Program-made: the position numbers and the translations under genes | In this document: piece after piece, positions 1-64,000 of the stretch | How the letters are laid out: each line of letters opens with the position of its first letter | Position numbering within the stretch: position 1 is the stretch's first letter | Source of the DNA: an uncultured delta proteobacterium | GTDB taxonomy: Bacteria > Myxococcota_A > UBA9160 > JAFDET01 | Direction of reading: 5' to 3' | Assembly (NCBI GenBank): GCA_947259215.1 | Contig: CAMYLJ010000022.1 | Span: 125,238-189,237, forward strand | DNA: 64,000 bases | The notes under the pieces: model-generated | Databases searched by the model: none | What the model was told of the DNA's origin: nothing | What the model saw: the letters and a program-made list of their open reading frames with translations, nothing else

Positions 1-836
1 TCCTCGGCACCCTGATCGCCCTGGGACTGCGGCCCGTGCCGGTGCCCATGAGCGAGGAGGGGCCGGACCTGGCGGCGCTCGAGCGGGTGCTCGCCCAGCC
101 CGAGGTGAAGCTCTTCTACACGATTCCCACCTTCCACAACCCGATGGGCGTCACGACGAGCGTGCGTCATCGCCGGGCGCTGCTGGCGCTGGCGGCCCGC
201 ACCGGAACCCCGCTGATCGAAGACGCCTTCGAGATGGACCTCTTCGACGCGCGGCCCGTCCCGCCGCTGGCGGCGCTCGACCGCGCGGGCCTGGTGGTGC
301 ACCTCTTCTCGTTCTCGAAGTCGCTCTTTCCCGGGGCGCGGGTCGGCTCGATCCTGGCGCGCGGCCGCAGCGTCGAGGCGCTGCTGGCGCTGAAGCGCGC
401 CTCGGACCTCTCGGACGCGATGCCGCTCCAGGCCGCCATGGCGGAGTTCCTCGAGGGGGGCGGCTACGACCGCCACCTGACGAGCCTGCGCCGCGTGCTG
501 GCCGGGCGGCGCAAGGCGCTCCAGGCCGCGTTGGAGGAGCACCTGCCCGCGGGCTCGCGCTGGACCCGGCCCGACGGCGGCTACCAGACGTGGGTGGAGC
601 TGCCCGAGGGAATCGACACGGCGGAGCTGCTCGCCGACGCGGCGCGCGAGGGCGTGCTCTTCGCGCCTGGCTACCAGTTCCACTGCGACGGGCGGCCCTC
701 GCGGGCGCTGCGTCTCACTGTGGCCATGGTGGACGAGGAGGCCATCCGGCACGGCGTGGCGACCCTCGGGCGCCTGGCCCAGCAACGACTCCGCGCCGCG
801 CCGCGCCTGGGCGACGCCGCGAGCATTCACGTGTGA
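1..836 (+). CDS. MocR/GntR-family PLP-dependent regulator, C-terminal aminotransferase-fold domain (5' end lies outside the window); PdxR-like by context
   Basis: The frame of ORF 36..836 is open to the window edge. It has aminotransferase class I/II-like motifs (TIPTFHNPMG; FSFSKSLFPGARVG with the PLP-lysine context). It ends 19 nt before pdxS with a GGAGGA RBS in between. Confidence 0.75.
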   Translation, partial: LGTLIALGLRPVPVPMSEEGPDLAALERVLAQPEVKLFYTIPTFHNPMGVTTSVRHRRALLALAARTGTPLIEDAFEMDLFDARPVPPLAALDRAGLVVHLFSFSKSLFPGARVGSILARGRSVEALLALKRASDLSDAMPLQAAMAEFLEGGGYDRHLTSLRRVLAGRRKALQAALEEHLPAGSRWTRPDGGYQTWVELPEGIDTAELLADAAREGVLFAPGYQFHCDGRPSRALRLTVAMVDEEAIRHGVATLGRLAQQRLRAAPRLGDAASIHV

Positions 837-855
837 TCCGACGGAGGAATGAATC

Positions 856-1761
856 ATGGGCGAGAACGGAAACGGCAAGACGACGGCGCGCTCGTTCGAG
901 ATCAAGGTCGGGCTGGCCGAGATGCTGAAGGGCGGGGTCATCATGGACGTCACCACTCCCGAGCAGGCCAAGATCGCCGAGGACGCGGGCGCCGCGGCGG
1001 TGATGGCGCTGGAGCGCGTGCCGGCCGACATCCGCAAGGAGGGCGGGGTCGCGCGCATGGCGGCCGTGGAGGTGATCGAGGGCATCCAGCGCACGGTCTC
1101 GATCCCGGTGATGGCCAAGTGCCGGATCGGCCACCTGGCCGAGGCGAAGGTGCTCGAGTCGCTGGGCGTCGACTTCATCGACGAGAGCGAGGTGCTGACC
1201 CCGGCCGACGACCAGAACCACGTCTCCAAGCACTCCTTCTACGCGCCCTTCGTGTGCGGCGCGCGGAACCTGGGCGAGGCGCTGCGGCGCATCGGCGAGG
1301 GTGCGGCCATGATCCGCACCAAGGGCGAAGCGGGCAGCGGCAACATCGTCGAGGCGGTGCGGCACCTGCGCTCGGTCTGCGGCGAGATCCGAGCGCTCAC
1401 GACCCTGACCGAGGAAGAGCTGATGGCGAAGGCCAAGGAGCTCCAGGCCCCCTACGACGGGGTGCGCTACGTGCACGAGCACGGGCGCCTGCCGGTGCCG
1501 AACTTCGCGGCCGGCGGCGTGGCCACGCCTCCCGACGCGGCGCTCTGCATGTCACTCGGCGCCGAGGCGGTCTTCGTGGGCTCGGGGATCTTCAAGAGCG
1601 ACGACCCGGCGAGCCGCGCCCGCGCCGTCGTGCGCGCGACGACGCACTGGCGCGAGCCCGAAGAGGTGCTCGGCGCCTGCCGCGGCCTCGGGAAGGCGAT
1701 GGAGGGGATCGAGATGGAGACCCTCGCCGAGTCGGAGCGCCTCGCGAACCGGGGGTGGTAG
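856..1761 (+). CDS. pdxS: Pyridoxal 5'-phosphate synthase, lyase subunit PdxS
   Basis: 301-aa ORF with full-length PdxS/SNZ hallmarks ([55 protein letters not shown]). Confidence 0.97.
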
Positions 1762-1769
1762 CGATCGCG

Positions 1770-1890
1770 CGCTCCGGGGAGGCCGGGGTCCCTGCGGCGA
1801 TGTCCTCGCGCGCTGCGGGGTATGGGGCCAGTACAGAATCCGTCAGCGCGCTGCGGATTACGCCTCCGGGACCCCGGCCTCCCCGGAGCG
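1770..1890. repeat. Palindromic MITE/REP-like element in the pdxS-pdxT spacer
   Basis: Perfect 23-bp inverted repeats (1770..1792 cgctccggggaggccggggtccc, and its reverse complement at 1868..1890) are separated by 75 nt. The interior carries a 33-nt core (1839..1871) that recurs inverted at 9236..9268. Confidence 0.6.
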
Positions 1891-1957
1891 GCGGGAGCTT
1901 GCACGGGGTTCGCGGGGCGATCCGACTGCGTCTCGGGATGAGCGTGGAGGAGCAGTT

Positions 1958-2527
1958 GTGAGTGTGCCGGTGGTCGGCATCCTGGCGGTGCAGGGGGATG
2001 TGGAGGCGCATGCCGCGGCCCTCGGGCGGGTCGGCGCTGACGCGCGACCGGTGCTGCGGGAGAAGGACCTGGACGGGCTTGCGGCGCTGATCCTGCCCGG
2101 CGGGGAGAGCACCACGATTGCGAAGGGGCTGGATCGGCTGGGGCTGTGGGAGCCGTTGCGGGCGTTCGCGCGGGCGGGGCAGCCGGTGCTCGGGACCTGC
2201 GCGGGCGCCATCCTGCTGGCGCGGGAGGTGGAGAACCACCCGGTGCCCACCCTGGGCCTGCTCGACTGCCGGGCGGCCCGCAACGCCTACGGCACCCAGG
2301 TGGACTCCTTCGCGGCCCCGGTGGATCCAGACGCGGCGGAAGGCCTCGAGGGGCTCCGCTGCGTCTTCATCCGGGCGCCGGAGCTGAGAGATCCCGGGCC
2401 CGGAGTGTCGATCCTCGCACGGGTGGAGAAGCGGCCGGTGCTGGTGCGGCAGGGGAGCCTGCTGGCGGCAACCTTCCACCCGGAGCTGACCCAGGACCCC
2501 CGGATCCACGCCCTGCTGCTGGCGTAG
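1958..2527 (+). CDS. pdxT: Pyridoxal 5'-phosphate synthase, glutaminase subunit PdxT
   Basis: GTG start, 189 aa. It has PdxT/SNO amidotransferase motifs (GILAVQGD, LILPGGESTT, GTCAGAILLA with the nucleophile Cys, FHPELT). Confidence 0.95.
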   Translation: MSVPVVGILAVQGDVEAHAAALGRVGADARPVLREKDLDGLAALILPGGESTTIAKGLDRLGLWEPLRAFARAGQPVLGTCAGAILLAREVENHPVPTLGLLDCRAARNAYGTQVDSFAAPVDPDAAEGLEGLRCVFIRAPELRDPGPGVSILARVEKRPVLVRQGSLLAATFHPELTQDPRIHALLLA

Positions 2528-2680
2528 GGGCGGCGATGGGCCGGATCTGCTACTCCCTGCGACCTCGCGGGGCAGTGAGCCCCGCTTACCACCTCGGTCC
2601 CCGAAGACGCCTCCGGACCCGCCGGAAGCCGTCGCAACCCGGGGGCCCGGCGGCGCGAGCCGCCCGTCCGAGGGGAGGCC

Positions 2681-3202
2681 ATGCGGGAGTTCGAAACCTG
2701 TTTCATCGTCCAGCCCGAGATCTCCGACGAGGGGTGCGCTGAGCTCTGCACCCGCCTCGACGGCATCCTCGAGAAGAGCGGCGCCCGCCGGGTGATGCTC
2801 GACGACTGGGGCAAGCGCAAGCTCGCCTACGAGATCAAGCACTTCCAGAAGGGCCACTACTTCTTCCTGCACTACCTGGACGCTCGGGGCCAGGTGGTGG
2901 AAGAGCTCGAACGCGTCCTGCGCCTCGAGGAGTCCGTGCTGCGCTTCCTCAGCGTGCGCGCCGACACCAAGGTGACCGACGTCGAGGCCCGCATCGCGGA
3001 AGGCGCGGAGCAGGAGCGGATCCAGCAGGAGAAGGCGGCGGAGCGGGCCGCGCGCGAGGCCGAGGCCGCCGCGGCCGCGGCCGCCCACGTACCCGCGCCC
3101 AGCGACGCGGCGCCCCCCGAGGCCGAGCCGGCCGAGGCCACGGCGGACGCCGACGAAGACGCGAGCGAGGAAGGGAAAAACCCGCGCGAGGAGGAGGAGT
3201 AG
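2681..3202 (+). CDS. rpsF: 30S ribosomal protein S6 with a long Ala/Glu-rich C-terminal tail
   Basis: The N-terminal ~95 aa are canonical S6 (FIVQPEISDEG, WGKRKLAYEI, GHYFFLHY). The remaining ~75 aa are low-complexity A/E/P. Confidence 0.95.
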   Translation: MREFETCFIVQPEISDEGCAELCTRLDGILEKSGARRVMLDDWGKRKLAYEIKHFQKGHYFFLHYLDARGQVVEELERVLRLEESVLRFLSVRADTKVTDVEARIAEGAEQERIQQEKAAERAAREAEAAAAAAAHVPAPSDAAPPEAEPAEATADADEDASEEGKNPREEEE

Positions 3203-3205
3203 GCC

Positions 3206-3694
3206 ATGTCCGAGGACACTCCGACCACCGATCCGGGCAGCCGGCCCGAGGGAGATCGACCGAGAGAGGATCGCGGCGACCGCGACTTCGGCGGGGGCGG
3301 CGGCGGCCGCTTTGGCGGGGGGGGCGGCGGCGGCCGCTTCGGCGGCCGCGACGGGGGCCGCGAGGGCGGCGGCCGCTTCGGCCGCGACCGGCGCGACGGC
3401 CCGCCCCAGCACCAGACCGTCAAGAGCCGACTGCGGGCCAGGGCTCGCAAGAAGGCCCGTAAGGCGCAAAAGAAGCTCTTCACCCGCAAGAAGGTCTCGC
3501 GCTTCACCACCGACCGGAAGCTCGAGATCGACTACAAGGACGCCAAGACGCTGCGGGGCTTCCTCACCGAGACCGGCAAGATCATCCCGCGCCGCATCTC
3601 GGGCAACACGGCGTCGCAGCAGCGCAAGCTGGCGCTGTCGGTAAAGCGGGCGCGGCACATCGCGCTGCTGCCGTACACCGACTCCCACCAGTAG
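3206..3694 (+). CDS. rpsR: 30S ribosomal protein S18 with a ~85-aa Arg/Gly-rich N-terminal extension
   Basis: The C-terminal ~75 aa are canonical S18 ([45 protein letters not shown]). The start lies 3 nt after the rpsF stop. Confidence 0.93.
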
Positions 3695-3705
3695 GAGCGA
3701 GCGAC

Positions 3706-4278
3706 ATGGGCCAGGTGAAGCTCATCCTGCGCGAGGACGTCCCGAAGCTCGGCGACGCCGGCGACGTGGTCAGCGTGAAGCCCGGCTACGCGCGCAACTA
3801 CCTGATCCCCCGCGGGCTGGCGAGCCACGCCAGCGAAGGACGGCTGTCCGAGCTGGAGCACCACAGGCGTCAGATCGAGGAGAAGATCCAGAAGACGCGC
3901 AAGGATCAGGAGGCCGTGAAGAACAGCGTCGAGAAGCTGGCGCTGAGCGTCGAGATGCAGGCCGGAGAGGCGGGACGCCTCTTCGGCTCCGTCACGACCG
4001 CGAAGATCGCGGAGCTGCTGGCCGAGCAGGGCGTCAAGGTGGACCGCCGCAAGATCCAGCTGAAGGAGCCCGTCAAGGAGGTGGGGGATCACGAGGTAGC
4101 GGTGCGCCTGCACCGCGACGTCACGGCGAAGGTCACGCTCTCCGTCGTGGGGATCGGCGGGCCCGCCGCCCCCGAGGGCGAGCCCGCACCGGAGCCCACG
4201 CCGGAACCCGAGCCGGCTCCCGCCGACGACGAAGCGGAAGCCGGAGCCGCGGACGACGCCGAGGCCGAGTCCAGCTAG
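3706..4278 (+). CDS. rplI: 50S ribosomal protein L9 with a Pro/Glu/Ala-rich C-terminal tail
   Basis: It has the L9 N-domain (VKLILREDVPKLGDAGDVVSVKPGYARNYLIP) and C-domain, then ~40 aa of PEPxPEP/acidic tail. Confidence 0.95.
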   Translation: MGQVKLILREDVPKLGDAGDVVSVKPGYARNYLIPRGLASHASEGRLSELEHHRRQIEEKIQKTRKDQEAVKNSVEKLALSVEMQAGEAGRLFGSVTTAKIAELLAEQGVKVDRRKIQLKEPVKEVGDHEVAVRLHRDVTAKVTLSVVGIGGPAAPEGEPAPEPTPEPEPAPADDEAEAGAADDAEAESS

Positions 4279-4320
4279 GCGTGGTATAAACGTCGGCACG
4301 CCCTGACAACCACGGGGGGT

Positions 4321-5721
4321 GTGGTGTCTCGCGTTCCGCCCCAGGACCTCGACGCGGAGAAGGCGGTGCTCTCCGCCGTCCTCCTCGACAACGACGCGCT
4401 CCACGCGGTCTACACCGAGGTGAAGCCGGACGACTTCTACCATCCGGCACACCGCGAGCTCTACAGCGCCATGATCGCGCTGCGCGACGGCAACGAGCCC
4501 GTCGACCTGCACACGCTCTCCGACTACCTGAACACCCGCAAGACCCTCGACGCCATCGGCGGGCCGGTCTTCCTGGCGGAGATCGCCGACTACGAGTCGA
4601 CGGCCGCCAACGTGCAGCACCACGCGCGCATCGTGCGCGACAAGTCGGTCAAGCGCGCCCTGATCAGCACGGCCACCGAGATCGTCGAGGCCGGCTTCGA
4701 GGGCGGCGACCGGGCCGACCTGCTGCTCGACCACGCCGAGTCGAAGATCTTCGAGATCAGCCAGGAACGGGCCTCCGTCACCTTCCGCAGCCTGCACGAC
4801 GAGATGCAGGACACCTTCGACTACGTCGAGATGCTGATGAACCGCGGCGGCGAGCTGACGGGCCTGGCCACCGGCTTCCGCGACTTCGACGACATGACCG
4901 GCGGGCTGCAGCGAGGCGAGCTCATCATCATCGCCGCGCGGCCCAGCATGGGGAAGACCGCGCTGGCGCTGAACCTGGCGCGCAACGCCGCGGTGGACCA
5001 CGGCTCGAAGGTGGCCGTGTTCTCGCTCGAGATGACCACCCGGGCGCTGGTCCTGCGCCTGCTGTCGGCGGAGGCGGGCATCGACTTCGCCACCTTCCGC
5101 CGCGGCCACATCGCCACCAACGACTACACCCGGCTCTCCCAGGCGGCCGGGCGCCTGGGCAGCGCGCCGATCTGGATCGACGACTCCGGCGCCGCCACGG
5201 TGCTGGAGATGAAGGCCAAGAGCCGCCGCCTGCGCGCGGAGCGCGGCCTCGACCTGGTGATCGTGGACTACCTCCAGCTGGCCCACGGCGACCGCAACTC
5301 CGAGCGGCGCGAGCAGGAGATCTCGGAGATCAGCCGCGGCCTGAAGGCGCTGGCGAAGGAGCTCGACATTCCCGTGATCGCGCTCTCCCAGCTGAACCGC
5401 GGCCCGGAGCTGCGCTCCGGCGAGGACAAGCGACCCAAGCTGGCCGACCTGCGCGAGAGCGGCGCCATCGAGCAGGACGCCGACGTGATCGGCTTCATCT
5501 ACCGCGACGTCGTCTACAACCGGGAGTCCGACGAGCGGGAGGCCGAGCTCATCATCTCCAAACAGCGAAACGGGCCGACCGGCACCGTCCACCTGGACTT
5601 CGAGGCGCGCTTCGCCCGCTTCGCCGATCGCACGCTGCGGCAGGAAGAGTCCTACGGCGCGCCCGCGAGCTTCGTCGGCCCGGCGTCCGAGGGGGCCGAC
5701 GACGGGGACGTCCCCTTCTAG
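4321..5721 (+). CDS. dnaB: Replicative DNA helicase DnaB
   Basis: GTG start, 466 aa. It has the N-domain PPQDLDAEKAVLSAVLLD, Walker A ARPSMGKT, Walker B LVIVDYLQL and SQLNR. The size is normal, so there is no intein. Confidence 0.97.
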   Translation: MVSRVPPQDLDAEKAVLSAVLLDNDALHAVYTEVKPDDFYHPAHRELYSAMIALRDGNEPVDLHTLSDYLNTRKTLDAIGGPVFLAEIADYESTAANVQHHARIVRDKSVKRALISTATEIVEAGFEGGDRADLLLDHAESKIFEISQERASVTFRSLHDEMQDTFDYVEMLMNRGGELTGLATGFRDFDDMTGGLQRGELIIIAARPSMGKTALALNLARNAAVDHGSKVAVFSLEMTTRALVLRLLSAEAGIDFATFRRGHIATNDYTRLSQAAGRLGSAPIWIDDSGAATVLEMKAKSRRLRAERGLDLVIVDYLQLAHGDRNSERREQEISEISRGLKALAKELDIPVIALSQLNRGPELRSGEDKRPKLADLRESGAIEQDADVIGFIYRDVVYNRESDEREAELIISKQRNGPTGTVHLDFEARFARFADRTLRQEESYGAPASFVGPASEGADDGDVPF

Positions 5722-6642
5722 GTGCCTCGCCTCACGAAGCCCCGTGCCCTCCCGCCCGGCGGCACCATCGGCCTGGCGGCTCCGGCCGGCCCCGTGGATC
5801 CGGACAAGCTGGCGACGGGCGAGGCCCTGCTGCGCGAGGCCGGCTACCGCGTGGCCCGGCGCGACGACCTGCTGGCACGCTGCGGCTACCTGGCCGGCGA
5901 CGACGCCCGCCGGGCCGCCGAGCTCGCCGATCTGTGGGCGGACCCCGAGGTGGACGCCATCGTCTGCGCCCGCGGCGGCTACGGCTGCCACCGGATCGCG
6001 CTCCAGCTCGACCCGGCGGCGGCCCGCGCGGCCCGCAAGCCGCTGGTCGGCTACAGCGACGTCACCACCCTGCTGCTTTGGCAGCGCCGCTGCGCCGGGC
6101 TGCTGGGCTTCCACGGCCCGATGCTCGAGCGGGGCGACGGCCTGGACGGAGAGGTGGTGGAGGCCTGGCTCGCGGCGCTCTCCGGGCGCGGCCCGGCGCG
6201 AACGGCCCTGCCGGGCGAGGGCCACGGCGGCGGGCGCGCGCAGGGGCGGCTCGTCGGAGGCTCGCTGGCGCTGGTCGTGGCCAGCCTGGGCACGCCGTGG
6301 GAGATCGACACCCGCGGCGCCATCCTGCTGGTGGAGGAGGTGGGAGAGCGCCCGTTCCGGATCGACCGCTGCTTCGCGCAGCTGCGCGCCGCCGGCAAGC
6401 TCGCCGGCCTGGCGGGGCTCGGCGTGGGCGGCCTCGTCGAGTGCGACGATCCGCGCTATCCCGAGTCCGATGCCCGCGAGGTGATTCTCGAGGCCGCGGC
6501 CGAGCTCCAGCTGCCCGTGGTCACGGGGCTTCCCTTCGGGCACGTCGATCGGAACCAGATCTGGCCCGTCGGAGCGCGGGCGGAGATCGACGGCGAGCGG
6601 GGTGAGCTGGTCGTGCTGGAGCGGGGGGTGGCGAGACCATGA
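5722..6642 (+). CDS. ldcA: LD-carboxypeptidase (muramoyltetrapeptide carboxypeptidase, peptidase S66)
   Basis: The GTG start follows the dnaB stop with no gap. It has S66 hallmarks (GYSDVTTLL nucleophile context, GLPFGH near the C-terminus). Confidence 0.85.
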   Translation: MPRLTKPRALPPGGTIGLAAPAGPVDPDKLATGEALLREAGYRVARRDDLLARCGYLAGDDARRAAELADLWADPEVDAIVCARGGYGCHRIALQLDPAAARAARKPLVGYSDVTTLLLWQRRCAGLLGFHGPMLERGDGLDGEVVEAWLAALSGRGPARTALPGEGHGGGRAQGRLVGGSLALVVASLGTPWEIDTRGAILLVEEVGERPFRIDRCFAQLRAAGKLAGLAGLGVGGLVECDDPRYPESDAREVILEAAAELQLPVVTGLPFGHVDRNQIWPVGARAEIDGERGELVVLERGVARP

Positions 6643-7802
6643 GACGCAGCGTGATCGAGCGCAAGCTGCGCCGGGTGGACACCGCCCTCGACAAGGCGAT
6701 CGCGAAGAACGAGATCCCGGGCGCGGTGGTCCTGGCGCGCATGCCCCGCGACGGCGAGCTGCTGGAGCACGCGTCGGTGCGGGGCCTGGCCGTGGTGCGA
6801 CCCGAGCGCCTGCCCATGACGCGCGAAACGCTCTTCGACCTGGCCTCGCTCACCAAGGCCCTGGCCACCACCACGGCCGTCATGCTGCTCTGCGAGGAGG
6901 GCGTCGTCGCCCTGGACGACCCGGTGGCGAAGCACCTGCCCGCCTTCGGCGAGCGCGAGAAGGAAGGCGTGACCTTGCGCCACCTCCTCAGCCACTCCTC
7001 CGGGCTGAAGCCCTGGCGTCCCTTCCACGACGTCATCCTGGAGCGCGACCGCAAGACCCTCGGCGCCCCGCTGCTGGGGACGCCGGAGGCGCGGGAGCTG
7101 GTGGTGGACCGCATCGCCCGTTCTGCGCTGGTGCACGCGCCCGGCGAGGCCGCGGTCTACGGCGACCTCGACTTCATCATCCTGGGCGCCCTGGTCGAGA
7201 CGCTGACGGGCAAGCCCTTCGACGAGTTCTGCGCCTCCCGGATCTTCACGCCCCTGGGAATGACGAACACGGGCTTCCTGACGGCGCCGGCCGGCGGTGG
7301 CGCGCTGCCGGAGGCGGAGCGGCGCCGCTACGCGGCCAGCGAGAACTGCCCCTGGCGCGGTCGCATCGTGTGGGGCGAGGTGCACGACCCGAACGCGTCG
7401 GCCATGGGGGGCGTGGCGGGGCACGCGGGTCTCTTCGCACCGGCCGACGACGTGCTGCGCTTCGCCGGCGCGATCCTCGACGCCTGGCACGGCCGCCCGG
7501 GTCCGCTCCCGGGCGACCGCGTGCGCGAGTTCGCGGAGCGCCAGCGCCTGCCCGAAGGCTCCGACTGGGCGCTCGGCTGGGACACGCCGACGCCGGGCGC
7601 GTCGTCGTCGGGGGCGCACTTCTCGGAGCACTCCATCGGGCACCTCGGGTTCACGGGCACCTCGCTCTGGATCGACCTCGAGCGCGAGACCGTGGTGGTG
7701 ATGCTCACGAACCGCGCCCACCTGGTCGCCAAGCGCAGCCGCTTCGAACTCCGGCCGCAGGTGCACGATCTGGTGCTGGAGGCCTTCCTGGCCGAGGCAT
7801 GA
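6639..7802 (+). CDS. Serine hydrolase of the beta-lactamase/transpeptidase fold (AmpH/class-C-like)
   Basis: 387 aa with the SxxK motif in DLASLTKALATT. It has an ATGA overlap with ldcA and with the next gene. Confidence 0.85.
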   Translation: MRRSVIERKLRRVDTALDKAIAKNEIPGAVVLARMPRDGELLEHASVRGLAVVRPERLPMTRETLFDLASLTKALATTTAVMLLCEEGVVALDDPVAKHLPAFGEREKEGVTLRHLLSHSSGLKPWRPFHDVILERDRKTLGAPLLGTPEARELVVDRIARSALVHAPGEAAVYGDLDFIILGALVETLTGKPFDEFCASRIFTPLGMTNTGFLTAPAGGGALPEAERRRYAASENCPWRGRIVWGEVHDPNASAMGGVAGHAGLFAPADDVLRFAGAILDAWHGRPGPLPGDRVREFAERQRLPEGSDWALGWDTPTPGASSSGAHFSEHSIGHLGFTGTSLWIDLERETVVVMLTNRAHLVAKRSRFELRPQVHDLVLEAFLAEA

Positions 7803-9211
7803 ATCCCCAGCGCGTGCACTTCGTCGGCATCGGCGGCACGGGCATGGGCTCGCTGGCGGGACTGCTGCGCGCCCGCGGCATCGCCGTCAGCGGCTCCGAC
7901 GAGAAGCTCTACCCGCCCATGAGCACGGCGCTGGCCGGCTGGGGCATTCCCGTGCGCGAGGGCTTCGCCGCAGAGCACGTGACGGCGGAGCAGCCCGAGC
8001 TCGTGGTGATCGGCAACGTCTGCCGGCCGGACAACCCGGAGGCGCGCGCCGCCATCGACGGGGGCTACGCCTATCTCTCCTTCTCGGACGCGCTCTACCA
8101 GCTGGCGATGCGCGAGAAGCACTCGCTGGTGGTGACCGGAACCCACGGCAAGACCACCACCGCGGCCATGCTGGCGAGCGTGTTGGTGGAGTGCGGCCGC
8201 GATCCGTCGGCACTGGTGGGCGGGATCGCCGCCAACCTGGACGGCAGCTTCCGCGAGGGAGCCGGGCCCGACTTCGTGGTGGAGGGTGACGAGTACGACA
8301 CGGCTTTCTTCGACAAGACCCCGAAGTTCCTGCACTACCACCCACGCACCGCGATCCTCACCTCGATCGAGTTCGACCATGCCGACATCTACCGGGACCT
8401 GGACCACGTCAAGGCGGCCTTCCTCGCGCTCGTGTCCGGCATGCCCGCCGACGGCTGCCTGATCGTCTACGCCGACGACGCGAACGTGGCCGACGTGGTA
8501 GCCGACGCGCCCTGCCGGGTCGTCCGCTACGGCGTCCGGGACGGAAGCTGGCGCGCCGGCGAGCTGCGACCGGGCAGCGACGGGACGCGCTTCGCCATCT
8601 CCCGGGACGGCACCGCCGTGGGCGAGGCGCAGCTCGCGGCCTGGGGCCGGCACAACGTCGCCAACGCCCTGGCCGCGGTGGCGGCCGCCGTCGAGCGGGG
8701 CGCCGCGCCCGAGGAGGCCGTGCGCGCCCTGGCCCGCTATCGCGGCGTGCGCCGGCGGCTCGAGGTGCGGGGCGAGATCGGCGGTGTCGTGGTCCTCGAC
8801 GACTTCGCCCACCACCCGACCGCCGTGCGCGCGACCCTGGCCGCAGTGCGCGCGCGCTACCCGGACCGACGCGTGGTGGCGATCTTCGAACCCCGCAGCA
8901 ACACCAGCCGCCGAGCGCTCTTCCAGAAGGACTACGCCGCCGCCCTCGCCGGCGCGGACCGGGTCGCGATCCGGGCCGTGCCCGACGCGCCGATCTACAG
9001 CGCCTTCGGCGAGGTGGGCGAGCGCCTCGACGCCCACGCCCTGGCGCGGCAGATCTCGGCCGCCGGCCCTCCCGCCGAAGCGATCGAAGACGTCGACGCC
9101 CTCGCCGAACGGCTGGCCGCGGACGCCGCTCCCGGAGACGTCCTGCTCGTGATGAGCAACGGCGACTTCGACGGACTGTTCGACAAGCTCCTGCCACGTC
9201 TGAGCTCGTAG
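7799..9211 (+). CDS. mpl: UDP-N-acetylmuramate:L-alanyl-gamma-D-glutamyl-meso-diaminopimelate ligase (Mpl)
   Basis: Internal ATG at 7799 in the frame of ORF 6602..9211. It has Mur-ligase motifs (FVGIGGTGMGSLA, TGTHGKTTT, EGDEYDTAFFDK). 470 aa. Confidence 0.9.
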   Translation: MNPQRVHFVGIGGTGMGSLAGLLRARGIAVSGSDEKLYPPMSTALAGWGIPVREGFAAEHVTAEQPELVVIGNVCRPDNPEARAAIDGGYAYLSFSDALYQLAMREKHSLVVTGTHGKTTTAAMLASVLVECGRDPSALVGGIAANLDGSFREGAGPDFVVEGDEYDTAFFDKTPKFLHYHPRTAILTSIEFDHADIYRDLDHVKAAFLALVSGMPADGCLIVYADDANVADVVADAPCRVVRYGVRDGSWRAGELRPGSDGTRFAISRDGTAVGEAQLAAWGRHNVANALAAVAAAVERGAAPEEAVRALARYRGVRRRLEVRGEIGGVVVLDDFAHHPTAVRATLAAVRARYPDRRVVAIFEPRSNTSRRALFQKDYAAALAGADRVAIRAVPDAPIYSAFGEVGERLDAHALARQISAAGPPAEAIEDVDALAERLAADAAPGDVLLVMSNGDFDGLFDKLLPRLSS

Positions 9212-11040
9212 GCGGATTCGTGTGGGGTGGGGGCCTCCCGGAGGCGTAATCCGCAGCGCGCTGACGGAACTCGCGTGGTCTCCGGGGCCAGGGCGTTGCT
9301 CTTGGTGACGACGCCTTCGCGGAGGTGGTAGTCGAAAGCGATGCGGCCGTCTTCGACGTGGTCCTCGAAGTGGATGTTGGCGCCGCGGGGCGCGAGTTCG
9401 TCGGCGATCTTCGCCAGGGCGAGGTCGTGAGTGGTGACGAGGCCGATGGCGCCGCGCTCCACCAGACCCCGCACCACCGCCGCCGCGCCGAACCCGCGGT
9501 CGTGGGAGTTGGTGCCGGCCAGGATCTCGTCCAGCAGGAAGAGCGCGGGCGCGCGCTCCTCGGCCAGGTCGACGATCTGGCGCAGGCGCTTGATTTCCGC
9601 GTAGAAGCGCGACTCGCCGTCCTGGAGCGAGTCGTGGAGCCGGATCGACGCGCCCACCGCCAGCGGCGAGAGCCGCAGCCGCGCGGCCCGGACCGGCGCG
9701 CCCGCGAACGCCAGCACCGCGTTGATGCCGACGCTGCGCAGGAGTGTGCTCTTGCCGGACATGTTGGAGCCGCTCACGACGAAGACCCGCCGCCCGTCGT
9801 CGAGGACCAGGTCGTTGCGGATGCAGGCGTCCTCGGCCAGCAGCGGGTGGCCGAGCCCCGCCGCCTCGAAGCAGGGCCCGCTGTCGACGAGCTCGGGGAA
9901 CGGGTCGCCGGGGTGCTCGTAGGCGTGGCTCGCCAGGGCGCAGAGCGCCTCGATCTCGCCAGCGGCCCGGATCCAGCGCCCCACGCGCCCACCGCTCCGC
10001 TGGCGCCAGGCTTCGACGGCCAGCCCGAACTGCGCGCCCCACAGCAGCAGCGCCGCCAGCGGCGCGAAGAACTGGTTGCGGCGGGCGTCGGCCATGTCCA
10101 GCAGCCAGCGCAGGCGCGCCACCTCGCGCGAGGCCGGCACGCCTTCGGTGGCCAGCTCGCCCCGCAGCGCGACCAGGCGTGGCGAGCGGAAGTCCTCCCG
10201 CTCGAGCCGTTCGAGCAGGGCGGCCAGGAGCGCCAGGTCTCGCGCGGGCTGATCGGCCGCCTTCAGGGCGTGGCCGATGCGGCCGCGCAGCCGCATCGCC
10301 ACGAGCGCCTCCAGGAAGAGCACGAAGACCAGCGGCGCCGGACCGCTGGCGAGAAAGATCCAGCCCGCCAGCGCGGCGACGGCCAGGCCCGCCAGCGCTC
10401 CGGTCAGCAGGCGCCAGGTGCCAACCCCGTGCAGCGGCGGCTCGTCGCCCCAGGCTTCGAGCAGTCGCGCGTGCAGGCCCGCGCGCACGTCCGCGCCGAT
10501 CAGCGCCAGGTCCTCGCGCAGGTCGAGGCCCGGGCGCAGCTCCTCGACGGACCGATGGCGTGCCCGCACCGCGTCCGGGACGGCGGGCTCGCGCAGCCAG
10601 TCCGCCAACAGCTCCTCGCCCGCCGCGGTGCGCGCCGTGCAGAGCAGCTCGAAGAGCGAGCCCGGGCCGAAGAGGTCCAGGTCGGCCGCGTAGGGATGGT
10701 GCGGATCTGCGAAGCGCTCTCCCCCGACGCCGCCCCCGGCCCAGGCTCCCGCGAGGCGCGCCAGACCCCGCTCGTAGAAGGCCACCGCACGGTCGGCGCG
10801 CTCGCGCACGCGGATCACGCGATCGTGCCAGAGTACCAGCACCAGGAAACCCGCGACCGGAACCAGGATCCACGCGGGCGCGAGAGCGCGCGCACCGAAG
10901 GCCAGCCAGCCCGCGACGAGGATCAGGACGAAGACGGCGAGACGCGTGTTCGAGAGCACGCGCTCGCGGGCCACCAGGCGAGCTGCCACGGCCCGCCGCG
11001 AGCCGAGCCGCGACGCGTACTCGCTGGCGGCGTCGTTCAT
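8995..11040 (-). CDS. Membrane-anchored MutS-related ATPase (MutS domain V only); the 3' end is anomalous
   Basis: The ATG at 11040 overlaps the thiD stop (ATGA). N-terminal TM helices are followed by Walker A VVSGSNMSGKSTLLRSVG, FLLDEILAGTNSHDR and TTHD. Recognisable homology stops at ~9293 (TKSNAL). The frame has no stop until 8995. Confidence 0.7.
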   Translation of the reverse strand: MNDAASEYASRLGSRRAVAARLVARERVLSNTRLAVFVLILVAGWLAFGARALAPAWILVPVAGFLVLVLWHDRVIRVRERADRAVAFYERGLARLAGAWAGGGVGGERFADPHHPYAADLDLFGPGSLFELLCTARTAAGEELLADWLREPAVPDAVRARHRSVEELRPGLDLREDLALIGADVRAGLHARLLEAWGDEPPLHGVGTWRLLTGALAGLAVAALAGWIFLASGPAPLVFVLFLEALVAMRLRGRIGHALKAADQPARDLALLAALLERLEREDFRSPRLVALRGELATEGVPASREVARLRWLLDMADARRNQFFAPLAALLLWGAQFGLAVEAWRQRSGGRVGRWIRAAGEIEALCALASHAYEHPGDPFPELVDSGPCFEAAGLGHPLLAEDACIRNDLVLDDGRRVFVVSGSNMSGKSTLLRSVGINAVLAFAGAPVRAARLRLSPLAVGASIRLHDSLQDGESRFYAEIKRLRQIVDLAEERAPALFLLDEILAGTNSHDRGFGAAAVVRGLVERGAIGLVTTHDLALAKIADELAPRGANIHFEDHVEDGRIAFDYHLREGVVTKSNALAPETTRVPSARCGLRLREAPTPHESAYELRRGRSLSNSPSKSPLLITSRTSPGAASAASRSARASTSSIASAGGPAAEICRARAWASRRSPTSPKAL
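9236..9268. repeat. Second, inverted copy of the 33-nt REP-like core
   Basis: tcccggaggcgtaatccgcagcgcgctgacgga is the exact reverse complement of 1839..1871. It contains the palindrome cagcgcgctg and can form a hairpin. Confidence 0.6.
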
Positions 11041-11831
11041 GCGCGCCCCAGGAGCCGCGCGCCCTCGCCCGCGGCGAACGCGCGCCGCAGCCCCTCCGCC
11101 ACGAAGCGGCGCGCCCGCTCGACGGACTCCGCGACGTCGGCCCCGAGCGCCAGGTGCGCGGCGGCGGCCGCCGCCAGGGCGCAGCCCGTACCGTGGACCG
11201 GGCCCGCCGGAATCCGCTCTCCCGCGAGCCAGCGCACGATGACGCCCTCGCCCTCGCGCAGCGCCAGGCAGTCGTCGGGCGCGTCCGCGGCGTGTCCGCC
11301 CTTCACCAGCGCCGCGCCCGCGCCGAGCTGCTCGACCAGGCTCCGCGCCGCCGCCTCCACCCCGGCGCGACTCGAGACGTCGCGCTCGCAGAGGGTTTTC
11401 GCCTCGGCCAGGTTCGGGGTCACCAGCTGCGCGCGGCCGATGAGCGTGCACAGGATCGGGAGCGCGCGGCGCTCGAGCAGCGGCGTGCCGTCGCTCGCGG
11501 CGAGCACCGGGTCCAGCACCAGCGGCGGCAAGGGCCCGGTGCGCGCGAAGGCGTCGAGCCCGTGGTCCACGGCACGCGCCACGTCGTCCGTCGCCAGCAT
11601 GCCGAGCTTCAGCGCGTGCGGAGTCAGGTCGCCGGCCAGCGTCTGGAGCTGCTCGCGCACCACATTGGGAAAGACGGGCAGCACGCGCTTCACCTTGACG
11701 GTGTCCTGCACGGTCAGCGCCGTCACCACCCCGGCTCCGTGCACCCCGCAGGCCGCGAAGGTCTGGAGATCCGCCTGGAGTCCGGCCCCACCCGTCGGAT
11801 CGGAGCCCGCGATGGAGAGCGCCACACGCAT
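11037..11831 (-). CDS. thiD: Hydroxymethylpyrimidine/phosphomethylpyrimidine kinase ThiD
   Basis: Internal ATG of ORF 11037..12914, 264 aa. It has GSDPTGGAGLQADL and GTGCALAAA motifs. Confidence 0.9.
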   Translation of the reverse strand: MRVALSIAGSDPTGGAGLQADLQTFAACGVHGAGVVTALTVQDTVKVKRVLPVFPNVVREQLQTLAGDLTPHALKLGMLATDDVARAVDHGLDAFARTGPLPPLVLDPVLAASDGTPLLERRALPILCTLIGRAQLVTPNLAEAKTLCERDVSSRAGVEAAARSLVEQLGAGAALVKGGHAADAPDDCLALREGEGVIVRWLAGERIPAGPVHGTGCALAAAAAAHLALGADVAESVERARRFVAEGLRRAFAAGEGARLLGRA

Positions 11832-11837
11832 GGGACG

Positions 11838-13085
11838 ATGGTAAGATCCGCCCCGGTGCGCCGCACGCGAATCGTCTCGGCATTCGTTCTCGCGCTCGGC
11901 CTCGGATCCGTCGCCTCCGCCTCCCTCGCCAGCGCGGCGGAGATCGTGCTCCTGCTCTCTTTCGACGGAACCACGCCCAGCCAGCTCCGCGATTCTCGCC
12001 TGGTCACCCTGGGCCGGATGGCCCGCGAAGGGACCGTGGCGGAGAGGCTGGTCCCCGTCTTTCCCAGCAACACGTTCCCGAACCACGTGACCCTGGTGAC
12101 CGGAGTGGCCCCGGAGCGCCACGGGATCGTGAACAACGTCTTCGTGGATCCCGGGCGCGGACGCTTCAGCTACGAGGGCGACCCCAGCTGGCTGCAGGTG
12201 GAGCCGATCTGGTCCCTGGCCGCGAGCCACGGCGTGGTCTCGGCCTCCTATTACTGGGTGGGCTCCGAGGGTGCCTGGACGAGCGGCCGCGGTCCGCGTC
12301 ACTGGAGACCCTTCGACTCCCGGACCCGCGAGACGACGAAGGTGAAGCAGATCCTGGCCTGGCTCGACCTGCCCGATCCCGCCGAGCGCCCGCGGCTCGT
12401 GACCGCCTGGTTCCACGGCGCCGACGGAGCGGGGCACCGCTACGGGCCCGACTCCGACCGCGTCCGCAAGGCCCTGGTGTCCCAGGACGAGGCGCTCGGC
12501 GCGCTGGTGGCCGGCATCGAGGCCCGCGGGCTGCTGACGCGCACGGCGATCCTCGTGGTTTCCGACCACGGCATGCTGGAGGTGGAGCGCTCCGTCCACC
12601 TCGAGTCGGCGCTGTCCGGCGAGGGGGTCAAGGCGCGCATCCACGGTGGCGGCGGCTTCGTCACCCTGACCGCGGCCAGCCCCGAGGCGGCAGCGCGCGC
12701 CGTCGCCGTGGCCCGCGCCGAGGGCCTCGAGGCGTGGCGCCGGGAGGAGGCGCCGCCCGGGTTCCGACTCGGAAACCCGCGCTTCGGCGACGCGGTGGTG
12801 CTCTGCCCGCCCGGCACCGCCGTCGTGCGCGGCGGCGTGGCGGGCCGCGTACAGCAGGCCCTGCGCGGGGCTCGGCTCGCCCACCGGGGCGGCCACGGCT
12901 ACCGCCCGGAGCACCCCGCGATGGCTGGAATCTTCCTCGCCTTCGGCGACGGGATCCCCGCCTCGCAGATCGGGAGCGTGCGCGCCGTGGACGTGGCCCC
13001 GACCGTGCTCGCCCTCCTGGGGCTCCCGGTACCCGATTGGATGGAGGGAAGTCCTATCTTCCCGTCCCAGGAGGTCGCGCCATGA
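11838..13085 (+). CDS. Secreted nucleotide pyrophosphatase/phosphodiesterase (alkaline-phosphatase superfamily)
   Basis: Internal ATG of ORF 9744..13085. It has a signal peptide (RIVSAFVLALGLGSVASASLASA), the Thr-nucleophile motif PSNTFPNHVTLVTG, and VSDHGM. Confidence 0.85.
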   Translation: MVRSAPVRRTRIVSAFVLALGLGSVASASLASAAEIVLLLSFDGTTPSQLRDSRLVTLGRMAREGTVAERLVPVFPSNTFPNHVTLVTGVAPERHGIVNNVFVDPGRGRFSYEGDPSWLQVEPIWSLAASHGVVSASYYWVGSEGAWTSGRGPRHWRPFDSRTRETTKVKQILAWLDLPDPAERPRLVTAWFHGADGAGHRYGPDSDRVRKALVSQDEALGALVAGIEARGLLTRTAILVVSDHGMLEVERSVHLESALSGEGVKARIHGGGGFVTLTAASPEAAARAVAVARAEGLEAWRREEAPPGFRLGNPRFGDAVVLCPPGTAVVRGGVAGRVQQALRGARLAHRGGHGYRPEHPAMAGIFLAFGDGIPASQIGSVRAVDVAPTVLALLGLPVPDWMEGSPIFPSQEVAP

Positions 13086-13774
13086 AACGGCTCTTGCTGC
13101 TGGCCCTCGTCGTGGCCACGCCGGCCTTCGCCCAGGAGCCGGCAGCGCCGCCGGAGCCGCCGCCCGCCGCTCCGGTGCCCACCTGGTACGCCCAGGCTCT
13201 CACCTCGAGCATGGTCGGACCCACCATGACCTTCTACTGGTCGAAGGGCCGCAGCATGCGCGCCTTCACGGTGGTGCAGGGACGGCCGGTCCTGACCCTG
13301 GTGCACGGCGAGTGGTACTACGTGATCGACCAGCTGGCCGGGACCGGGCTGGCGGTGCAGCGCAGCACGAGGGCGATCGCCGACGACGCCAAGGGCCAAC
13401 GGCCCTTCGCCTGGGAGGCCGACCTGATCCTCGCCCAGGGCGCCGAGCGCGTGCGCACCGAGGACCTGGGCGGCATGAAGGCCCAGGTCTACCGGCTGAC
13501 CGACCGGGTCTCGAGACGCGAGGTCTGGATTCCCGAGAGCGGCGAGCGGATCCCGCTGGTGGTCGAGGTCTTCGACCGGGGCCTCAAGCAGACCCGCCGC
13601 ACCCAGTACGCCGGCTGGCGGCGCGACCTCCAGATCCCCGACGACTACTTCCGCCCGGACCCCCGCGTCACGCTCGAGCGCCTCAGCTACGACGAATACC
13701 TGACCCGCTCCGCCCAAGGCCCCGTCGGCGAGCTCCCGGTGCTGTACGGAAGCATGCTGCACGGCACCCGCTAG
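13082..13774 (+). CDS. Secreted hypothetical protein
   Basis: It has an ATGA overlap with the upstream gene and a clear signal peptide (MKRLLLLALVVATPAFAQE). I recognise no motif. Confidence 0.6.
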   Translation: MKRLLLLALVVATPAFAQEPAAPPEPPPAAPVPTWYAQALTSSMVGPTMTFYWSKGRSMRAFTVVQGRPVLTLVHGEWYYVIDQLAGTGLAVQRSTRAIADDAKGQRPFAWEADLILAQGAERVRTEDLGGMKAQVYRLTDRVSRREVWIPESGERIPLVVEVFDRGLKQTRRTQYAGWRRDLQIPDDYFRPDPRVTLERLSYDEYLTRSAQGPVGELPVLYGSMLHGTR

Positions 13775-13880
13775 AGCCCTAGAGCCTCCCGCGTCCGTAC
13801 ACACCGCCGGACCCGGTCGCCCGCAAGCGGCGCCGAAGGCGCCCGCGCGCAGCGGTCTCCGCGACAGCGCCAAGGGGGTT

Positions 13881-13906
13881 GGAAGGTCGGCTCCTGGCCG
13901 ACTTCC
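13881..13906. terminator. Candidate bidirectional hairpin terminator between convergent genes
   Basis: ggaaggtcggc-tcct(g)-gccgacttcc forms a 10-bp stem with one bulge, between the stops at 13774 (+) and 13945 (-). There is no U-tract. Confidence 0.4.
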
Positions 13907-13944
13907 GATTCATCCTCTTCCGCAGGCGAGCGGAGTTCATCGAA

Positions 13945-15036
13945 CTACGTAACCCAGGTGATGTTGGCGTCGGCGAGCTTCGGGGTGCTCTCCGCCAGGA
14001 CCGCGAGCCGCCGCGCTGCCGTGCCGGCCAGCTCGCGCAGCGCGCGGGCCGCGTCGGAATCGGGCGCCTCCAGCAGGATCGGGCGCCCGCGATCGCCGCC
14101 CTCCACCACGCGCGGGTCGATGGGGATCTCGCCCAGGAACTCCACGCCGAGCTCCTCGGCCACGCGACGCCCGCCACCTTGGCCGAAGATGTAGTACTTG
14201 CGGTCCGGCAGGTCGGGCGGCGTGAAGTAGGACATGTTCTCGACCACGCCGAGCACCGGCACGCCCACCTTCTCGAACATCGCGAGGCCCTTGCGAGCGT
14301 CGATCAGCGACAGGTCGTTGGCGGTGGTGACGATCACCGCGCCCGAGAGCGGCGCCTGCTGGGTCAGGGTGAGCGCCGCGTCGCCGGTGCCGGGCGGCAT
14401 GTCGAGCACCAGGTAGTCGAGCTCGCCCCAGTCGACGTCGGTCAGGAACTGGCGGATCAGACCGTGCACCATGGGCCCGCGCCAGATCACGGGCGAGTCG
14501 TCGGTCAGGAAGAAGCCCATGCTCATGAGCTTCAGGCCGAGGCCCTCGTGGGGCAGGATGCGCTTGGCGACCGCCTCCGGCCGCCCGTGCACACCGGTCA
14601 GGAGCGGCACCGAGGGTCCGTAGACGTCGCAGTCCATCAGGCCGACCCGGGCCCCGGTCTCGCGCAGCGCCAGCGCCAGATTCAGGGCCACGGTGCTCTT
14701 GCCCACGCCGCCCTTCCCCGACGCCACCGCCAGCGTGTTGCGCACGCCGGGCAGGACGTCCGCGTGGGGACCCTGGGCCGCGCGCCCGCGGGTGTTGGCG
14801 GTCATCTCGACCTCGACCTGGTCGACGCCCGGCAGCGCGGCGACGCGCTCCCGGGCCTGGCGCTCGAACTCGGCCTTCACCGGGCAGGCCGGGGTGGTCA
14901 GCTCGATCGTGAAGGCCACGCTCGCCCCGTCGACGACCACGTTCTTGACGAAGCCGAGCTCGACGATGCTCTTGCCGAAGTCGGGATCGACGATGGGGCG
15001 CAGGGCCTCGAGGACGTCGGACTCGCTGGGGGGCAT
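13945..15036 (-). CDS. apbC: Fe-S cluster carrier ATPase (Mrp/ApbC/NBP35 family)
   Basis: 363 aa. It has an N-terminal DUF59-like segment (IVDPDFGKSIVELGF), the deviant Walker A ASGKGGVGKST, and DMPPGTGD. Confidence 0.93.
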   Translation of the reverse strand: MPPSESDVLEALRPIVDPDFGKSIVELGFVKNVVVDGASVAFTIELTTPACPVKAEFERQARERVAALPGVDQVEVEMTANTRGRAAQGPHADVLPGVRNTLAVASGKGGVGKSTVALNLALALRETGARVGLMDCDVYGPSVPLLTGVHGRPEAVAKRILPHEGLGLKLMSMGFFLTDDSPVIWRGPMVHGLIRQFLTDVDWGELDYLVLDMPPGTGDAALTLTQQAPLSGAVIVTTANDLSLIDARKGLAMFEKVGVPVLGVVENMSYFTPPDLPDRKYYIFGQGGGRRVAEELGVEFLGEIPIDPRVVEGGDRGRPILLEAPDSDAARALRELAGTAARRLAVLAESTPKLADANITWVT

Positions 15037-15066
15037 CGGGGGGCTCCGGTAGGAGGAAGAGCGAAG

Positions 15067-18000
15067 TTAGCTGCCGAGCCCGAAGTACTCCAGGATCCAG
15101 CGCAGGAACGCCTCGCGGCGCCTGGGCCGCTCCCGCGGCTCCGCCAGCGGGGAGACGCCGGACTCGTGGTTGCGCGTGTTGCGCCGGTCGCGGCCGAAGC
15201 CCTGCCACGGGATCGCCTTCTCGCTGGCCCTTGCCGGCGTGTCCCAGACGAAGAGCCGACCCTCGCGGGTGACGACCACCACCTCGATGCGGCCGTCACC
15301 GTCCACATCGCCGGCGGCCGGCGTCCCGATGACCCAGCCACCGGTGAACTTGGGCCAGCCCTGCGGGGTACGACCTTCTCCAGTGTAGGCTCGCACCAGG
15401 TAGGCGCCCGAGCCGTGGATCAGCTCCGCGATCCCGTCGCCGTCCACATCGGCCAGCGCCGGCTCCGTCAAGAACTGCATGTCGTCCATCACGCGCGGGA
15501 ACTGGGGCAGGAGGTCTCCGGAGCGCGGATCCCATACGGCGACCTGGTGGTCACCGAATTCCTGGCTGGCCGGCGTCGCCACGTCGATCAGCTGCCGTAC
15601 GCCGCCGGTGGGCGCGGTGTACTCGGGCGCACCGTCCCCCGTGACGTCGCCGAAGGCCCCGGAGCCGAGGGCCCCCAGGAAGGGCGCGTCGAAGGAGAAG
15701 CTCCCGGGCTCGTTCAGCCCGGCCGGGTCGGGGATCAACGGGAAGCCGCCACCCGCGAAGTCCGGCGCCAGCGGCAGCGGGGCGCCGTCGCTTCCCAGTC
15801 CGAGGAAGTTCGAGCCGTCCGAGCGAAGCAGCATCACCGGACCCACCGCCGAGAAGATGGCGGTCACGAGCCCGCCGCTCGCGTCGAGCCGGGCCAGGGC
15901 CGGCGAGCCCGGCGTGCCCGTCGCCACCGTCGGGAGCAGGCCGGGCGCCAGCAGCGGAACCCGGGCCGGGAAGCCCGGGAGCACGCCGCCGGACGCGTCC
16001 ACCACGTAGATCCGGCCGGCGGTGTCCACGGCGAAGTCGCCGAGGCCGCCGCCGAGGCCGGACAGGAGCTGGAGCAGACCGGAGTCGTCGGTGCTGAAGA
16101 GTCCGCTCCCGTCGCGGTACTCCTCGTTGGTGCCGATCACGATCTCGTGGGTCCCGTCGCCGTCGAGGTCGCCCACGGCCGGGGACGAGATCACCTTGGC
16201 CAGGCGCGGCTCGGCGGTGTTGTCGAGCGGAATCCACTTGCCGGTGACGGGGTCCTCCGAGAGCTTCGTGCGATCGCCCAGGCGAACGGGGAAGCCCGCG
16301 ACCGGCGAGCCATCGTGGCGCCATGCGTAGAGGTACCCGTCGAGGCCGGCCACGACGATCTCCAGGTCGCCGTCGCCGCCGGGCGCGTCCAGGTCCACCA
16401 GTGAGGGAGAGCTTGCGAAGCCCGGGCCGACGTCGTTGAAACGGTCGCGCCGCTCGTGGGCGGAGAACGCCGGATCGCTCGACACGGGGAAGGGCTCCCA
16501 GAGCCGGCCGCGGTCGTCAAAGACCCACAGATTGCCCTCGACCGAGGCGGCCACGATCTCCACCCGGCCGTCGCCGTCCAGGTCGTCGGCGGCCACGGTG
16601 GCCACGAGCGCCTCGCGCGGAATGGGGACCCGGCGCTGGTACCAGGCCGGACTGGCCTCGAAACGGGCGCGGCTCAGCAAGCTCTCGGTCCGCGCCGGAA
16701 AGCCCGGCAGGCGGCGCCCGTTGCGGCCCTTCAGGACGTGGACCCGCCCGTCGTTGGCCCCGTAGACGATGTCCAGCACGCCGTCGCGATTCACGTCGGC
16801 CAGGACAGGGGAGCCCTCCCCGGAGGAGCCGATCCGACGCACGAAGCGCTGGGTCGGATCCGCGTGGATGGCCACGGTCCGGCGGTCCTCCCCCAGGTTG
16901 CCGGCGGCGTCCACGACCCGCAGGCGCAGCGTGACACTGTGGGCGTCCGGGCTCGTGATGGGCGTCGCGAAGTCGAAGCCGCAGCGCTCGGCGGTCTCTC
17001 CGGGACGCCAGCGATGGAAGACGCGGTCGCGCAGCGGCCGATTCTCGCTGCCCTCGCGCAGCAGCTGGAAGACTCCCGGCACGACCCCGCAGCCCACCTC
17101 CAGGCTCCAGCGGTAGGTCCCCGGCGTGCGCACGGCGGCCGTGCTGGCGCGCACGGGCAGCCAGCGGGGGCGGGCGGGATCGATCACGTCGAACCACCCG
17201 GGGCTCCGGGTGAAGGCGGCCTCGGGCGGGATGGCGTCGGTCGCGATCTCGAGCATCCGCTGCATGTCGGGGCGCCCATAGCCCGAGTACTCGTCCCAGC
17301 CGGGTCCGTGGGCGAAGCGCTCGGACCCGAACACCAGGCCCGGCCCGGAGAGGATCAGGCCGAGCAGCCCGCCGACCGGGCCGGGCGCGGGCGCCGGGTC
17401 GAGGGAGCGATCCACGTCCTGGGCTGCGGCCCGGAAGATCTGGCGCACTTCCTCGGCGGAGTAGGGCCGGAGCGTCTCCGGATAGGGCTCGAGGGCACCC
17501 GCCTCCATCAGGTTCTTGCCGTGGGAGATCAGGAGCAGCGCCATTCCCGCCGCGCGGCCCGTGGCCTCCGACGAGCAGCTCGTGGAGGAGATCGCGACCC
17601 AGGCCTTGCCGCCGTGGTTGGTGCAGCCGTTCTGGATCCGGAAGTCGCGGCGGTCGCCCACGATGTCGCCGTCGCCGTTGCGGATGGAGTTGACCCACAC
17701 GGTGTGGGCGGCGGCGGCGGGCCAGTTGTGGTGCCGGCTCTGCTCGTCCGCCGCGCTGGCGATGACGGGTACTCCGCGCTCGTACGCGTAGCGCACGGCC
17801 GCCTCGGTGGCCCTGGATGCACCGAGAGCCCCGAGCGCCTCCGACACCACGTCCACGCCGCGGTCGACAGCGTAGACGGTGGCCAGCACGAAGCGCTGGT
17901 CCAGGGCCACGAAGTGGTCGCCCACCCGCACGGGCACGAACATGGCGCTCGGCGCCACGCCGGGGAAGCCGCCCCCGTTGTTCGCCTCTGCCACCATGTC

Positions 18001-18645
18001 CTGCCCCTCGCCCGTGCCGTGCCCCGCGTCCACGTCGTCGTCCGGGTCGTTGTCGTCCTCCCAGAAGTCCCAGCCAGCGATGTCGTCGACGAAGCCGTTG
18101 CCGTCGTCGTCCACACCGTCGCTGCAGCGGAGGATCAGGTCCTGCCCGTCGAAGTGGCCGTTGGCGTTGGCGTCATCCACGACGCCACCCGCGCACTCCG
18201 TGCCGGCCCAGTCCGCGGGGTTCACGACGCCATTGCCGTCGCAGTCGAAGCCCGGGCAGGGCTCGGGAAGCTCGCCGAGGTTCGGGGCCAGCTTGCCGGC
18301 CAGCTCGCGCTCGCCCCAGCGGATGCCGCTGTCGAGCACCGCCACCACCACGTCGGGCCGGCCCGTCGTCATCTGCCAGGCCGCGGTGATGCTCATTCCC
18401 GTGCCGGGGGATCCGTCGGGCAGCCGGGCGTCGGCGTACTTCCAGCCGCTGCCATTCTCCGGGGCGGCTGGGTCGAAAGCGTAGTCGTCCGGGAGCACGC
18501 CCGGCGGCAGGAACAGGTAGGAGCCGTAGTCGTCGGGGTCCGTGCAGGCCGGGGCCTGGCAGCTCGGGTAGGGGATCTCGGCGCCGGTCCGGGAGGCCAG
18601 CAGGAGAACGCCCAGTGCCGCCATCCACGCGAGTTTCCAGCGCAT
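15067..18645 (-). CDS. Large secreted subtilisin-like (S8) serine protease with FG-GAP/VCBS-like repeats
   Basis: The start is taken at the internal ATG (MRWKLAWMAALGVLLLASRTG signal peptide). Subtilase regions are VAVLDSGI, HGTGEG and TSCSSEATGRAAG. The C-terminal half has repeated DxDGDG motifs (DLDGDGRVEIV, DLDGDGTHEIV, DVDGDGIAELI, DVDGDGRIEVVV). Confidence 0.85.
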   Translation of the reverse strand: MRWKLAWMAALGVLLLASRTGAEIPYPSCQAPACTDPDDYGSYLFLPPGVLPDDYAFDPAAPENGSGWKYADARLPDGSPGTGMSITAAWQMTTGRPDVVVAVLDSGIRWGERELAGKLAPNLGELPEPCPGFDCDGNGVVNPADWAGTECAGGVVDDANANGHFDGQDLILRCSDGVDDDGNGFVDDIAGWDFWEDDNDPDDDVDAGHGTGEGQDMVAEANNGGGFPGVAPSAMFVPVRVGDHFVALDQRFVLATVYAVDRGVDVVSEALGALGASRATEAAVRYAYERGVPVIASAADEQSRHHNWPAAAAHTVWVNSIRNGDGDIVGDRRDFRIQNGCTNHGGKAWVAISSTSCSSEATGRAAGMALLLISHGKNLMEAGALEPYPETLRPYSAEEVRQIFRAAAQDVDRSLDPAPAPGPVGGLLGLILSGPGLVFGSERFAHGPGWDEYSGYGRPDMQRMLEIATDAIPPEAAFTRSPGWFDVIDPARPRWLPVRASTAAVRTPGTYRWSLEVGCGVVPGVFQLLREGSENRPLRDRVFHRWRPGETAERCGFDFATPITSPDAHSVTLRLRVVDAAGNLGEDRRTVAIHADPTQRFVRRIGSSGEGSPVLADVNRDGVLDIVYGANDGRVHVLKGRNGRRLPGFPARTESLLSRARFEASPAWYQRRVPIPREALVATVAADDLDGDGRVEIVAASVEGNLWVFDDRGRLWEPFPVSSDPAFSAHERRDRFNDVGPGFASSPSLVDLDAPGGDGDLEIVVAGLDGYLYAWRHDGSPVAGFPVRLGDRTKLSEDPVTGKWIPLDNTAEPRLAKVISSPAVGDLDGDGTHEIVIGTNEEYRDGSGLFSTDDSGLLQLLSGLGGGLGDFAVDTAGRIYVVDASGGVLPGFPARVPLLAPGLLPTVATGTPGSPALARLDASGGLVTAIFSAVGPVMLLRSDGSNFLGLGSDGAPLPLAPDFAGGGFPLIPDPAGLNEPGSFSFDAPFLGALGSGAFGDVTGDGAPEYTAPTGGVRQLIDVATPASQEFGDHQVAVWDPRSGDLLPQFPRVMDDMQFLTEPALADVDGDGIAELIHGSGAYLVRAYTGEGRTPQGWPKFTGGWVIGTPAAGDVDGDGRIEVVVVTREGRLFVWDTPARASEKAIPWQGFGRDRRNTRNHESGVSPLAEPRERPRRREAFLRWILEYFGLGS

Positions 18646-18731
18646 TCCGCCTCCGCAGCCGCCCCCGCCGTAGGCCGATCCTACCACGGCGCGGGTTGCC
18701 ACGGCCCCGTGCAAGTGGGACAGTCCGGGCC

Positions 18732-19091
18732 ATGGAATGGAACGACGCCTGGTACTGGCTCGCGTTCGGCCTGCTGGGGCAGCTTGCGTTCTTTTCGCGC
18801 TTCCTGGTGCAGTGGGTGGCCTCGGAGCGCGCCGGCGAGAGCGTGATTCCGGTGTCGTTCTGGTACCTGAGCCTCGTCGGCTCGCTGGTGCTCCTGGTCT
18901 ACGCGATCCACCGCAAGGAGCCGGTCTTCCTGCTGGCCTACCTGCCCAACGCGTTCGTCTACAGCCGCAACCTGATCCTGATCAAACGCAAGGAAGAGCA
19001 GGCCCAGCGCGAGCGCGTGCTCGAGCGCACACCGGCGGAAGAGCAGAAGCCCGACCCGCCGGCGGTCCGCACCCCCGGCGAGGGCCTCTAG
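18732..19091 (+). CDS. Small 3-TM membrane protein, lipid-A-disaccharide-synthase N-terminal domain (LAB_N) family
   Basis: Internal ATG of ORF 18615..19091, 119 aa. It has FFSRFLVQWVASERAGESVIPVSFWYLSLVGS, which I recall as typical of this family. Confidence 0.7.
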   Translation: MEWNDAWYWLAFGLLGQLAFFSRFLVQWVASERAGESVIPVSFWYLSLVGSLVLLVYAIHRKEPVFLLAYLPNAFVYSRNLILIKRKEEQAQRERVLERTPAEEQKPDPPAVRTPGEGL

Positions 19092-19918
19092 TCGCCCCAG
19101 GCGTCGGGCTCGAAGACCGCGTCGATCCGCTCGGCCCGGCGGCGCAGGATCTCGCGCTGCTCCGGGTGGGTCAGGACGTAGAGCTGGTTCCGCTCCATGG
19201 CGCGCACCACCCGGCGCGCCACGTCGTCGGGCTGGATCACGCCGCCCCGCATGGCCGGCGGCGGGTTCTCGCCCGAGGGCGCCGCCTCCGCCTGGCGCCG
19301 CCGCTCGGGATCCGGATGCTGGCGAAGCGAGTTGGCGTTGATGTCGGTGGCGACGATCATGGGGCAGAGCAGCGAGACGCCGACCCCGCGCTCGCGCAGC
19401 TCCCGCGACAGCGACTCGGTCAGGCCCACCACGGCGAATTTCGAGGCGCAGTACATGCCGAGGAAGCTCATCCCGGTGAGGCCCGCCATGGAGGCGGTGT
19501 TCACCACGTAGCCCCCCTCGCCGTGCTCGAGGATGCGCGGCACGAAGGCCTGCACGCCGTGGAGGACGCCCCAGAAGTTGACCGCCATGGTGTACTCCCA
19601 GTCCGCCGTCGGGGCGCTCCACATCTCGCCCCCGATGGCGACCCCGGCGTTGTTGCACACCACGTGGACCTTGCCGAAGCGGTCCGTCACCTCGCCCGCC
19701 AGGCGCGCGACGTCGTCGCGGTCGCTGACGTCGACCGCGAAGGCCTCCGCCTCGGCGCCGCCCGCCGTGAGCTCCTTGGCGACGACCTCGGCGGCGTTCC
19801 GGTCCACGTCGGCCAAGGCGAGCCGGGCGCCCCGGGCCGCGAAGGCCCGCGCCAGCGCCGAGCCGATGCCGCCGCCGCCGCCCGTCACGACCGCCACCCG
19901 ATCTCGGAAGGGATCCAT
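19088..19918 (-). CDS. Short-chain dehydrogenase/reductase (SDR)
   Basis: It has TGGGGGIGSALA Rossmann and YCASK catalytic motifs. The start is taken at the second Met (MDPFRDRVAVVTGG). Confidence 0.9.
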   Translation of the reverse strand: MDPFRDRVAVVTGGGGGIGSALARAFAARGARLALADVDRNAAEVVAKELTAGGAEAEAFAVDVSDRDDVARLAGEVTDRFGKVHVVCNNAGVAIGGEMWSAPTADWEYTMAVNFWGVLHGVQAFVPRILEHGEGGYVVNTASMAGLTGMSFLGMYCASKFAVVGLTESLSRELRERGVGVSLLCPMIVATDINANSLRQHPDPERRRQAEAAPSGENPPPAMRGGVIQPDDVARRVVRAMERNQLYVLTHPEQREILRRRAERIDAVFEPDAWGD

Positions 19919-20142
19919 GGCAACCTCCCAGCCCACCATATCAGAGCAACTCGCGGCTCAAGACCGCCGAGAGCGACGCCGTCCGGATCGCGACCGCCTT
20001 CGCCCCGCTGCTCGAGCGGATCCGGCTCGCCACGACCCTGCGCGGCGGGCAGCGCGTGTGGCTCGGCGAGACCCCACCCTTCAACGCGGCCCTCCGGCAG
20101 TTTCTACGCCACCGAACTAGCTGATTGTATTTCGCTTTCTGG

Positions 20143-20165
20143 CCGAATTTCGAGGTTGCATTCGG
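20143..20165. promoter_or_regulatory. Candidate TetR operator palindrome
   Basis: ccgaat-N11-attcgg sits in the only AT-rich stretch of the 19919..20168 spacer, immediately upstream of the TetR gene. Confidence 0.3.
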
Positions 20166-20168
20166 TTT

Positions 20169-20819
20169 TTGGCGCAAGCTAGACTGCTGCCCGTGGCGCG
20201 CGCGACGCGACGACCCCAGGCCCGTGGCCTCGCCACCCGGGCCCGTTGCCTGGCCGCGGCGGAGACGCTCTTCACCCGCCGCGGCTTCGGGGAGACGTCC
20301 ATGGCCGACGTCGCGGGGCGGGGCGGGGTGGGGGTCGGCACCCTGTATCACCACTTCCCCGACAAGCGAGCCCTGCTGCTCGAGCTGATCGACGCCTGGG
20401 CCGAGCGGGTGGGGTCGCGGCAGCAGACCGACCTCGACCGCGAGCGCTTCCTGGGCGAAGACCCGCGCGCGGCCATCGGGCAGTGGCTGCGCCGCTCGTA
20501 CGACCGCCTGCGCAAGCGGCCCTCGCTCTACCTGGTGGTGCTGTCCCTGGCCGAGCGCGACCCGGAGGTGCGAGCCCGCTGGGCAGAGCTCCAGCGCCTG
20601 GGCGTGCGGCGCCTGGCCGGGCTGGTGACGTTCGGCCAGCGGCGGGGACTGATGCGCTCCGAGCTCGACGCCGAGGCCACGGCGTTCCTGATCCATCACG
20701 CGATCGACATGACGGCCACCCAGCTGCTGGTGCTCGACCGGCCGCCGCTCGATCCCGATCGCGTGCTCGAGGCCCTGAGCGACATGATCTGTCGCGCGAT
20801 CCTGGAGGAGGGGCGATGA
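20169..20819 (+). CDS. TetR-family transcriptional regulator
   Basis: It has the N-terminal HTH AAAETLFTRRGFGETSMADVAGRGGVGVGTLYHHFPDK. The TTG start at 20169 could instead be the GTG at 20193. Confidence 0.9.
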   Translation: MAQARLLPVARATRRPQARGLATRARCLAAAETLFTRRGFGETSMADVAGRGGVGVGTLYHHFPDKRALLLELIDAWAERVGSRQQTDLDRERFLGEDPRAAIGQWLRRSYDRLRKRPSLYLVVLSLAERDPEVRARWAELQRLGVRRLAGLVTFGQRRGLMRSELDAEATAFLIHHAIDMTATQLLVLDRPPLDPDRVLEALSDMICRAILEEGR

Positions 20820-21889
20820 CCCGCGGCACCGGATCCAGCGAGGTCCTGAAGACGCCGATGGAGATCTGCTGGCAGTTCGACTACGCGATCGAGATCGAGA
20901 AGCTGCGCAACCTCTACACCAAGGCCAAGCGCGCGCAGTGGGACGCCGACCAGCGCGTGAACTGGGAGCTGGAGGTGGACCCCTCGAAGCCGATCGTCGA
21001 CGAGGGGAGCTTCGGCTTCGACCGCATCCCGTTCATGCAGACGCTCTCCCGGCGCCAGCGCGAGGCCTTCAGCGCGGGCGTGGCCGCGCAACGGCTCTCC
21101 CAGTTCCTGCACGGCGAGCAGGGCGCGCTGATGACCGCGGCGGCGCTCACCCACGCGGTCCCGGATTACGAGGCCAAGCTCTACGCCGCCACCCAGACCA
21201 TGGACGAGGCGCGGCACGTCGAGGTGTTCGAGCGCTACGTGCGCAAGCTCGCCCGCGTCTATCCCATCACGCCGGGACTGAAGATCCTGATCGACGCCGC
21301 GCTCACCTCGGACCACTGGGTGAAGATCGCCATCGGCATGAACATGGTGATCGAGGGGCTGGCGCTCGGCGCCTTCCACAACATGCGCCGCGTCACGAAC
21401 GACGTCCTGCTCGGCCAGATCCTGGAGGGCGTCCTCCAGGACGAGTCGCGCCACGTGGCCTTCGGCAACGTCTACGTGGGCGAGACCATCGCCGGCATGC
21501 ACCCCGACGAGCGCGAGGACGTGGCCCAGTTCGCCTTCGAGGCGCTCTCGTCCATGATGCAGGCCACCGGCGGGCCGGACGGCGACCGGCGCCCCATGCC
21601 GGACCCGGGCTTCCGCCAGGTGCTGGTCGACGCGGAGATCGACCCCGGCGACTTCGTGCAGGGGCTGAAGTCGGCGCGCGCCGAGGGCATCCGCCCCGCC
21701 ATGCCGCCGGGCGCCATCCACTCCTTCCGCGACCTGATGATGCCGGCCCTGGTGCGGGTCGGGGCCGTGACCGATCGCAGCCGCGAGCTGTATCGCGAGG
21801 CCGGGATCCCGGTCTACGAGGACACCGCGACCCTGGAGTCCCTGGAGGACGCCGACACCGGTGCCCCGGATCTCGAGCGCGCATCGTAG
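20816..21889 (+). CDS. Ferritin-like di-iron carboxylate oxygenase (AurF/R2-like superfamily)
   Basis: It has an ATGA overlap with tetR. The four ligand helices are HGEQGA, MDEARHVE (ExxH), VIEGLA and QDESRHVAF (ExxH). Confidence 0.8.
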   Translation: MTRGTGSSEVLKTPMEICWQFDYAIEIEKLRNLYTKAKRAQWDADQRVNWELEVDPSKPIVDEGSFGFDRIPFMQTLSRRQREAFSAGVAAQRLSQFLHGEQGALMTAAALTHAVPDYEAKLYAATQTMDEARHVEVFERYVRKLARVYPITPGLKILIDAALTSDHWVKIAIGMNMVIEGLALGAFHNMRRVTNDVLLGQILEGVLQDESRHVAFGNVYVGETIAGMHPDEREDVAQFAFEALSSMMQATGGPDGDRRPMPDPGFRQVLVDAEIDPGDFVQGLKSARAEGIRPAMPPGAIHSFRDLMMPALVRVGAVTDRSRELYREAGIPVYEDTATLESLEDADTGAPDLERAS

Positions 21890-23264
21890 ACGCGCGGCCC
21901 TGATCGCGGCACTCGGCGCGGCCGGGCTCGCGTGCGGCGAGCCGGCGCCCCCCGACGTGGTCGTCTTCCTGATCGACACCTTGCGTGCGGACCGGATCGG
22001 CGCCTACGGCCACGACGCCGGCACCACCCCGCGCATCGACGCCCTCGCCCGGGAGTCGCTGGTCTTCGAGCAGGCGTCGGCGCCCGCGCCCTGGACCCTG
22101 CCGTCCACCGTGTCGCTCCTCACCTCGCGCCTTCCCTGCGAGCACCGGGTCCTAGTGGACGGCGACCGGGTTCCCCCGGACCTGCCGACCCTGGCCGAGC
22201 GGCTGCGTGACGCCGGCTACTACACCGCCAGCTTCTACAGCAACGCCTACGCCGGTCCCATGACCGGGCTCGAGCGCGGATTCGCGACCGCCAACGCACT
22301 CGCCCTCCGCGACGGCGAGATGCTGAAAGACTGGCTGGCCAGCGTGGGAACGCAGCCCTTCTTCCTCTACGTCCACGATGTCGAGCCCCACGATCCCTAC
22401 CAGGCGCCGAGCTCCGAGAGCCGTGCCGTTCGCAAACGCACGAACGTGCTGCTCGGGAGCCACCGACAGCTGTCGCGGATCGACTGGTCCGCGGGGCGTC
22501 CGCCCGGAACCACCGATGTCTACGCGCGCCAGCAGCAGGTCGCCCGCGCGCTCGACGGACTCCGGGACGCTGCGGAGCGGCTCTACGACGCGGACGTGAG
22601 GCTGGCCGACGAGCGCCTGGGGCAGGTCGTGGACGCCCTGTCTGCCCGGGGGCGCTGGCGGAACACGCTCTTCGTGCTGGTCTCGGATCACGGCGAGGAA
22701 TTCGGCGAGCGCGGAGGCTGGCAGCACGACCATTCACTGTACGAGGAGCTCGTACGCGTGCCCCTGTTGCTGCGGCTGCCCGGGGGCGCAGGGGGGGGCC
22801 GACGCATCGCTGCACCGGTCTCGCTGCTGGACGTGCTGCCGACCGTGCTCGACCTGGTCGGCCGGCCGGAGCTGGCTTCCGACGCGCGCGGCCGGAGCCT
22901 GCTGCCTCTGGCGCAGGGAGAGGAGCTCCCGGCGGGGCTGCGGGTCGTGTCGCAGCGGGTGAACCGCAAGAAGTACTACCGACCCGACAAGCAGGCGCGC
23001 GGCGACCTGAACGTGGCGCTGCGCCACGGGCGCTGGAAGGGCATCTGGAACGCCGAGCCCGATACCTTCGAGCTCTACGACCTAGCCGCGGATCCGAACG
23101 AGCGCAGCGATCTCGCCGCGCGTCATCCCGAACGCGTGGCCGCCTGGCGCGCCGCCGGCGCCCGTAGCGCCGAGAACTGCGTCCCGGCCGGCGCGCCCGC
23201 GGCGCCGCCCGCCCTGGACGAGGCCACCCGCGAAGGCCTGCGCGCCCTGGGCTACGTGGACTGA
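21861..23264 (+). CDS. Sulfatase-like hydrolase/transferase lipoprotein (alkaline-phosphatase superfamily)
   Basis: It has a lipobox (AALGAAGLAC), FLIDTLRADR, and the nucleophile region APAPWTLPSTVSLLTS (Thr/Ser rather than the Cys-x-Pro-x-Arg formylglycine motif), plus VSDHGEEFGE. Confidence 0.85.
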   Translation: MPRISSAHRRRAALIAALGAAGLACGEPAPPDVVVFLIDTLRADRIGAYGHDAGTTPRIDALARESLVFEQASAPAPWTLPSTVSLLTSRLPCEHRVLVDGDRVPPDLPTLAERLRDAGYYTASFYSNAYAGPMTGLERGFATANALALRDGEMLKDWLASVGTQPFFLYVHDVEPHDPYQAPSSESRAVRKRTNVLLGSHRQLSRIDWSAGRPPGTTDVYARQQQVARALDGLRDAAERLYDADVRLADERLGQVVDALSARGRWRNTLFVLVSDHGEEFGERGGWQHDHSLYEELVRVPLLLRLPGGAGGGRRIAAPVSLLDVLPTVLDLVGRPELASDARGRSLLPLAQGEELPAGLRVVSQRVNRKKYYRPDKQARGDLNVALRHGRWKGIWNAEPDTFELYDLAADPNERSDLAARHPERVAAWRAAGARSAENCVPAGAPAAPPALDEATREGLRALGYVD

Positions 23265-23680
23265 GCGAAGCCGCGCCGGCCGAGGCCGTCGAGCGCACGC
23301 CGGAAGCTCGACGTGATGAAGCGCTGGAGGAGCGCGCCGGTCAGCGGAATCCGCGGCTCGAAGCGGCAGCGCCAGACCACCAGCGTGCCCTCGCCGTCGG
23401 GCTCGAAGGTCACCTCGCCCAGGTGGTCTACCACTGGGAAAGGACCTCCGATCACCGAGTAGGTCATGCGCTTCGGAGGCTCGAAGTCGATCACCTCCTC
23501 GCGCACCCCGCCGGTGAAGGAGCGCACGGCCCCACTGCCGTTGGGGTCCTCGGCCCCGGGGGTCACGAGCTTCGAGCCGGGGAATCCGGACCACTCGCTC
23601 CAGCGGGCGTGGTCCACGTAGACGTCCCAGACCGCCTGGGGCGTTGCGGCGTAGCGACGACGGACCTCGACGTGCTGCAT
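23252..23680 (-). CDS. SRPBCC-superfamily protein (polyketide cyclase/START-like)
   Basis: 142 aa. Its size and pattern (AATPQAVWDVYVDHARWSEW ... GTLVVWRCRFEP) are typical of SRPBCC ligand-binding proteins. Confidence 0.75.
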   Translation of the reverse strand: MQHVEVRRRYAATPQAVWDVYVDHARWSEWSGFPGSKLVTPGAEDPNGSGAVRSFTGGVREEVIDFEPPKRMTYSVIGGPFPVVDHLGEVTFEPDGEGTLVVWRCRFEPRIPLTGALLQRFITSSFRRALDGLGRRGFAQST

Positions 23681-23691
23681 GACTCCTCCAG

Positions 23692-24143
23692 CTAGCGATC
23701 CAAGAATAGCCCGATCGCCCGCTCCACCAGCGCGGCGGCCACCCAGGACGCCGGCGGCAGCAGCAGGTAGAACGCGAAGCGCCCCAGCAGGCCGGCGTCG
23801 AAGGGTCCAGCGCCTCGAACTCCCCGGGCGACACCCGCAGCCGGGGCCTGACCGCAGCCAGATCCATCCGCGTGCGGCGCACGAGGTAGGTGAAGACCGC
23901 CGGGGCGTAGCCCCAGATGACGCACACGAAGAACGGAATCCGCCACTCGAAGGGCCGCCGCTGGTAGGAGATGGGTCCAGCCAGCGCCGCCACCACCCAG
24001 GTCACGCCGCCGAGCGCGAGCACCACCCCGAGCCCGACCTGCCACTCGGGCCGACCCGTGGCCCGGATCCAGCGCTCGGGCGGGAACGGGACGCTGATGT
24101 CGGCGGGCGCCGGTACCGCCTCCGCTGCCGCCTGCCCGCTCAT
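23692..24143 (-). pseudogene. Small 3-TM membrane protein interrupted by a 1-nt frameshift
   Basis: The N-terminal 112 codons (MSGQAAAE...PGEFEALD, two TM helices) are in the frame of ORF 23082..24806. The C-terminal 38 codons (PFDAGLLGRFAFYLLLPPASWVAAALVERAIGLFLDR-stop) are in the frame of ORF 23692..24045. The frames meet at ~23803..23807 in a C-run. The span is 452 nt, not a multiple of 3. Confidence 0.55.
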
Positions 24144-24925
24144 GCGTAGACCGGCTCCTGGGCCAGCTCCAGCGGGAACGCTTCCAGCCCGCGGGAGCGG
24201 CGCACGAGCGCGCCGAGCTGCGTCGGAAGCGCGTTGCAGTAGGCGATGAAGCCAGGCAGGGTGGCGAAGGTGCGCTCGGCGGCCGCGAAGGCGGGATCGT
24301 CGCGCAGCGTCTGCTCGTCCCGCACGATCGGCGCTGCCCCCGGATCGGCGCGATAGCGACGGACGTACTCCAGCAGCCGCGCGTGATAGCCCGGCTCCTC
24401 CACGATGGCCGCGATGGTGCGCGCCCGCGGATGCGTCCCGTCCACCATCTGCTCCACCTGGTGCTCGAACTCGTCGAGCCCGCCCGGGAACATCTGGATC
24501 AGCTGGAGATCGTAGATCGGGTTCAGGTGTACCACCTGCATCACGTGCCCGATGATGGTGTCCCGGTCCGACAGGAAGCCCGTCGGGTCGATCATCGAGA
24601 CCGGGTCGTCGAGGACGCGCAGCAGCTGGTGCAGGCCGAAGCCGATGCCGCGCTGCGCGTAGTAGTCGCGGGCCGCCGGCGTGATTACGAAGCGGAACAT
24701 GTCGAGGCTGCCGAAGAGCAGCTGGAGGCGGCCCGGCCGGCGGTCGATGTAGCCACGCTCCTCGAGGCTGCGCAGGCGGCAATCGATCTTGGCGCCGTCG
24801 AGCCACAGACGCAGGGTGCGCCCGACGCGCCGCAGTTTGCCGGCGATCTCGTGCGGGCCGCCGAGGGCGGTGCGGATGAGCGTCCCCTTCGACGCCGTCT
24901 GTCGAAGGCTGCGCTGCTCGGTCAC
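24140..24925 (-). CDS. Hypothetical protein (261 aa), no recognised family
   Basis: The ORF has coding-like composition. Its stop overlaps the next start (ATGA), and it sits inside the ACAD/VOC operon. Confidence 0.6.
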   Translation of the reverse strand: MTEQRSLRQTASKGTLIRTALGGPHEIAGKLRRVGRTLRLWLDGAKIDCRLRSLEERGYIDRRPGRLQLLFGSLDMFRFVITPAARDYYAQRGIGFGLHQLLRVLDDPVSMIDPTGFLSDRDTIIGHVMQVVHLNPIYDLQLIQMFPGGLDEFEHQVEQMVDGTHPRARTIAAIVEEPGYHARLLEYVRRYRADPGAAPIVRDEQTLRDDPAFAAAERTFATLPGFIAYCNALPTQLGALVRRSRGLEAFPLELAQEPVYA

Positions 24926-24935
24926 CGCAGCGCTC

Positions 24936-25412
24936 CTATCCCGCCAGCGTGCGGAAGGCCTCGATCACCTCGGGCGGCGCCTGCACCAGCTCGATCAGCA
25001 CCCCCTCGCCGCCCACGGGCGAATCGGCGTTGCCCTTGGGATGGATGAAGCAGACGTCATGGCCCGCCGCGCCCTTGCGGATGCCACCGGGCGTGAAGCG
25101 CACGCCCTTGCCTTCGAGCCACGCCACCGCAGCGGCAAGATCGTCGATCCACAGCCCCACGTGGTTCAGGGCCGGCTCGTGCACCTTCGGTCGCTGCTCG
25201 GGATCGATGGGCTGCATCAGATCCACCTCCACCCGGAAGGGACCGGCGCCCGCCAGCGCGATGTCCTCGTCCACGTTCTCGGACTCGCTCTTGAAGTTGC
25301 CGTGGGCCTCGAGGCCCAGCAGGTCCACCCACAGGCTGCGCAGGCGCCCCTTGTCGAGGGCGCCCACGGCGATCTGCTGGAGCCCGAGCACGCGGAAGGG
25401 TCGCTCGCTCAC
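24936..25412 (-). CDS. VOC/glyoxalase-fold protein (methylmalonyl-CoA epimerase-like)
   Basis: The GTG at 25412 overlaps the upstream ACAD stop (GTGA). 158 aa. [11 protein letters not shown] and VCFIHPKG resemble the epimerase/glyoxalase fold. Confidence 0.8.
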
Positions 25413-26494
25413 GCCGCCCAGCCTCCCAGCGCCGCGGCGCGCTCGCGATGCAGCGCGGGCTGGCCCAGGAAGGCGCGATCGAACATGGCGCGCTTGAACC
25501 AGAACTGCACGTCGCACTCCCAGGTGAAGCCGATCCCGCCGTGGATCTCGACGCTGTCGCGGGCCGCCTGCATGAAGCGATCGGTCAGATGCGCCTTGGC
25601 GACCGCGCTGGCGCGTTCCGACTCGTCGGGCAGTGCGTCCCAGGCGTAGGCCGCGTACCAGTAGAGGCCCCGGGCGGGCTCCACCTCGACGGCCATGTCC
25701 GCCAGCTTGTGCTTGACCGCCTGGAAGTGGCCGATGGTGACGCCGAACTGCTCGCGGGTGCCGGCGTACTCGACCGCCATGGCCAGCAGGCGTGAGGCGC
25801 CGCCGAAGGCGTCGGCGGCCAACAGCGCCAGACCCGCGTCGCGCACCCGGCGCGCGGCGCGCGCGCCGTCGGCGAGGCGTTCGCAGGGAGCGCTCTCCAG
25901 CACGACCGCGTCGAGGCGGCGGGTGCGGTCCACGCTCTCGATCGGCTCGACCGTCACGCCCGCCGCGCCGCACTCCACCAGCACCAGCTCGCCCCCGGCC
26001 ACGCCCACCACCAGCAGGTCGGCTCCCGCGGCGGCAGGCGACCAGGTCTTCGTCCCGCTCACCATGTCGCCGTCGAGGCTCGGAGTCCATTCGTCGGGCT
26101 CCCAGGAGCCGCTCGCCTCGCCGAGTGCCACGCTGCCGAGGGCCTCGCCGCTCGCCAGCCGGGGCAGCCAGCGACGCTGCTGGGCCTCGCTCCCGCCCTC
26201 GAGCAGGGCCACCGTCGCCAGGGCGTGACCCAGGAACGGGCCCGGGAAGGCGCCGCGCCCCAGCACCTCCGCCACCAGCGCCAGGTCCACCATCCCGAGC
26301 CCGGCGCCGCCGTGCTCCTCGGGCACCAGCAGGCCGGCGATCCCGAGCTCGCAGAGACCGGCCCAGACCTTGGCGTCGTACGGCTCGTCGGCGTCGAAGA
26401 TGTCGCGCACCCGCGTCACCGGGCACTCGCCCTCCAGGAACTGGGCGACGGTCTGTTGCAGGATCTCCTGCTCTTCCGAGAGTCCGAAGTCCAT
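25409..26494 (-). CDS. Acyl-CoA dehydrogenase family protein (short, 361 aa)
   Basis: It has the ACAD N-terminal pattern ([16 protein letters not shown]...[16 protein letters not shown]) and C-terminal HGGIGFTWE. It is paired with the upstream ACAD. Confidence 0.85.
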
Positions 26495-26503
26495 ACCCGC
26501 CCC

Positions 26504-27700
26504 CTACTTGCTCGACTGCGCCGCGGCGTCCCGGGGCAGCCCGTAGCCGCGCTCGGCGATCACGTTGCGCTGGATGTTGGCGGTGCCTCCGGCGATGGCG
26601 ATGCCGAGGGACCACATGTACTGGCTGACCCAGCCCGAGGTGTCCCGCAGGCCCTGGAACATGCCCCGGGCGCTGCCGTCGGGCGCCGCCAGCGAGCCGT
26701 CGCCGACGAGATCCAGCGAGAGCTTCGCCACCATGCCCTGGATGTTGGTGGAGACGAGCTTGTTCATCAGCGACACCGGCCCGGGATCCTCGCCGCGGGC
26801 GGCGCAGGTGAGCTGCCGGTAGCCCGAGTACTCGTGCGCGGCGATGTAGCCCTCGAGCTCCGCCAGGCGCTGGCGGACCGCCGGGTCGTCGAGGCGCCCC
26901 ATCTGCTTCGCCAGCCGCACCAGCCCCTTGAAGATGAACTTCGTCTGGCGCGCGTCGCCGATCATGTTGCGCTCGTGCTCGAGGGTCGAGCGCGAGACGA
27001 TCCAGCCCTCGCCGCGCTTGCCGACGATGTGGTCCGCCGGCGTGCGCGCATCGGTCAGGAAGACCTCGTTGAAGTCCGCTCCGCCGTTCAGCTGCCGCAG
27101 CGGCTTCACTTCGATCCCGGGCTGCTTCATGTCGATCAGCAGATAGGAGATGCCCGCGTGCTTCGACTGCTCCGGCTCGGTGCGGCAGAGGCAGAACATG
27201 AAGTCCGAGATCTGCGCGCCGGTGGTCCAGATCTTCTGGCCGTTGATCCGCCACTCGTCGCCCTGGAGCTCGGCGCGCGTCTTCAGCGACGCCAGGTCGC
27301 TGCCGCTGCCGGGCTCGCTGTAGCCCTGGCACCAGTGCATCTCGCCCTTGATGGTGGGCGGGATGAAGCGCTCCTTCTGCCACTCGGCCCCGTGCTCGAG
27401 CAGGGTCGGCACCAGCATGGAGGGGCCGATGCCGCGCATCTCGCCCGGCGCGCGCGCCCGCGCGAACTCTTCGCCGATGATGGTGGCCTTGAGCACGTCC
27501 GGATCCTGCTGCGAGCCGCCGTAGCTGCGCGGGATCGCGCGGGCCAGGTAGCCCTGCTCGATCGCGCGCTGGCGGAAGAGCGCCGCCTGCTCCACGGCGG
27601 GGAGCTCCGCCTCGTCGCCCTGAAGGGGCCAGCTCGACGCCAGGAAGCTCCGCACCTCGCCGCGGAACGCCTCGTACTCCTCGCTGTAGCGGAGATCCAT
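26504..27700 (-). CDS. Acyl-CoA dehydrogenase family protein (398 aa)
   Basis: It has [29 protein letters not shown] and [14 protein letters not shown]. It is a paralog of the ACAD at 59126..60346. Confidence 0.9.
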
Positions 27701-27736
27701 GGGGGGTTTCCTCGCTCGACCGCGCCGCGCCCGAGT

Positions 27737-28960
27737 CTAGCGGACCTCCGCGGAACGCGGCGTCTCCCCGGCGATCCGCTCCGCCTCGGCGAAGACGCGC
27801 AGCAGGTTGCCGCCCAGCAGCTTGCGGAGGTCCGCGTCGGACCAGCCGCGGCGGGCGAGCTCCAGGGTGAGGTTCGGGAGCTGATCCACGTCGTGGAGCT
27901 CCTCGGGCAGGAAGAGGGTGCCGTCGAAGTCGGAGCCCAGGCCCACGTGGTCCACGCCCGCGACATGGGCCACGTGCTCCACGTGGTCCGCCAGCATGGC
28001 GAGGGTGGTGGGGAGCGAGAAGCCGTGTCTCAGCCAGTTCGCCGCGAGATTCAGGTACCCCACCTTGCGCGGGTCGAGGAAGACGCCGCCGAAGTTCAGC
28101 ATCACCACCCCGCCGTTCGCCGCCACGGCGCGCAGCATGTCGTCGTCGAGGTTGCGGGTGTTGGGCGCCAGCGCGCGGGCCGAGGAGTGCGAGGCGATGA
28201 CCGGCGCGCGGGTGACCGCCAGGGTGTCCCAGAACGTCGGGTCGGACGCGTGCGAGACGTCGACGAGCATGCCCAGCTGGTTCATGCGGCGCACCACCTG
28301 GCGGCCGAAATCCGTGAGGCCGCGGTCCTGGCCGTCGTCCCCCTCGGAGCCGGCCCAGCCGTGGCTGAAGCTCCAGGTGAGGGTCATGTAGCGGGCGCCC
28401 AGTGCGTGGTAGCGATCCAGGGTCGCGAGGTCGTCCTCGATGGCGTGCCCGCCTTCCACGCCCAGCAGCACGGCCAGCTTGTCCTCGCCCGCGGCGCTGA
28501 GCACCTCCTCCACCGACGTGGCGAGCGCCAGCTCGTCGGGATGGCGGCGCACTTGCTCCCGGACCGCCTCGATCATCGCCAGAGCGCGCCGGGTGGCCAG
28601 GCCGGGGCGCTCTGGATCGTAGTAGCGCGGCGCCACCCAGATCGAGAAGAACTCGGCGTCGAGACCACCCGCCCGCATCCGCGCGAGATCCGTATCCGTT
28701 CGCAGCGCCTCCGGCGCCGGGCGGAAGGGCAGCCAGGGCAGCGCGAACCAGGGCCAGTAGCCGCGCCCGTCGGGGCGACCGCCGTCCATCCCGAGGTCGA
28801 AGCCGAAGTCGAGGATCAGGGTGGAGACGTCGTTGTGTCCGTCCACCACGATGGCTTCCTGGTGGAGCGCGCGGGCGCGGGCCTCGGGGTCCGCCGCCGC
28901 CGGCGCGGCGAGCAGCGCGATCCCGACGCCGACGAGGAGCGGCGCGGCTCGCGTGGGCAT
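27737..28960 (-). CDS. Membrane dipeptidase (peptidase M19)
   Basis: The start is at the internal ATG with a signal-like segment ([23 protein letters not shown]). It has [32 protein letters not shown] and GLGSDFDG. Confidence 0.88.
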
Positions 28961-28967
28961 CGGATCG

Positions 28968-29441
28968 CTACTCCACGAAGCGCGCGCGCTTGTCCGCCGT
29001 CGGCACGCGACAGCCGTCCGCGACGCCGAACCAGCGGTAGCGCTTCCGCACCAGGATTCCGTAGGTCGCGTCGCGCAGAGGCGCGGGAAGCGCAAAGAAG
29101 ATCGCGGCCAGCGACCAGGGCAGCCCGAGCATCCCGAGGGTGCGCAGGATGGCGCTCGAGCGGGTCCAGAGCCGGCCCCCGTCGAGCAGCATCATGGTGT
29201 CGAGATCGTCGGCGGGGAGACCGGCGGCTTCGTTGCACGCGCGCCCGAGGGACGACTGGAGCGACGCGAAGCGCAGGCGTCGGCGGCGGTCGTGGCGCAG
29301 CAGGAAGTCCACCCAGCCGTTGCACACGTTGCAGACGCCGTCGAAGAGCACGACCGGCGCGTCGCTCGGCGGACCGGGCACGGGCGCGGGCCAGGCGCGC
29401 CCCAGGAGGCCGACCGATCGGGCGCCGGCGGAGGAGGCCAT
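28968..29441 (-). CDS. Thiol-disulfide oxidoreductase DCC family protein (DUF393)
   Basis: It has the VVLFDGVCNVCNGWVDFLLRHD CxxC motif. The start could instead be the ATG at 29489. Confidence 0.8.
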   Translation of the reverse strand: MASSAGARSVGLLGRAWPAPVPGPPSDAPVVLFDGVCNVCNGWVDFLLRHDRRRRLRFASLQSSLGRACNEAAGLPADDLDTMMLLDGGRLWTRSSAILRTLGMLGLPWSLAAIFFALPAPLRDATYGILVRKRYRWFGVADGCRVPTADKRARFVE

Positions 29442-29508
29442 GGCGCGAAGATACGCCAGCTGGTAGAAGGCTCCCAATGCCGCACGCATCCGCTGACCCG
29501 CTGGCGAC

Positions 29509-30450
29509 GTGAGCGACCGGGCGGTCCGCGTCCTGACCCACGTGCCGCCCGAGGCGCTGGCTTCGGTCGAGCCGCCGGGCGCGACCGTGGAATGGATCCA
29601 CGTCCCGCTGGACGGGCCGGTCCCTCCCGACGCGCGTGCGGAGGTGCTCTTCACCTTCACCAGCGAGGTGCCGAGCCTGCGCGAGACCCTGGAGCGCGGC
29701 GTGCGCTGGGTCCACACGGTCGGAACCGGCGTCGACCAGTTCCCGCTCGACGCCGTCGGCGATCGCACCCTCACCTGCGCCCGCGGCGCCAGCTCGGTTC
29801 CCATCGCCGAATGGGTGATGGCCATGGTGCTGGCCCACGCCAAGCGCCTGCCGGAGAGCTGGCTCGACGCGCCGCCCGCGCGCTGGAACCTGGCGGAGCT
29901 CGACGGCCTGGCGGGACGCGGCCTCGGGCTGGTCGGCATCGGCAGCATCGGGCAGGAGGTGGCGCGCCGCGCCCTGGCCTTCGAGATGGAGGTGCGGGCG
30001 CTGCGCCGCACCCGCGCGCCGAGCCCGATCGCAGGCGTCGAGATCGCGGACTCGTTGGAGGAGCTGCTGCGCTGGGCCGACCACCTGGTCGTGGCCGCGG
30101 CGGCCACCGACACCACGCGCCACCTGCTCGGGCGGAAAGCCTTCGCCGCCGCGAAGCCGGGCCTCCACCTGGTGAACGTGGCGCGCGGCTCCCTGGTCGA
30201 CCAGGACGCCCTGCACGGGGCCCTCGACGCCGGCCGCGTGGCCCGGGCCTCGCTCGACACCGTGGAGCCGGAGCCCGTGCCGCCGGGCCACTGGCTCTAC
30301 AGCCACCCGAAGGTCCAGCTCTCCGCTCACATCTCCTGGGCGGCGCCGGGCTCCTTCCAGGCGCTGGTGGACAGCTTCGCCGCCAACCTGGAGCGCTGGA
30401 TCCGCGGCGAGCCGCTCGCGAACATGGTGGACCTGGAGGCGGGCTACTAG
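29509..30450 (+). CDS. D-isomer-specific 2-hydroxyacid dehydrogenase family protein
   Basis: GTG start. It has the NAD-binding motif GLVGIGSIGQEVARRA, NVARGSLVD, and a late His in AHISW. Confidence 0.88.
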   Translation: MSDRAVRVLTHVPPEALASVEPPGATVEWIHVPLDGPVPPDARAEVLFTFTSEVPSLRETLERGVRWVHTVGTGVDQFPLDAVGDRTLTCARGASSVPIAEWVMAMVLAHAKRLPESWLDAPPARWNLAELDGLAGRGLGLVGIGSIGQEVARRALAFEMEVRALRRTRAPSPIAGVEIADSLEELLRWADHLVVAAAATDTTRHLLGRKAFAAAKPGLHLVNVARGSLVDQDALHGALDAGRVARASLDTVEPEPVPPGHWLYSHPKVQLSAHISWAAPGSFQALVDSFAANLERWIRGEPLANMVDLEAGY

Positions 30451-30478
30451 CTACCCGAGGTTCCGATAGCATTCCCGC

Positions 30479-30850
30479 ATGGCGACCTCGATCTTCCTCG
30501 GCATCTCGACCCTGGTCTGGCTCGGCTACGGCCTCTACTGCTTGTTCGATCCCGGCTACCTGGCGCAGGCGGCGACCGTCGCGGCCGGCAGCGCCACGGG
30601 AACCACGGAGATCCGCGCCATGTACGGCGGCCTGCAGGCGGGGGTTGGCGTGATCGCGCTCGGCGGACTCCTGCGCGAGAACCTGGTGCGGCCCGCGCTC
30701 TTCGCGCTGGCGGTGCTGACCGGCGGCCTCTTCGTGGCGCGCCTGCTGGGCGCGATGATCGACGCCAGCTGGACCGGCTACACGATCGGGGCCCTCGGCT
30801 TCGAGTTCGCCAGCGCGCTGATCGCGCGCGTGCTGCTGGTCCGGAGCTGA
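30479..30850 (+). CDS. Small 4-TM membrane protein (DUF4345-like)
   Basis: 123 aa and very hydrophobic. It has EIRAMYGGLQAGVG, which I recall as typical of DUF4345. Confidence 0.6.
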   Translation: MATSIFLGISTLVWLGYGLYCLFDPGYLAQAATVAAGSATGTTEIRAMYGGLQAGVGVIALGGLLRENLVRPALFALAVLTGGLFVARLLGAMIDASWTGYTIGALGFEFASALIARVLLVRS

Positions 30851-30886
30851 GCGCGTCCGCGCCCCCCGCATTTCCAGCCGTGAGCC

Positions 30887-32935
30887 GTGTCACGAGCCGG
30901 CCGAATCCCCCCGAGGGGCAGCTATACTTCCTGCGGAGGCCGCCCGTTGACTCACGCTCTGCGCGCCGTCCTGGCCTGCGTCGCCTTCGGCCTCTCGCTC
31001 GCGACCGCGCCCGCCCGCGCCGAGGCGCCCCTCGAGGTGTGGATCGACCGGGACTGGCCGCCCCACCAGTTCGCCGACGAGCGAGGACGCCCCGCCGGCT
31101 TCGACGTCGACCTCTTCCGCGCCGTCGCCGACGCAGAGGGCCTCGACTACCGGCTCTCGCTCGCCGAGTGGGAGGAGATCCGCGCGGCGCTCGAGCGCGG
31201 CGAGATCGACGCCAACCCCGGAGTCTTCCGCACGGCGGCGCGCCAGAAGACCATGGACTTCACCGCCCCCACCACCTGGGTCCACTACGCCGTCTTCGTG
31301 CGCGACGAGTCGACGGCGACCCGACCGGAGGACCTCTTCGGCGGCTCGGTCCTGATCATCCGCGGCGGCGTCCACGACGACTTCCTGGCGGAGCGCGACC
31401 TCGACGTGACGCCGATCCGTACGCGGACCCACCCCGAGATCATCCAGCGGCTCGCCGCGGGCGAGGGCGACGGGGCGATCGTTCTGGACACCCAGGGGCT
31501 CTATTTCGCGCGGACCTTCGGGCTTCACAACGTGCGCTCCCTCGGGATCCCGCTCGAGAACCTGGAGCTGCGCTTCGCGGTGCCCGCCGACCGCGAGCAG
31601 CTGCTGGCGCGGCTGAACGACGGCCTGGCCCAGGTGCGCCGAAGCGGTCGCTACGACCAGCTCTACGACCAGTGGTTCGGCATCCTCAAGCCTCAGGGAA
31701 TCCCGGCGGGTCGCGTGCTCCTCGCCCTCGCTGGGAGCCTGCTGGCGGTAACGCTGGTGGCGGCGGCCGGCGTGCTGTGGTCGCGCAGCCTGCGCCGCCA
31801 GGTGGACGCGCGCACCCGCGCACTGCTCGAGACCGACGCGCGGCTGCGGGGCACCCTGGCCGCGGCCCGCGAGGTGGGCTTCCTGGTGGCGGAGGACCCG
31901 AGCGACGACGCCCGCATCCTCGAGTGGAGCGAGGGAGCCGAGCGGCTGTTCGGCTGGCCCGCCGGCGGGATCCGCGAGCTGCGCGTGGGCGGCCTGCGCA
32001 GTGCCGGCGACCGCGCGACCCATCCCACCCTGCTCGGACGCTCCGAGCCCGACGGCAGCGCGTCACGCGAGGCGGAGCTGACGCGCCGCGGCGGCGGCGC
32101 CTTCCCCGCATTCGTGGTGGCGAGCCTGCTGCCCGCGGGCGAAGGACAGCCGGCCCGGCTGCTCTACGCCGTCTTCGACCTGTCCCAGCGGGCACGGGCG
32201 GAAGAAGAGAAGCGCGCCCTGGCGGCCCGGCTGGATCGCGCGGAGAAGATGGAGGCGCTGGGGCGGCTGGCGGGAGGCGTCGCCCACGACTTCAACAACG
32301 TCCTCACCACCGTCGTGGCCAACGTCGAGCTGGCCCGTCGCTCCATCGGGGACGGGACCGAGGCGACGGAGTGTCTCGATGAGGTGGACCGCGCCGCCCA
32401 GGCGGCGGCGGACATCACGCGCCAGCTCCTGGCCTTCGCGCGTCGCGAGCCGAGCGAGCCCAGCACGCTCAGCTGGGACGGCGTCGCGGCCGAGCTCGAA
32501 CCCATGCTGCGCCGGCTGCTTCCCGGCCAGGTCCGGCTCGAGCTGCGCCCGGCGGGCCGACCCTGGCACTTCCGCATGGACCCGGGCCAGGCATCCCAGG
32601 TGCTGCTCAACCTGGTCCTGAACGCGCGCGACTCCTTCGCAGACGGTGGGAGCATCGAGATCTCCAGCGAGAACCGCAGCGACCCCGACGGCGACTACTG
32701 CGTGCTCGAGGTGCGGGACGACGGCTGTGGAATGGACGAGGAGACCGCGGCGCGGATCTTCGAGCCCTTCTTCACCACCCGCGAGGAGCAGGGCGGAACC
32801 GGACTCGGGCTGGCCACGGTCTACGCCGCGGTGGAGGGCGTCGGCGGCCGGATCGACCTGGACACGAAGCCCGAGCGGGGCACCCGCTTCCGGGTCGCGA
32901 TCCCGCGGGACCCCGCGGGCGTCGGCCCCGGGTGA
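30887..32935 (+). CDS. Sensor histidine kinase with a periplasmic solute-binding-protein (family 3) domain, PAS, HisKA and HATPase domains
   Basis: It has the SBP-like periplasmic part, one TM (RVLLALAGSLLAVTLVAAAGVLW), the H-box LAGGVAHDFNNVL, the N-box LLNLVLNARDS, and G-boxes DDGCGMD and GTGLGLA. The in-frame TTG at 30947 gives a cleaner signal peptide. There is no adjacent response regulator. Confidence 0.88.
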   Translation: MSRAGRIPPRGSYTSCGGRPLTHALRAVLACVAFGLSLATAPARAEAPLEVWIDRDWPPHQFADERGRPAGFDVDLFRAVADAEGLDYRLSLAEWEEIRAALERGEIDANPGVFRTAARQKTMDFTAPTTWVHYAVFVRDESTATRPEDLFGGSVLIIRGGVHDDFLAERDLDVTPIRTRTHPEIIQRLAAGEGDGAIVLDTQGLYFARTFGLHNVRSLGIPLENLELRFAVPADREQLLARLNDGLAQVRRSGRYDQLYDQWFGILKPQGIPAGRVLLALAGSLLAVTLVAAAGVLWSRSLRRQVDARTRALLETDARLRGTLAAAREVGFLVAEDPSDDARILEWSEGAERLFGWPAGGIRELRVGGLRSAGDRATHPTLLGRSEPDGSASREAELTRRGGGAFPAFVVASLLPAGEGQPARLLYAVFDLSQRARAEEEKRALAARLDRAEKMEALGRLAGGVAHDFNNVLTTVVANVELARRSIGDGTEATECLDEVDRAAQAAADITRQLLAFARREPSEPSTLSWDGVAAELEPMLRRLLPGQVRLELRPAGRPWHFRMDPGQASQVLLNLVLNARDSFADGGSIEISSENRSDPDGDYCVLEVRDDGCGMDEETAARIFEPFFTTREEQGGTGLGLATVYAAVEGVGGRIDLDTKPERGTRFRVAIPRDPAGVGPG

Positions 32936-33197
32936 CGAACCCGCGACACCGCTTCGGCGCTGGGGCATCTCAGCCATGCTCCGGCAGGCGCCCGAACCGG
33001 AAGGGGATTTTTCGAGGCCAGGGGTCGTGCCCCCTCGGGGAAGATGGGGCTCCGGGTCCGCAGCAAGGGTCACCTAATGTCCCGCGGGTAGAGCCAAACG
33101 CTACCCGGACAGTTAGAATGCCGCCCGGATGCTGGCCGCGTAGCCAAGGCACACCCGATGGAGTGCCGGAAGCCATGGAAGGGGGGTCCGCGACCGC

Positions 33198-33986
33198 ATG
33201 CTGAGCAGACGAAGCTTCTTCCGCAAGCTCCTCGACAACCCTCGGGCCCGGGAACTCTTCATGAACTCGCTGGCGGTGGGCGAGGCGGACAGCGCCGTCG
33301 GCCTCGACCGCGTGGCCGAGCACATCGCCGATCCGATCGTGGCCCGGAAGGTCTACCGCCACTACGCCGAAGAGGTGAAGCACGCCCGCCTCTTCGGGCA
33401 GCACCTCGAGAAGACCCTCGGTGTGTCACCGAAGCCGTTGCCGCCCGAGCTCGACTACGAGCAGTACGTGCGCCGTTACGAAATGGGCACGCCGGCGTCA
33501 CGACTCGATGACCCGACGCCCTTCTCCGACGACGAGCTCATCACCTTCTTCGTGGGCTGCAAGGCGGGCGAGGAGCGCGCCATGGCCGAGATGGGTGACC
33601 TGGTGCGCGATCTGGGCGCCGACCCGGAGACCGTCGAGGTGCTCGAGATCATCCACGGCGACGAGATCCGACACGTGTCGTACGCCACCGAGGAGCTGAA
33701 CCGGCTGGCGGACGCGGGCAACCGCGAGCGCGTGGTCCAGGAGCTGCGCCGGGCCCGGCGTGCCGAGGCCCGCGCCCACCGGCACGTGAGCCGCGCCTTC
33801 CTCGGCCGACTGATGGAGATCCTGGAGGTGCCGCGCGCGATCCGCTTCTTCGCCGGGCTGTCCATCGACGTCCAGTGCGTCCTGCGGATCCTCTCCCCCG
33901 GCGGCCTCGATCGCCCGCTGGTGGAGAATCCCATGCCCGTGCCGGAGGGGCCCCGGGGCCAGGGAGATCCCGCGGAGTCGGCGTGA
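33198..33986 (+). CDS. Ferritin-like di-iron protein of unknown function
   Basis: 262 aa with two ExxH motifs (AEEVKHARLF, HGDEIRHVSY). Its stop overlaps the hpnJ start (GTGA). Confidence 0.7.
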   Translation: MLSRRSFFRKLLDNPRARELFMNSLAVGEADSAVGLDRVAEHIADPIVARKVYRHYAEEVKHARLFGQHLEKTLGVSPKPLPPELDYEQYVRRYEMGTPASRLDDPTPFSDDELITFFVGCKAGEERAMAEMGDLVRDLGADPETVEVLEIIHGDEIRHVSYATEELNRLADAGNRERVVQELRRARRAEARAHRHVSRAFLGRLMEILEVPRAIRFFAGLSIDVQCVLRILSPGGLDRPLVENPMPVPEGPRGQGDPAESA

Positions 33987-35425
33987 GGACCCTGTTCCTC
34001 AATCCGCCCTCCTTCGAGGGCTTCGACGGCGGCGCGGGCTCCCGCTACCAGGCACGCCGGGAGATCCGGTCCTTCTGGTACCCCACCTGGCTGGCCCAGG
34101 CCGCGGCCCTGATTCCCGACAGCGTCCTGATCGACGCTCCGCCCCACGACGTCACGATCGAGGACGTGGAGGCCCGCGCCGACGAGTTCGGGCTCGTGAT
34201 CATGCACACCTCCACGCCGTCGCTGGCCCATGACGCCAAGACCGCCGCGCGCCTGAAGGAGCTGAACCCGCGGCTGCGCATCGGGCTGGTGGGCTCCCAC
34301 ACCATGGTGCTGCCGGAGGAGAGCCTGCGCATCGCGCCCGCCGCGGACTTCGTCACGACCGGCGAGTTCGACTACGCCGTGAAGGAGATCGCCGAGGGCA
34401 CGCCGCTGGATGCGGTGGACGGCATCTGCTGGCGGGCGCCGGACGGAACCCTGCTTCGCAACGCCGAGCGGCCGCCGATCCACGACCTGGACGCCATCCC
34501 CTTCGTGAGCGACGTCTACGCGCGCGACCTCGAGGTCGAGCGCTACTTCATCGGCTACCTCCAGCACCCCTACGTGAGCCTCTACACGGGGCGCGGCTGT
34601 CGCAGCCGCTGCAGCTTCTGCCTCTGGCCCCAGACCATCGCCGGCCACGTCTACCGCACGCGCAGCGTCGAGCACGTGCTGGCCGAGATGGCCCACGCCA
34701 AGGAGCTCTTTCCCCAGGTGAAGGAGTTCTTCTTCGACGACGACACCTTCACCGACGACCGCCCGCGCGCCGAGGCGATTGCAAAGGGGCTCGGCGAGCT
34801 CGGCATCACGTGGTCCTGCAACGCCAAGGCCAACGTCCCCTACGAGACCCTGAAGGTCATGAAGGAGGGCGGCCTGCGGCTCTTGCTGGTGGGCTTCGAG
34901 TCCGGGAACCAGCAGATCCTCAACAACATCCGCAAGGGCATCAAGGTCGAGGGCGCCCTCGAGTTCGCCGAGAATTGCCGCCGGCTCGGCATCATCCTGC
35001 ACGGGACGTTCATCCTCGGACTGCCGGGCGAGACCCACGAGACCATCCAGGAGACCGTGGAGTTCGCCAAGCGCGTGGACCCCTACAGCCTCCAGGTCTC
35101 GCTGGCCGCGCCCTACCCCGGAACCGAGCTCTATCGCCAGGCGCTCGACAACGGCTGGATGCAGACGCGACCGGGCGAGGAGCTGATCGCGGAACACGGG
35201 ATCCAGGAGGCCGCGCTCTCCTACGACGGGCTCCCCAGCGAGCAGATCCACGAGGAGCTCGAGCGCTTCTACCGCGCCTACTACCTGAGGCCGGGTCCGA
35301 TCCTGCGTATCGTGAAGGACATGCTGAGGGATCGTGAGGTCATGCGGCGGCGCCTCCGCGAGGGATGGGAGTTCTTCTCGTTCATGGCGCAGCGGCGACA
35401 CTCCCCCTCGCACGAATCGGCGTGA
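33983..35425 (+). CDS. hpnJ: Hopanoid-biosynthesis-associated B12-binding radical SAM protein HpnJ
   Basis: The GTG at 33983 gives 480 aa. The N-terminus LFLNPPSFEGFDGGAGSRYQARREIRSFWYPTWLAQ matches my memory of the HpnJ family. It has the radical SAM Cys cluster GRGCRSRCSFC. Confidence 0.85.
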   Translation: MRTLFLNPPSFEGFDGGAGSRYQARREIRSFWYPTWLAQAAALIPDSVLIDAPPHDVTIEDVEARADEFGLVIMHTSTPSLAHDAKTAARLKELNPRLRIGLVGSHTMVLPEESLRIAPAADFVTTGEFDYAVKEIAEGTPLDAVDGICWRAPDGTLLRNAERPPIHDLDAIPFVSDVYARDLEVERYFIGYLQHPYVSLYTGRGCRSRCSFCLWPQTIAGHVYRTRSVEHVLAEMAHAKELFPQVKEFFFDDDTFTDDRPRAEAIAKGLGELGITWSCNAKANVPYETLKVMKEGGLRLLLVGFESGNQQILNNIRKGIKVEGALEFAENCRRLGIILHGTFILGLPGETHETIQETVEFAKRVDPYSLQVSLAAPYPGTELYRQALDNGWMQTRPGEELIAEHGIQEAALSYDGLPSEQIHEELERFYRAYYLRPGPILRIVKDMLRDREVMRRRLREGWEFFSFMAQRRHSPSHESA

Positions 35426-36270
35426 CCCGGCTCCTCGTCGTCACCGCCGACGACTTCGGGGCGAGCCCCGAGGTCAACGAGGCCATCGCCCGCGGCCACC
35501 GCGAAGGCGTGCTCACGACGGCGAGCGTGCTGGTCAGCGGCGAGGCCTTCGACGAGGCCGCCCAGCGGGCGCGCGATCTCCCGAACCTCTCCACCGGCCT
35601 GCACCTGGCCCTTTGCGACGCGGCTCCGGTCAGCCCGCCCGACGCGATCCCGGACCTGCTCGGGCCCGACGGGCGCTTCCCGCCCCGCCCCGGGCCCACC
35701 GGCGTGTCCCATTTCGTGCACTGGGGTCGTCGCAAGGATCAGCTCGAGCGGGAGGTGCGCGCCCAGCTGGAGCGCTACCTGGCAGCGGGCCTGCCCCTGG
35801 ACCACGTGGACAGTCACCACCACCTGCACATGCACCCGCGCATCTTCGACCTGGTGCAGCGCTTCCTCGAAGACTACAAGGTGCCGTGGCTGCGGCTCGT
35901 GGACGAGGACCGCGGCGCGCGGCGCGGCGACGAGCCCTGGCTGGGTGAGATCGTGGCCGACGCCTTCCGGCTGCTGTCCGCCCGCGGACGCCGCGCGCTG
36001 GCCGCCAGCGACAGCGTGCGCGGGCCCGACCGCGTCTACGGCCTGCGCGCCACCGGCCGCATGGACCGCGACGAGTGGCTGCGCTTGCTGCCGCGCATGC
36101 GCGGCGAGGTCGCCGAGGTGTACGCCCACCCGAGCACGGCATCGGCCTCGGGACGCCGCGAGCTCGAAGCGCTGTGCGACGACGCCGTGCGCCAGGCCAT
36201 CCGGCGGGCGGGCTGGCGCACGGTCGGAACCCGCGAGCTGGCCCAGGCCGAGGCCAGGAGCAGCTCGTGA
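35422..36270 (+). CDS. hpnK: Hopanoid-biosynthesis-associated YdjC/ChbG-family deacetylase HpnK
   Basis: It has a GTGA overlap with hpnJ and YdjC hallmarks (VTADDFGASPEVNEAI, DSHHHLHMHP). Confidence 0.8.
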   Translation: MTRLLVVTADDFGASPEVNEAIARGHREGVLTTASVLVSGEAFDEAAQRARDLPNLSTGLHLALCDAAPVSPPDAIPDLLGPDGRFPPRPGPTGVSHFVHWGRRKDQLEREVRAQLERYLAAGLPLDHVDSHHHLHMHPRIFDLVQRFLEDYKVPWLRLVDEDRGARRGDEPWLGEIVADAFRLLSARGRRALAASDSVRGPDRVYGLRATGRMDRDEWLRLLPRMRGEVAEVYAHPSTASASGRRELEALCDDAVRQAIRRAGWRTVGTRELAQAEARSSS

Positions 36271-37367
36271 GCGTGCTGCTCGCCGCCCTCGGAGCCTGGC
36301 TCGCCGCCGCGGTGGTCTACCGGCTGCTCGCGTTCTGGTCGATCGACCGCCACCTGCGCGACCCGGGCGACGGCGACGCGTCGGTGCCGCCGTCGGGCGA
36401 GGTGCTGGCGGTGCGACCCCTCCGCGGCGCTCCTTCGCAGCTGGCCCCCTGTCTCGAGAGCCTCTGGCGCGCCGCGGAGCGCGCGGGCGCCCGTGTGACC
36501 CTCGCCGTCGCGGACCGCGCGGACCCGGCACTGCCGCTGGTCGAGAAGGCGCTGGCCGACGGCGGCCGCCCGCCGACGGACGTCCGCATCGACCCGGGTC
36601 CCCCCGGCCTGAACCGCAAGATGGCCAACCTGATCCAGGCGACGGGCGACAGCGAGGCCGAGTTCCTGCTCTTCTCCGACGCGGACGTGCGCGTTCCCGA
36701 GAACTACGTGGGCCGGGCGGTCCGCCCGTTCAAGGACGGCGACGTCGGGCTCGCGACGTTCCCCTATTACAGCGTTCCGGGGCGGAGCCTCGCGAGCCGC
36801 ATCGACGCCCTGATCACCAACACCCACTTCTTGCCCAGCGTGGCGGCAGCGCTCTCGCTCCAGGGGCTGCACTTCGGCCTGGGCGCCAGCATCGCCGTGC
36901 GCAGCGAGGCCCTGCGCAAGGCCGGCGGCCTCGAGGCGCTGATGGAGGTCAACGGCGACGACTACTGGATGGGCCGCCGCATCGAGGACGCCGGCTATCG
37001 GCTGGCCTTCGTGCCGATGATGCTGGAGCACCGCCTGGAGGACGAGGGCTGGCGGGCGTCGGCGTCGCGGCATCTGCGCTGGGCCAGCGTGGTGCGCGAG
37101 CAGCGGCCGCCGGGTTACCTGGGCCAGGCCGTCACCTACGGCGCCGTGCCGGCGCTATCCCTCGCCGTCGCGGGAGCGCTCGCCGGGGCCACCCCGGCGC
37201 TGTGGCTGGCGCCCGCGGCCTGGTGGGCGTTCGACCTGGCGGGCCTGTGGCGGCGACGGCGCACCCTGGGCCTGCGGCGCCGCGACCTGGCGCTGGTCCC
37301 GCTGTCCGACCTCTCCGTCTTCGCCATCTGGCTCGGGGGATTCTTCGGCCGGGCGCGCCCGAGCTGA
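36267..37367 (+). CDS. hpnI: Hopanoid-biosynthesis-associated family-2 glycosyltransferase HpnI (ceramide-glucosyltransferase-like)
   Basis: It has a GTGA overlap with hpnK, an N-terminal TM, the D-x-D region FSDADV, and the (Q/R)xxRW-type RHLRWASV. Confidence 0.8.
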   Translation: MSVLLAALGAWLAAAVVYRLLAFWSIDRHLRDPGDGDASVPPSGEVLAVRPLRGAPSQLAPCLESLWRAAERAGARVTLAVADRADPALPLVEKALADGGRPPTDVRIDPGPPGLNRKMANLIQATGDSEAEFLLFSDADVRVPENYVGRAVRPFKDGDVGLATFPYYSVPGRSLASRIDALITNTHFLPSVAAALSLQGLHFGLGASIAVRSEALRKAGGLEALMEVNGDDYWMGRRIEDAGYRLAFVPMMLEHRLEDEGWRASASRHLRWASVVREQRPPGYLGQAVTYGAVPALSLAVAGALAGATPALWLAPAAWWAFDLAGLWRRRRTLGLRRRDLALVPLSDLSVFAIWLGGFFGRARPS

Positions 37368-37371
37368 GCCC

Positions 37372-38592
37372 GTGGCCCACCCCCTCGCCACCCGCGCCTC
37401 CCTCTACTGGCGGCTCTTCCGGGGCGTGCTCGAGAACCCGCGCTTCTACCACTTCGTGCTGCGGGGCGGACCGTACGAGAAGACCGCGCGGCGCCTGGCC
37501 GCCGGTGACCTCCCGGGCAAGGGCGAGCACTACCCGGTCAAGCTCGACCTGCGCATCGTCTACTCCTGCAACCTCCGCTGCAAGATGTGCGGCCAGTGGG
37601 GCGACACGGGCACGTTCTTCGACTACGACCAGGCCAAGCTGCGCCAGCACCTCTCCGTGGACGCGATCCGCAGCGTCGTGGAGGAGCTCGTCCCCCACGG
37701 CCTGCGCTACGTGGACATGGAGGGCGGCGAGACCTTCCTTCACCCGCAGATCATGGACCTGCTCCGGATGCTGAAGTCCCACGGGCTCTTCGTGAAGCCG
37801 GTCACCAATGGCACGCGCCTCGATCGCTTCGCCGACGAGATCGTGGACTCGCGGATCGAGGCCCTGCACGTCTCGCTCGACGGCGATCGCGAGGCCAACA
37901 ACCACGTGCGGGGCTTCGACTGGGCCTACGACAAAGCCATGGACGGCCTGCGCGCCGTGGCGGAGGCGCGCCGCCGCGCCGGACGCCACACGCCGCTGCT
38001 CCAGATCAGCTTCACCATGACGCGGCACAACAACGCCGAGTCGCTGGTGAAGCTCTGCGAGGACGTCTCCGGCCAGGGTCTCGTCGATGTGATCTCGATC
38101 AAGGCGAGCCCGATCTGGCTGCCCGAGGAGAAGGGGCGCGCCTACCAGGAGCTGGTAAGCCGCTACCTCGGCGTCCACGAGAGCGTCGACAGCTGGAAGG
38201 GGTTCGTCGAGGACTACTCGGACTTCGGCGACGACGCCCGGCGCATCGCGGACGTCATCGCGGACCTGAAGCGGCGTAGCTTCGACTTCTTCGTCGACGC
38301 CCTGCCGAGCATCGACCTGAAGCAGCTGCCGCGCATGTACCAGGACCACGACTGGGACCTGGGGCGCAGCCACTGCCCGATTCCGTACGTCGAGCCCACC
38401 ATCGAGGCCGATGGCAACGTCTACGCCTGCAACCTCTACACCGACGAATCCATGTCGATGGGCAACATCCACGAGCGGCCCTTCCTCGACATCTGGTTCG
38501 GCGAGAAGTTCCAGGCCTTTCGCAAGATGCTGAACGAGGAAGGCGGGCTGCTGCCCATCTGCAACCGCTGCTGCCAGCTCGTCGAGAACTAG
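37372..38592 (+). CDS. Radical SAM enzyme with a SPASM/twitch-like C-terminal Cys-rich domain
   Basis: It starts 4 nt after the hpnI stop. It has CxxxCxxC in YSCNLRCKMCGQWG, GGETFLH, and C-terminal cysteines (HCPIPY, YACNLY, PICNRCCQL). It does not look like HpnH, HpnP or HpnR. Confidence 0.85.
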   Translation: MAHPLATRASLYWRLFRGVLENPRFYHFVLRGGPYEKTARRLAAGDLPGKGEHYPVKLDLRIVYSCNLRCKMCGQWGDTGTFFDYDQAKLRQHLSVDAIRSVVEELVPHGLRYVDMEGGETFLHPQIMDLLRMLKSHGLFVKPVTNGTRLDRFADEIVDSRIEALHVSLDGDREANNHVRGFDWAYDKAMDGLRAVAEARRRAGRHTPLLQISFTMTRHNNAESLVKLCEDVSGQGLVDVISIKASPIWLPEEKGRAYQELVSRYLGVHESVDSWKGFVEDYSDFGDDARRIADVIADLKRRSFDFFVDALPSIDLKQLPRMYQDHDWDLGRSHCPIPYVEPTIEADGNVYACNLYTDESMSMGNIHERPFLDIWFGEKFQAFRKMLNEEGGLLPICNRCCQLVEN

Positions 38593-40244
38593 GGCGCCAG
38601 GCGGTAGACGACGCGGCCGCCGGCTGCGTCGAGCGTCTCCGCGCGAAGCCCGAGGCGCTCGAGCCGGCCCTCGAGCACCTCGGGCTCTCCCACCAGGAAG
38701 ACCTCTCTTCGCTCGGCGACGAGCCCGGACAGCGCGGCGTCGTCCAGGATCAGGGCCTGGCGCTCCGCCTGGTGGAACGCCATGCGGCTGCCCTCGGACG
38801 CCGCCAGCACCGACACCGGCGCCCGGACGTAGAAGGCGAGCAACGCCACGTGCTCGAACTCCGGCGGCTCCACGGAGACGAGGAGCGCGTCGTCCCCGGC
38901 CAGCTCGTTGAAGCGATCCGCGGCGAACTTGCGCGACTCCTCGGCGTACTGGACCCGGTAGGTGGAGCGGGTCACCTGGAAGAGCACCACGCAGACGACG
39001 GCGATGCAGGCCAGCGCCAGCGCGGCGCGCCCGACCGCGAACGCCAGCGCGGCGCCGAGACCGAAGAGGCCCGTGGCGGCCAGGAAGATGATGGCCAGCT
39101 CGAGGGACGGGATCCCGAGCTGCGCCACGAAGGCGGAGTCGCGTCCCAGGCCCAGGACCGCCAGCGACCCGATCGCGAGCCCGGTCACCAGGAACCAGGG
39201 CATTGCCCAGGCGCGTTCCGACGAGAAGCGCTTCTGGTCGAGCATGTCGGACAGGCATACGGCCATGGCCAGCAGCACGGGCGGATAGACCTGGAGCCCG
39301 TAGGCATCCACCTTGCTCGCCGAGAGCGAGTAGGTGACCAGCGGGATCGCGGCCCAGGCGCCGAGCAGCACCAGCCGGTCCGCCGGCAGGACGCGCGCTC
39401 GCACGCCGCGCGCCAGGTCGCCGGCCGCCGCGGGCAGGTGCAGGATCCAGGGGAAGAGCTCCGCGGCCACGAGCGCGAGCCAGAGCCCGGTGGGGAAGAG
39501 CGCGTCGTTGGACACCATGGAGCCCGTGAAGCGACGCAGGTGCTCGTTCAGGAGGAAGACCTCCAGGAAGTCCGGATGCCGCACCGCCATGGTGACGAGC
39601 CACGGGCCGACCAGCGCCAGGAAGACCGCCGGCCCGACGGGATGGAAGAGCCGCCAGAGCGGGCTCCCGTCCCGACACCAGAGCCGGTGGCAGAGCGCCG
39701 TCCCGCCCGGCACGAAGACGCCGGGCAGCCCCTTGGCCAGGAAGCCCAGCGCCATGGCGGCGTAGAAGGCGGCCAGCCAGGAGAGCGCGCCGGTCTGGTG
39801 GAAACGCCAGTACGCCGCCACCGCCGCGATGGTCGGCGCCACCAGCGCGAACTCGATCCCGGCGTCGAGCCCGTAGACGTACACCTCGGTGGTGAGGAGA
39901 AAGAGCACGAAGGCGAAGAAGCTCGTGCGCCGGTCGAAGAGCATGGCGCCGAGCAGCGCCAGCAGGCCCGCCGAGGCGAGCGCCCAGGCCAGGTTCGAGA
40001 TGCGGGCGGCCGCCTCGCTCACGCCGAAGCCGGTGTAGAGCAGCGCCGTCGGCCAGTAGGAGAGCGGCGGCTTCTCGTAATAGGCGGCGTAGTCCAGGTG
40101 GGGCGTCAGCCAGTCGCCGAGCTCGACCATCTCGCGCGGGATCTCCGCGTACTTCGCCTCGGAGTCGCGCAGCGGCCGATCGACGCCCGGGAGGTAGACG
40201 GCGGCCGCCACGACCACGACGAGGAGCCACCAGCCGAAACGCAC
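38589..40244 (-). CDS. ArnT-like GT-C glycosyltransferase (family 39/83), paralog 1
   Basis: 551 aa and polytopic. The first periplasmic loop DSEAKYAEIPREMVELGDWLTPHLDYAAYYEKPPLSYW closely resembles E. coli ArnT (RYAEISREM ... YFEKP) as I recall it. Confidence 0.85.
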   Translation of the reverse strand: MRFGWWLLVVVVAAAVYLPGVDRPLRDSEAKYAEIPREMVELGDWLTPHLDYAAYYEKPPLSYWPTALLYTGFGVSEAAARISNLAWALASAGLLALLGAMLFDRRTSFFAFVLFLLTTEVYVYGLDAGIEFALVAPTIAAVAAYWRFHQTGALSWLAAFYAAMALGFLAKGLPGVFVPGGTALCHRLWCRDGSPLWRLFHPVGPAVFLALVGPWLVTMAVRHPDFLEVFLLNEHLRRFTGSMVSNDALFPTGLWLALVAAELFPWILHLPAAAGDLARGVRARVLPADRLVLLGAWAAIPLVTYSLSASKVDAYGLQVYPPVLLAMAVCLSDMLDQKRFSSERAWAMPWFLVTGLAIGSLAVLGLGRDSAFVAQLGIPSLELAIIFLAATGLFGLGAALAFAVGRAALALACIAVVCVVLFQVTRSTYRVQYAEESRKFAADRFNELAGDDALLVSVEPPEFEHVALLAFYVRAPVSVLAASEGSRMAFHQAERQALILDDAALSGLVAERREVFLVGEPEVLEGRLERLGLRAETLDAAGGRVVYRLAP

Positions 40245-40332
40245 GGCCTACCTCCGCGGCGGAGGGTAGCCAGGGGCCCCGGGTTGTCAGCGCGGCCGGC
40301 TGCCCTAGCTTTCGGCTCGAGGAGGGGGCTCC

Positions 40333-41364
40333 GTGCGCATCGGCATCCTCGGGGCCAACGGCTTCATCGGAAGCAATCTGACCCAGCACATCCTGGAGCA
40401 GCAGGACTGGGACGTCTGGGGCCTGGACCTGGACGCCACCCGCCTGGAGGAGCTGGGCCCGAATCCACGCCTGAAGGTCACCCGCGGGGACATCCTGCGC
40501 GAGCACGACCTGGTGGAGGAGATGGTGGCGGGCTGCGACGTGGTGCTTCCCCTGGCTGCCATCGCCACACCCATCAGCTATGTGCGCCACCCGCTCTCCG
40601 TCTTCGAGCTGACCTTCGAGGCCAACCTGCGCGTGGTGCGGGCCTGCGTCCGCCATGGCAAGCGCGTGGTCTTCCCGTCGAGCTCCGAGGTCTACGGCAT
40701 GAGCGACGAGCCGCCCTTCGAAGAGGGCACCACGAAGCTCGTGCTGGGCCCGATCGACAAGCACCGCTGGATCTACGCCTGCTCGAAGCAGCTCCTGGAC
40801 CGGGTGATCCACGCCTACGGACTCGAGGAAGGCCTGGCCTACTCGATCTTCCGACCCTTCAACTGGATCGGGCCGCGCCTCGACAACGTGCTCGACGCCC
40901 GCGAGGGCAGCTCGCGGGTGCTGACCCAGTTCATCGGGAACGTGGTGCGGGGCGAGAGCATCCAGCTGGTGGACGGCGGCTTCCAGCGCCGCTGCTTCCT
41001 CTACATCGACGACGCGATCGACGCGCTGGTGCGGATCATCGCCAACGAGGACGGCTGCGCGGACGGGCGCATCTTCAACGTGGGCAACCCCGCCAACGAC
41101 CTCTCGATCCGGGAGCTGGGCGAGCTCCTGCTCGAGCTCTTCGAGGCGATCCCGGGCTACGAGACCGTGCGCGAACGCGTCGGCCTCGTGGACGTGCCCT
41201 CGAAGGAGTACTACGGCAAGGGCTACCAGGACATCGCCGTGCGCTCGCCCTCGATCCGGAACGCCGAGCAGTTCCTGGGCTGGAAGCCCAGCACGGACCT
41301 GCGAAGTGCCATCGGGCGCACCATCGACTTCTACCTCGACGAGGTCGCGCGGGCGCAGGCGTAG
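40333..41364 (+). CDS. arnA: UDP-glucuronate oxidative decarboxylase, free-standing ArnA C-terminal domain homolog
   Basis: 343 aa, collinear with the E. coli ArnA C-domain as I recall it (GANGFIGSNL, VVLPLAAIATPISY, FPSSSEVYGM, WIYACSKQLLDRVI, FRPFNWIGPRLD, YYGKGYQDI..RSPSIRNA). Confidence 0.9.
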   Translation: MRIGILGANGFIGSNLTQHILEQQDWDVWGLDLDATRLEELGPNPRLKVTRGDILREHDLVEEMVAGCDVVLPLAAIATPISYVRHPLSVFELTFEANLRVVRACVRHGKRVVFPSSSEVYGMSDEPPFEEGTTKLVLGPIDKHRWIYACSKQLLDRVIHAYGLEEGLAYSIFRPFNWIGPRLDNVLDAREGSSRVLTQFIGNVVRGESIQLVDGGFQRRCFLYIDDAIDALVRIIANEDGCADGRIFNVGNPANDLSIRELGELLLELFEAIPGYETVRERVGLVDVPSKEYYGKGYQDIAVRSPSIRNAEQFLGWKPSTDLRSAIGRTIDFYLDEVARAQA

Positions 41365-41374
41365 CTCCGGGCTC

Positions 41375-42286
41375 GTGGCCACACCCCGACTCGCCATCAA
41401 GGTGGACGTAGACACCGAGCGCGGCACGCGCGACGGTGTCCCGCCGCTGGCGCGCGCGTTCGAGCGGGCCGGGGCGCCGGCCAGCTTCTACTTCTCCCTG
41501 GGCCCCGACAACACGGGACGCGCGCTACGCCGGGTCTTCCGGCGCGGCTTCGTCGGCAAGGTGACGCGCACGAACGTGCTGGGTACCTACGGCGTGCGCA
41601 CCCTGCTGAACGGAGTCCTGTGGCCCGGTCCGCGGATCGCCGCCCGCCACGCCGATCTGCTGCGCGGCGTGCGCGATGCGGGCTTCGAGGTGGGCGTCCA
41701 CTGCTGGGACCACGTGCGCTGGCAGGACCAGCTGCACGGGTGGGACGCGGACACGACGACGCGCGAGCTGGGCAAGGCGCTCGACGCCTTCCGCGAGGTC
41801 TTCGGCGAGCCCGCCGCCACCGCCGCCGCGGCCGGCTGGCAGGCCAACGCCAACTCGCTGGCCGCCTACGACGCCGCGGAGCTGCTCTACGCCAGCGACG
41901 CCCGCGGCCGCACGCCCTTCTGGCCCGTCTGCGACGGCCGGCGCTTCCGCACGCTCCAGATCCCGTCGACCTTGCCGACCCTGGACGAGCTGCTGGGACG
42001 GCCGGAGCACCCGGAGGCGGACCTGGTGGACCAGTACCTGGCCTGGCTGGACCCGGAGCGTCTCAATGTGTTCACGATGCACGCCGAGATCGAGGGCATG
42101 CGCATGCGGCCCTGGCTCGAGGGCTTCCTCGACGCCTGCCGGTCCGCGGGCGTGCGCTTCACGGCCCTCGCCGACGAGGCGCGGCGCCTCCGCGAAGCAC
42201 CCGACGCCGCGCCCGCCTGCCAGCTCGAGCAGGACGAGATCCCGGGCCGCAGCGGCCGCCTGGCCGTGCAGGGCGCCGACGTCTAG
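41375..42286 (+). CDS. arnD: 4-deoxy-4-formamido-L-arabinose-phosphoundecaprenol deformylase ArnD (polysaccharide deacetylase fold)
   Basis: GTG at 41375. It has LAIKVDVDTERGTRDGVP, FYFSLGPDNTGR, GVHCWDH, AAAGWQA and MHAEIEG, which parallel E. coli ArnD. Confidence 0.88.
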   Translation: MATPRLAIKVDVDTERGTRDGVPPLARAFERAGAPASFYFSLGPDNTGRALRRVFRRGFVGKVTRTNVLGTYGVRTLLNGVLWPGPRIAARHADLLRGVRDAGFEVGVHCWDHVRWQDQLHGWDADTTTRELGKALDAFREVFGEPAATAAAAGWQANANSLAAYDAAELLYASDARGRTPFWPVCDGRRFRTLQIPSTLPTLDELLGRPEHPEADLVDQYLAWLDPERLNVFTMHAEIEGMRMRPWLEGFLDACRSAGVRFTALADEARRLREAPDAAPACQLEQDEIPGRSGRLAVQGADV

Positions 42287-43941
42287 GGGTTCGCTCCTGC
42301 CTCGAGCAACACCAGGTGCAGCTCCCGCTTGCTCCCCGACACGTGTTGGGCGAGCACGCGGTGCGGGATCCCTGCCGCGGCGAACTCCGCGTAGTCGCCG
42401 CGCCCGCGCTTGCCCTCGATCAGGGCGTAGACCGGCGCGCCGTCGGCCGCCAGGGCGCCGAGCGCGGCAGGGTCGTCCACGATGGCCATGCGTAGGTCCG
42501 TGTAGAAGGCCGCCAGGCCGCGGGTCGTCTCCGTCGGGTCGAGGAGGTTCAGCACCGCGTCGTCCGGCACGTGACGCACGACCTGGTCGAGCGCGGGGCG
42601 CATGGTGCGCACGGGATCCAGCGGCACGAGCGCCAGCTGGAGACCGATCGCCCAACCCAGACACACCAGCGCGACCGTGCGCAGCCACCCTGCGGCCGGC
42701 GTCGGCGCCGGCTGGCGCGCCAGCCACCAGGCCGCGGCCGCGAAGAGCGCCACGCCGAGCACGGCCCACGGCCAGAAGCCGGCGCTCGCTCCGAGGCCGA
42801 TGCCGACGCCGAGCCCCGCTGCCGCCAGCACCGCTGCGGCGGCGACGGCGACCGCCGCCCAGATGCGCGCGAACCGCATCTCCCACCCGGAAGCCGCGAG
42901 ACCGGCGACCATCCACCACCCCGTCAACAGCGCCAGGGGCGGAAACACCGGAAGCAGGTAGAGACCGCGCTTCGTGCCCGCCAGGGAGAGCACCGCCACC
43001 GCGGGCAGGCTGGCCGCGATCAGCAGCCGCAGCCCGTCGCGCTCGTCCTCGGGCAGCGCCCGCCAGTGTCGCCACCCCGCCAGGCCGGCCAGGATCGCGA
43101 GCGGCGACCACGGGAGGAAGTCCACGGGCAGCTCGACCAGGTAGTAGCTGAGCGGCCGCTCGTGGCCGCCGGTGTACTCGCCCAGCGACGGCAGGAAGCG
43201 TCCGAGCTGGTTGTACACGAGAAAGGTGTGCAGCGCCTCGCCGCCCGCGTCGACCCACACGCGCCACAGCCAGAGCGAGATGACCCCGACGACCGTCAGC
43301 GCGCCGACGAAGAGGTGCACGCCGAAGAACTCGCGCAGACGACCGCTCCACACGAGGTACACGATGATGCCGAGCGCCGGCACAGCGACGCCGACGACGC
43401 CCTTGGCCAGGAACGCCGCCGCGACGCAGGCGTACATGCCGGCCAGCCAGCCCCGCCGCGTCCAGCCGGCCGGTGTGCGCGCGCGGGCGAAGCAGGCCAG
43501 CACGCCGGTGGTGGCGAGCACGAGCGCCGAATCCACGATCACCCAGTGGCTGGGCTGCACGAAGCCCCAGGCGCTGGCGAGCACGAGGGCGCCGAGCAGA
43601 CTCGCCTCCCGCGACAGGAACGCCCGGCCGAGCGCGTAGCTGGCGAAGAGGCTCGCCAGCCCGAAGACCGCCGAGGGCAGTCGCGCCAGCGCCGCGCTCG
43701 TGCGCCCGAAGGCCTCGAACACCAGCACCTGCGACCACCAGAAGAGCGGCGGCTTCTCGAGAAACGGAAGCCCGGTGAGGCGCGGCACGGCCCAGCTTCC
43801 GGACTGCCACATCTCGCGCCCGATGCCGGAGACCCGCGGCTCGTCGGGCGTCCAGAGCTCGTGGTTCGCGATGCCCGCCGCGGCGACGGCGAGTCCGACG
43901 AACGCCAGGGTCACGAGCGGGCGCGCCAGCGCTCGGGTCAC
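42283..43941 (-). CDS. ArnT-like GT-C glycosyltransferase, paralog 2
   Basis: 552 aa and polytopic, with the loop WTPDEPRVSGIGREMWQSGSWAVPRLTGLPFLEKPPLFWW. Confidence 0.85.
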   Translation of the reverse strand: MTRALARPLVTLAFVGLAVAAAGIANHELWTPDEPRVSGIGREMWQSGSWAVPRLTGLPFLEKPPLFWWSQVLVFEAFGRTSAALARLPSAVFGLASLFASYALGRAFLSREASLLGALVLASAWGFVQPSHWVIVDSALVLATTGVLACFARARTPAGWTRRGWLAGMYACVAAAFLAKGVVGVAVPALGIIVYLVWSGRLREFFGVHLFVGALTVVGVISLWLWRVWVDAGGEALHTFLVYNQLGRFLPSLGEYTGGHERPLSYYLVELPVDFLPWSPLAILAGLAGWRHWRALPEDERDGLRLLIAASLPAVAVLSLAGTKRGLYLLPVFPPLALLTGWWMVAGLAASGWEMRFARIWAAVAVAAAAVLAAAGLGVGIGLGASAGFWPWAVLGVALFAAAAWWLARQPAPTPAAGWLRTVALVCLGWAIGLQLALVPLDPVRTMRPALDQVVRHVPDDAVLNLLDPTETTRGLAAFYTDLRMAIVDDPAALGALAADGAPVYALIEGKRGRGDYAEFAAAGIPHRVLAQHVSGSKRELHLVLLEAGANP

Positions 43942-43993
43942 GGCTTGCCTCCGCGCTCGCAGCTAGCACAGCGCAGGGGGAGGGGCTATAGGG

Positions 43994-45664
43994 GTGGCCG
44001 TGTCCCTCGACGCGCCCACGGCGGCCGAGCCCTGGCGCCTTCCCGTCCTAGCCGGGGGGATCGCGTTCGTCTACCTGGCGGCCGGCGTCTTCGACCACGG
44101 GATCTGGTCGCCCACCGAGCCGGCGGTGGCGGGCGTCGTCTGGAACATGCTCGACCGCGGCCTGGTGGTGGCGCCGCACATCGACGTGCACGCGTATCTC
44201 GAGAAGCCACCGCTCTACTACTGGCTCGGCTGGCTCGCGGTCCGACTGCACGGCGACCTCGACGCGGGCTGGCTGCGGCTGCCGGCAGCGCTGCTGGGCC
44301 TGGTCTGCCTGGCCGCCGTCGGTTGGAGCGTGCGCCGCCGGCACGGGGACGCCGTGGCCTGCGCCGTCCTGCCGCTGGCGGCCGTGGTCTACCCGCTCTG
44401 GGAGCTCGCACACCGCGCGACGCCCGACGTGGCGGCCCTGGCCTTCGCGTTCGTGGCCTTCGCGCTCTTCGAGCGCAGCCTCGCCGGCGCGGGCACACCC
44501 GCGCCGCGTCGAACCTGGCCCTGGGACCTGGCGCTGGCCGTCAGCCTGGCCGCGTCCTTCTACGCCAAGAACTTCTTCGTCGTCTACGTGGTAGCGCCGC
44601 CGGTGGCGGCGGTCCTGCTCTGGCAACGTGCCTGGGGCCGGCTGGCGCTCCTGGCCGGCGCCAGCGCCGCGTGCGTAGCGCTCTTCGTGGCGCCGTGGGC
44701 GGCCGCGCTCCACGCGGCCGATCCCGACTACGTGCGCGTCGTCTTCGTCGACAACACCCTCGGGCGCTTCGTCGACCTGCCCGCGGAGGCACGGCCTGCG
44801 CTGGGCCCGTTGAACGACGCCTACGACGCCGAGCGCGACGGGCCGCCCTGGATCTACCTGGCGCACTTCGCCGCCATCGTGGCGCCGTGGTCGCTGGCCT
44901 TCCTGGCCGGACTCGGCGCGCTGGCGCGGCGCCAGGGCGACGCGCGTCGCGGCTTCCAGATCGCGGCGCTCGTCGGCGTGCCCCTGGTCCTGATGCTCTC
45001 GTCGTCGCGCAACGCCGGCTACCTGCGGCCGCTGCTCTTCGTGCACCTGCTGGTGATCGCGGACCTGCTGGCGGAGGCCGCGCGCGGCGGCGTCCTGGCC
45101 CGCTGGGAGCGCGGGCTCGTGCTCGCGAACGGAGCGATCGTCGCGCTCGCGGTGGTGGGACTGCCGGTCGCGCTCGGCGTCGTCTTCGACACGCCCGCGC
45201 TCTTCGTGTGGGGAGCGGTCTGCGCCATCGCGCTCGCCCTCGGAGCGCGGCACTGGCGGGGGGCGTGGCTCCACTGGCGCAACGTGTCGACGGCCGGGGC
45301 GCTCGCCGTCGTCGGCCTCGCGGGAACCTGGCTGCTCGCTGTCCCCGCCATCGACGAGCGGCGCTCGGTGGCGGCCTTCTACGGCGACGTGGCCGTCGCG
45401 TCCTCCGGCCGCACGCTCCACACCACGCTCGTCGACGACCGGCGACTTCCGCTCGTGGGCTGGTACCTGCGACGCACCGCACCCGTGGTCGAGCCGGAGC
45501 GCGTCCCGGAGCTCCTGGCCGCGGAGGATCCGGTGGGAGTCGTGATGCTGCGCCGCGAGTACGAGGCCGGGCGGCGCCGCATCGACCCCGTGGCCCCGAT
45601 CATCGTCAGCGTGGACGACGGCAAGGCCCGGAAGCTCGTCTTCGTGGCGAACGACGCGCGCTAG
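43994..45664 (+). CDS. ArnT-like GT-C glycosyltransferase, paralog 3 (most divergent)
   Basis: 556 aa and polytopic, with the loop WSPTEPAVAGVVWNMLDRGLVVAPHIDVHAYLEKPPLYYW. The acidic pair of the other two paralogs (DxE/DE) reads TE here. Confidence 0.8.
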   Translation: MAVSLDAPTAAEPWRLPVLAGGIAFVYLAAGVFDHGIWSPTEPAVAGVVWNMLDRGLVVAPHIDVHAYLEKPPLYYWLGWLAVRLHGDLDAGWLRLPAALLGLVCLAAVGWSVRRRHGDAVACAVLPLAAVVYPLWELAHRATPDVAALAFAFVAFALFERSLAGAGTPAPRRTWPWDLALAVSLAASFYAKNFFVVYVVAPPVAAVLLWQRAWGRLALLAGASAACVALFVAPWAAALHAADPDYVRVVFVDNTLGRFVDLPAEARPALGPLNDAYDAERDGPPWIYLAHFAAIVAPWSLAFLAGLGALARRQGDARRGFQIAALVGVPLVLMLSSSRNAGYLRPLLFVHLLVIADLLAEAARGGVLARWERGLVLANGAIVALAVVGLPVALGVVFDTPALFVWGAVCAIALALGARHWRGAWLHWRNVSTAGALAVVGLAGTWLLAVPAIDERRSVAAFYGDVAVASSGRTLHTTLVDDRRLPLVGWYLRRTAPVVEPERVPELLAAEDPVGVVMLRREYEAGRRRIDPVAPIIVSVDDGKARKLVFVANDAR

Positions 45665-46578
45665 GAGCCGTCGGGAACGCGGGCGCCCAGCCACTCGCGC
45701 CCGGATACGGACGCGCCGCCTTCCCCACTCACCTCCACCAGCTCCAACAGCCCCTCGCCGGTGCCCACCAGCGGGGCGCCGTCGTCGCCCACCACCAGCG
45801 CGCCGGGCGACGCGCTTCCCGAGCGCACCTCGGCCCACCACACGAAGACGCGCCGGCCGGCGATCTCCCCGAAGGCGCCGGGCCACGGACGGGTGACCGC
45901 GCGCACCAGGTTGCGGATCGACTCCGCCGGCTGGGCCCAGTCGATCTCGCCGTCGGCGGCAGAGCGCCCGCCGAAGTAGCGCGCCGCGACGTGGTCCTGA
46001 GGCTCGCGCGGCGCGGTCCCTGCGGCCAGCCGCGGCACCATCTCGCGCAGCAGGACGCGGCCGGCCGCCGCCAGCTTGCGCGTCACGCTGAGCGCCGTGT
46101 CGTCCCGCTCGATCGCGACGGCGCGGCGGCCCACCACGTCGCCGTGGTCCGGCTTCGCGTCCATGTAGTGGAGCGTCACGCCCGTCTCGGACTCGCCGTG
46201 CAGGATCGCCCAGTTCACCGGCGCGCGGCCGCGGTAGTGAGGCAACAGCGAGCCGTGCAGGTTGAGGGCGCCGAGCCGGGGCAGCTCCAGGATCGGCGGC
46301 CGCAGCAGCTTGCGGAAGTAGAACGAGAAGAGCAGGTCGGGTCGCGCTTTGGTGAGCGTCTCCACCACGTCGGGGGCGTTCGGATCGTCGGGGACGAGGA
46401 CCGGGATCCCGGCGCCCACGGCGAGGTCCGCCACCGAGCCGAACCAGCGCTCCTCGCCGGGGTCGTCGGCGTGGGTCACCACCAGCGGGATCTCCACGCC
46501 CAGCTCGATCAGCTCCGAGAGCGCGGCGTGGCCCACCTCCTGGTAGGCGCAGACCACGCAACGCGCGGGAATGCTCAC
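45661..46578 (-). CDS. arnA: UDP-L-Ara4N formyltransferase, free-standing ArnA N-terminal domain homolog
   Basis: The GTG start overlaps the arnC stop. It has formyltransferase motifs (NLHGSLLPHYRGRAPVNWAI, GVTLHYMD..PDHGD). Confidence 0.88.
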   Translation of the reverse strand: MSIPARCVVCAYQEVGHAALSELIELGVEIPLVVTHADDPGEERWFGSVADLAVGAGIPVLVPDDPNAPDVVETLTKARPDLLFSFYFRKLLRPPILELPRLGALNLHGSLLPHYRGRAPVNWAILHGESETGVTLHYMDAKPDHGDVVGRRAVAIERDDTALSVTRKLAAAGRVLLREMVPRLAAGTAPREPQDHVAARYFGGRSAADGEIDWAQPAESIRNLVRAVTRPWPGAFGEIAGRRVFVWWAEVRSGSASPGALVVGDDGAPLVGTGEGLLELVEVSGEGGASVSGREWLGARVPDGS

Positions 46579-55172: not shown

Positions 55173-55879
55173 GGGCCGGCGTCCTGGCAGCGGGCCTCGG
55201 GGAACGGCTGCGCGCCGACGGCGTCGAGCAACCGAAGTCCCTGGTGCCGGTGGCCGGCCGCCCGCTCCTCCTCCACGCGCTGGCGGCCGTGCGCGATGCG
55301 GGCGCCGAGGACGCGGTGGTGGTGGTGAACGACGCTCACGCCGCCGCGGTCGAGAAGGCGCTGGCGCTCGAGGATCCGCCGCTCCCGGTGAGCCTCGTCC
55401 GCCGCACCACGGCCTCGAGCCTGGAGACCTTCGGCGTCGTGGCGCCCCATCTCCTGGATGCGCCGCGCGCGCTCGTCGCCATGGTGGACGGCGTCTTCCC
55501 GCCCGGCGCCGCCCGCGGGTTCGGCCGCGCGCTTCGCGACCTCGCATCGGAGGAGGGACTGATCGGCGTCAGCGACCGCCGCGACGACGACCGCCCCCTG
55601 CGCGTGGCGTTCGACGAAGACACGCGGCGCATCCGGGCCATCGGGCCGGGCGCCGAGGCGAGCCCCTGGGCGACGGCGGGACTCTACTGTCTGCCCGAGC
55701 GCGCCTTTGCCTCGGCGGAGCGCGCCCTCGCCGAAGGACTGGGCGCCCTGCGCCAGCACCTGTCGGGGCTCGTCACGGCGGGCGTGCTCCTGCGCGCGTA
55801 TCCGCTGGGCGAGGTGGTGGACGTGGATCGAGCCGACGACCTCGGCGAGGCGGAGCGCCTGCTGGGAGCCGCGTCGTGA
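55169..55879 (+). CDS. Nucleotidyltransferase (NTP_transferase fold; sugar/alcohol-phosphate cytidylyl/uridylyltransferase-like)
   Basis: It has a GTGA overlap and the N-terminal signature GVLAAGLGERL...KSLVPVAGRPLL. Confidence 0.85.
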   Translation: MRAGVLAAGLGERLRADGVEQPKSLVPVAGRPLLLHALAAVRDAGAEDAVVVVNDAHAAAVEKALALEDPPLPVSLVRRTTASSLETFGVVAPHLLDAPRALVAMVDGVFPPGAARGFGRALRDLASEEGLIGVSDRRDDDRPLRVAFDEDTRRIRAIGPGAEASPWATAGLYCLPERAFASAERALAEGLGALRQHLSGLVTAGVLLRAYPLGEVVDVDRADDLGEAERLLGAAS

Positions 55880-56733
55880 CGCGCGCGCCGCGCTGCGTGG
55901 GGGTGGCGCGCGAAGCGGTCTACTCGCCGGGGCGCTTCCTGGCGGCGGACCGCGCCATCCTGGAGGCCACGGGCCGCGCCCTCGTCGCCCGGGGCGCGCG
56001 CGTGGAGATCGTGGAGCCCGACGCGAAGCCCGCGGCCTTCGACGGCTGCGCGCTGGTCTTCGCCATGTGCCAGGGGCCCGCCGCGCTCGACGGCCTGCGC
56101 CAGCTGGCCGCACGGGGGATCCCGCTGGTCCACGGGGCGGACGCCATCCTGAACTGCCACCGCGTGCGCATGGTGCCGATCCTCGAGCAGGCCGGCCTGC
56201 CGCGCCCCGCGGCGCGGCTCGTCGACTCGGGCGCCCCCGACCCGGAGGCCCTGGCGTGGCTCGACGCGTTGCCCGCCGGCGCCTGGGTGAAGCGCGGCGA
56301 CGTGCACGCCACCCAGCCGGGGGATGTGTCGCACGCCGCCGACGCGGCGGCTGCACGGGGGGCCCTGGAGCGACTCGCGGCCCACGGCGTGCCGCGTGCG
56401 GTGCTCGAGGCCCACGCGCCGGGTCGCACGCTCAAGTTCTACGCCGTGCGCGGCACGCCGTTCTTCCGGCTCTTCGATGAGTCCGGGAGCGAGGTGGCGT
56501 GCGCCCACCCGGACTGGCGGGAGATCGCCGACCGCGCCGCGCACGCCCTCGGTCTGGCCGTCTACGGCGGCGACCTCGTAGTGGATGACGCAGGCGCGGC
56601 CGCGCTGGTGGACGTCAACGACTGGCCGTCCTTCTCCCGCTGCCGCGACGCTGCGGCCGAGGCGATCGCCACCCACCTGTGGACGCGGCTGGGCGCCCCG
56701 CGGGACGAAGTGCTACATCCCCACCCGTCGTGA
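55876..56733 (+). CDS. ATP-grasp-fold protein (RimK/inositol-phosphate-kinase-like), putative
   Basis: It has a GTGA overlap and is 285 aa. The C-terminal GGDLVVDDAGAAALVDVNDWPSF resembles the Mg-ATP-binding strand of ATP-grasp enzymes. The assignment is weak. Confidence 0.5.
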   Translation: MTRAPRCVGVAREAVYSPGRFLAADRAILEATGRALVARGARVEIVEPDAKPAAFDGCALVFAMCQGPAALDGLRQLAARGIPLVHGADAILNCHRVRMVPILEQAGLPRPAARLVDSGAPDPEALAWLDALPAGAWVKRGDVHATQPGDVSHAADAAAARGALERLAAHGVPRAVLEAHAPGRTLKFYAVRGTPFFRLFDESGSEVACAHPDWREIADRAAHALGLAVYGGDLVVDDAGAAALVDVNDWPSFSRCRDAAAEAIATHLWTRLGAPRDEVLHPHPS

Positions 56734-58043
56734 GTAGGATCTCCGGTCCCGAATCCGACAAGCTGGTGAGCGACGAGCAGCAGTGGCTCGCGCCCGGCAT
56801 CCAACGTCTGGCCACCCTGGCCGGCGTGGCGATGGAGTCCGCGCGCGGCTGCGTGATCGAGGACGCGGACGGTCGCAGCTACCTGGACTTCATGGCGGGC
56901 GTCGGCGTGGCGAGCCTGGGGCACAGCCACCCGCGCTGGGTGCAGGCGCTGGCCAACCAGGCGGGCAAGATCTCGATCGGCTCCTTCACCAGCGCACCCC
57001 GCCTGGCGTTGCTGAAGCTGCTGGCGGGGCTCTTGCCGGAGCCGCTGCGGCGCGTGCAGCTCTACTCCGGTGGCTCCGAGGCCGTCGAGGCGGCTTTGCG
57101 CCTGGCCAAGGCCCACACCGGCAAGTTCGAGGTGGTCGCCTTCTGGGGCGGCTTCCACGGCAAGACCGGCGGCGTGCTGCCGCTGATCGGCGATCCCTTC
57201 AAGCGCGGCTGGGGTCCGTTGGCGCCGGGCACCCACCTGGTGCCGTACGCGGATTGCGCACACTGCCCGCTCAAGCAGACGTATCCCGGCTGCGGCCTGG
57301 CGTGTGTGGACGTGGCGCGACAGCAGATCGAGGCGGCCTGCCTCGGCTCCATCGCCGCGGTCCTGGTCGAGCCGATCCAAGGCACCGCGGGCAACGTGGT
57401 GCCCCCGCCCGAGTGGCTGCCCGCCATCGCCCAGATGGCGAAGGATCTCGACGCGCTGCTGATCGTGGACGAGATGATCACCGGCTTCGGCCGCACGGGC
57501 GAGATGTTCGGCTTCGAGCACACGGACACGCTCCCGGACATCGTCACCATCGGAAAGGGCTTCGGGGGCGGCTTCCCGGTCACGGCTGTGATCGCGACCG
57601 ACGACGTCACTGCCGACTCGCATCCCTGGTCGAAGCCGTCTTCGTCCTCCTCGTCGGTCGGGGGCAATCCGCTGGCCGCCGCCGCCGCGCTGGCCACGGT
57701 GGAGACCATCCTCGACGAAAAGCTGGTGGAGAACTCGCGCCGCGTGGGCGCGCACATGCTGGTGCGGCTCGAGACCCTGCGCGAGCGCTTCCCCTTCGTG
57801 GGCGACGTGCGCGGCAAGGGCCTGCTGCTGGGTCTCGACCTCGTGGGCGAGAGCGGCGAGCCGCTGCCGGCCAGCGTCACCGAGCGCATCTACACCACCT
57901 GCGCCGAGCGCGGCCTGCTCGTGATGGCCTACGGGCCCCGGGTGCGTATCAACCCGCCCCTCGTGATCAGCGAGGAGGAAGCGGACGCCGGACTCGACCT
58001 CTTCGAGTCGGTCCTGGCGGAGCTCGCTCCCGAGATCCGATGA
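56730..58043 (+). CDS. Class-III (omega) aminotransferase
   Basis: It has a GTGA overlap. Motifs are LDFMAGVGVASLGHSHP, SGGSEAVEAALRLAK, LIVDEMITGFGRTG and the PLP-Lys context DIVTIGKGFGGGFP. Confidence 0.9.
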   Translation: MSRISGPESDKLVSDEQQWLAPGIQRLATLAGVAMESARGCVIEDADGRSYLDFMAGVGVASLGHSHPRWVQALANQAGKISIGSFTSAPRLALLKLLAGLLPEPLRRVQLYSGGSEAVEAALRLAKAHTGKFEVVAFWGGFHGKTGGVLPLIGDPFKRGWGPLAPGTHLVPYADCAHCPLKQTYPGCGLACVDVARQQIEAACLGSIAAVLVEPIQGTAGNVVPPPEWLPAIAQMAKDLDALLIVDEMITGFGRTGEMFGFEHTDTLPDIVTIGKGFGGGFPVTAVIATDDVTADSHPWSKPSSSSSSVGGNPLAAAAALATVETILDEKLVENSRRVGAHMLVRLETLRERFPFVGDVRGKGLLLGLDLVGESGEPLPASVTERIYTTCAERGLLVMAYGPRVRINPPLVISEEEADAGLDLFESVLAELAPEIR

Positions 58044-59059
58044 GCCCCTCCCTGGCCGGCGCCCTGGTGGGCTTCGGCGGGGTGGCCGAGCGCGGGCACC
58101 TGCCCGGCTACCGGCGCGACCCCCGCTTCGCCATCCACGCCGTCTGCGATCCCGATCCGCAGGCGCGCGAGCGCGCCCGGCGCGCCCTCGGAGAGGACGT
58201 GGCGCTCTACGCCGACGTGGACGCACTCCTCGCGGACGAGCGGCTCGACTTCGTCGACGTGGCGAGCCCGCCGGGCGATCACCTGCCCGCGCTGGAACGC
58301 GCCTTCGCGGCCGGCTTGCACGTGCTGGTGGAGAAGCCGCTGGCGCTCGACCCGGAGCAGGCCCGCCGTGCCCACGCAGCCGCTGACGCGGCGGAGCGCG
58401 CGCTCGTGGTGGTGCACAACTGGCACCACGCCCCGGCGTTCCGCACCGCCCGCGAGGCCATCGCGGAGGGCGCCATCGGCGCGCCGCGGGCCGTCGAGTT
58501 CGTGACGGAACGCACCCAGCCGGCGGGCGGGGCCGTGTGGCGGCTCGACGCCCGGACCGCGGGCGGCGGCATCCTGGTGGACCACGGCTGGCACCAGCTC
58601 TACCTGGCGGGTCGCCTGCTGGGCGATCCGGACCCGGTGCGCGTCAGCGCGAACGTCGAGACGCGGCGCTGGACCGGGGCGAACGTGGAGGACACCGTGG
58701 ACGCGCGCGTCGAGTACGCGGGTGGTGCCAGCGCGCGCCTCCGCCTCACCTGGGCCGCCGTGGAGCGCCGCACCCGCGTACGCGTCGAAGGCGACGCCGG
58801 CGCGCTCCGCATCGAGGACACGCGCGTCGCGCTGATCTCGCCGGGCGGGAATCGCGAGCTGCCGGTGGACGCAGACGCCCCGGACGACTCCTACCACGCC
58901 ACCTGGTTCCCCGCGGTGCTCGACGCCTTCGCCCGCGCCATGGCCGATCCGCGCCACGCGCACCCCAATCGCCGCGAGGCGCTCTGGTGCCAGACGGTGA
59001 TCGACGCCGCCTACGAGTCCGGTCGGCGCGAGGGCGAAGCCGTCGACGTGAAGCCGTAG
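58040..59059 (+). CDS. Gfo/Idh/MocA-family NAD(P)-dependent oxidoreductase
   Basis: It has an ATGA overlap, the N-terminal Rossmann GALVGFGGVAERGHLP, and the EKP motif VLVEKPLA. Confidence 0.88.
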   Translation: MSPSLAGALVGFGGVAERGHLPGYRRDPRFAIHAVCDPDPQARERARRALGEDVALYADVDALLADERLDFVDVASPPGDHLPALERAFAAGLHVLVEKPLALDPEQARRAHAAADAAERALVVVHNWHHAPAFRTAREAIAEGAIGAPRAVEFVTERTQPAGGAVWRLDARTAGGGILVDHGWHQLYLAGRLLGDPDPVRVSANVETRRWTGANVEDTVDARVEYAGGASARLRLTWAAVERRTRVRVEGDAGALRIEDTRVALISPGGNRELPVDADAPDDSYHATWFPAVLDAFARAMADPRHAHPNRREALWCQTVIDAAYESGRREGEAVDVKP

Positions 59060-59125
59060 ACCGGACTGGACCCCGCTGCGGCGCCTCTGGTACAGGTGGA
59101 AGCGGGGGTCGGGGCGGAGCGCGCG

Positions 59126-60346
59126 ATGGATTTCAACGACACCCCCGAGGAGGCCGCCTTTCGCGAGGAGGCGCACGCCTGGCTCGAAGCCCACGCCGAA
59201 GGCCGCCTCGGGCCTGGCGAGACCAAGCCCCTGCCCGAGGCTCGCGACCCCGAGGCCGTGAAGCGCGCCCAGGCCTGGCAGGCGAAGAAGGCCGACGCGG
59301 GCTGGGCCTGCATCACCTGGCCTGTCGAGTACGGCGGCCGCGCGGCGACGCCCATCCAGAACGTGATCTGGAACCAGGAGGAGGCGCGCTACCGCACGCC
59401 GCCCAACATCTTCACGATCGGCCAGGGCATGCTCGGCCCGACGATCCTGAAGCACGGCACCGAGGCCCAGAAGAGCCGCTACGTGCAGCCCCTGCTGCGC
59501 GGGGACGAGATCTGGTGCCAGCTCTTCAGCGAGCCCGGAGCCGGATCGGACCTGGCGGCGCTGCGCACGACCGCCGTGCGCGACGGCGACGACTGGGTCC
59601 TGAACGGCCAGAAGATCTGGACCTCAGGCGCCCACTACTGCGCCTTCGGCATGATCGTGACGCGGACCGACCCCACGGCGCCGAAGCACGCCGGCATCAC
59701 CTACTTCATCGTGGACATGCAGGCGCCCGGGGTCGAGATCCGGGCCATCCAGCAGATGAACGGCGCCGCGGCTTTCAACGAGGTCTTCTTCAACGACGTG
59801 CGCGTGCCCGACGCGGGACGCGTCGGCGAGGTGAACGACGGTTGGCGCGGCGCCATCACGACGCTCATGAACGAACGCGCCGCCCTCGGCGGCGGCGCCG
59901 CCGGCGGCCCCGGCTTGCGGCACCTGCTGGAGCTGACCCGGGAGGTGGAGATCGAGGGCGGACGGGCCATCGACGATCCCGCGGTACGCCAGCAGCTGGC
60001 GGACTTCTACGTGCGCCAGAAGGGTCTGGAGTACACGCGCTACCGGACCCTGACGGCGCTCTCGCGCGGGACGACGCCCGGCCCGGAGAACTCCATGGGC
60101 AAGCTCGTCGGCGCACGCCTGCGCCAGGAGATGTCGGGCTTCGCCCTCGACCTCCAGGGCGCCGCCGGCCTCACCAGCGGAGACTGGCAGCGCCAGTACC
60201 TCGGCGCGCCGGGCGGGCGCCTGGCGGGCGGCACCGACGAGATCCTGCGCAACATCATCGCGGAGCGAATTCTGCGGCTGCCGCCGGAGATGCGTGTCGA
60301 CAAGGAAGTCCCCTTCCAGGACGTCCCGAGCGGGCCGAAGTCCTAG
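59126..60346 (+). CDS. Acyl-CoA dehydrogenase family protein
   Basis: The start is at the internal ATG (MDFNDTPEEAAF). It has WCQLFSEPGAGSDLAALRT, NGQKIWTSGA and GGTDEILRNIIAER. Confidence 0.9.
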   Translation: MDFNDTPEEAAFREEAHAWLEAHAEGRLGPGETKPLPEARDPEAVKRAQAWQAKKADAGWACITWPVEYGGRAATPIQNVIWNQEEARYRTPPNIFTIGQGMLGPTILKHGTEAQKSRYVQPLLRGDEIWCQLFSEPGAGSDLAALRTTAVRDGDDWVLNGQKIWTSGAHYCAFGMIVTRTDPTAPKHAGITYFIVDMQAPGVEIRAIQQMNGAAAFNEVFFNDVRVPDAGRVGEVNDGWRGAITTLMNERAALGGGAAGGPGLRHLLELTREVEIEGGRAIDDPAVRQQLADFYVRQKGLEYTRYRTLTALSRGTTPGPENSMGKLVGARLRQEMSGFALDLQGAAGLTSGDWQRQYLGAPGGRLAGGTDEILRNIIAERILRLPPEMRVDKEVPFQDVPSGPKS

Positions 60347-60382
60347 CCTTCGCGGCGCGTGCCGGTTCCTCCGGAAGGGTCC

Positions 60383-60413
60383 GGACGGCCCCCGCTGCGC
60401 GCGGGGGCCGTCC
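60383..60413. terminator. Bidirectional hairpin terminator candidate between convergent genes
   Basis: A perfect 13-bp GC-rich stem (ggacggcccccgc / gcgggggccgtcc) with loop tgcgc lies between the stops at 60346 (+) and 60425 (-). There is no U-tract. Confidence 0.55.
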
Positions 60414-60424
60414 GCTCTCCGCTA

Positions 60425-61066
60425 CTAGCCGCCGAGCTGGGCGGTCTCCTGCTCGATGATCGGCTTGAAGTACGGGTTGCCGTGCACCGCGGCCGCGTAG
60501 GCGGCCAGCCGGGGCCAGCGCGCGGCGTCGACCGTGAGCCCACCATGGCGCGCGTTCACGAGTCCGCTTCCCAGCGCGATGTCCGCGATGGAGAAGCGGC
60601 CTCCGACGATGCCGTCGCCGCTGTCGGGCACCTCGCCCTCCAGGTAGTCGAAGACCGGCGGCACGTCCTCGGCGATCACCTTGGCCGCCCGCTCCTCGTC
60701 GGGCTCCGCCTTCATGATCTGTTTCTTGACCACCCGCTCGAAGAACACCGGACCGACCGTCTCGACGAGCTTCGTGTCGGCGTACTCCTCGTACCAGAGC
60801 GCGCGGCCGCGCTGCTTCGGGTCCGAGGGGTAGAGCGCCGGCTCCGGCTGGAGCGCCTCCAGGTACTGGATGATGCACGACGAGTCGGGCAGCAGGTAGT
60901 CGCCGTCCTCCAGGCACGGGATCTTCCCGAGCGGGCTCTTCTGCTTGTACTCGTCGGACACGCCGATGGGCATGACGGGATTGAGCTCGTAGTCGAGCCC
61001 CTTCACCGCCAGCGCGACGATGACCTTGCGGACGAAGGGGGATGCGTTCACTCCGTGAATGATCAT
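60425..61066 (-). CDS. Glutathione S-transferase
   Basis: 213 aa. It has an N-terminal thioredoxin-like domain (ASPFVRKV, GKIPCLEDGDYLLPDSSCIIQYL) and a C-terminal helical domain. Confidence 0.9.
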   Translation of the reverse strand: MIIHGVNASPFVRKVIVALAVKGLDYELNPVMPIGVSDEYKQKSPLGKIPCLEDGDYLLPDSSCIIQYLEALQPEPALYPSDPKQRGRALWYEEYADTKLVETVGPVFFERVVKKQIMKAEPDEERAAKVIAEDVPPVFDYLEGEVPDSGDGIVGGRFSIADIALGSGLVNARHGGLTVDAARWPRLAAYAAAVHGNPYFKPIIEQETAQLGG

Positions 61067-61079
61067 GGCGACTCCTGGA

Positions 61080-61751
61080 TCAGCTTGGGTTGGGGGTTCC
61101 GAGATCCATCTCGAAGAGCTGCGGGAGCTCCTCGATGACGGCGGGATCGCCTGCGATGCGCGCCTGGCCCAGCGCGACGGCCTGCGCGGGCGCGAGCAGG
61201 CCCGTGACGAGACCGAGCACGGCGCGCGGCCCGGCCTCGAGCACCGCGTCCGCGGGCCCCGGGCCCGCCTCGACCCGAGCGCCGCCGGGACCTCCGCACA
61301 CGCGCACCACCAACGGCTCCGGCTCGGCGCGCACCCGCACCTCCACGGTGTGGGGCGGCGTCGGCCCGCTGCGCGCGAAGGCGCGCAGGCGGAGAGGCAC
61401 CCAGCGCGGCTCGAGGTGATCCTCCGGGCGCGAGCGCGTCATGAAGCGCACGCCCCAGCGCATCAGCTCGTTCAGCGCCGGCTCGAGGGCGCGCCCGTTC
61501 TCGCTGAGCGCGTACACGCTGGAGGCCGCCGGCGGGGGCAGCTCGCGCCGCTCCACCAGGCCCTCCTCCTCCAGACTGGCGAGCCGGTCGGCCAGCACGC
61601 TGGAGCTCACCCCGGGCAGCGCGCGCTGGAGATCGGAGAAGCGCAGGGGGCCCGCCAGCAGATCCCGGACGATCAGCAGGGTCCAGCGCGAGGCCAGCAT
61701 CTCGCAGGCCCGGGCGACGGGGCAGAACTGCTCGTAGCGGAACTCGCTCAC
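61080..61751 (-). CDS. HxlR-family winged-helix transcriptional regulator with a C-terminal extension
   Basis: GTG start. It has CPVARACEMLASRWTLLIVRDLLAGPLRFSDLQRALPGVSSSVLADRLASLEEEGLVERR. Confidence 0.88.
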   Translation of the reverse strand: MSEFRYEQFCPVARACEMLASRWTLLIVRDLLAGPLRFSDLQRALPGVSSSVLADRLASLEEEGLVERRELPPPAASSVYALSENGRALEPALNELMRWGVRFMTRSRPEDHLEPRWVPLRLRAFARSGPTPPHTVEVRVRAEPEPLVVRVCGGPGGARVEAGPGPADAVLEAGPRAVLGLVTGLLAPAQAVALGQARIAGDPAVIEELPQLFEMDLGTPNPS

Positions 61752-61776
61752 GGCTCGCAGTCTGGCACACAGTCAC

Positions 61777-61810
61777 TTCGAAAAACACACTGAATATTTC
61801 GAATTTCGAA
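61777..61810. promoter_or_regulatory. Three TTCGAA palindromes in the AT-rich hxlR upstream region (candidate operator/promoter)
   Basis: ttcgaa occurs at 61777, 61798 and 61805 (the last two as tandem tttcgaa tttcgaa), 26-59 nt upstream of the hxlR start. This is the only AT-rich stretch in this part of the window. Confidence 0.3.
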
Positions 61811-62077
61811 CATCTTATGAATCCCAACGATTCCAGGAAGTTGGAAGCCCGGGCCGTCACCATGACGGCCCGGGCTCGCCCCGCAGGCCACCCCCGTAGT
61901 AGCGGGGCTCCGAACCTTGCCGCCCGTTCGACGGGCTCCGGCAGCGCTGCCTTCACGAGACAGGTCTGCCGCGGCCCGGGAATCGGATCAGCTAGCCGGC
62001 CGGCCCAAGACTTCGTCTTGGGTCGGCTTGCGCCGCAAACGGAGCCCTTCGGGCTCCGTCCGCTAGCCTGCGGCTCG

Positions 62078-62641
62078 ATGCCCTCCGGGCCCGCGCGCGC
62101 TCCGGACTGGCCGGCCGTCCTCGAGCGCCTGCTCGCGGGCGACCGGCTCGCCTTCCTGGAGTTCAGCCGCCTCGTCACCGGCTTCCTGGCGCAGCTGCGT
62201 GCCTATGACTTCCGCGACGAGTGGGACGACTTGCGCCAGGAGGTGCTGGCGAGCGTGGTCGCCAACGCCCGTGCCGGCCGCCTGCGGGATCCCCAGGCCT
62301 TCGTCGGCTACGTCAAGATCATCACGCGCAACAAGTTCGTGGACCGGCTGAAGCGCCAGCTGCGCCACCACGAGAAGGAAGCGCTTCCCTGGGACGACGA
62401 GACCGCGCGCGCAGTCGCGGCACCCGAGCCCGAGAGCGACGAGGCCCGCGGCCTGTGGCGCGCCGTGGCCGAGCTGCCCGAGGAGCAACGTTTGCTGGTG
62501 GAGGGCGTCTACCGCGAGGGGCGCACCTACCAGGAAGTGGCCGACGCCACCGGCGTCCCCCTGGGCACCCTGAAGCGCCGCCTGCGCGAGAGCCTCGCGC
62601 TGCTGCGTGCACAGCTCGGACCAGAGACGGAAGATGGGTGA
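62078..62641 (+). CDS. ECF (group IV) RNA polymerase sigma factor
   Basis: The start is at the internal ATG of ORF 61817..62641. It has region 2 (FLEFSRLVTGFLAQL..DLRQEVLASV..FVGYVKIITRNKFVD) and region 4 (LPEEQRLLVEGVYREGRTYQEVADATGVPLGTLKRRL). Confidence 0.88.
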   Translation: MPSGPARAPDWPAVLERLLAGDRLAFLEFSRLVTGFLAQLRAYDFRDEWDDLRQEVLASVVANARAGRLRDPQAFVGYVKIITRNKFVDRLKRQLRHHEKEALPWDDETARAVAAPEPESDEARGLWRAVAELPEEQRLLVEGVYREGRTYQEVADATGVPLGTLKRRLRESLALLRAQLGPETEDG

Positions 62642-62692
62642 GCCGATCCGGGCCGCCGGAAAGACCTATCCCTTGGAGGCCGTGACGCGAGC

Positions 62693-64000
62693 GTGAGCTG
62701 CCGACGAGCGTACGACATCGACCTGGCCGCCTTCCTGGAGGCGCCGCGACGGGAGGAGTTCGAGGACTTCCGGGCGCATTACCCGGCCTGCGCCGCGTGC
62801 GCCGCGGAGGTCCGGGCATGGACCGAGCTGCACCTCGCCCTGGCGACGACGGGGGCGGGCGAGCACCCCGAGCCCGAGCGCCTGCTGCGCTACGGAGAAG
62901 ATCCGGGTCAGCTGGCACCGGCGGAGCGCGAGGCGCTGTCCTCCCACCTGACGCGCTGCGCGTCGTGCCGCGACGAGCTGTCGGCATTGCGCGCCTTCGA
63001 GCCCGCCGCGCTGGCGCAGCCGGCGGCGGTCGCCACACCGGACGGCGGCGGTGGGGACGGATTTCTCGGGCGCTTACGCCGGCTGCTCTGGCATCCGGCC
63101 TTTGCCTACGCGGTGGCCCTGCTGGTGCTGGCACCGACCCTGTGGCAGCTCGTGGGTCCGAGCGAGGTCGGGAGCCCGATGCTGCGCGCCCCCATGGAGG
63201 CCACGCGCAGCGACGAGGCCTTCTCCGGCGAGCGCGCGGCGGCGCGGAAGGCGCCGGCCCCGGAGCCGACCCCACCCGCCGACGCGCCGGGGAAGGGGCG
63301 CGCGGCCGAGCTCGAGGCGCGAGCGGTCCCGCCCGCGGTGCGCGAGAAGGACACGGCCCGCTCGAACCAGGAGCTGGCCGACGCCGCGCCGGCCCCGGGT
63401 GCCGACCCGGGCGCCATCTACTCGGGCTTCCAGCGCGAGCGCCTGCGTCCGGCACCCGCGCCGGAGCCGCGTTCGTCCAGGGACGCGGAGGGCATCACCA
63501 AGAGCAAGCCGGCCGCGCCCTCCGCCGCGAAGAGGCAGGCTGCCGCCGGCGCGCCGGTCGCAGGAGCGTTGGCGACGAGCGAAGACGCCGGGACGGATGC
63601 GGCAGACAAACGCGCCGCGCCGGCAGTGCCGTCGCAGCCGAAGGCCGAATCCACCGGGCCGATCCGCCGCGAGCTGACCGAGCGGGATCGCACGCAGCCG
63701 GAATCCCTCGGCTACGTCGACGATCTCCGAACCGAGGCACGACCCGGACGGGAGGCCGGCGACGAGCTCGCGGAGGGGATCGCGAGCACGCAGAGGGCCT
63801 TCGTGGCGCCGCGCTTCCGGCCCGGCCCGCACGGGCTCGTGCTGCACGTCCCCACCGCAGGCCTGACCGGCGAGATCGAGGTGCGCCTGCGCTCGCCCGA
63901 CGGTCGCCGCGAGCTGGTGGAGCGCTTCCCCCAGGCAACGGACGCCGGGGTCGAGCTGGCCCTGCCTCCGGGCTGGCTGCGACCCGGGACCTACCGCGTG
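62693..64000 (+). CDS. Zinc-finger (ZAS-type) anti-sigma factor, single-pass membrane protein; the 3' end lies outside the window
   Basis: This frame is not in the ORF track because it never reaches a stop. I translated 62693..64000 by hand (436 codons, no stop). It has a GTG start, HxxxCxxC twice (HYPACAAC, HLTRCASC), a TM (PAFAYAVALLVLAPTLWQLV), then a Pro/Ala-rich region. Confidence 0.65.
   Translation, partial: MSCRRAYDIDLAAFLEAPRREEFEDFRAHYPACAACAAEVRAWTELHLALATTGAGEHPEPERLLRYGEDPGQLAPAEREALSSHLTRCASCRDELSALRAFEPAALAQPAAVATPDGGGGDGFLGRLRRLLWHPAFAYAVALLVLAPTLWQLVGPSEVGSPMLRAPMEATRSDEAFSGERAAARKAPAPEPTPPADAPGKGRAAELEARAVPPAVREKDTARSNQELADAAPAPGADPGAIYSGFQRERLRPAPAPEPRSSRDAEGITKSKPAAPSAAKRQAAAGAPVAGALATSEDAGTDAADKRAAPAVPSQPKAESTGPIRRELTERDRTQPESLGYVDDLRTEARPGREAGDELAEGIASTQRAFVAPRFRPGPHGLVLHVPTAGLTGEIEVRLRSPDGRRELVERFPQATDAGVELALPPGWLRPGTYRV

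Follow-up and report, generated by a model that had tools for sequence, protein, structure and literature searches.

An uncultured high-GC bacterium carries a block of envelope-lipid genes. Does this block build one surface lipid, or do several lipid pathways only lie side by side there? The block occupies positions 33198-59059 of the window, the stretch of 64,000 nucleotides that was analysed. The nearest relatives of the host are MAGs labelled Myxococcota or "Deltaproteobacteria". An earlier note had divided the block into four modules (hopanoid side-chain genes, 4-amino-arabinose (Ara4N) genes, a tripartite pump and a CDP-alcohol operon), and had proposed that they act as one coordinated system.

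Gene content and boundaries

Genes were called by third-position GC (the window is 72% GC), and 23 tightly packed genes were found across the interval (Table 1). No space is left for a 24th gene, and the earlier count of 24 was therefore one too high. The block is uninterrupted, as had been described: the 23 genes are contiguous, and unrelated genes are seen only at the flanks. With Pfam/NCBIfam, these are a sensor kinase, a DUF4345 protein and a 2-hydroxyacid dehydrogenase upstream, and an acyl-CoA dehydrogenase, a GST and an HxlR protein downstream. Because they are unrelated, the boundaries given to the locus are reasonable. Every family named earlier agrees with the Pfam and NCBIfam results, and the corrections to the description concern the gene count and the length of one spacer.

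The CTAG stop shared by convergent genes is present, at three sites (38589-92, 42283-86, and 45661-64). The Ara4N genes and the pump had been placed on one transcript. This stands for arnB, arnC and the formyltransferase gene behind the pump: they share its direction with gaps of -29 to +22 nt, and this spacing is compatible with a single transcript. The Ara4N genes as a whole are distributed over four transcription units. The divergent spacer upstream of the CDP-alcohol operon exists as claimed, but it is about 314 nt long on the database's 368-aa call for g18 (P0058), not 260 nt. The sequence GATGCTATCAC occurs once in the window, at 53112-53122 in this spacer, and is common to the equivalent spacers of the related loci L095 and L097. 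It is treated as a shared spacer motif, with no role assigned.

Table 1. Genes and divergent spacer of the locus, with positions in the window. Scores are in bits unless stated otherwise.
Feature	Predicted product	Position	Strand	Match
g1	Soluble ferritin-like di-iron carboxylate protein (AurF/DUF455-like), 262 aa	33198..33986	+	Pfam AurF 30.6 (weak), DUF455
g2	HpnJ, B12-binding radical-SAM enzyme forming hopanoid cyclitol ether	33983..35425	+	TIGR03471 741 (cut-off 578)
g3	HpnK, YdjC-type deacetylase	35422..36270	+	YdjC 220; TIGR03473 230.4 (below cut-off 232.6)
g4	HpnI-like GT21 glycosyltransferase, divergent clade	36267..37367	+	TIGR03472 219 (below cut-off 310)
g5	Radical-SAM/SPASM enzyme, accessory to locus	37372..38592	+	Radical_SAM + SPASM
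g6	GT-C transferase 1, most ArnT-like of three	38589..40244	-	PMT/PMT_2; ArnT model 139 (cut-off 567)
g7	UDP-glucuronate oxidative decarboxylase (ArnA C-terminal half type)	40333..41364	+	PRK11908 490 (cut-off 294)
g8	ArnD-like deformylase	41402..42286	+	PRK15394 233, full length (below cut-off 382)
g9	GT-C transferase 2	42283..43941	-	PMT_2
g10	GT-C transferase 3	43994..45664	+	PMT_2
g11	Formyltransferase (ArnA N-terminal half type)	45661..46557	-	PRK06988 342 (cut-off 316)
g12	ArnC-like polyprenyl-phosphate glycosyltransferase	46575..47534	-	PRK10714 325 (below cut-off 529); runner-up family 167
g13	ArnB-like DegT aminotransferase	47531..48616	-	DegT 381; PRK11658 400 (below cut-off 631)
g14	MacB-type permease (periplasmic core domain + FtsX)	48635..49843	-	MacB_PCD and FtsX
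g15	ABC ATPase of pump	49815..50516	-	ABC_tran
g16	Membrane-fusion (periplasmic adaptor) protein	50503..51630	-	HlyD_D23/HlyD_3; RND_mfp 152 (cut-off 95)
g17	TolC-like outer-membrane factor	51653..53005	-	OEP; TolC-family model 76
spacer	Divergent intergenic region, pump/arnBCA operon vs CDP-alcohol operon	53006..53319	.	sequence
g18	DIPPS/AF2299-like CDP-alcohol phosphotransferase, N-terminal cytosolic domain ~165 aa	53320..54426	+	CDP-alcohol motif DGCDGEVARLSLRTSSLGGTLDLIGD intact
g19	HAD-family phosphatase	54417..55172	+	Hydrolase/HAD_2
g20	Cytidylyltransferase-like NTP transferase, IPCT-half-like	55169..55879	+	NTP_transf_3/IspD; IPCT/DIPPS model positions 1-217
g21	ATP-grasp protein, ITPK/RimK-like	55876..56733	+	zero Pfam matches; family previously unannotated
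g22	Class-III aminotransferase	56766..58043	+	Aminotran_3 321
g23	Gfo/Idh/MocA oxidoreductase (inositol-dehydrogenase-like)	58040..59059	+	GFO_IDH_MocA domains; iolG model 85

Linkage of hopanoid, pump and CDP-alcohol genes

The assignment of g1-g4 to hopanoid synthesis follows from the locus L098. There, orthologues of the di-iron protein, hpnJ, hpnK and hpnI are bordered on one side by HpnM and HpnL genes, and on the other by genes for MlaA, HpnH (403 bits), DXS, SHC, two SQS_PSY proteins and HpnE. Since the same set lies in a canonical shc/hpnH/hpnCDE cluster, the di-iron-hpnJKI genes are regarded as hopanoid genes. HpnJ is 73-78% identical to the proteins of L097, L098, L102 and L103. Orthologues of g1 (64-66% identity) lie immediately 5' of hpnJ in L098 and L103/L104; g1 has two ExxH motifs and zero TM segments, and a profile search gave a weak match to R2lox. 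The homologues of g4 come from uncultured bacteria throughout, and its L098 orthologue, within the shc/hpnH cluster, likewise scores only 244 bits on TIGR03472. The best solved relatives of g5 are BlsE (1.4e-9, core) and BtrN (7e-7, C-terminal cluster domain). It adjoins hpnI in L095, and was absent from L010, L097, L098 and L103 in the locus comparison. Single-sequence structure models of g1 and g21 were of too low quality for use.

Neither shc nor hpnH turned up among the scanned genes of the window. HpnN-, HpnM- and HpnL-like genes are absent from the interval, and an HpnL-like gene is absent from the entire window. A preprint reports HpnI and HpnJ domains only from genomes in which SHC and HpnH are present too (10.1101/2025.07.29.667474). 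The genome of the window is presumed capable of making hopanoids.

When co-localisation was checked in related genomes, hpn, pump and CDP-alcohol genes were found together in the window, L095, L097, L102 and L103/L104, and the arn genes did not share this pattern. Thus, three of the four modules fit the coordinated system that had been proposed. The order in L097 is hpnJKI >< MacB/ABC/MFP/OEP, then CDPOH-HAD-NTP-g21-AT3-GFO. L103/L104 have hpnL-diFe-hpnJKI >< GFO-AT3-g21-NTP-HAD-CDPOH-hpnL-like-CDPOH2, then OEP-MFP. L102 carries GT21-CDPOH, hpnJ-hpnL-like-hpnK and OEP-MFP-ABC-MacB. L095 has hpnI-g5 and, further on, the pump and the CDP-alcohol operon; hpnJ is absent from it. Compared with the window, L095 has rearranged flanks and a retained block. 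Orthologues of the permease g14 (63-72%) lie beside the CDP-alcohol operon in L015, L096, L097 and L102, and L095 contains frame-shifted fragments of it (59-89%). The GT21 and CDP-OH transferase genes form an adjacent pair in L100 and L102, and HpnL-like genes lie inside the CDP-alcohol operon in L096 and L103.

Three gene orders can thus be recognized (hpn><pump/CDP-alcohol, hpn><CDP-alcohol/pump, and GT21-CDPOH/hpnJ-hpnL-hpnK/pump). HpnJ is only 73-80% identical among the four linked loci that hold it, which indicates that these lineages are about equidistant. The shuffled order at this divergence suggests a functional link of the hpn, pump and CDP-alcohol genes, and their combination in related genomes points to an undescribed modified and exported membrane lipid. 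The link is not obligatory as adjacency, because L096 has the pump, the CDP-alcohol operon and a myo-inositol-1-phosphate synthase (MIPS) gene within the pump operon with hpnIJK absent within 10 kb, and L098 has hpnIJK with pump and CDP-alcohol genes absent within 10 kb. The linked loci all belong to a single broad clade of uncultured bacteria, and inherited synteny could therefore account for part of the pattern.

The predicted product and its alternatives

The phosphotransferase g18 is closest to IPCT/DIPPS and AF2299 (solved structures 4mnd, 4e-17; 4o6m, 4e-15; PIPS only 2e-4). For g21, a profile of 35 sequences matched ITPK4 (4.8e-7) and a RimK-like ligase (6.7e-6); in other loci, members of its family (936 clusters) are fused to NTP_transf_3, HAD+NTP and CDP-OH_P_transf. 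The solved relatives of g22 are generic GABA- and ornithine-type transaminases, and the top solved-structure matches of g23 include scyllo-inositol dehydrogenase.

On balance, and with slightly better than even confidence in the explanation as a whole, the interval is read as a composite envelope-lipid locus of three evolutionary units, A (the hopanoid side-chain operon, g1-g5), B (the Ara4N module, g6-g13) and C (the MacB-type exporter with its divergent CDP-alcohol operon, a conserved pair, g14-g23), which would make a CDP-activated (amino)cyclitol phosphate, attach it to a lipid and export the product, with Ara4N added separately. The chemistry of unit C is predicted from protein families. 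The oxidoreductase and the class-III aminotransferase would convert inositol to inosamine, the ITPK-like ATP-grasp protein and the HAD phosphatase would fix the position of the phosphate, and the cytidylyltransferase would then produce the CDP-cyclitol. The DIPPS-like membrane phosphotransferase would hand the phospho-cyclitol to a lipid alcohol, and the pump would carry the bulky product away from the inner membrane, in the direction of the outer membrane or the cell surface. In the Hpn pathway, HpnI adds GlcNAc to bacteriohopanetetrol (BHT), HpnK deacetylates it, and HpnJ contracts the ring to an amino-cyclitol ether. By this family knowledge, unit A would convert BHT to the amino-cyclitol ether, which is probably tailored further by the other two members of the unit, the di-iron protein and the BlsE/BtrN-like radical-SAM enzyme.

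Units A and C would be functionally linked, and the acceptor or partner of the phospho-cyclitol is most likely a hopanoid polyol or cyclitol ether. The core of the CDP-alcohol operon (NTP transferase, CDP-alcohol transferase and HAD, with MIPS and an LPG-synthase-like neighbour) is also found in a putative cluster of Bacteroides vulgatus and Prevotella (PMC9246714). These are not hopanoid makers, which counts against a hopanoid acceptor. Ceramide phosphoinositol is made by Myxococcus xanthus (Lorenzen et al. 2014, as cited in PMC9246714), and thus diacylglycerol or ceramide is a credible other acceptor.

The same observations favour an alternative that is possible, though doubtful: the modules lie next to each other, but each has a chemistry of its own. 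With the CDP-alcohol operon, the cell would make a glycerolipid or sphingolipid bearing an inositol or inosamine phosphate, along a Kennedy-type "alternative inositol lipid" route, and the pump would export it. The product of hpnIJK would be an ordinary BHT cyclitol ether, and lipid A would be the target of arn. The modules would then lie together because membrane-lipid genes are grouped here or are regulated jointly, and not because they build one molecule. The separate occurrences in L096, with its MIPS gene, and in L098 agree with it. It is opposed by the hpnJ/K/I-type genes beside the pump and a g18-type phosphotransferase at five loci in three gene orders, by the GT21/CDP-OH transferase pair, and by the HpnL-like genes within the CDP-alcohol operon.

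The Ara4N genes bear on the strongest form of the earlier proposal, in which the four modules together produce a single hybrid surface lipid, a hopanoid cyclitol with phospho-alcohol and Ara4N, exported as a unit. ArnA residues 317-649 are matched by g7 (442 bits) and residues 5-290 by g11 (295 bits). For the ArnB-, ArnC- and ArnD-like proteins, the Arn model is the best one, yet each scores under the enterobacterial equivalog cut-off. The three GT-C transferases are only 27-30% identical to each other. In the closest arn relative, L014, the ArnB, ArnC and dehydrogenase proteins are 76-81% identical, and arn with three GT-C genes forms a stand-alone cluster; the arn loci of Planctomycetota/Brocadiia are likewise stand-alone arn with GT-C. 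The g9 protein is 57% identical to L014_a and 50% to L010_b, and g10 has orthologues (36-54%) in arn clusters of Myxococcota, Planctomycetota and Verrucomicrobiota MAGs. Units A and C are absent from L014, L006, L007 and L013, and pump, hpn and CDP-alcohol genes are absent at 79 of the 80 nearest ArnB loci. Besides the window, only two contigs, L010 and L015, both short, combine arn with the island.

Lipid phosphates receive Ara4N from ArnT-type enzymes, and the CDP-alcohol operon would create a phosphate of this kind. The co-directional, closely spaced arnB, arnC and formyltransferase genes behind the pump in the window and L015 also favour the hybrid, as does the g6 orthologue, found only in L010, where it adjoins hpnI (51% identity), and absent from the arn-only L014. 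Against it, arn is self-sufficient in L014 and Planctomycetota, and L095, L097, L102 and L103 hold hpn, pump and CDP-alcohol genes without arn donor genes. The hybrid is unlikely, and adjacency is the one argument for an Ara4N-decorated hopanoid. In the preferred reading, the arn module looks like a lineage-specific, co-transcribed addition. Unit B would carry out UDP-Ara4N synthesis, formylation, carrier-lipid transfer and deformylation, and adds three ancient GT-C paralogues; self-contained elsewhere, it would have been inserted between A and C, with three of its genes coming under the pump promoter, leading to co-regulation and not necessarily to a shared product.

A soluble phosphodiester secreted by the pump (a di-inositol-phosphate-like compatible solute or an aminocyclitol metabolite) is improbable. 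In its favour, IPCT/DIPPS, which g18 resembles most, makes the soluble product DIP, aminocyclitol natural-product pathways open with a Gfo/Idh/MocA step and then an aminotransferase, and MacB-type pumps export soluble molecules too. Against it, hpnIJK and HpnL-like genes are persistent companions, the GT21-CDPOH pair recurs, and the locus lacks the additional tailoring genes and the resistance genes that are typical of antibiotic clusters.

Comparison with known systems

All donor-synthesis activities of the Arn pathway (PmrHFIJKLM), by which lipid A receives Ara4N, are present, namely the decarboxylase, ArnB, formyltransferase, ArnC, ArnD and GT-C transferases, and the split-ArnA form is known from Burkholderia. 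The locus differs in its three GT-C paralogues, each short of the ArnT equivalog score, in the absence of ArnE/ArnF-like genes, and in the scattered transcription units.

The pump shares an outer-membrane factor, a membrane-fusion protein and a MacB_PCD/FtsX permease with MacAB-TolC and DevBCA-HgdD. DevBCA exports a glycolipid, and MacAB is linked to glycolipid and LPS-like substrates. Here, the ATPase and the permease are two polypeptides, and the scores on the DevA, DevB and MacA/B models are all under the cut-offs; for g15, the LolD, MacB and DevA models are each under their own cut-off. HpnN (RND) and HpnM/HpnS (Mla-like) are, like this pump, candidate routes that take hopanoids to the outer membrane. 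HpnM and MlaA-like genes flank the orthologous hpn genes in L098, and the pump belongs to another transporter superfamily.

The HpnI/HpnK/HpnJ enzyme families of the hpn clusters of the Burkholderia, Methylobacterium and Zymomonas type recur here in one operon. HpnJ is above its equivalog cut-off, whereas the GT21 protein is below that of HpnI and only ~32% identical to P0243, a protein annotated as HpnI. The operon adds the DUF455/AurF-like protein and, in some lineages, the BlsE/BtrN-like enzyme, and is tied to a MacB-type pump and a CDP-alcohol operon, neither of which is mentioned in a recent hopanoid synteny survey.

Likened by families, the CDP-alcohol operon shares the NTP (cytidylyl)transferase, the DIPPS-like phosphotransferase and the HAD protein with the putative "alternative inositol lipid cluster" of Bacteroides vulgatus/Prevotella (Heaver et al. 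2022, PMC9246714). MIPS is nearby in both (here in L096), as is an LPG-synthase-TM/HpnL-like neighbour. The operon is paired here with a tripartite exporter and hpnIJK; the function of the Bacteroides cluster is itself putative. The ITPK-like ATP-grasp protein, the class-III aminotransferase and the Gfo/Idh/MocA oxidoreductase are extra relative to both this cluster and the archaeal/thermophile IPCT/DIPPS, and these three enzymes suggest that the cyclitol is aminated or isomerised and not plain myo-inositol.

Gene content and layout of the island

Because the GC content of the window is 72%, raw ORF lists consist mostly of shadow frames, and genes were called by third-position GC. This calling revealed 23 close-packed genes at 33198-59059, designated as g1-g23, whose families were assigned with Pfam and NCBIfam models. 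An earlier note counted 24 genes and a divergent spacer of 260 nt. The interval is too full for a 24th gene, and about 314 nt separate the TolC-like gene from g18 when g18 is called as in the database protein P0058 (368 aa). Save these two figures, the earlier observation was essentially correct, and its family assignments agree with those of Pfam and NCBIfam. P0058 equals g18, and thus the window genome is included in the protein collection. Exact-sequence look-ups of g5 and g7 in that collection gave no match, probably due to start-codon differences.

Features of the island and of other parts of the window (bit scores with model cut-offs)
Feature	Position	Strand	Assignment	Evidence or remark
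g1	33198-33986	+	soluble ferritin-like di-iron protein	AurF 30.6 bits; DUF455 weak; two ExxH motifs; weak R2lox profile match
g2		+	HpnJ, B12-binding radical-SAM equivalog	TIGR03471 741 bits (cut-off 577.6), full length
g3		+	probable HpnK, YdjC-type deacetylase	TIGR03473 230.4 bits (cut-off 232.6)
g4		+	HpnI-like GT21	TIGR03472 219 bits (cut-off 310)
g5		+	radical-SAM/SPASM enzyme	nearest solved relatives BlsE, BtrN (sugar, aminocyclitol enzymes)
g6		−	GT-C/PMT_2 protein	ArnT model 139 bits
g7		+	ArnA C-terminal-type decarboxylase (UDP-GlcA)	PRK11908 490 bits (cut-off 294)
g8		+	ArnD-like	best model ArnD, 233 bits, below enterobacterial equivalog cut-off
g9		−	GT-C/PMT_2 protein	ArnT model 102 bits
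g10		+	GT-C/PMT_2 protein	ArnT model 56 bits
g11		−	ArnA N-terminal-type formyltransferase	PRK06988 342 bits (cut-off 316)
g12		−	ArnC-like	best model ArnC, 325 bits, below enterobacterial equivalog cut-off
g13		−	ArnB-like	best model ArnB, 400 bits, below enterobacterial equivalog cut-off
g14-g17		−	pump: permease, ABC ATPase, MFP, OEP	MacB_PCD+FtsX; ABC_tran; HlyD_D23/HlyD_3
g18	53320 (start)	+	CDP-alcohol phosphotransferase	catalytic motif DGCDGEVARLSLRTSSLGGTLDLIGD at residue 214, intact
g19		+	HAD phosphatase	
g20		+	cytidylyltransferase	NTP_transf_3; matches IPCT half
g21	55876-56733	+	unannotated ATP-grasp family	no Pfam match; proteins P0247-P0396
g22		+	class-III aminotransferase	
g23		+	Gfo/Idh/MocA	inositol dehydrogenases among best matches
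CTAG, g5/g6	38589-92			
CTAG, g8/g9	42283-86			
CTAG, g10/g11	45661-64			
Divergent spacer	53006-53319			
GATGCTATCAC	53112-53122			in divergent spacer
Sensor kinase	30947-32935			upstream of island
Acyl-CoA dehydrogenase	59096-60346			downstream of island
Second di-iron protein	20816-21889		AurF/DUF455/Phenol_Hydrox-like	between TetR regulator and sulfatase (20193-23264)
LAB_N and dehydrogenase pair	18732-19897		lipid A biosynthesis N-terminal, 119 aa; short-chain dehydrogenase	convergent, 4-nt overlap
Subtilase	15067-18645		Peptidase_S8 with FG-GAP repeats, 1192 aa	between ParA/FeS-assembly and LAB_N genes

The genes are arranged in the units g1-g5, g6, g7-g8, g9, g10, g11-g17 and g18-g23. 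All genes of the unit g11-g17 point the same way, from 53005 to 45661, and are spaced by −29 to +22 nt. The genes g18-g23 overlap by 4-10 nt, with one gap of 32 nt. The shared CTAG stop described previously is present at three convergent pairs; it is palindromic, so that the stop codons on opposite strands overlap by 2 nt. The equivalent pairs in the related locus L010 stand 17-25 nt apart.

A promoter and terminator scan of 33-53 kb gave one promoter-like and two terminator-like sites, at or below the shuffle expectation, and the whole window had no Rfam match at the gathering threshold. The GATGCTATCAC element is conserved at three loci, the window and the equivalent spacers of L095 and L097, and may act as a promoter or operator. 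The window has a single copy, and thus the element is not a repeated operator.

The flanks of the island are unrelated metabolism genes and regulators. The adjacent sensor kinase and acyl-CoA dehydrogenase were rejected as island members since neither is kept beside the island in L095, L097 or L103. The second di-iron protein is encoded upstream of the island, at a distance of about 12 kb. The LAB_N gene is a further small envelope-lipid-related gene outside it, and the subtilase gene has no relation to the island.

Linkage of the modules in related genomes

Orthologues of g1-g4 lie in L098, a canonical shc/hpnH cluster with HpnH (403 bits), HpnM (209 bits), SQHop_cyclase and two SQS_PSY genes. 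There the g4 orthologue (56% identical) also reaches only 244 bits with TIGR03472, and thus the cut-off of this model is ill-suited to the clade. The placement in L098 establishes that the di-iron gene and the gene of this divergent GT21 are hopanoid genes. The putative hpnK gene of the island has hpnJ and hpnI as its neighbours in the operon, as expected. Among the window genes scanned, neither shc nor hpnH was present. The di-iron gene is directly upstream of hpnJ in the window, in L098 (6917-7705) and in L103 (5399-6217), and this DUF455/AurF-like protein is a candidate for a new hopanoid-associated gene family. Its single-sequence AlphaFold2 model (pLDDT 41) was too poor to use.

Gene order at related loci (diFe, di-iron protein; CDPOH, CDP-alcohol phosphotransferase of g18 type; CDPOH2, second, longer one; AT3, class-III aminotransferase; GFO, Gfo/Idh/MocA; >< and / separate gene blocks)
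Locus	Source	Order	arn donor genes
L097	555-kb contig	hpnJ-hpnK-hpnI >< MacB-ABC-MFP-OEP / CDPOH-HAD-NTP-g21-AT3-GFO	none
L095	765-kb contig	hpnI-g5, about 3 kb including HpnL-like gene, then pump / g18-g23 operon	none
L103/L104	two NCBI MAGs	HpnL-diFe-hpnJ-hpnK-hpnI >< GFO-AT3-g21-NTP-HAD-CDPOH-HpnL-like-CDPOH2 / OEP-MFP	none
L102	1.47-Mb contig	GT21-CDPOH; hpnJ-HpnL-like-hpnK; OEP-MFP-ABC-MacB	none
L096		MIPS-MacB-ABC-MFP-OEP / CDPOH2, HpnL-like, CDPOH-HAD-NTP-(g21-AT3 fusion)-(GFO-AT3 fusion)	
L098		HpnM/HpnL, diFe-hpnJ-hpnK-hpnI, MlaA, HpnH, DXS, SHC, two SQS_PSY, HpnE	
L010	short contig	hpnK-hpnI-GTC1-ArnAdh-ArnD-GTC2-GTC3 (without g5)	
L015	short contig	CDPOH2-CDPOH-HAD-NTP-g21 / MFP-ABC-MacB-ArnB	

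Every relative is uncultured; those with a name are MAGs carrying the label Myxococcota or 'Deltaproteobacteria'. Any two of the HpnJ proteins from the window, L097, L098, L102 and L103 share 73-80% identity and thus represent five roughly equidistant lineages, and in four of the five the pump and a g18-type enzyme are encoded within 10 kb. The hpn, MacB-type pump and CDP-alcohol genes co-localise in L095, L097, L102 and L103/L104, while outside the window arn genes accompany such modules only in L010 and L015. L103/L104 and L097 have identical membership in a different order, and L102 is without the HAD, NTP-transferase, ATP-grasp, aminotransferase and oxidoreductase genes. Homologues of the window genes at 8995-13774, 19 kb off on the hpn side in the window, adjoin the CDP-alcohol operon side in L095. 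The island block remained linked as its surroundings moved. L096 has no hpnIJK within 10 kb of its paired pump and CDP-alcohol operon; these two modules are therefore the tightest unit. L098 has hpnIJK without either nearby.

In the arn module, model matches cover a complete Ara4N donor route (UDP-GlcA decarboxylase, ArnB, N-formyltransferase, ArnC and ArnD). The GT-C proteins g6, g9 and g10 are mutually only 27-30% identical, and none reaches the 567-bit cut-off of the ArnT equivalog, the lipid A Ara4N transferase. The interval, filled by 23 genes, contains no ArnE/ArnF flippase gene and no unassigned small membrane ORF; these genes may be elsewhere in the genome. The closest arn relative is L014, a stand-alone cluster of arn and three GT-C genes, with ArnB 76%, ArnC 78%, the dehydrogenase 81% and ArnD 68% identical, and with g9 and g10 orthologues. 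Clusters of this kind were also found from Planctomycetota and Brocadiia MAGs. Of the 80 metagenome loci with the nearest ArnB, L015 alone has other island modules. L010 and L015 are relatives at 50-75% identity. A GT-C gene upstream of hpnJ in L097 was considered as a counterpart and rejected, as none of g6, g9 and g10 is orthologous to it. The simplest history is a single insertion of a self-contained module between hpn and pump, by which arnB, arnC and the formyltransferase gene would have come under the promoter of the pump operon.

The earlier note proposed that all four modules form one coordinated system. Evolutionary linkage supports this for three of the four; arn is a lineage-specific addition that is probably co-regulated, and it stands alone in L014 and Planctomycetota. 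The reading of the locus as a linked system is slightly favoured. That the modules are neighbours with chemically independent products is rather doubtful: the separate occurrences in L096 and L098 fit it, and the recurrent linkage of the hpn, pump and CDP-alcohol modules speaks against it.

The CDP-alcohol operon and its possible product

The catalytic motif of g18 corresponds to Dx2DGx2AR...Gx3Dx3D of CDP-alcohol phosphotransferases. Its nearest solved relatives are IPCT/DIPPS (4mnd, 4e-17) and AF2299 (4o6m), with PIP synthases far off (2e-4). The HAD phosphatase and the cytidylyltransferase share the operon with it. A distant g18 homologue, P0145 (40%), has an unrelated gene context. In the search set of 1.84 billion representative proteins, the g21 family comprises 936 clusters. 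Fusions elsewhere include NTP_transf_3-g21 (seven), HAD-NTP_transf-g21 (P0362) and g21-CDP-OH_P_transf (P0288), and a profile of 35 sequences matched ITPK4 (4.8e-7), RimK-type ligases (6.7e-6) and ITPK1 (5e-4). Based on these fusions and matches, g21 is predicted to be an ATP-grasp enzyme of the same pathway as the HAD, nucleotidyltransferase and phosphotransferase proteins, for which an inositol-type kinase would be the most economical reading from sequence. The single-sequence AlphaFold2 model of g21 (pLDDT 46) was too poor to use. The data suggest a widespread uncharacterised HAD/NTP-transferase/ATP-grasp/CDP-alcohol-transferase cassette.

The operon is headed in L015 (3562-4998), L096 (7706-8824) and L103 (16501-17874) by an additional CDP-OH_P_transf protein of greater length (372-478 aa); none was found in the window, L095 or L097. 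HpnL-like (LPG_synthase_TM) proteins are encoded in or beside the operon in L096 (9264-10004), L103 (15503-16504) and L095 (3311-4321), with TIGR03476 as their best NCBIfam match, which for those inside the operon is the only one and is below cut-off; the window has no such gene. An HpnO-like hopanoid aminotransferase was considered as an identity for g22. No HpnO model was among the best 25 NCBIfam matches listed for g22, and the hopanoid cluster of L098 is without a g22-like aminotransferase gene.

HpnI adds GlcNAc to bacteriohopanetetrol, HpnK deacetylates it, and HpnJ contracts the ring to an amino-cyclitol ether. By this family knowledge, g4, HpnK and HpnJ would make the hopanoid amino-cyclitol ether. 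Further tailoring may come from g1 (hydroxylation or N-oxygenation) and g5 (oxidation or decarboxylation of a cyclitol or sugar). On the logic of streptidine synthesis, g23 would convert inositol to inosose, g22 to inosamine, g21 to inosamine phosphate and g20 to CDP-inosamine, from which g18 would transfer to an alcohol; the HAD enzyme g19 would free inositol from the product of myo-inositol-1-phosphate synthase (MIPS). Inositol phosphate is the likely feedstock, because a MIPS gene lies within the pump operon of L096. ADP-heptose synthesis uses a kinase, a HAD phosphatase and a nucleotidyltransferase, and by this analogy g21 and g19 might instead relocate the phosphate on the ring ahead of activation with CTP. 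The g18 enzyme is predicted to span the membrane several times. The MacB-type pump would pull the product from the inner membrane and through the TolC-like channel.

Three observations favour a hopanoid as the acceptor of g18: synteny with hpnIJK, the pairing of GT21 and CDPOH genes in L100 and L102, and the presence of HpnL-like genes within the operon. A cluster of unconfirmed function in Bacteroides and Prevotella matches the operon and includes MIPS, NTP transferase, CDP-alcohol transferase and HAD genes beside an LPG-synthase-like gene (PMC9246714), and ceramide phosphoinositol of Myxococcus xanthus is cited in the same paper; these two points favour DAG or ceramide. With the hopanoid acceptor, the product would be a composite hopanoid, a bacteriohopanepolyol (cyclitol ether or glucosamine) bearing a phospho-(amino)cyclitol head group and exported to the outer membrane or cell surface by the tripartite ABC exporter, not HpnN. 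This full structure is proposed only tentatively and is unlikely as it stands; in this lineage, Ara4N might tune its charge further. Hybrid molecules from the four modules are hypothetical.

A paralogous pair of GT21 and g18-like genes was found in L100 (1-17188), with 75% and 58% identity to that of L102. Its neighbours are GT-C, asparagine synthase, ArnC-like GT2, two Kdo_hydroxy and two ATPgrasp_ST genes, with no hpnJ, hpnK or pump in this interval. It may be a related head-group system on another lipid or LPS.

Significance and relation to known systems

Hopanoids rank among the major lipids of bacterial membranes and serve as geological biomarkers, and genetics explain their head-group diversity and transport only in part. 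A recurrent link of hpnIJK, CDP-cyclitol and MacB-type exporter genes would indicate a hopanoid derivative so far unrecognised, whose predicted mass is testable, and a second hopanoid transport route. If true, the composite would provide the first case of a phosphorylated head group on a hopanoid, with a new route of hopanoid export. If the products are separate, the locus would still be a compact model of hopanoid, inositol-type lipid and Ara4N remodelling in an uncultured diderm. The locus also provides the DUF455-like di-iron protein and the BlsE/BtrN-like radical-SAM enzyme as new hopanoid gene candidates, and a widespread cassette whose ATP-grasp family alone has 936 clusters.

A hopanoid synteny survey lists HpnL, HpnM, HpnS and HpnT as candidate partners, and its text has no mention of MacB, TolC, ABC transporter, efflux or DUF455 (10.1101/2025.07.29.667474). 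Full-text searches gave no paper functionally linking hopanoids with CDP-alcohol phosphotransferases. Every enzyme family here is known. The locus is therefore rated as one for hopanoid tailoring whose accessory modules have not been described before, and not as a new category of system.

The pump is a complete MacB-type tripartite exporter set of outer membrane factor, MFP, ABC ATPase and MacB_PCD/FtsX permease, and differs from the DevBCA/HgdD glycolipid exporter in falling below the subfamily cut-offs (DevA 180 bits vs. 296, DevB 50 vs. 129). Compared with IPCT/DIPPS and the Bacteroides 'alternative inositol lipid cluster', the island interval contains no MIPS gene but shares the catalytic motif, the cytidylyltransferase and the HAD enzyme.
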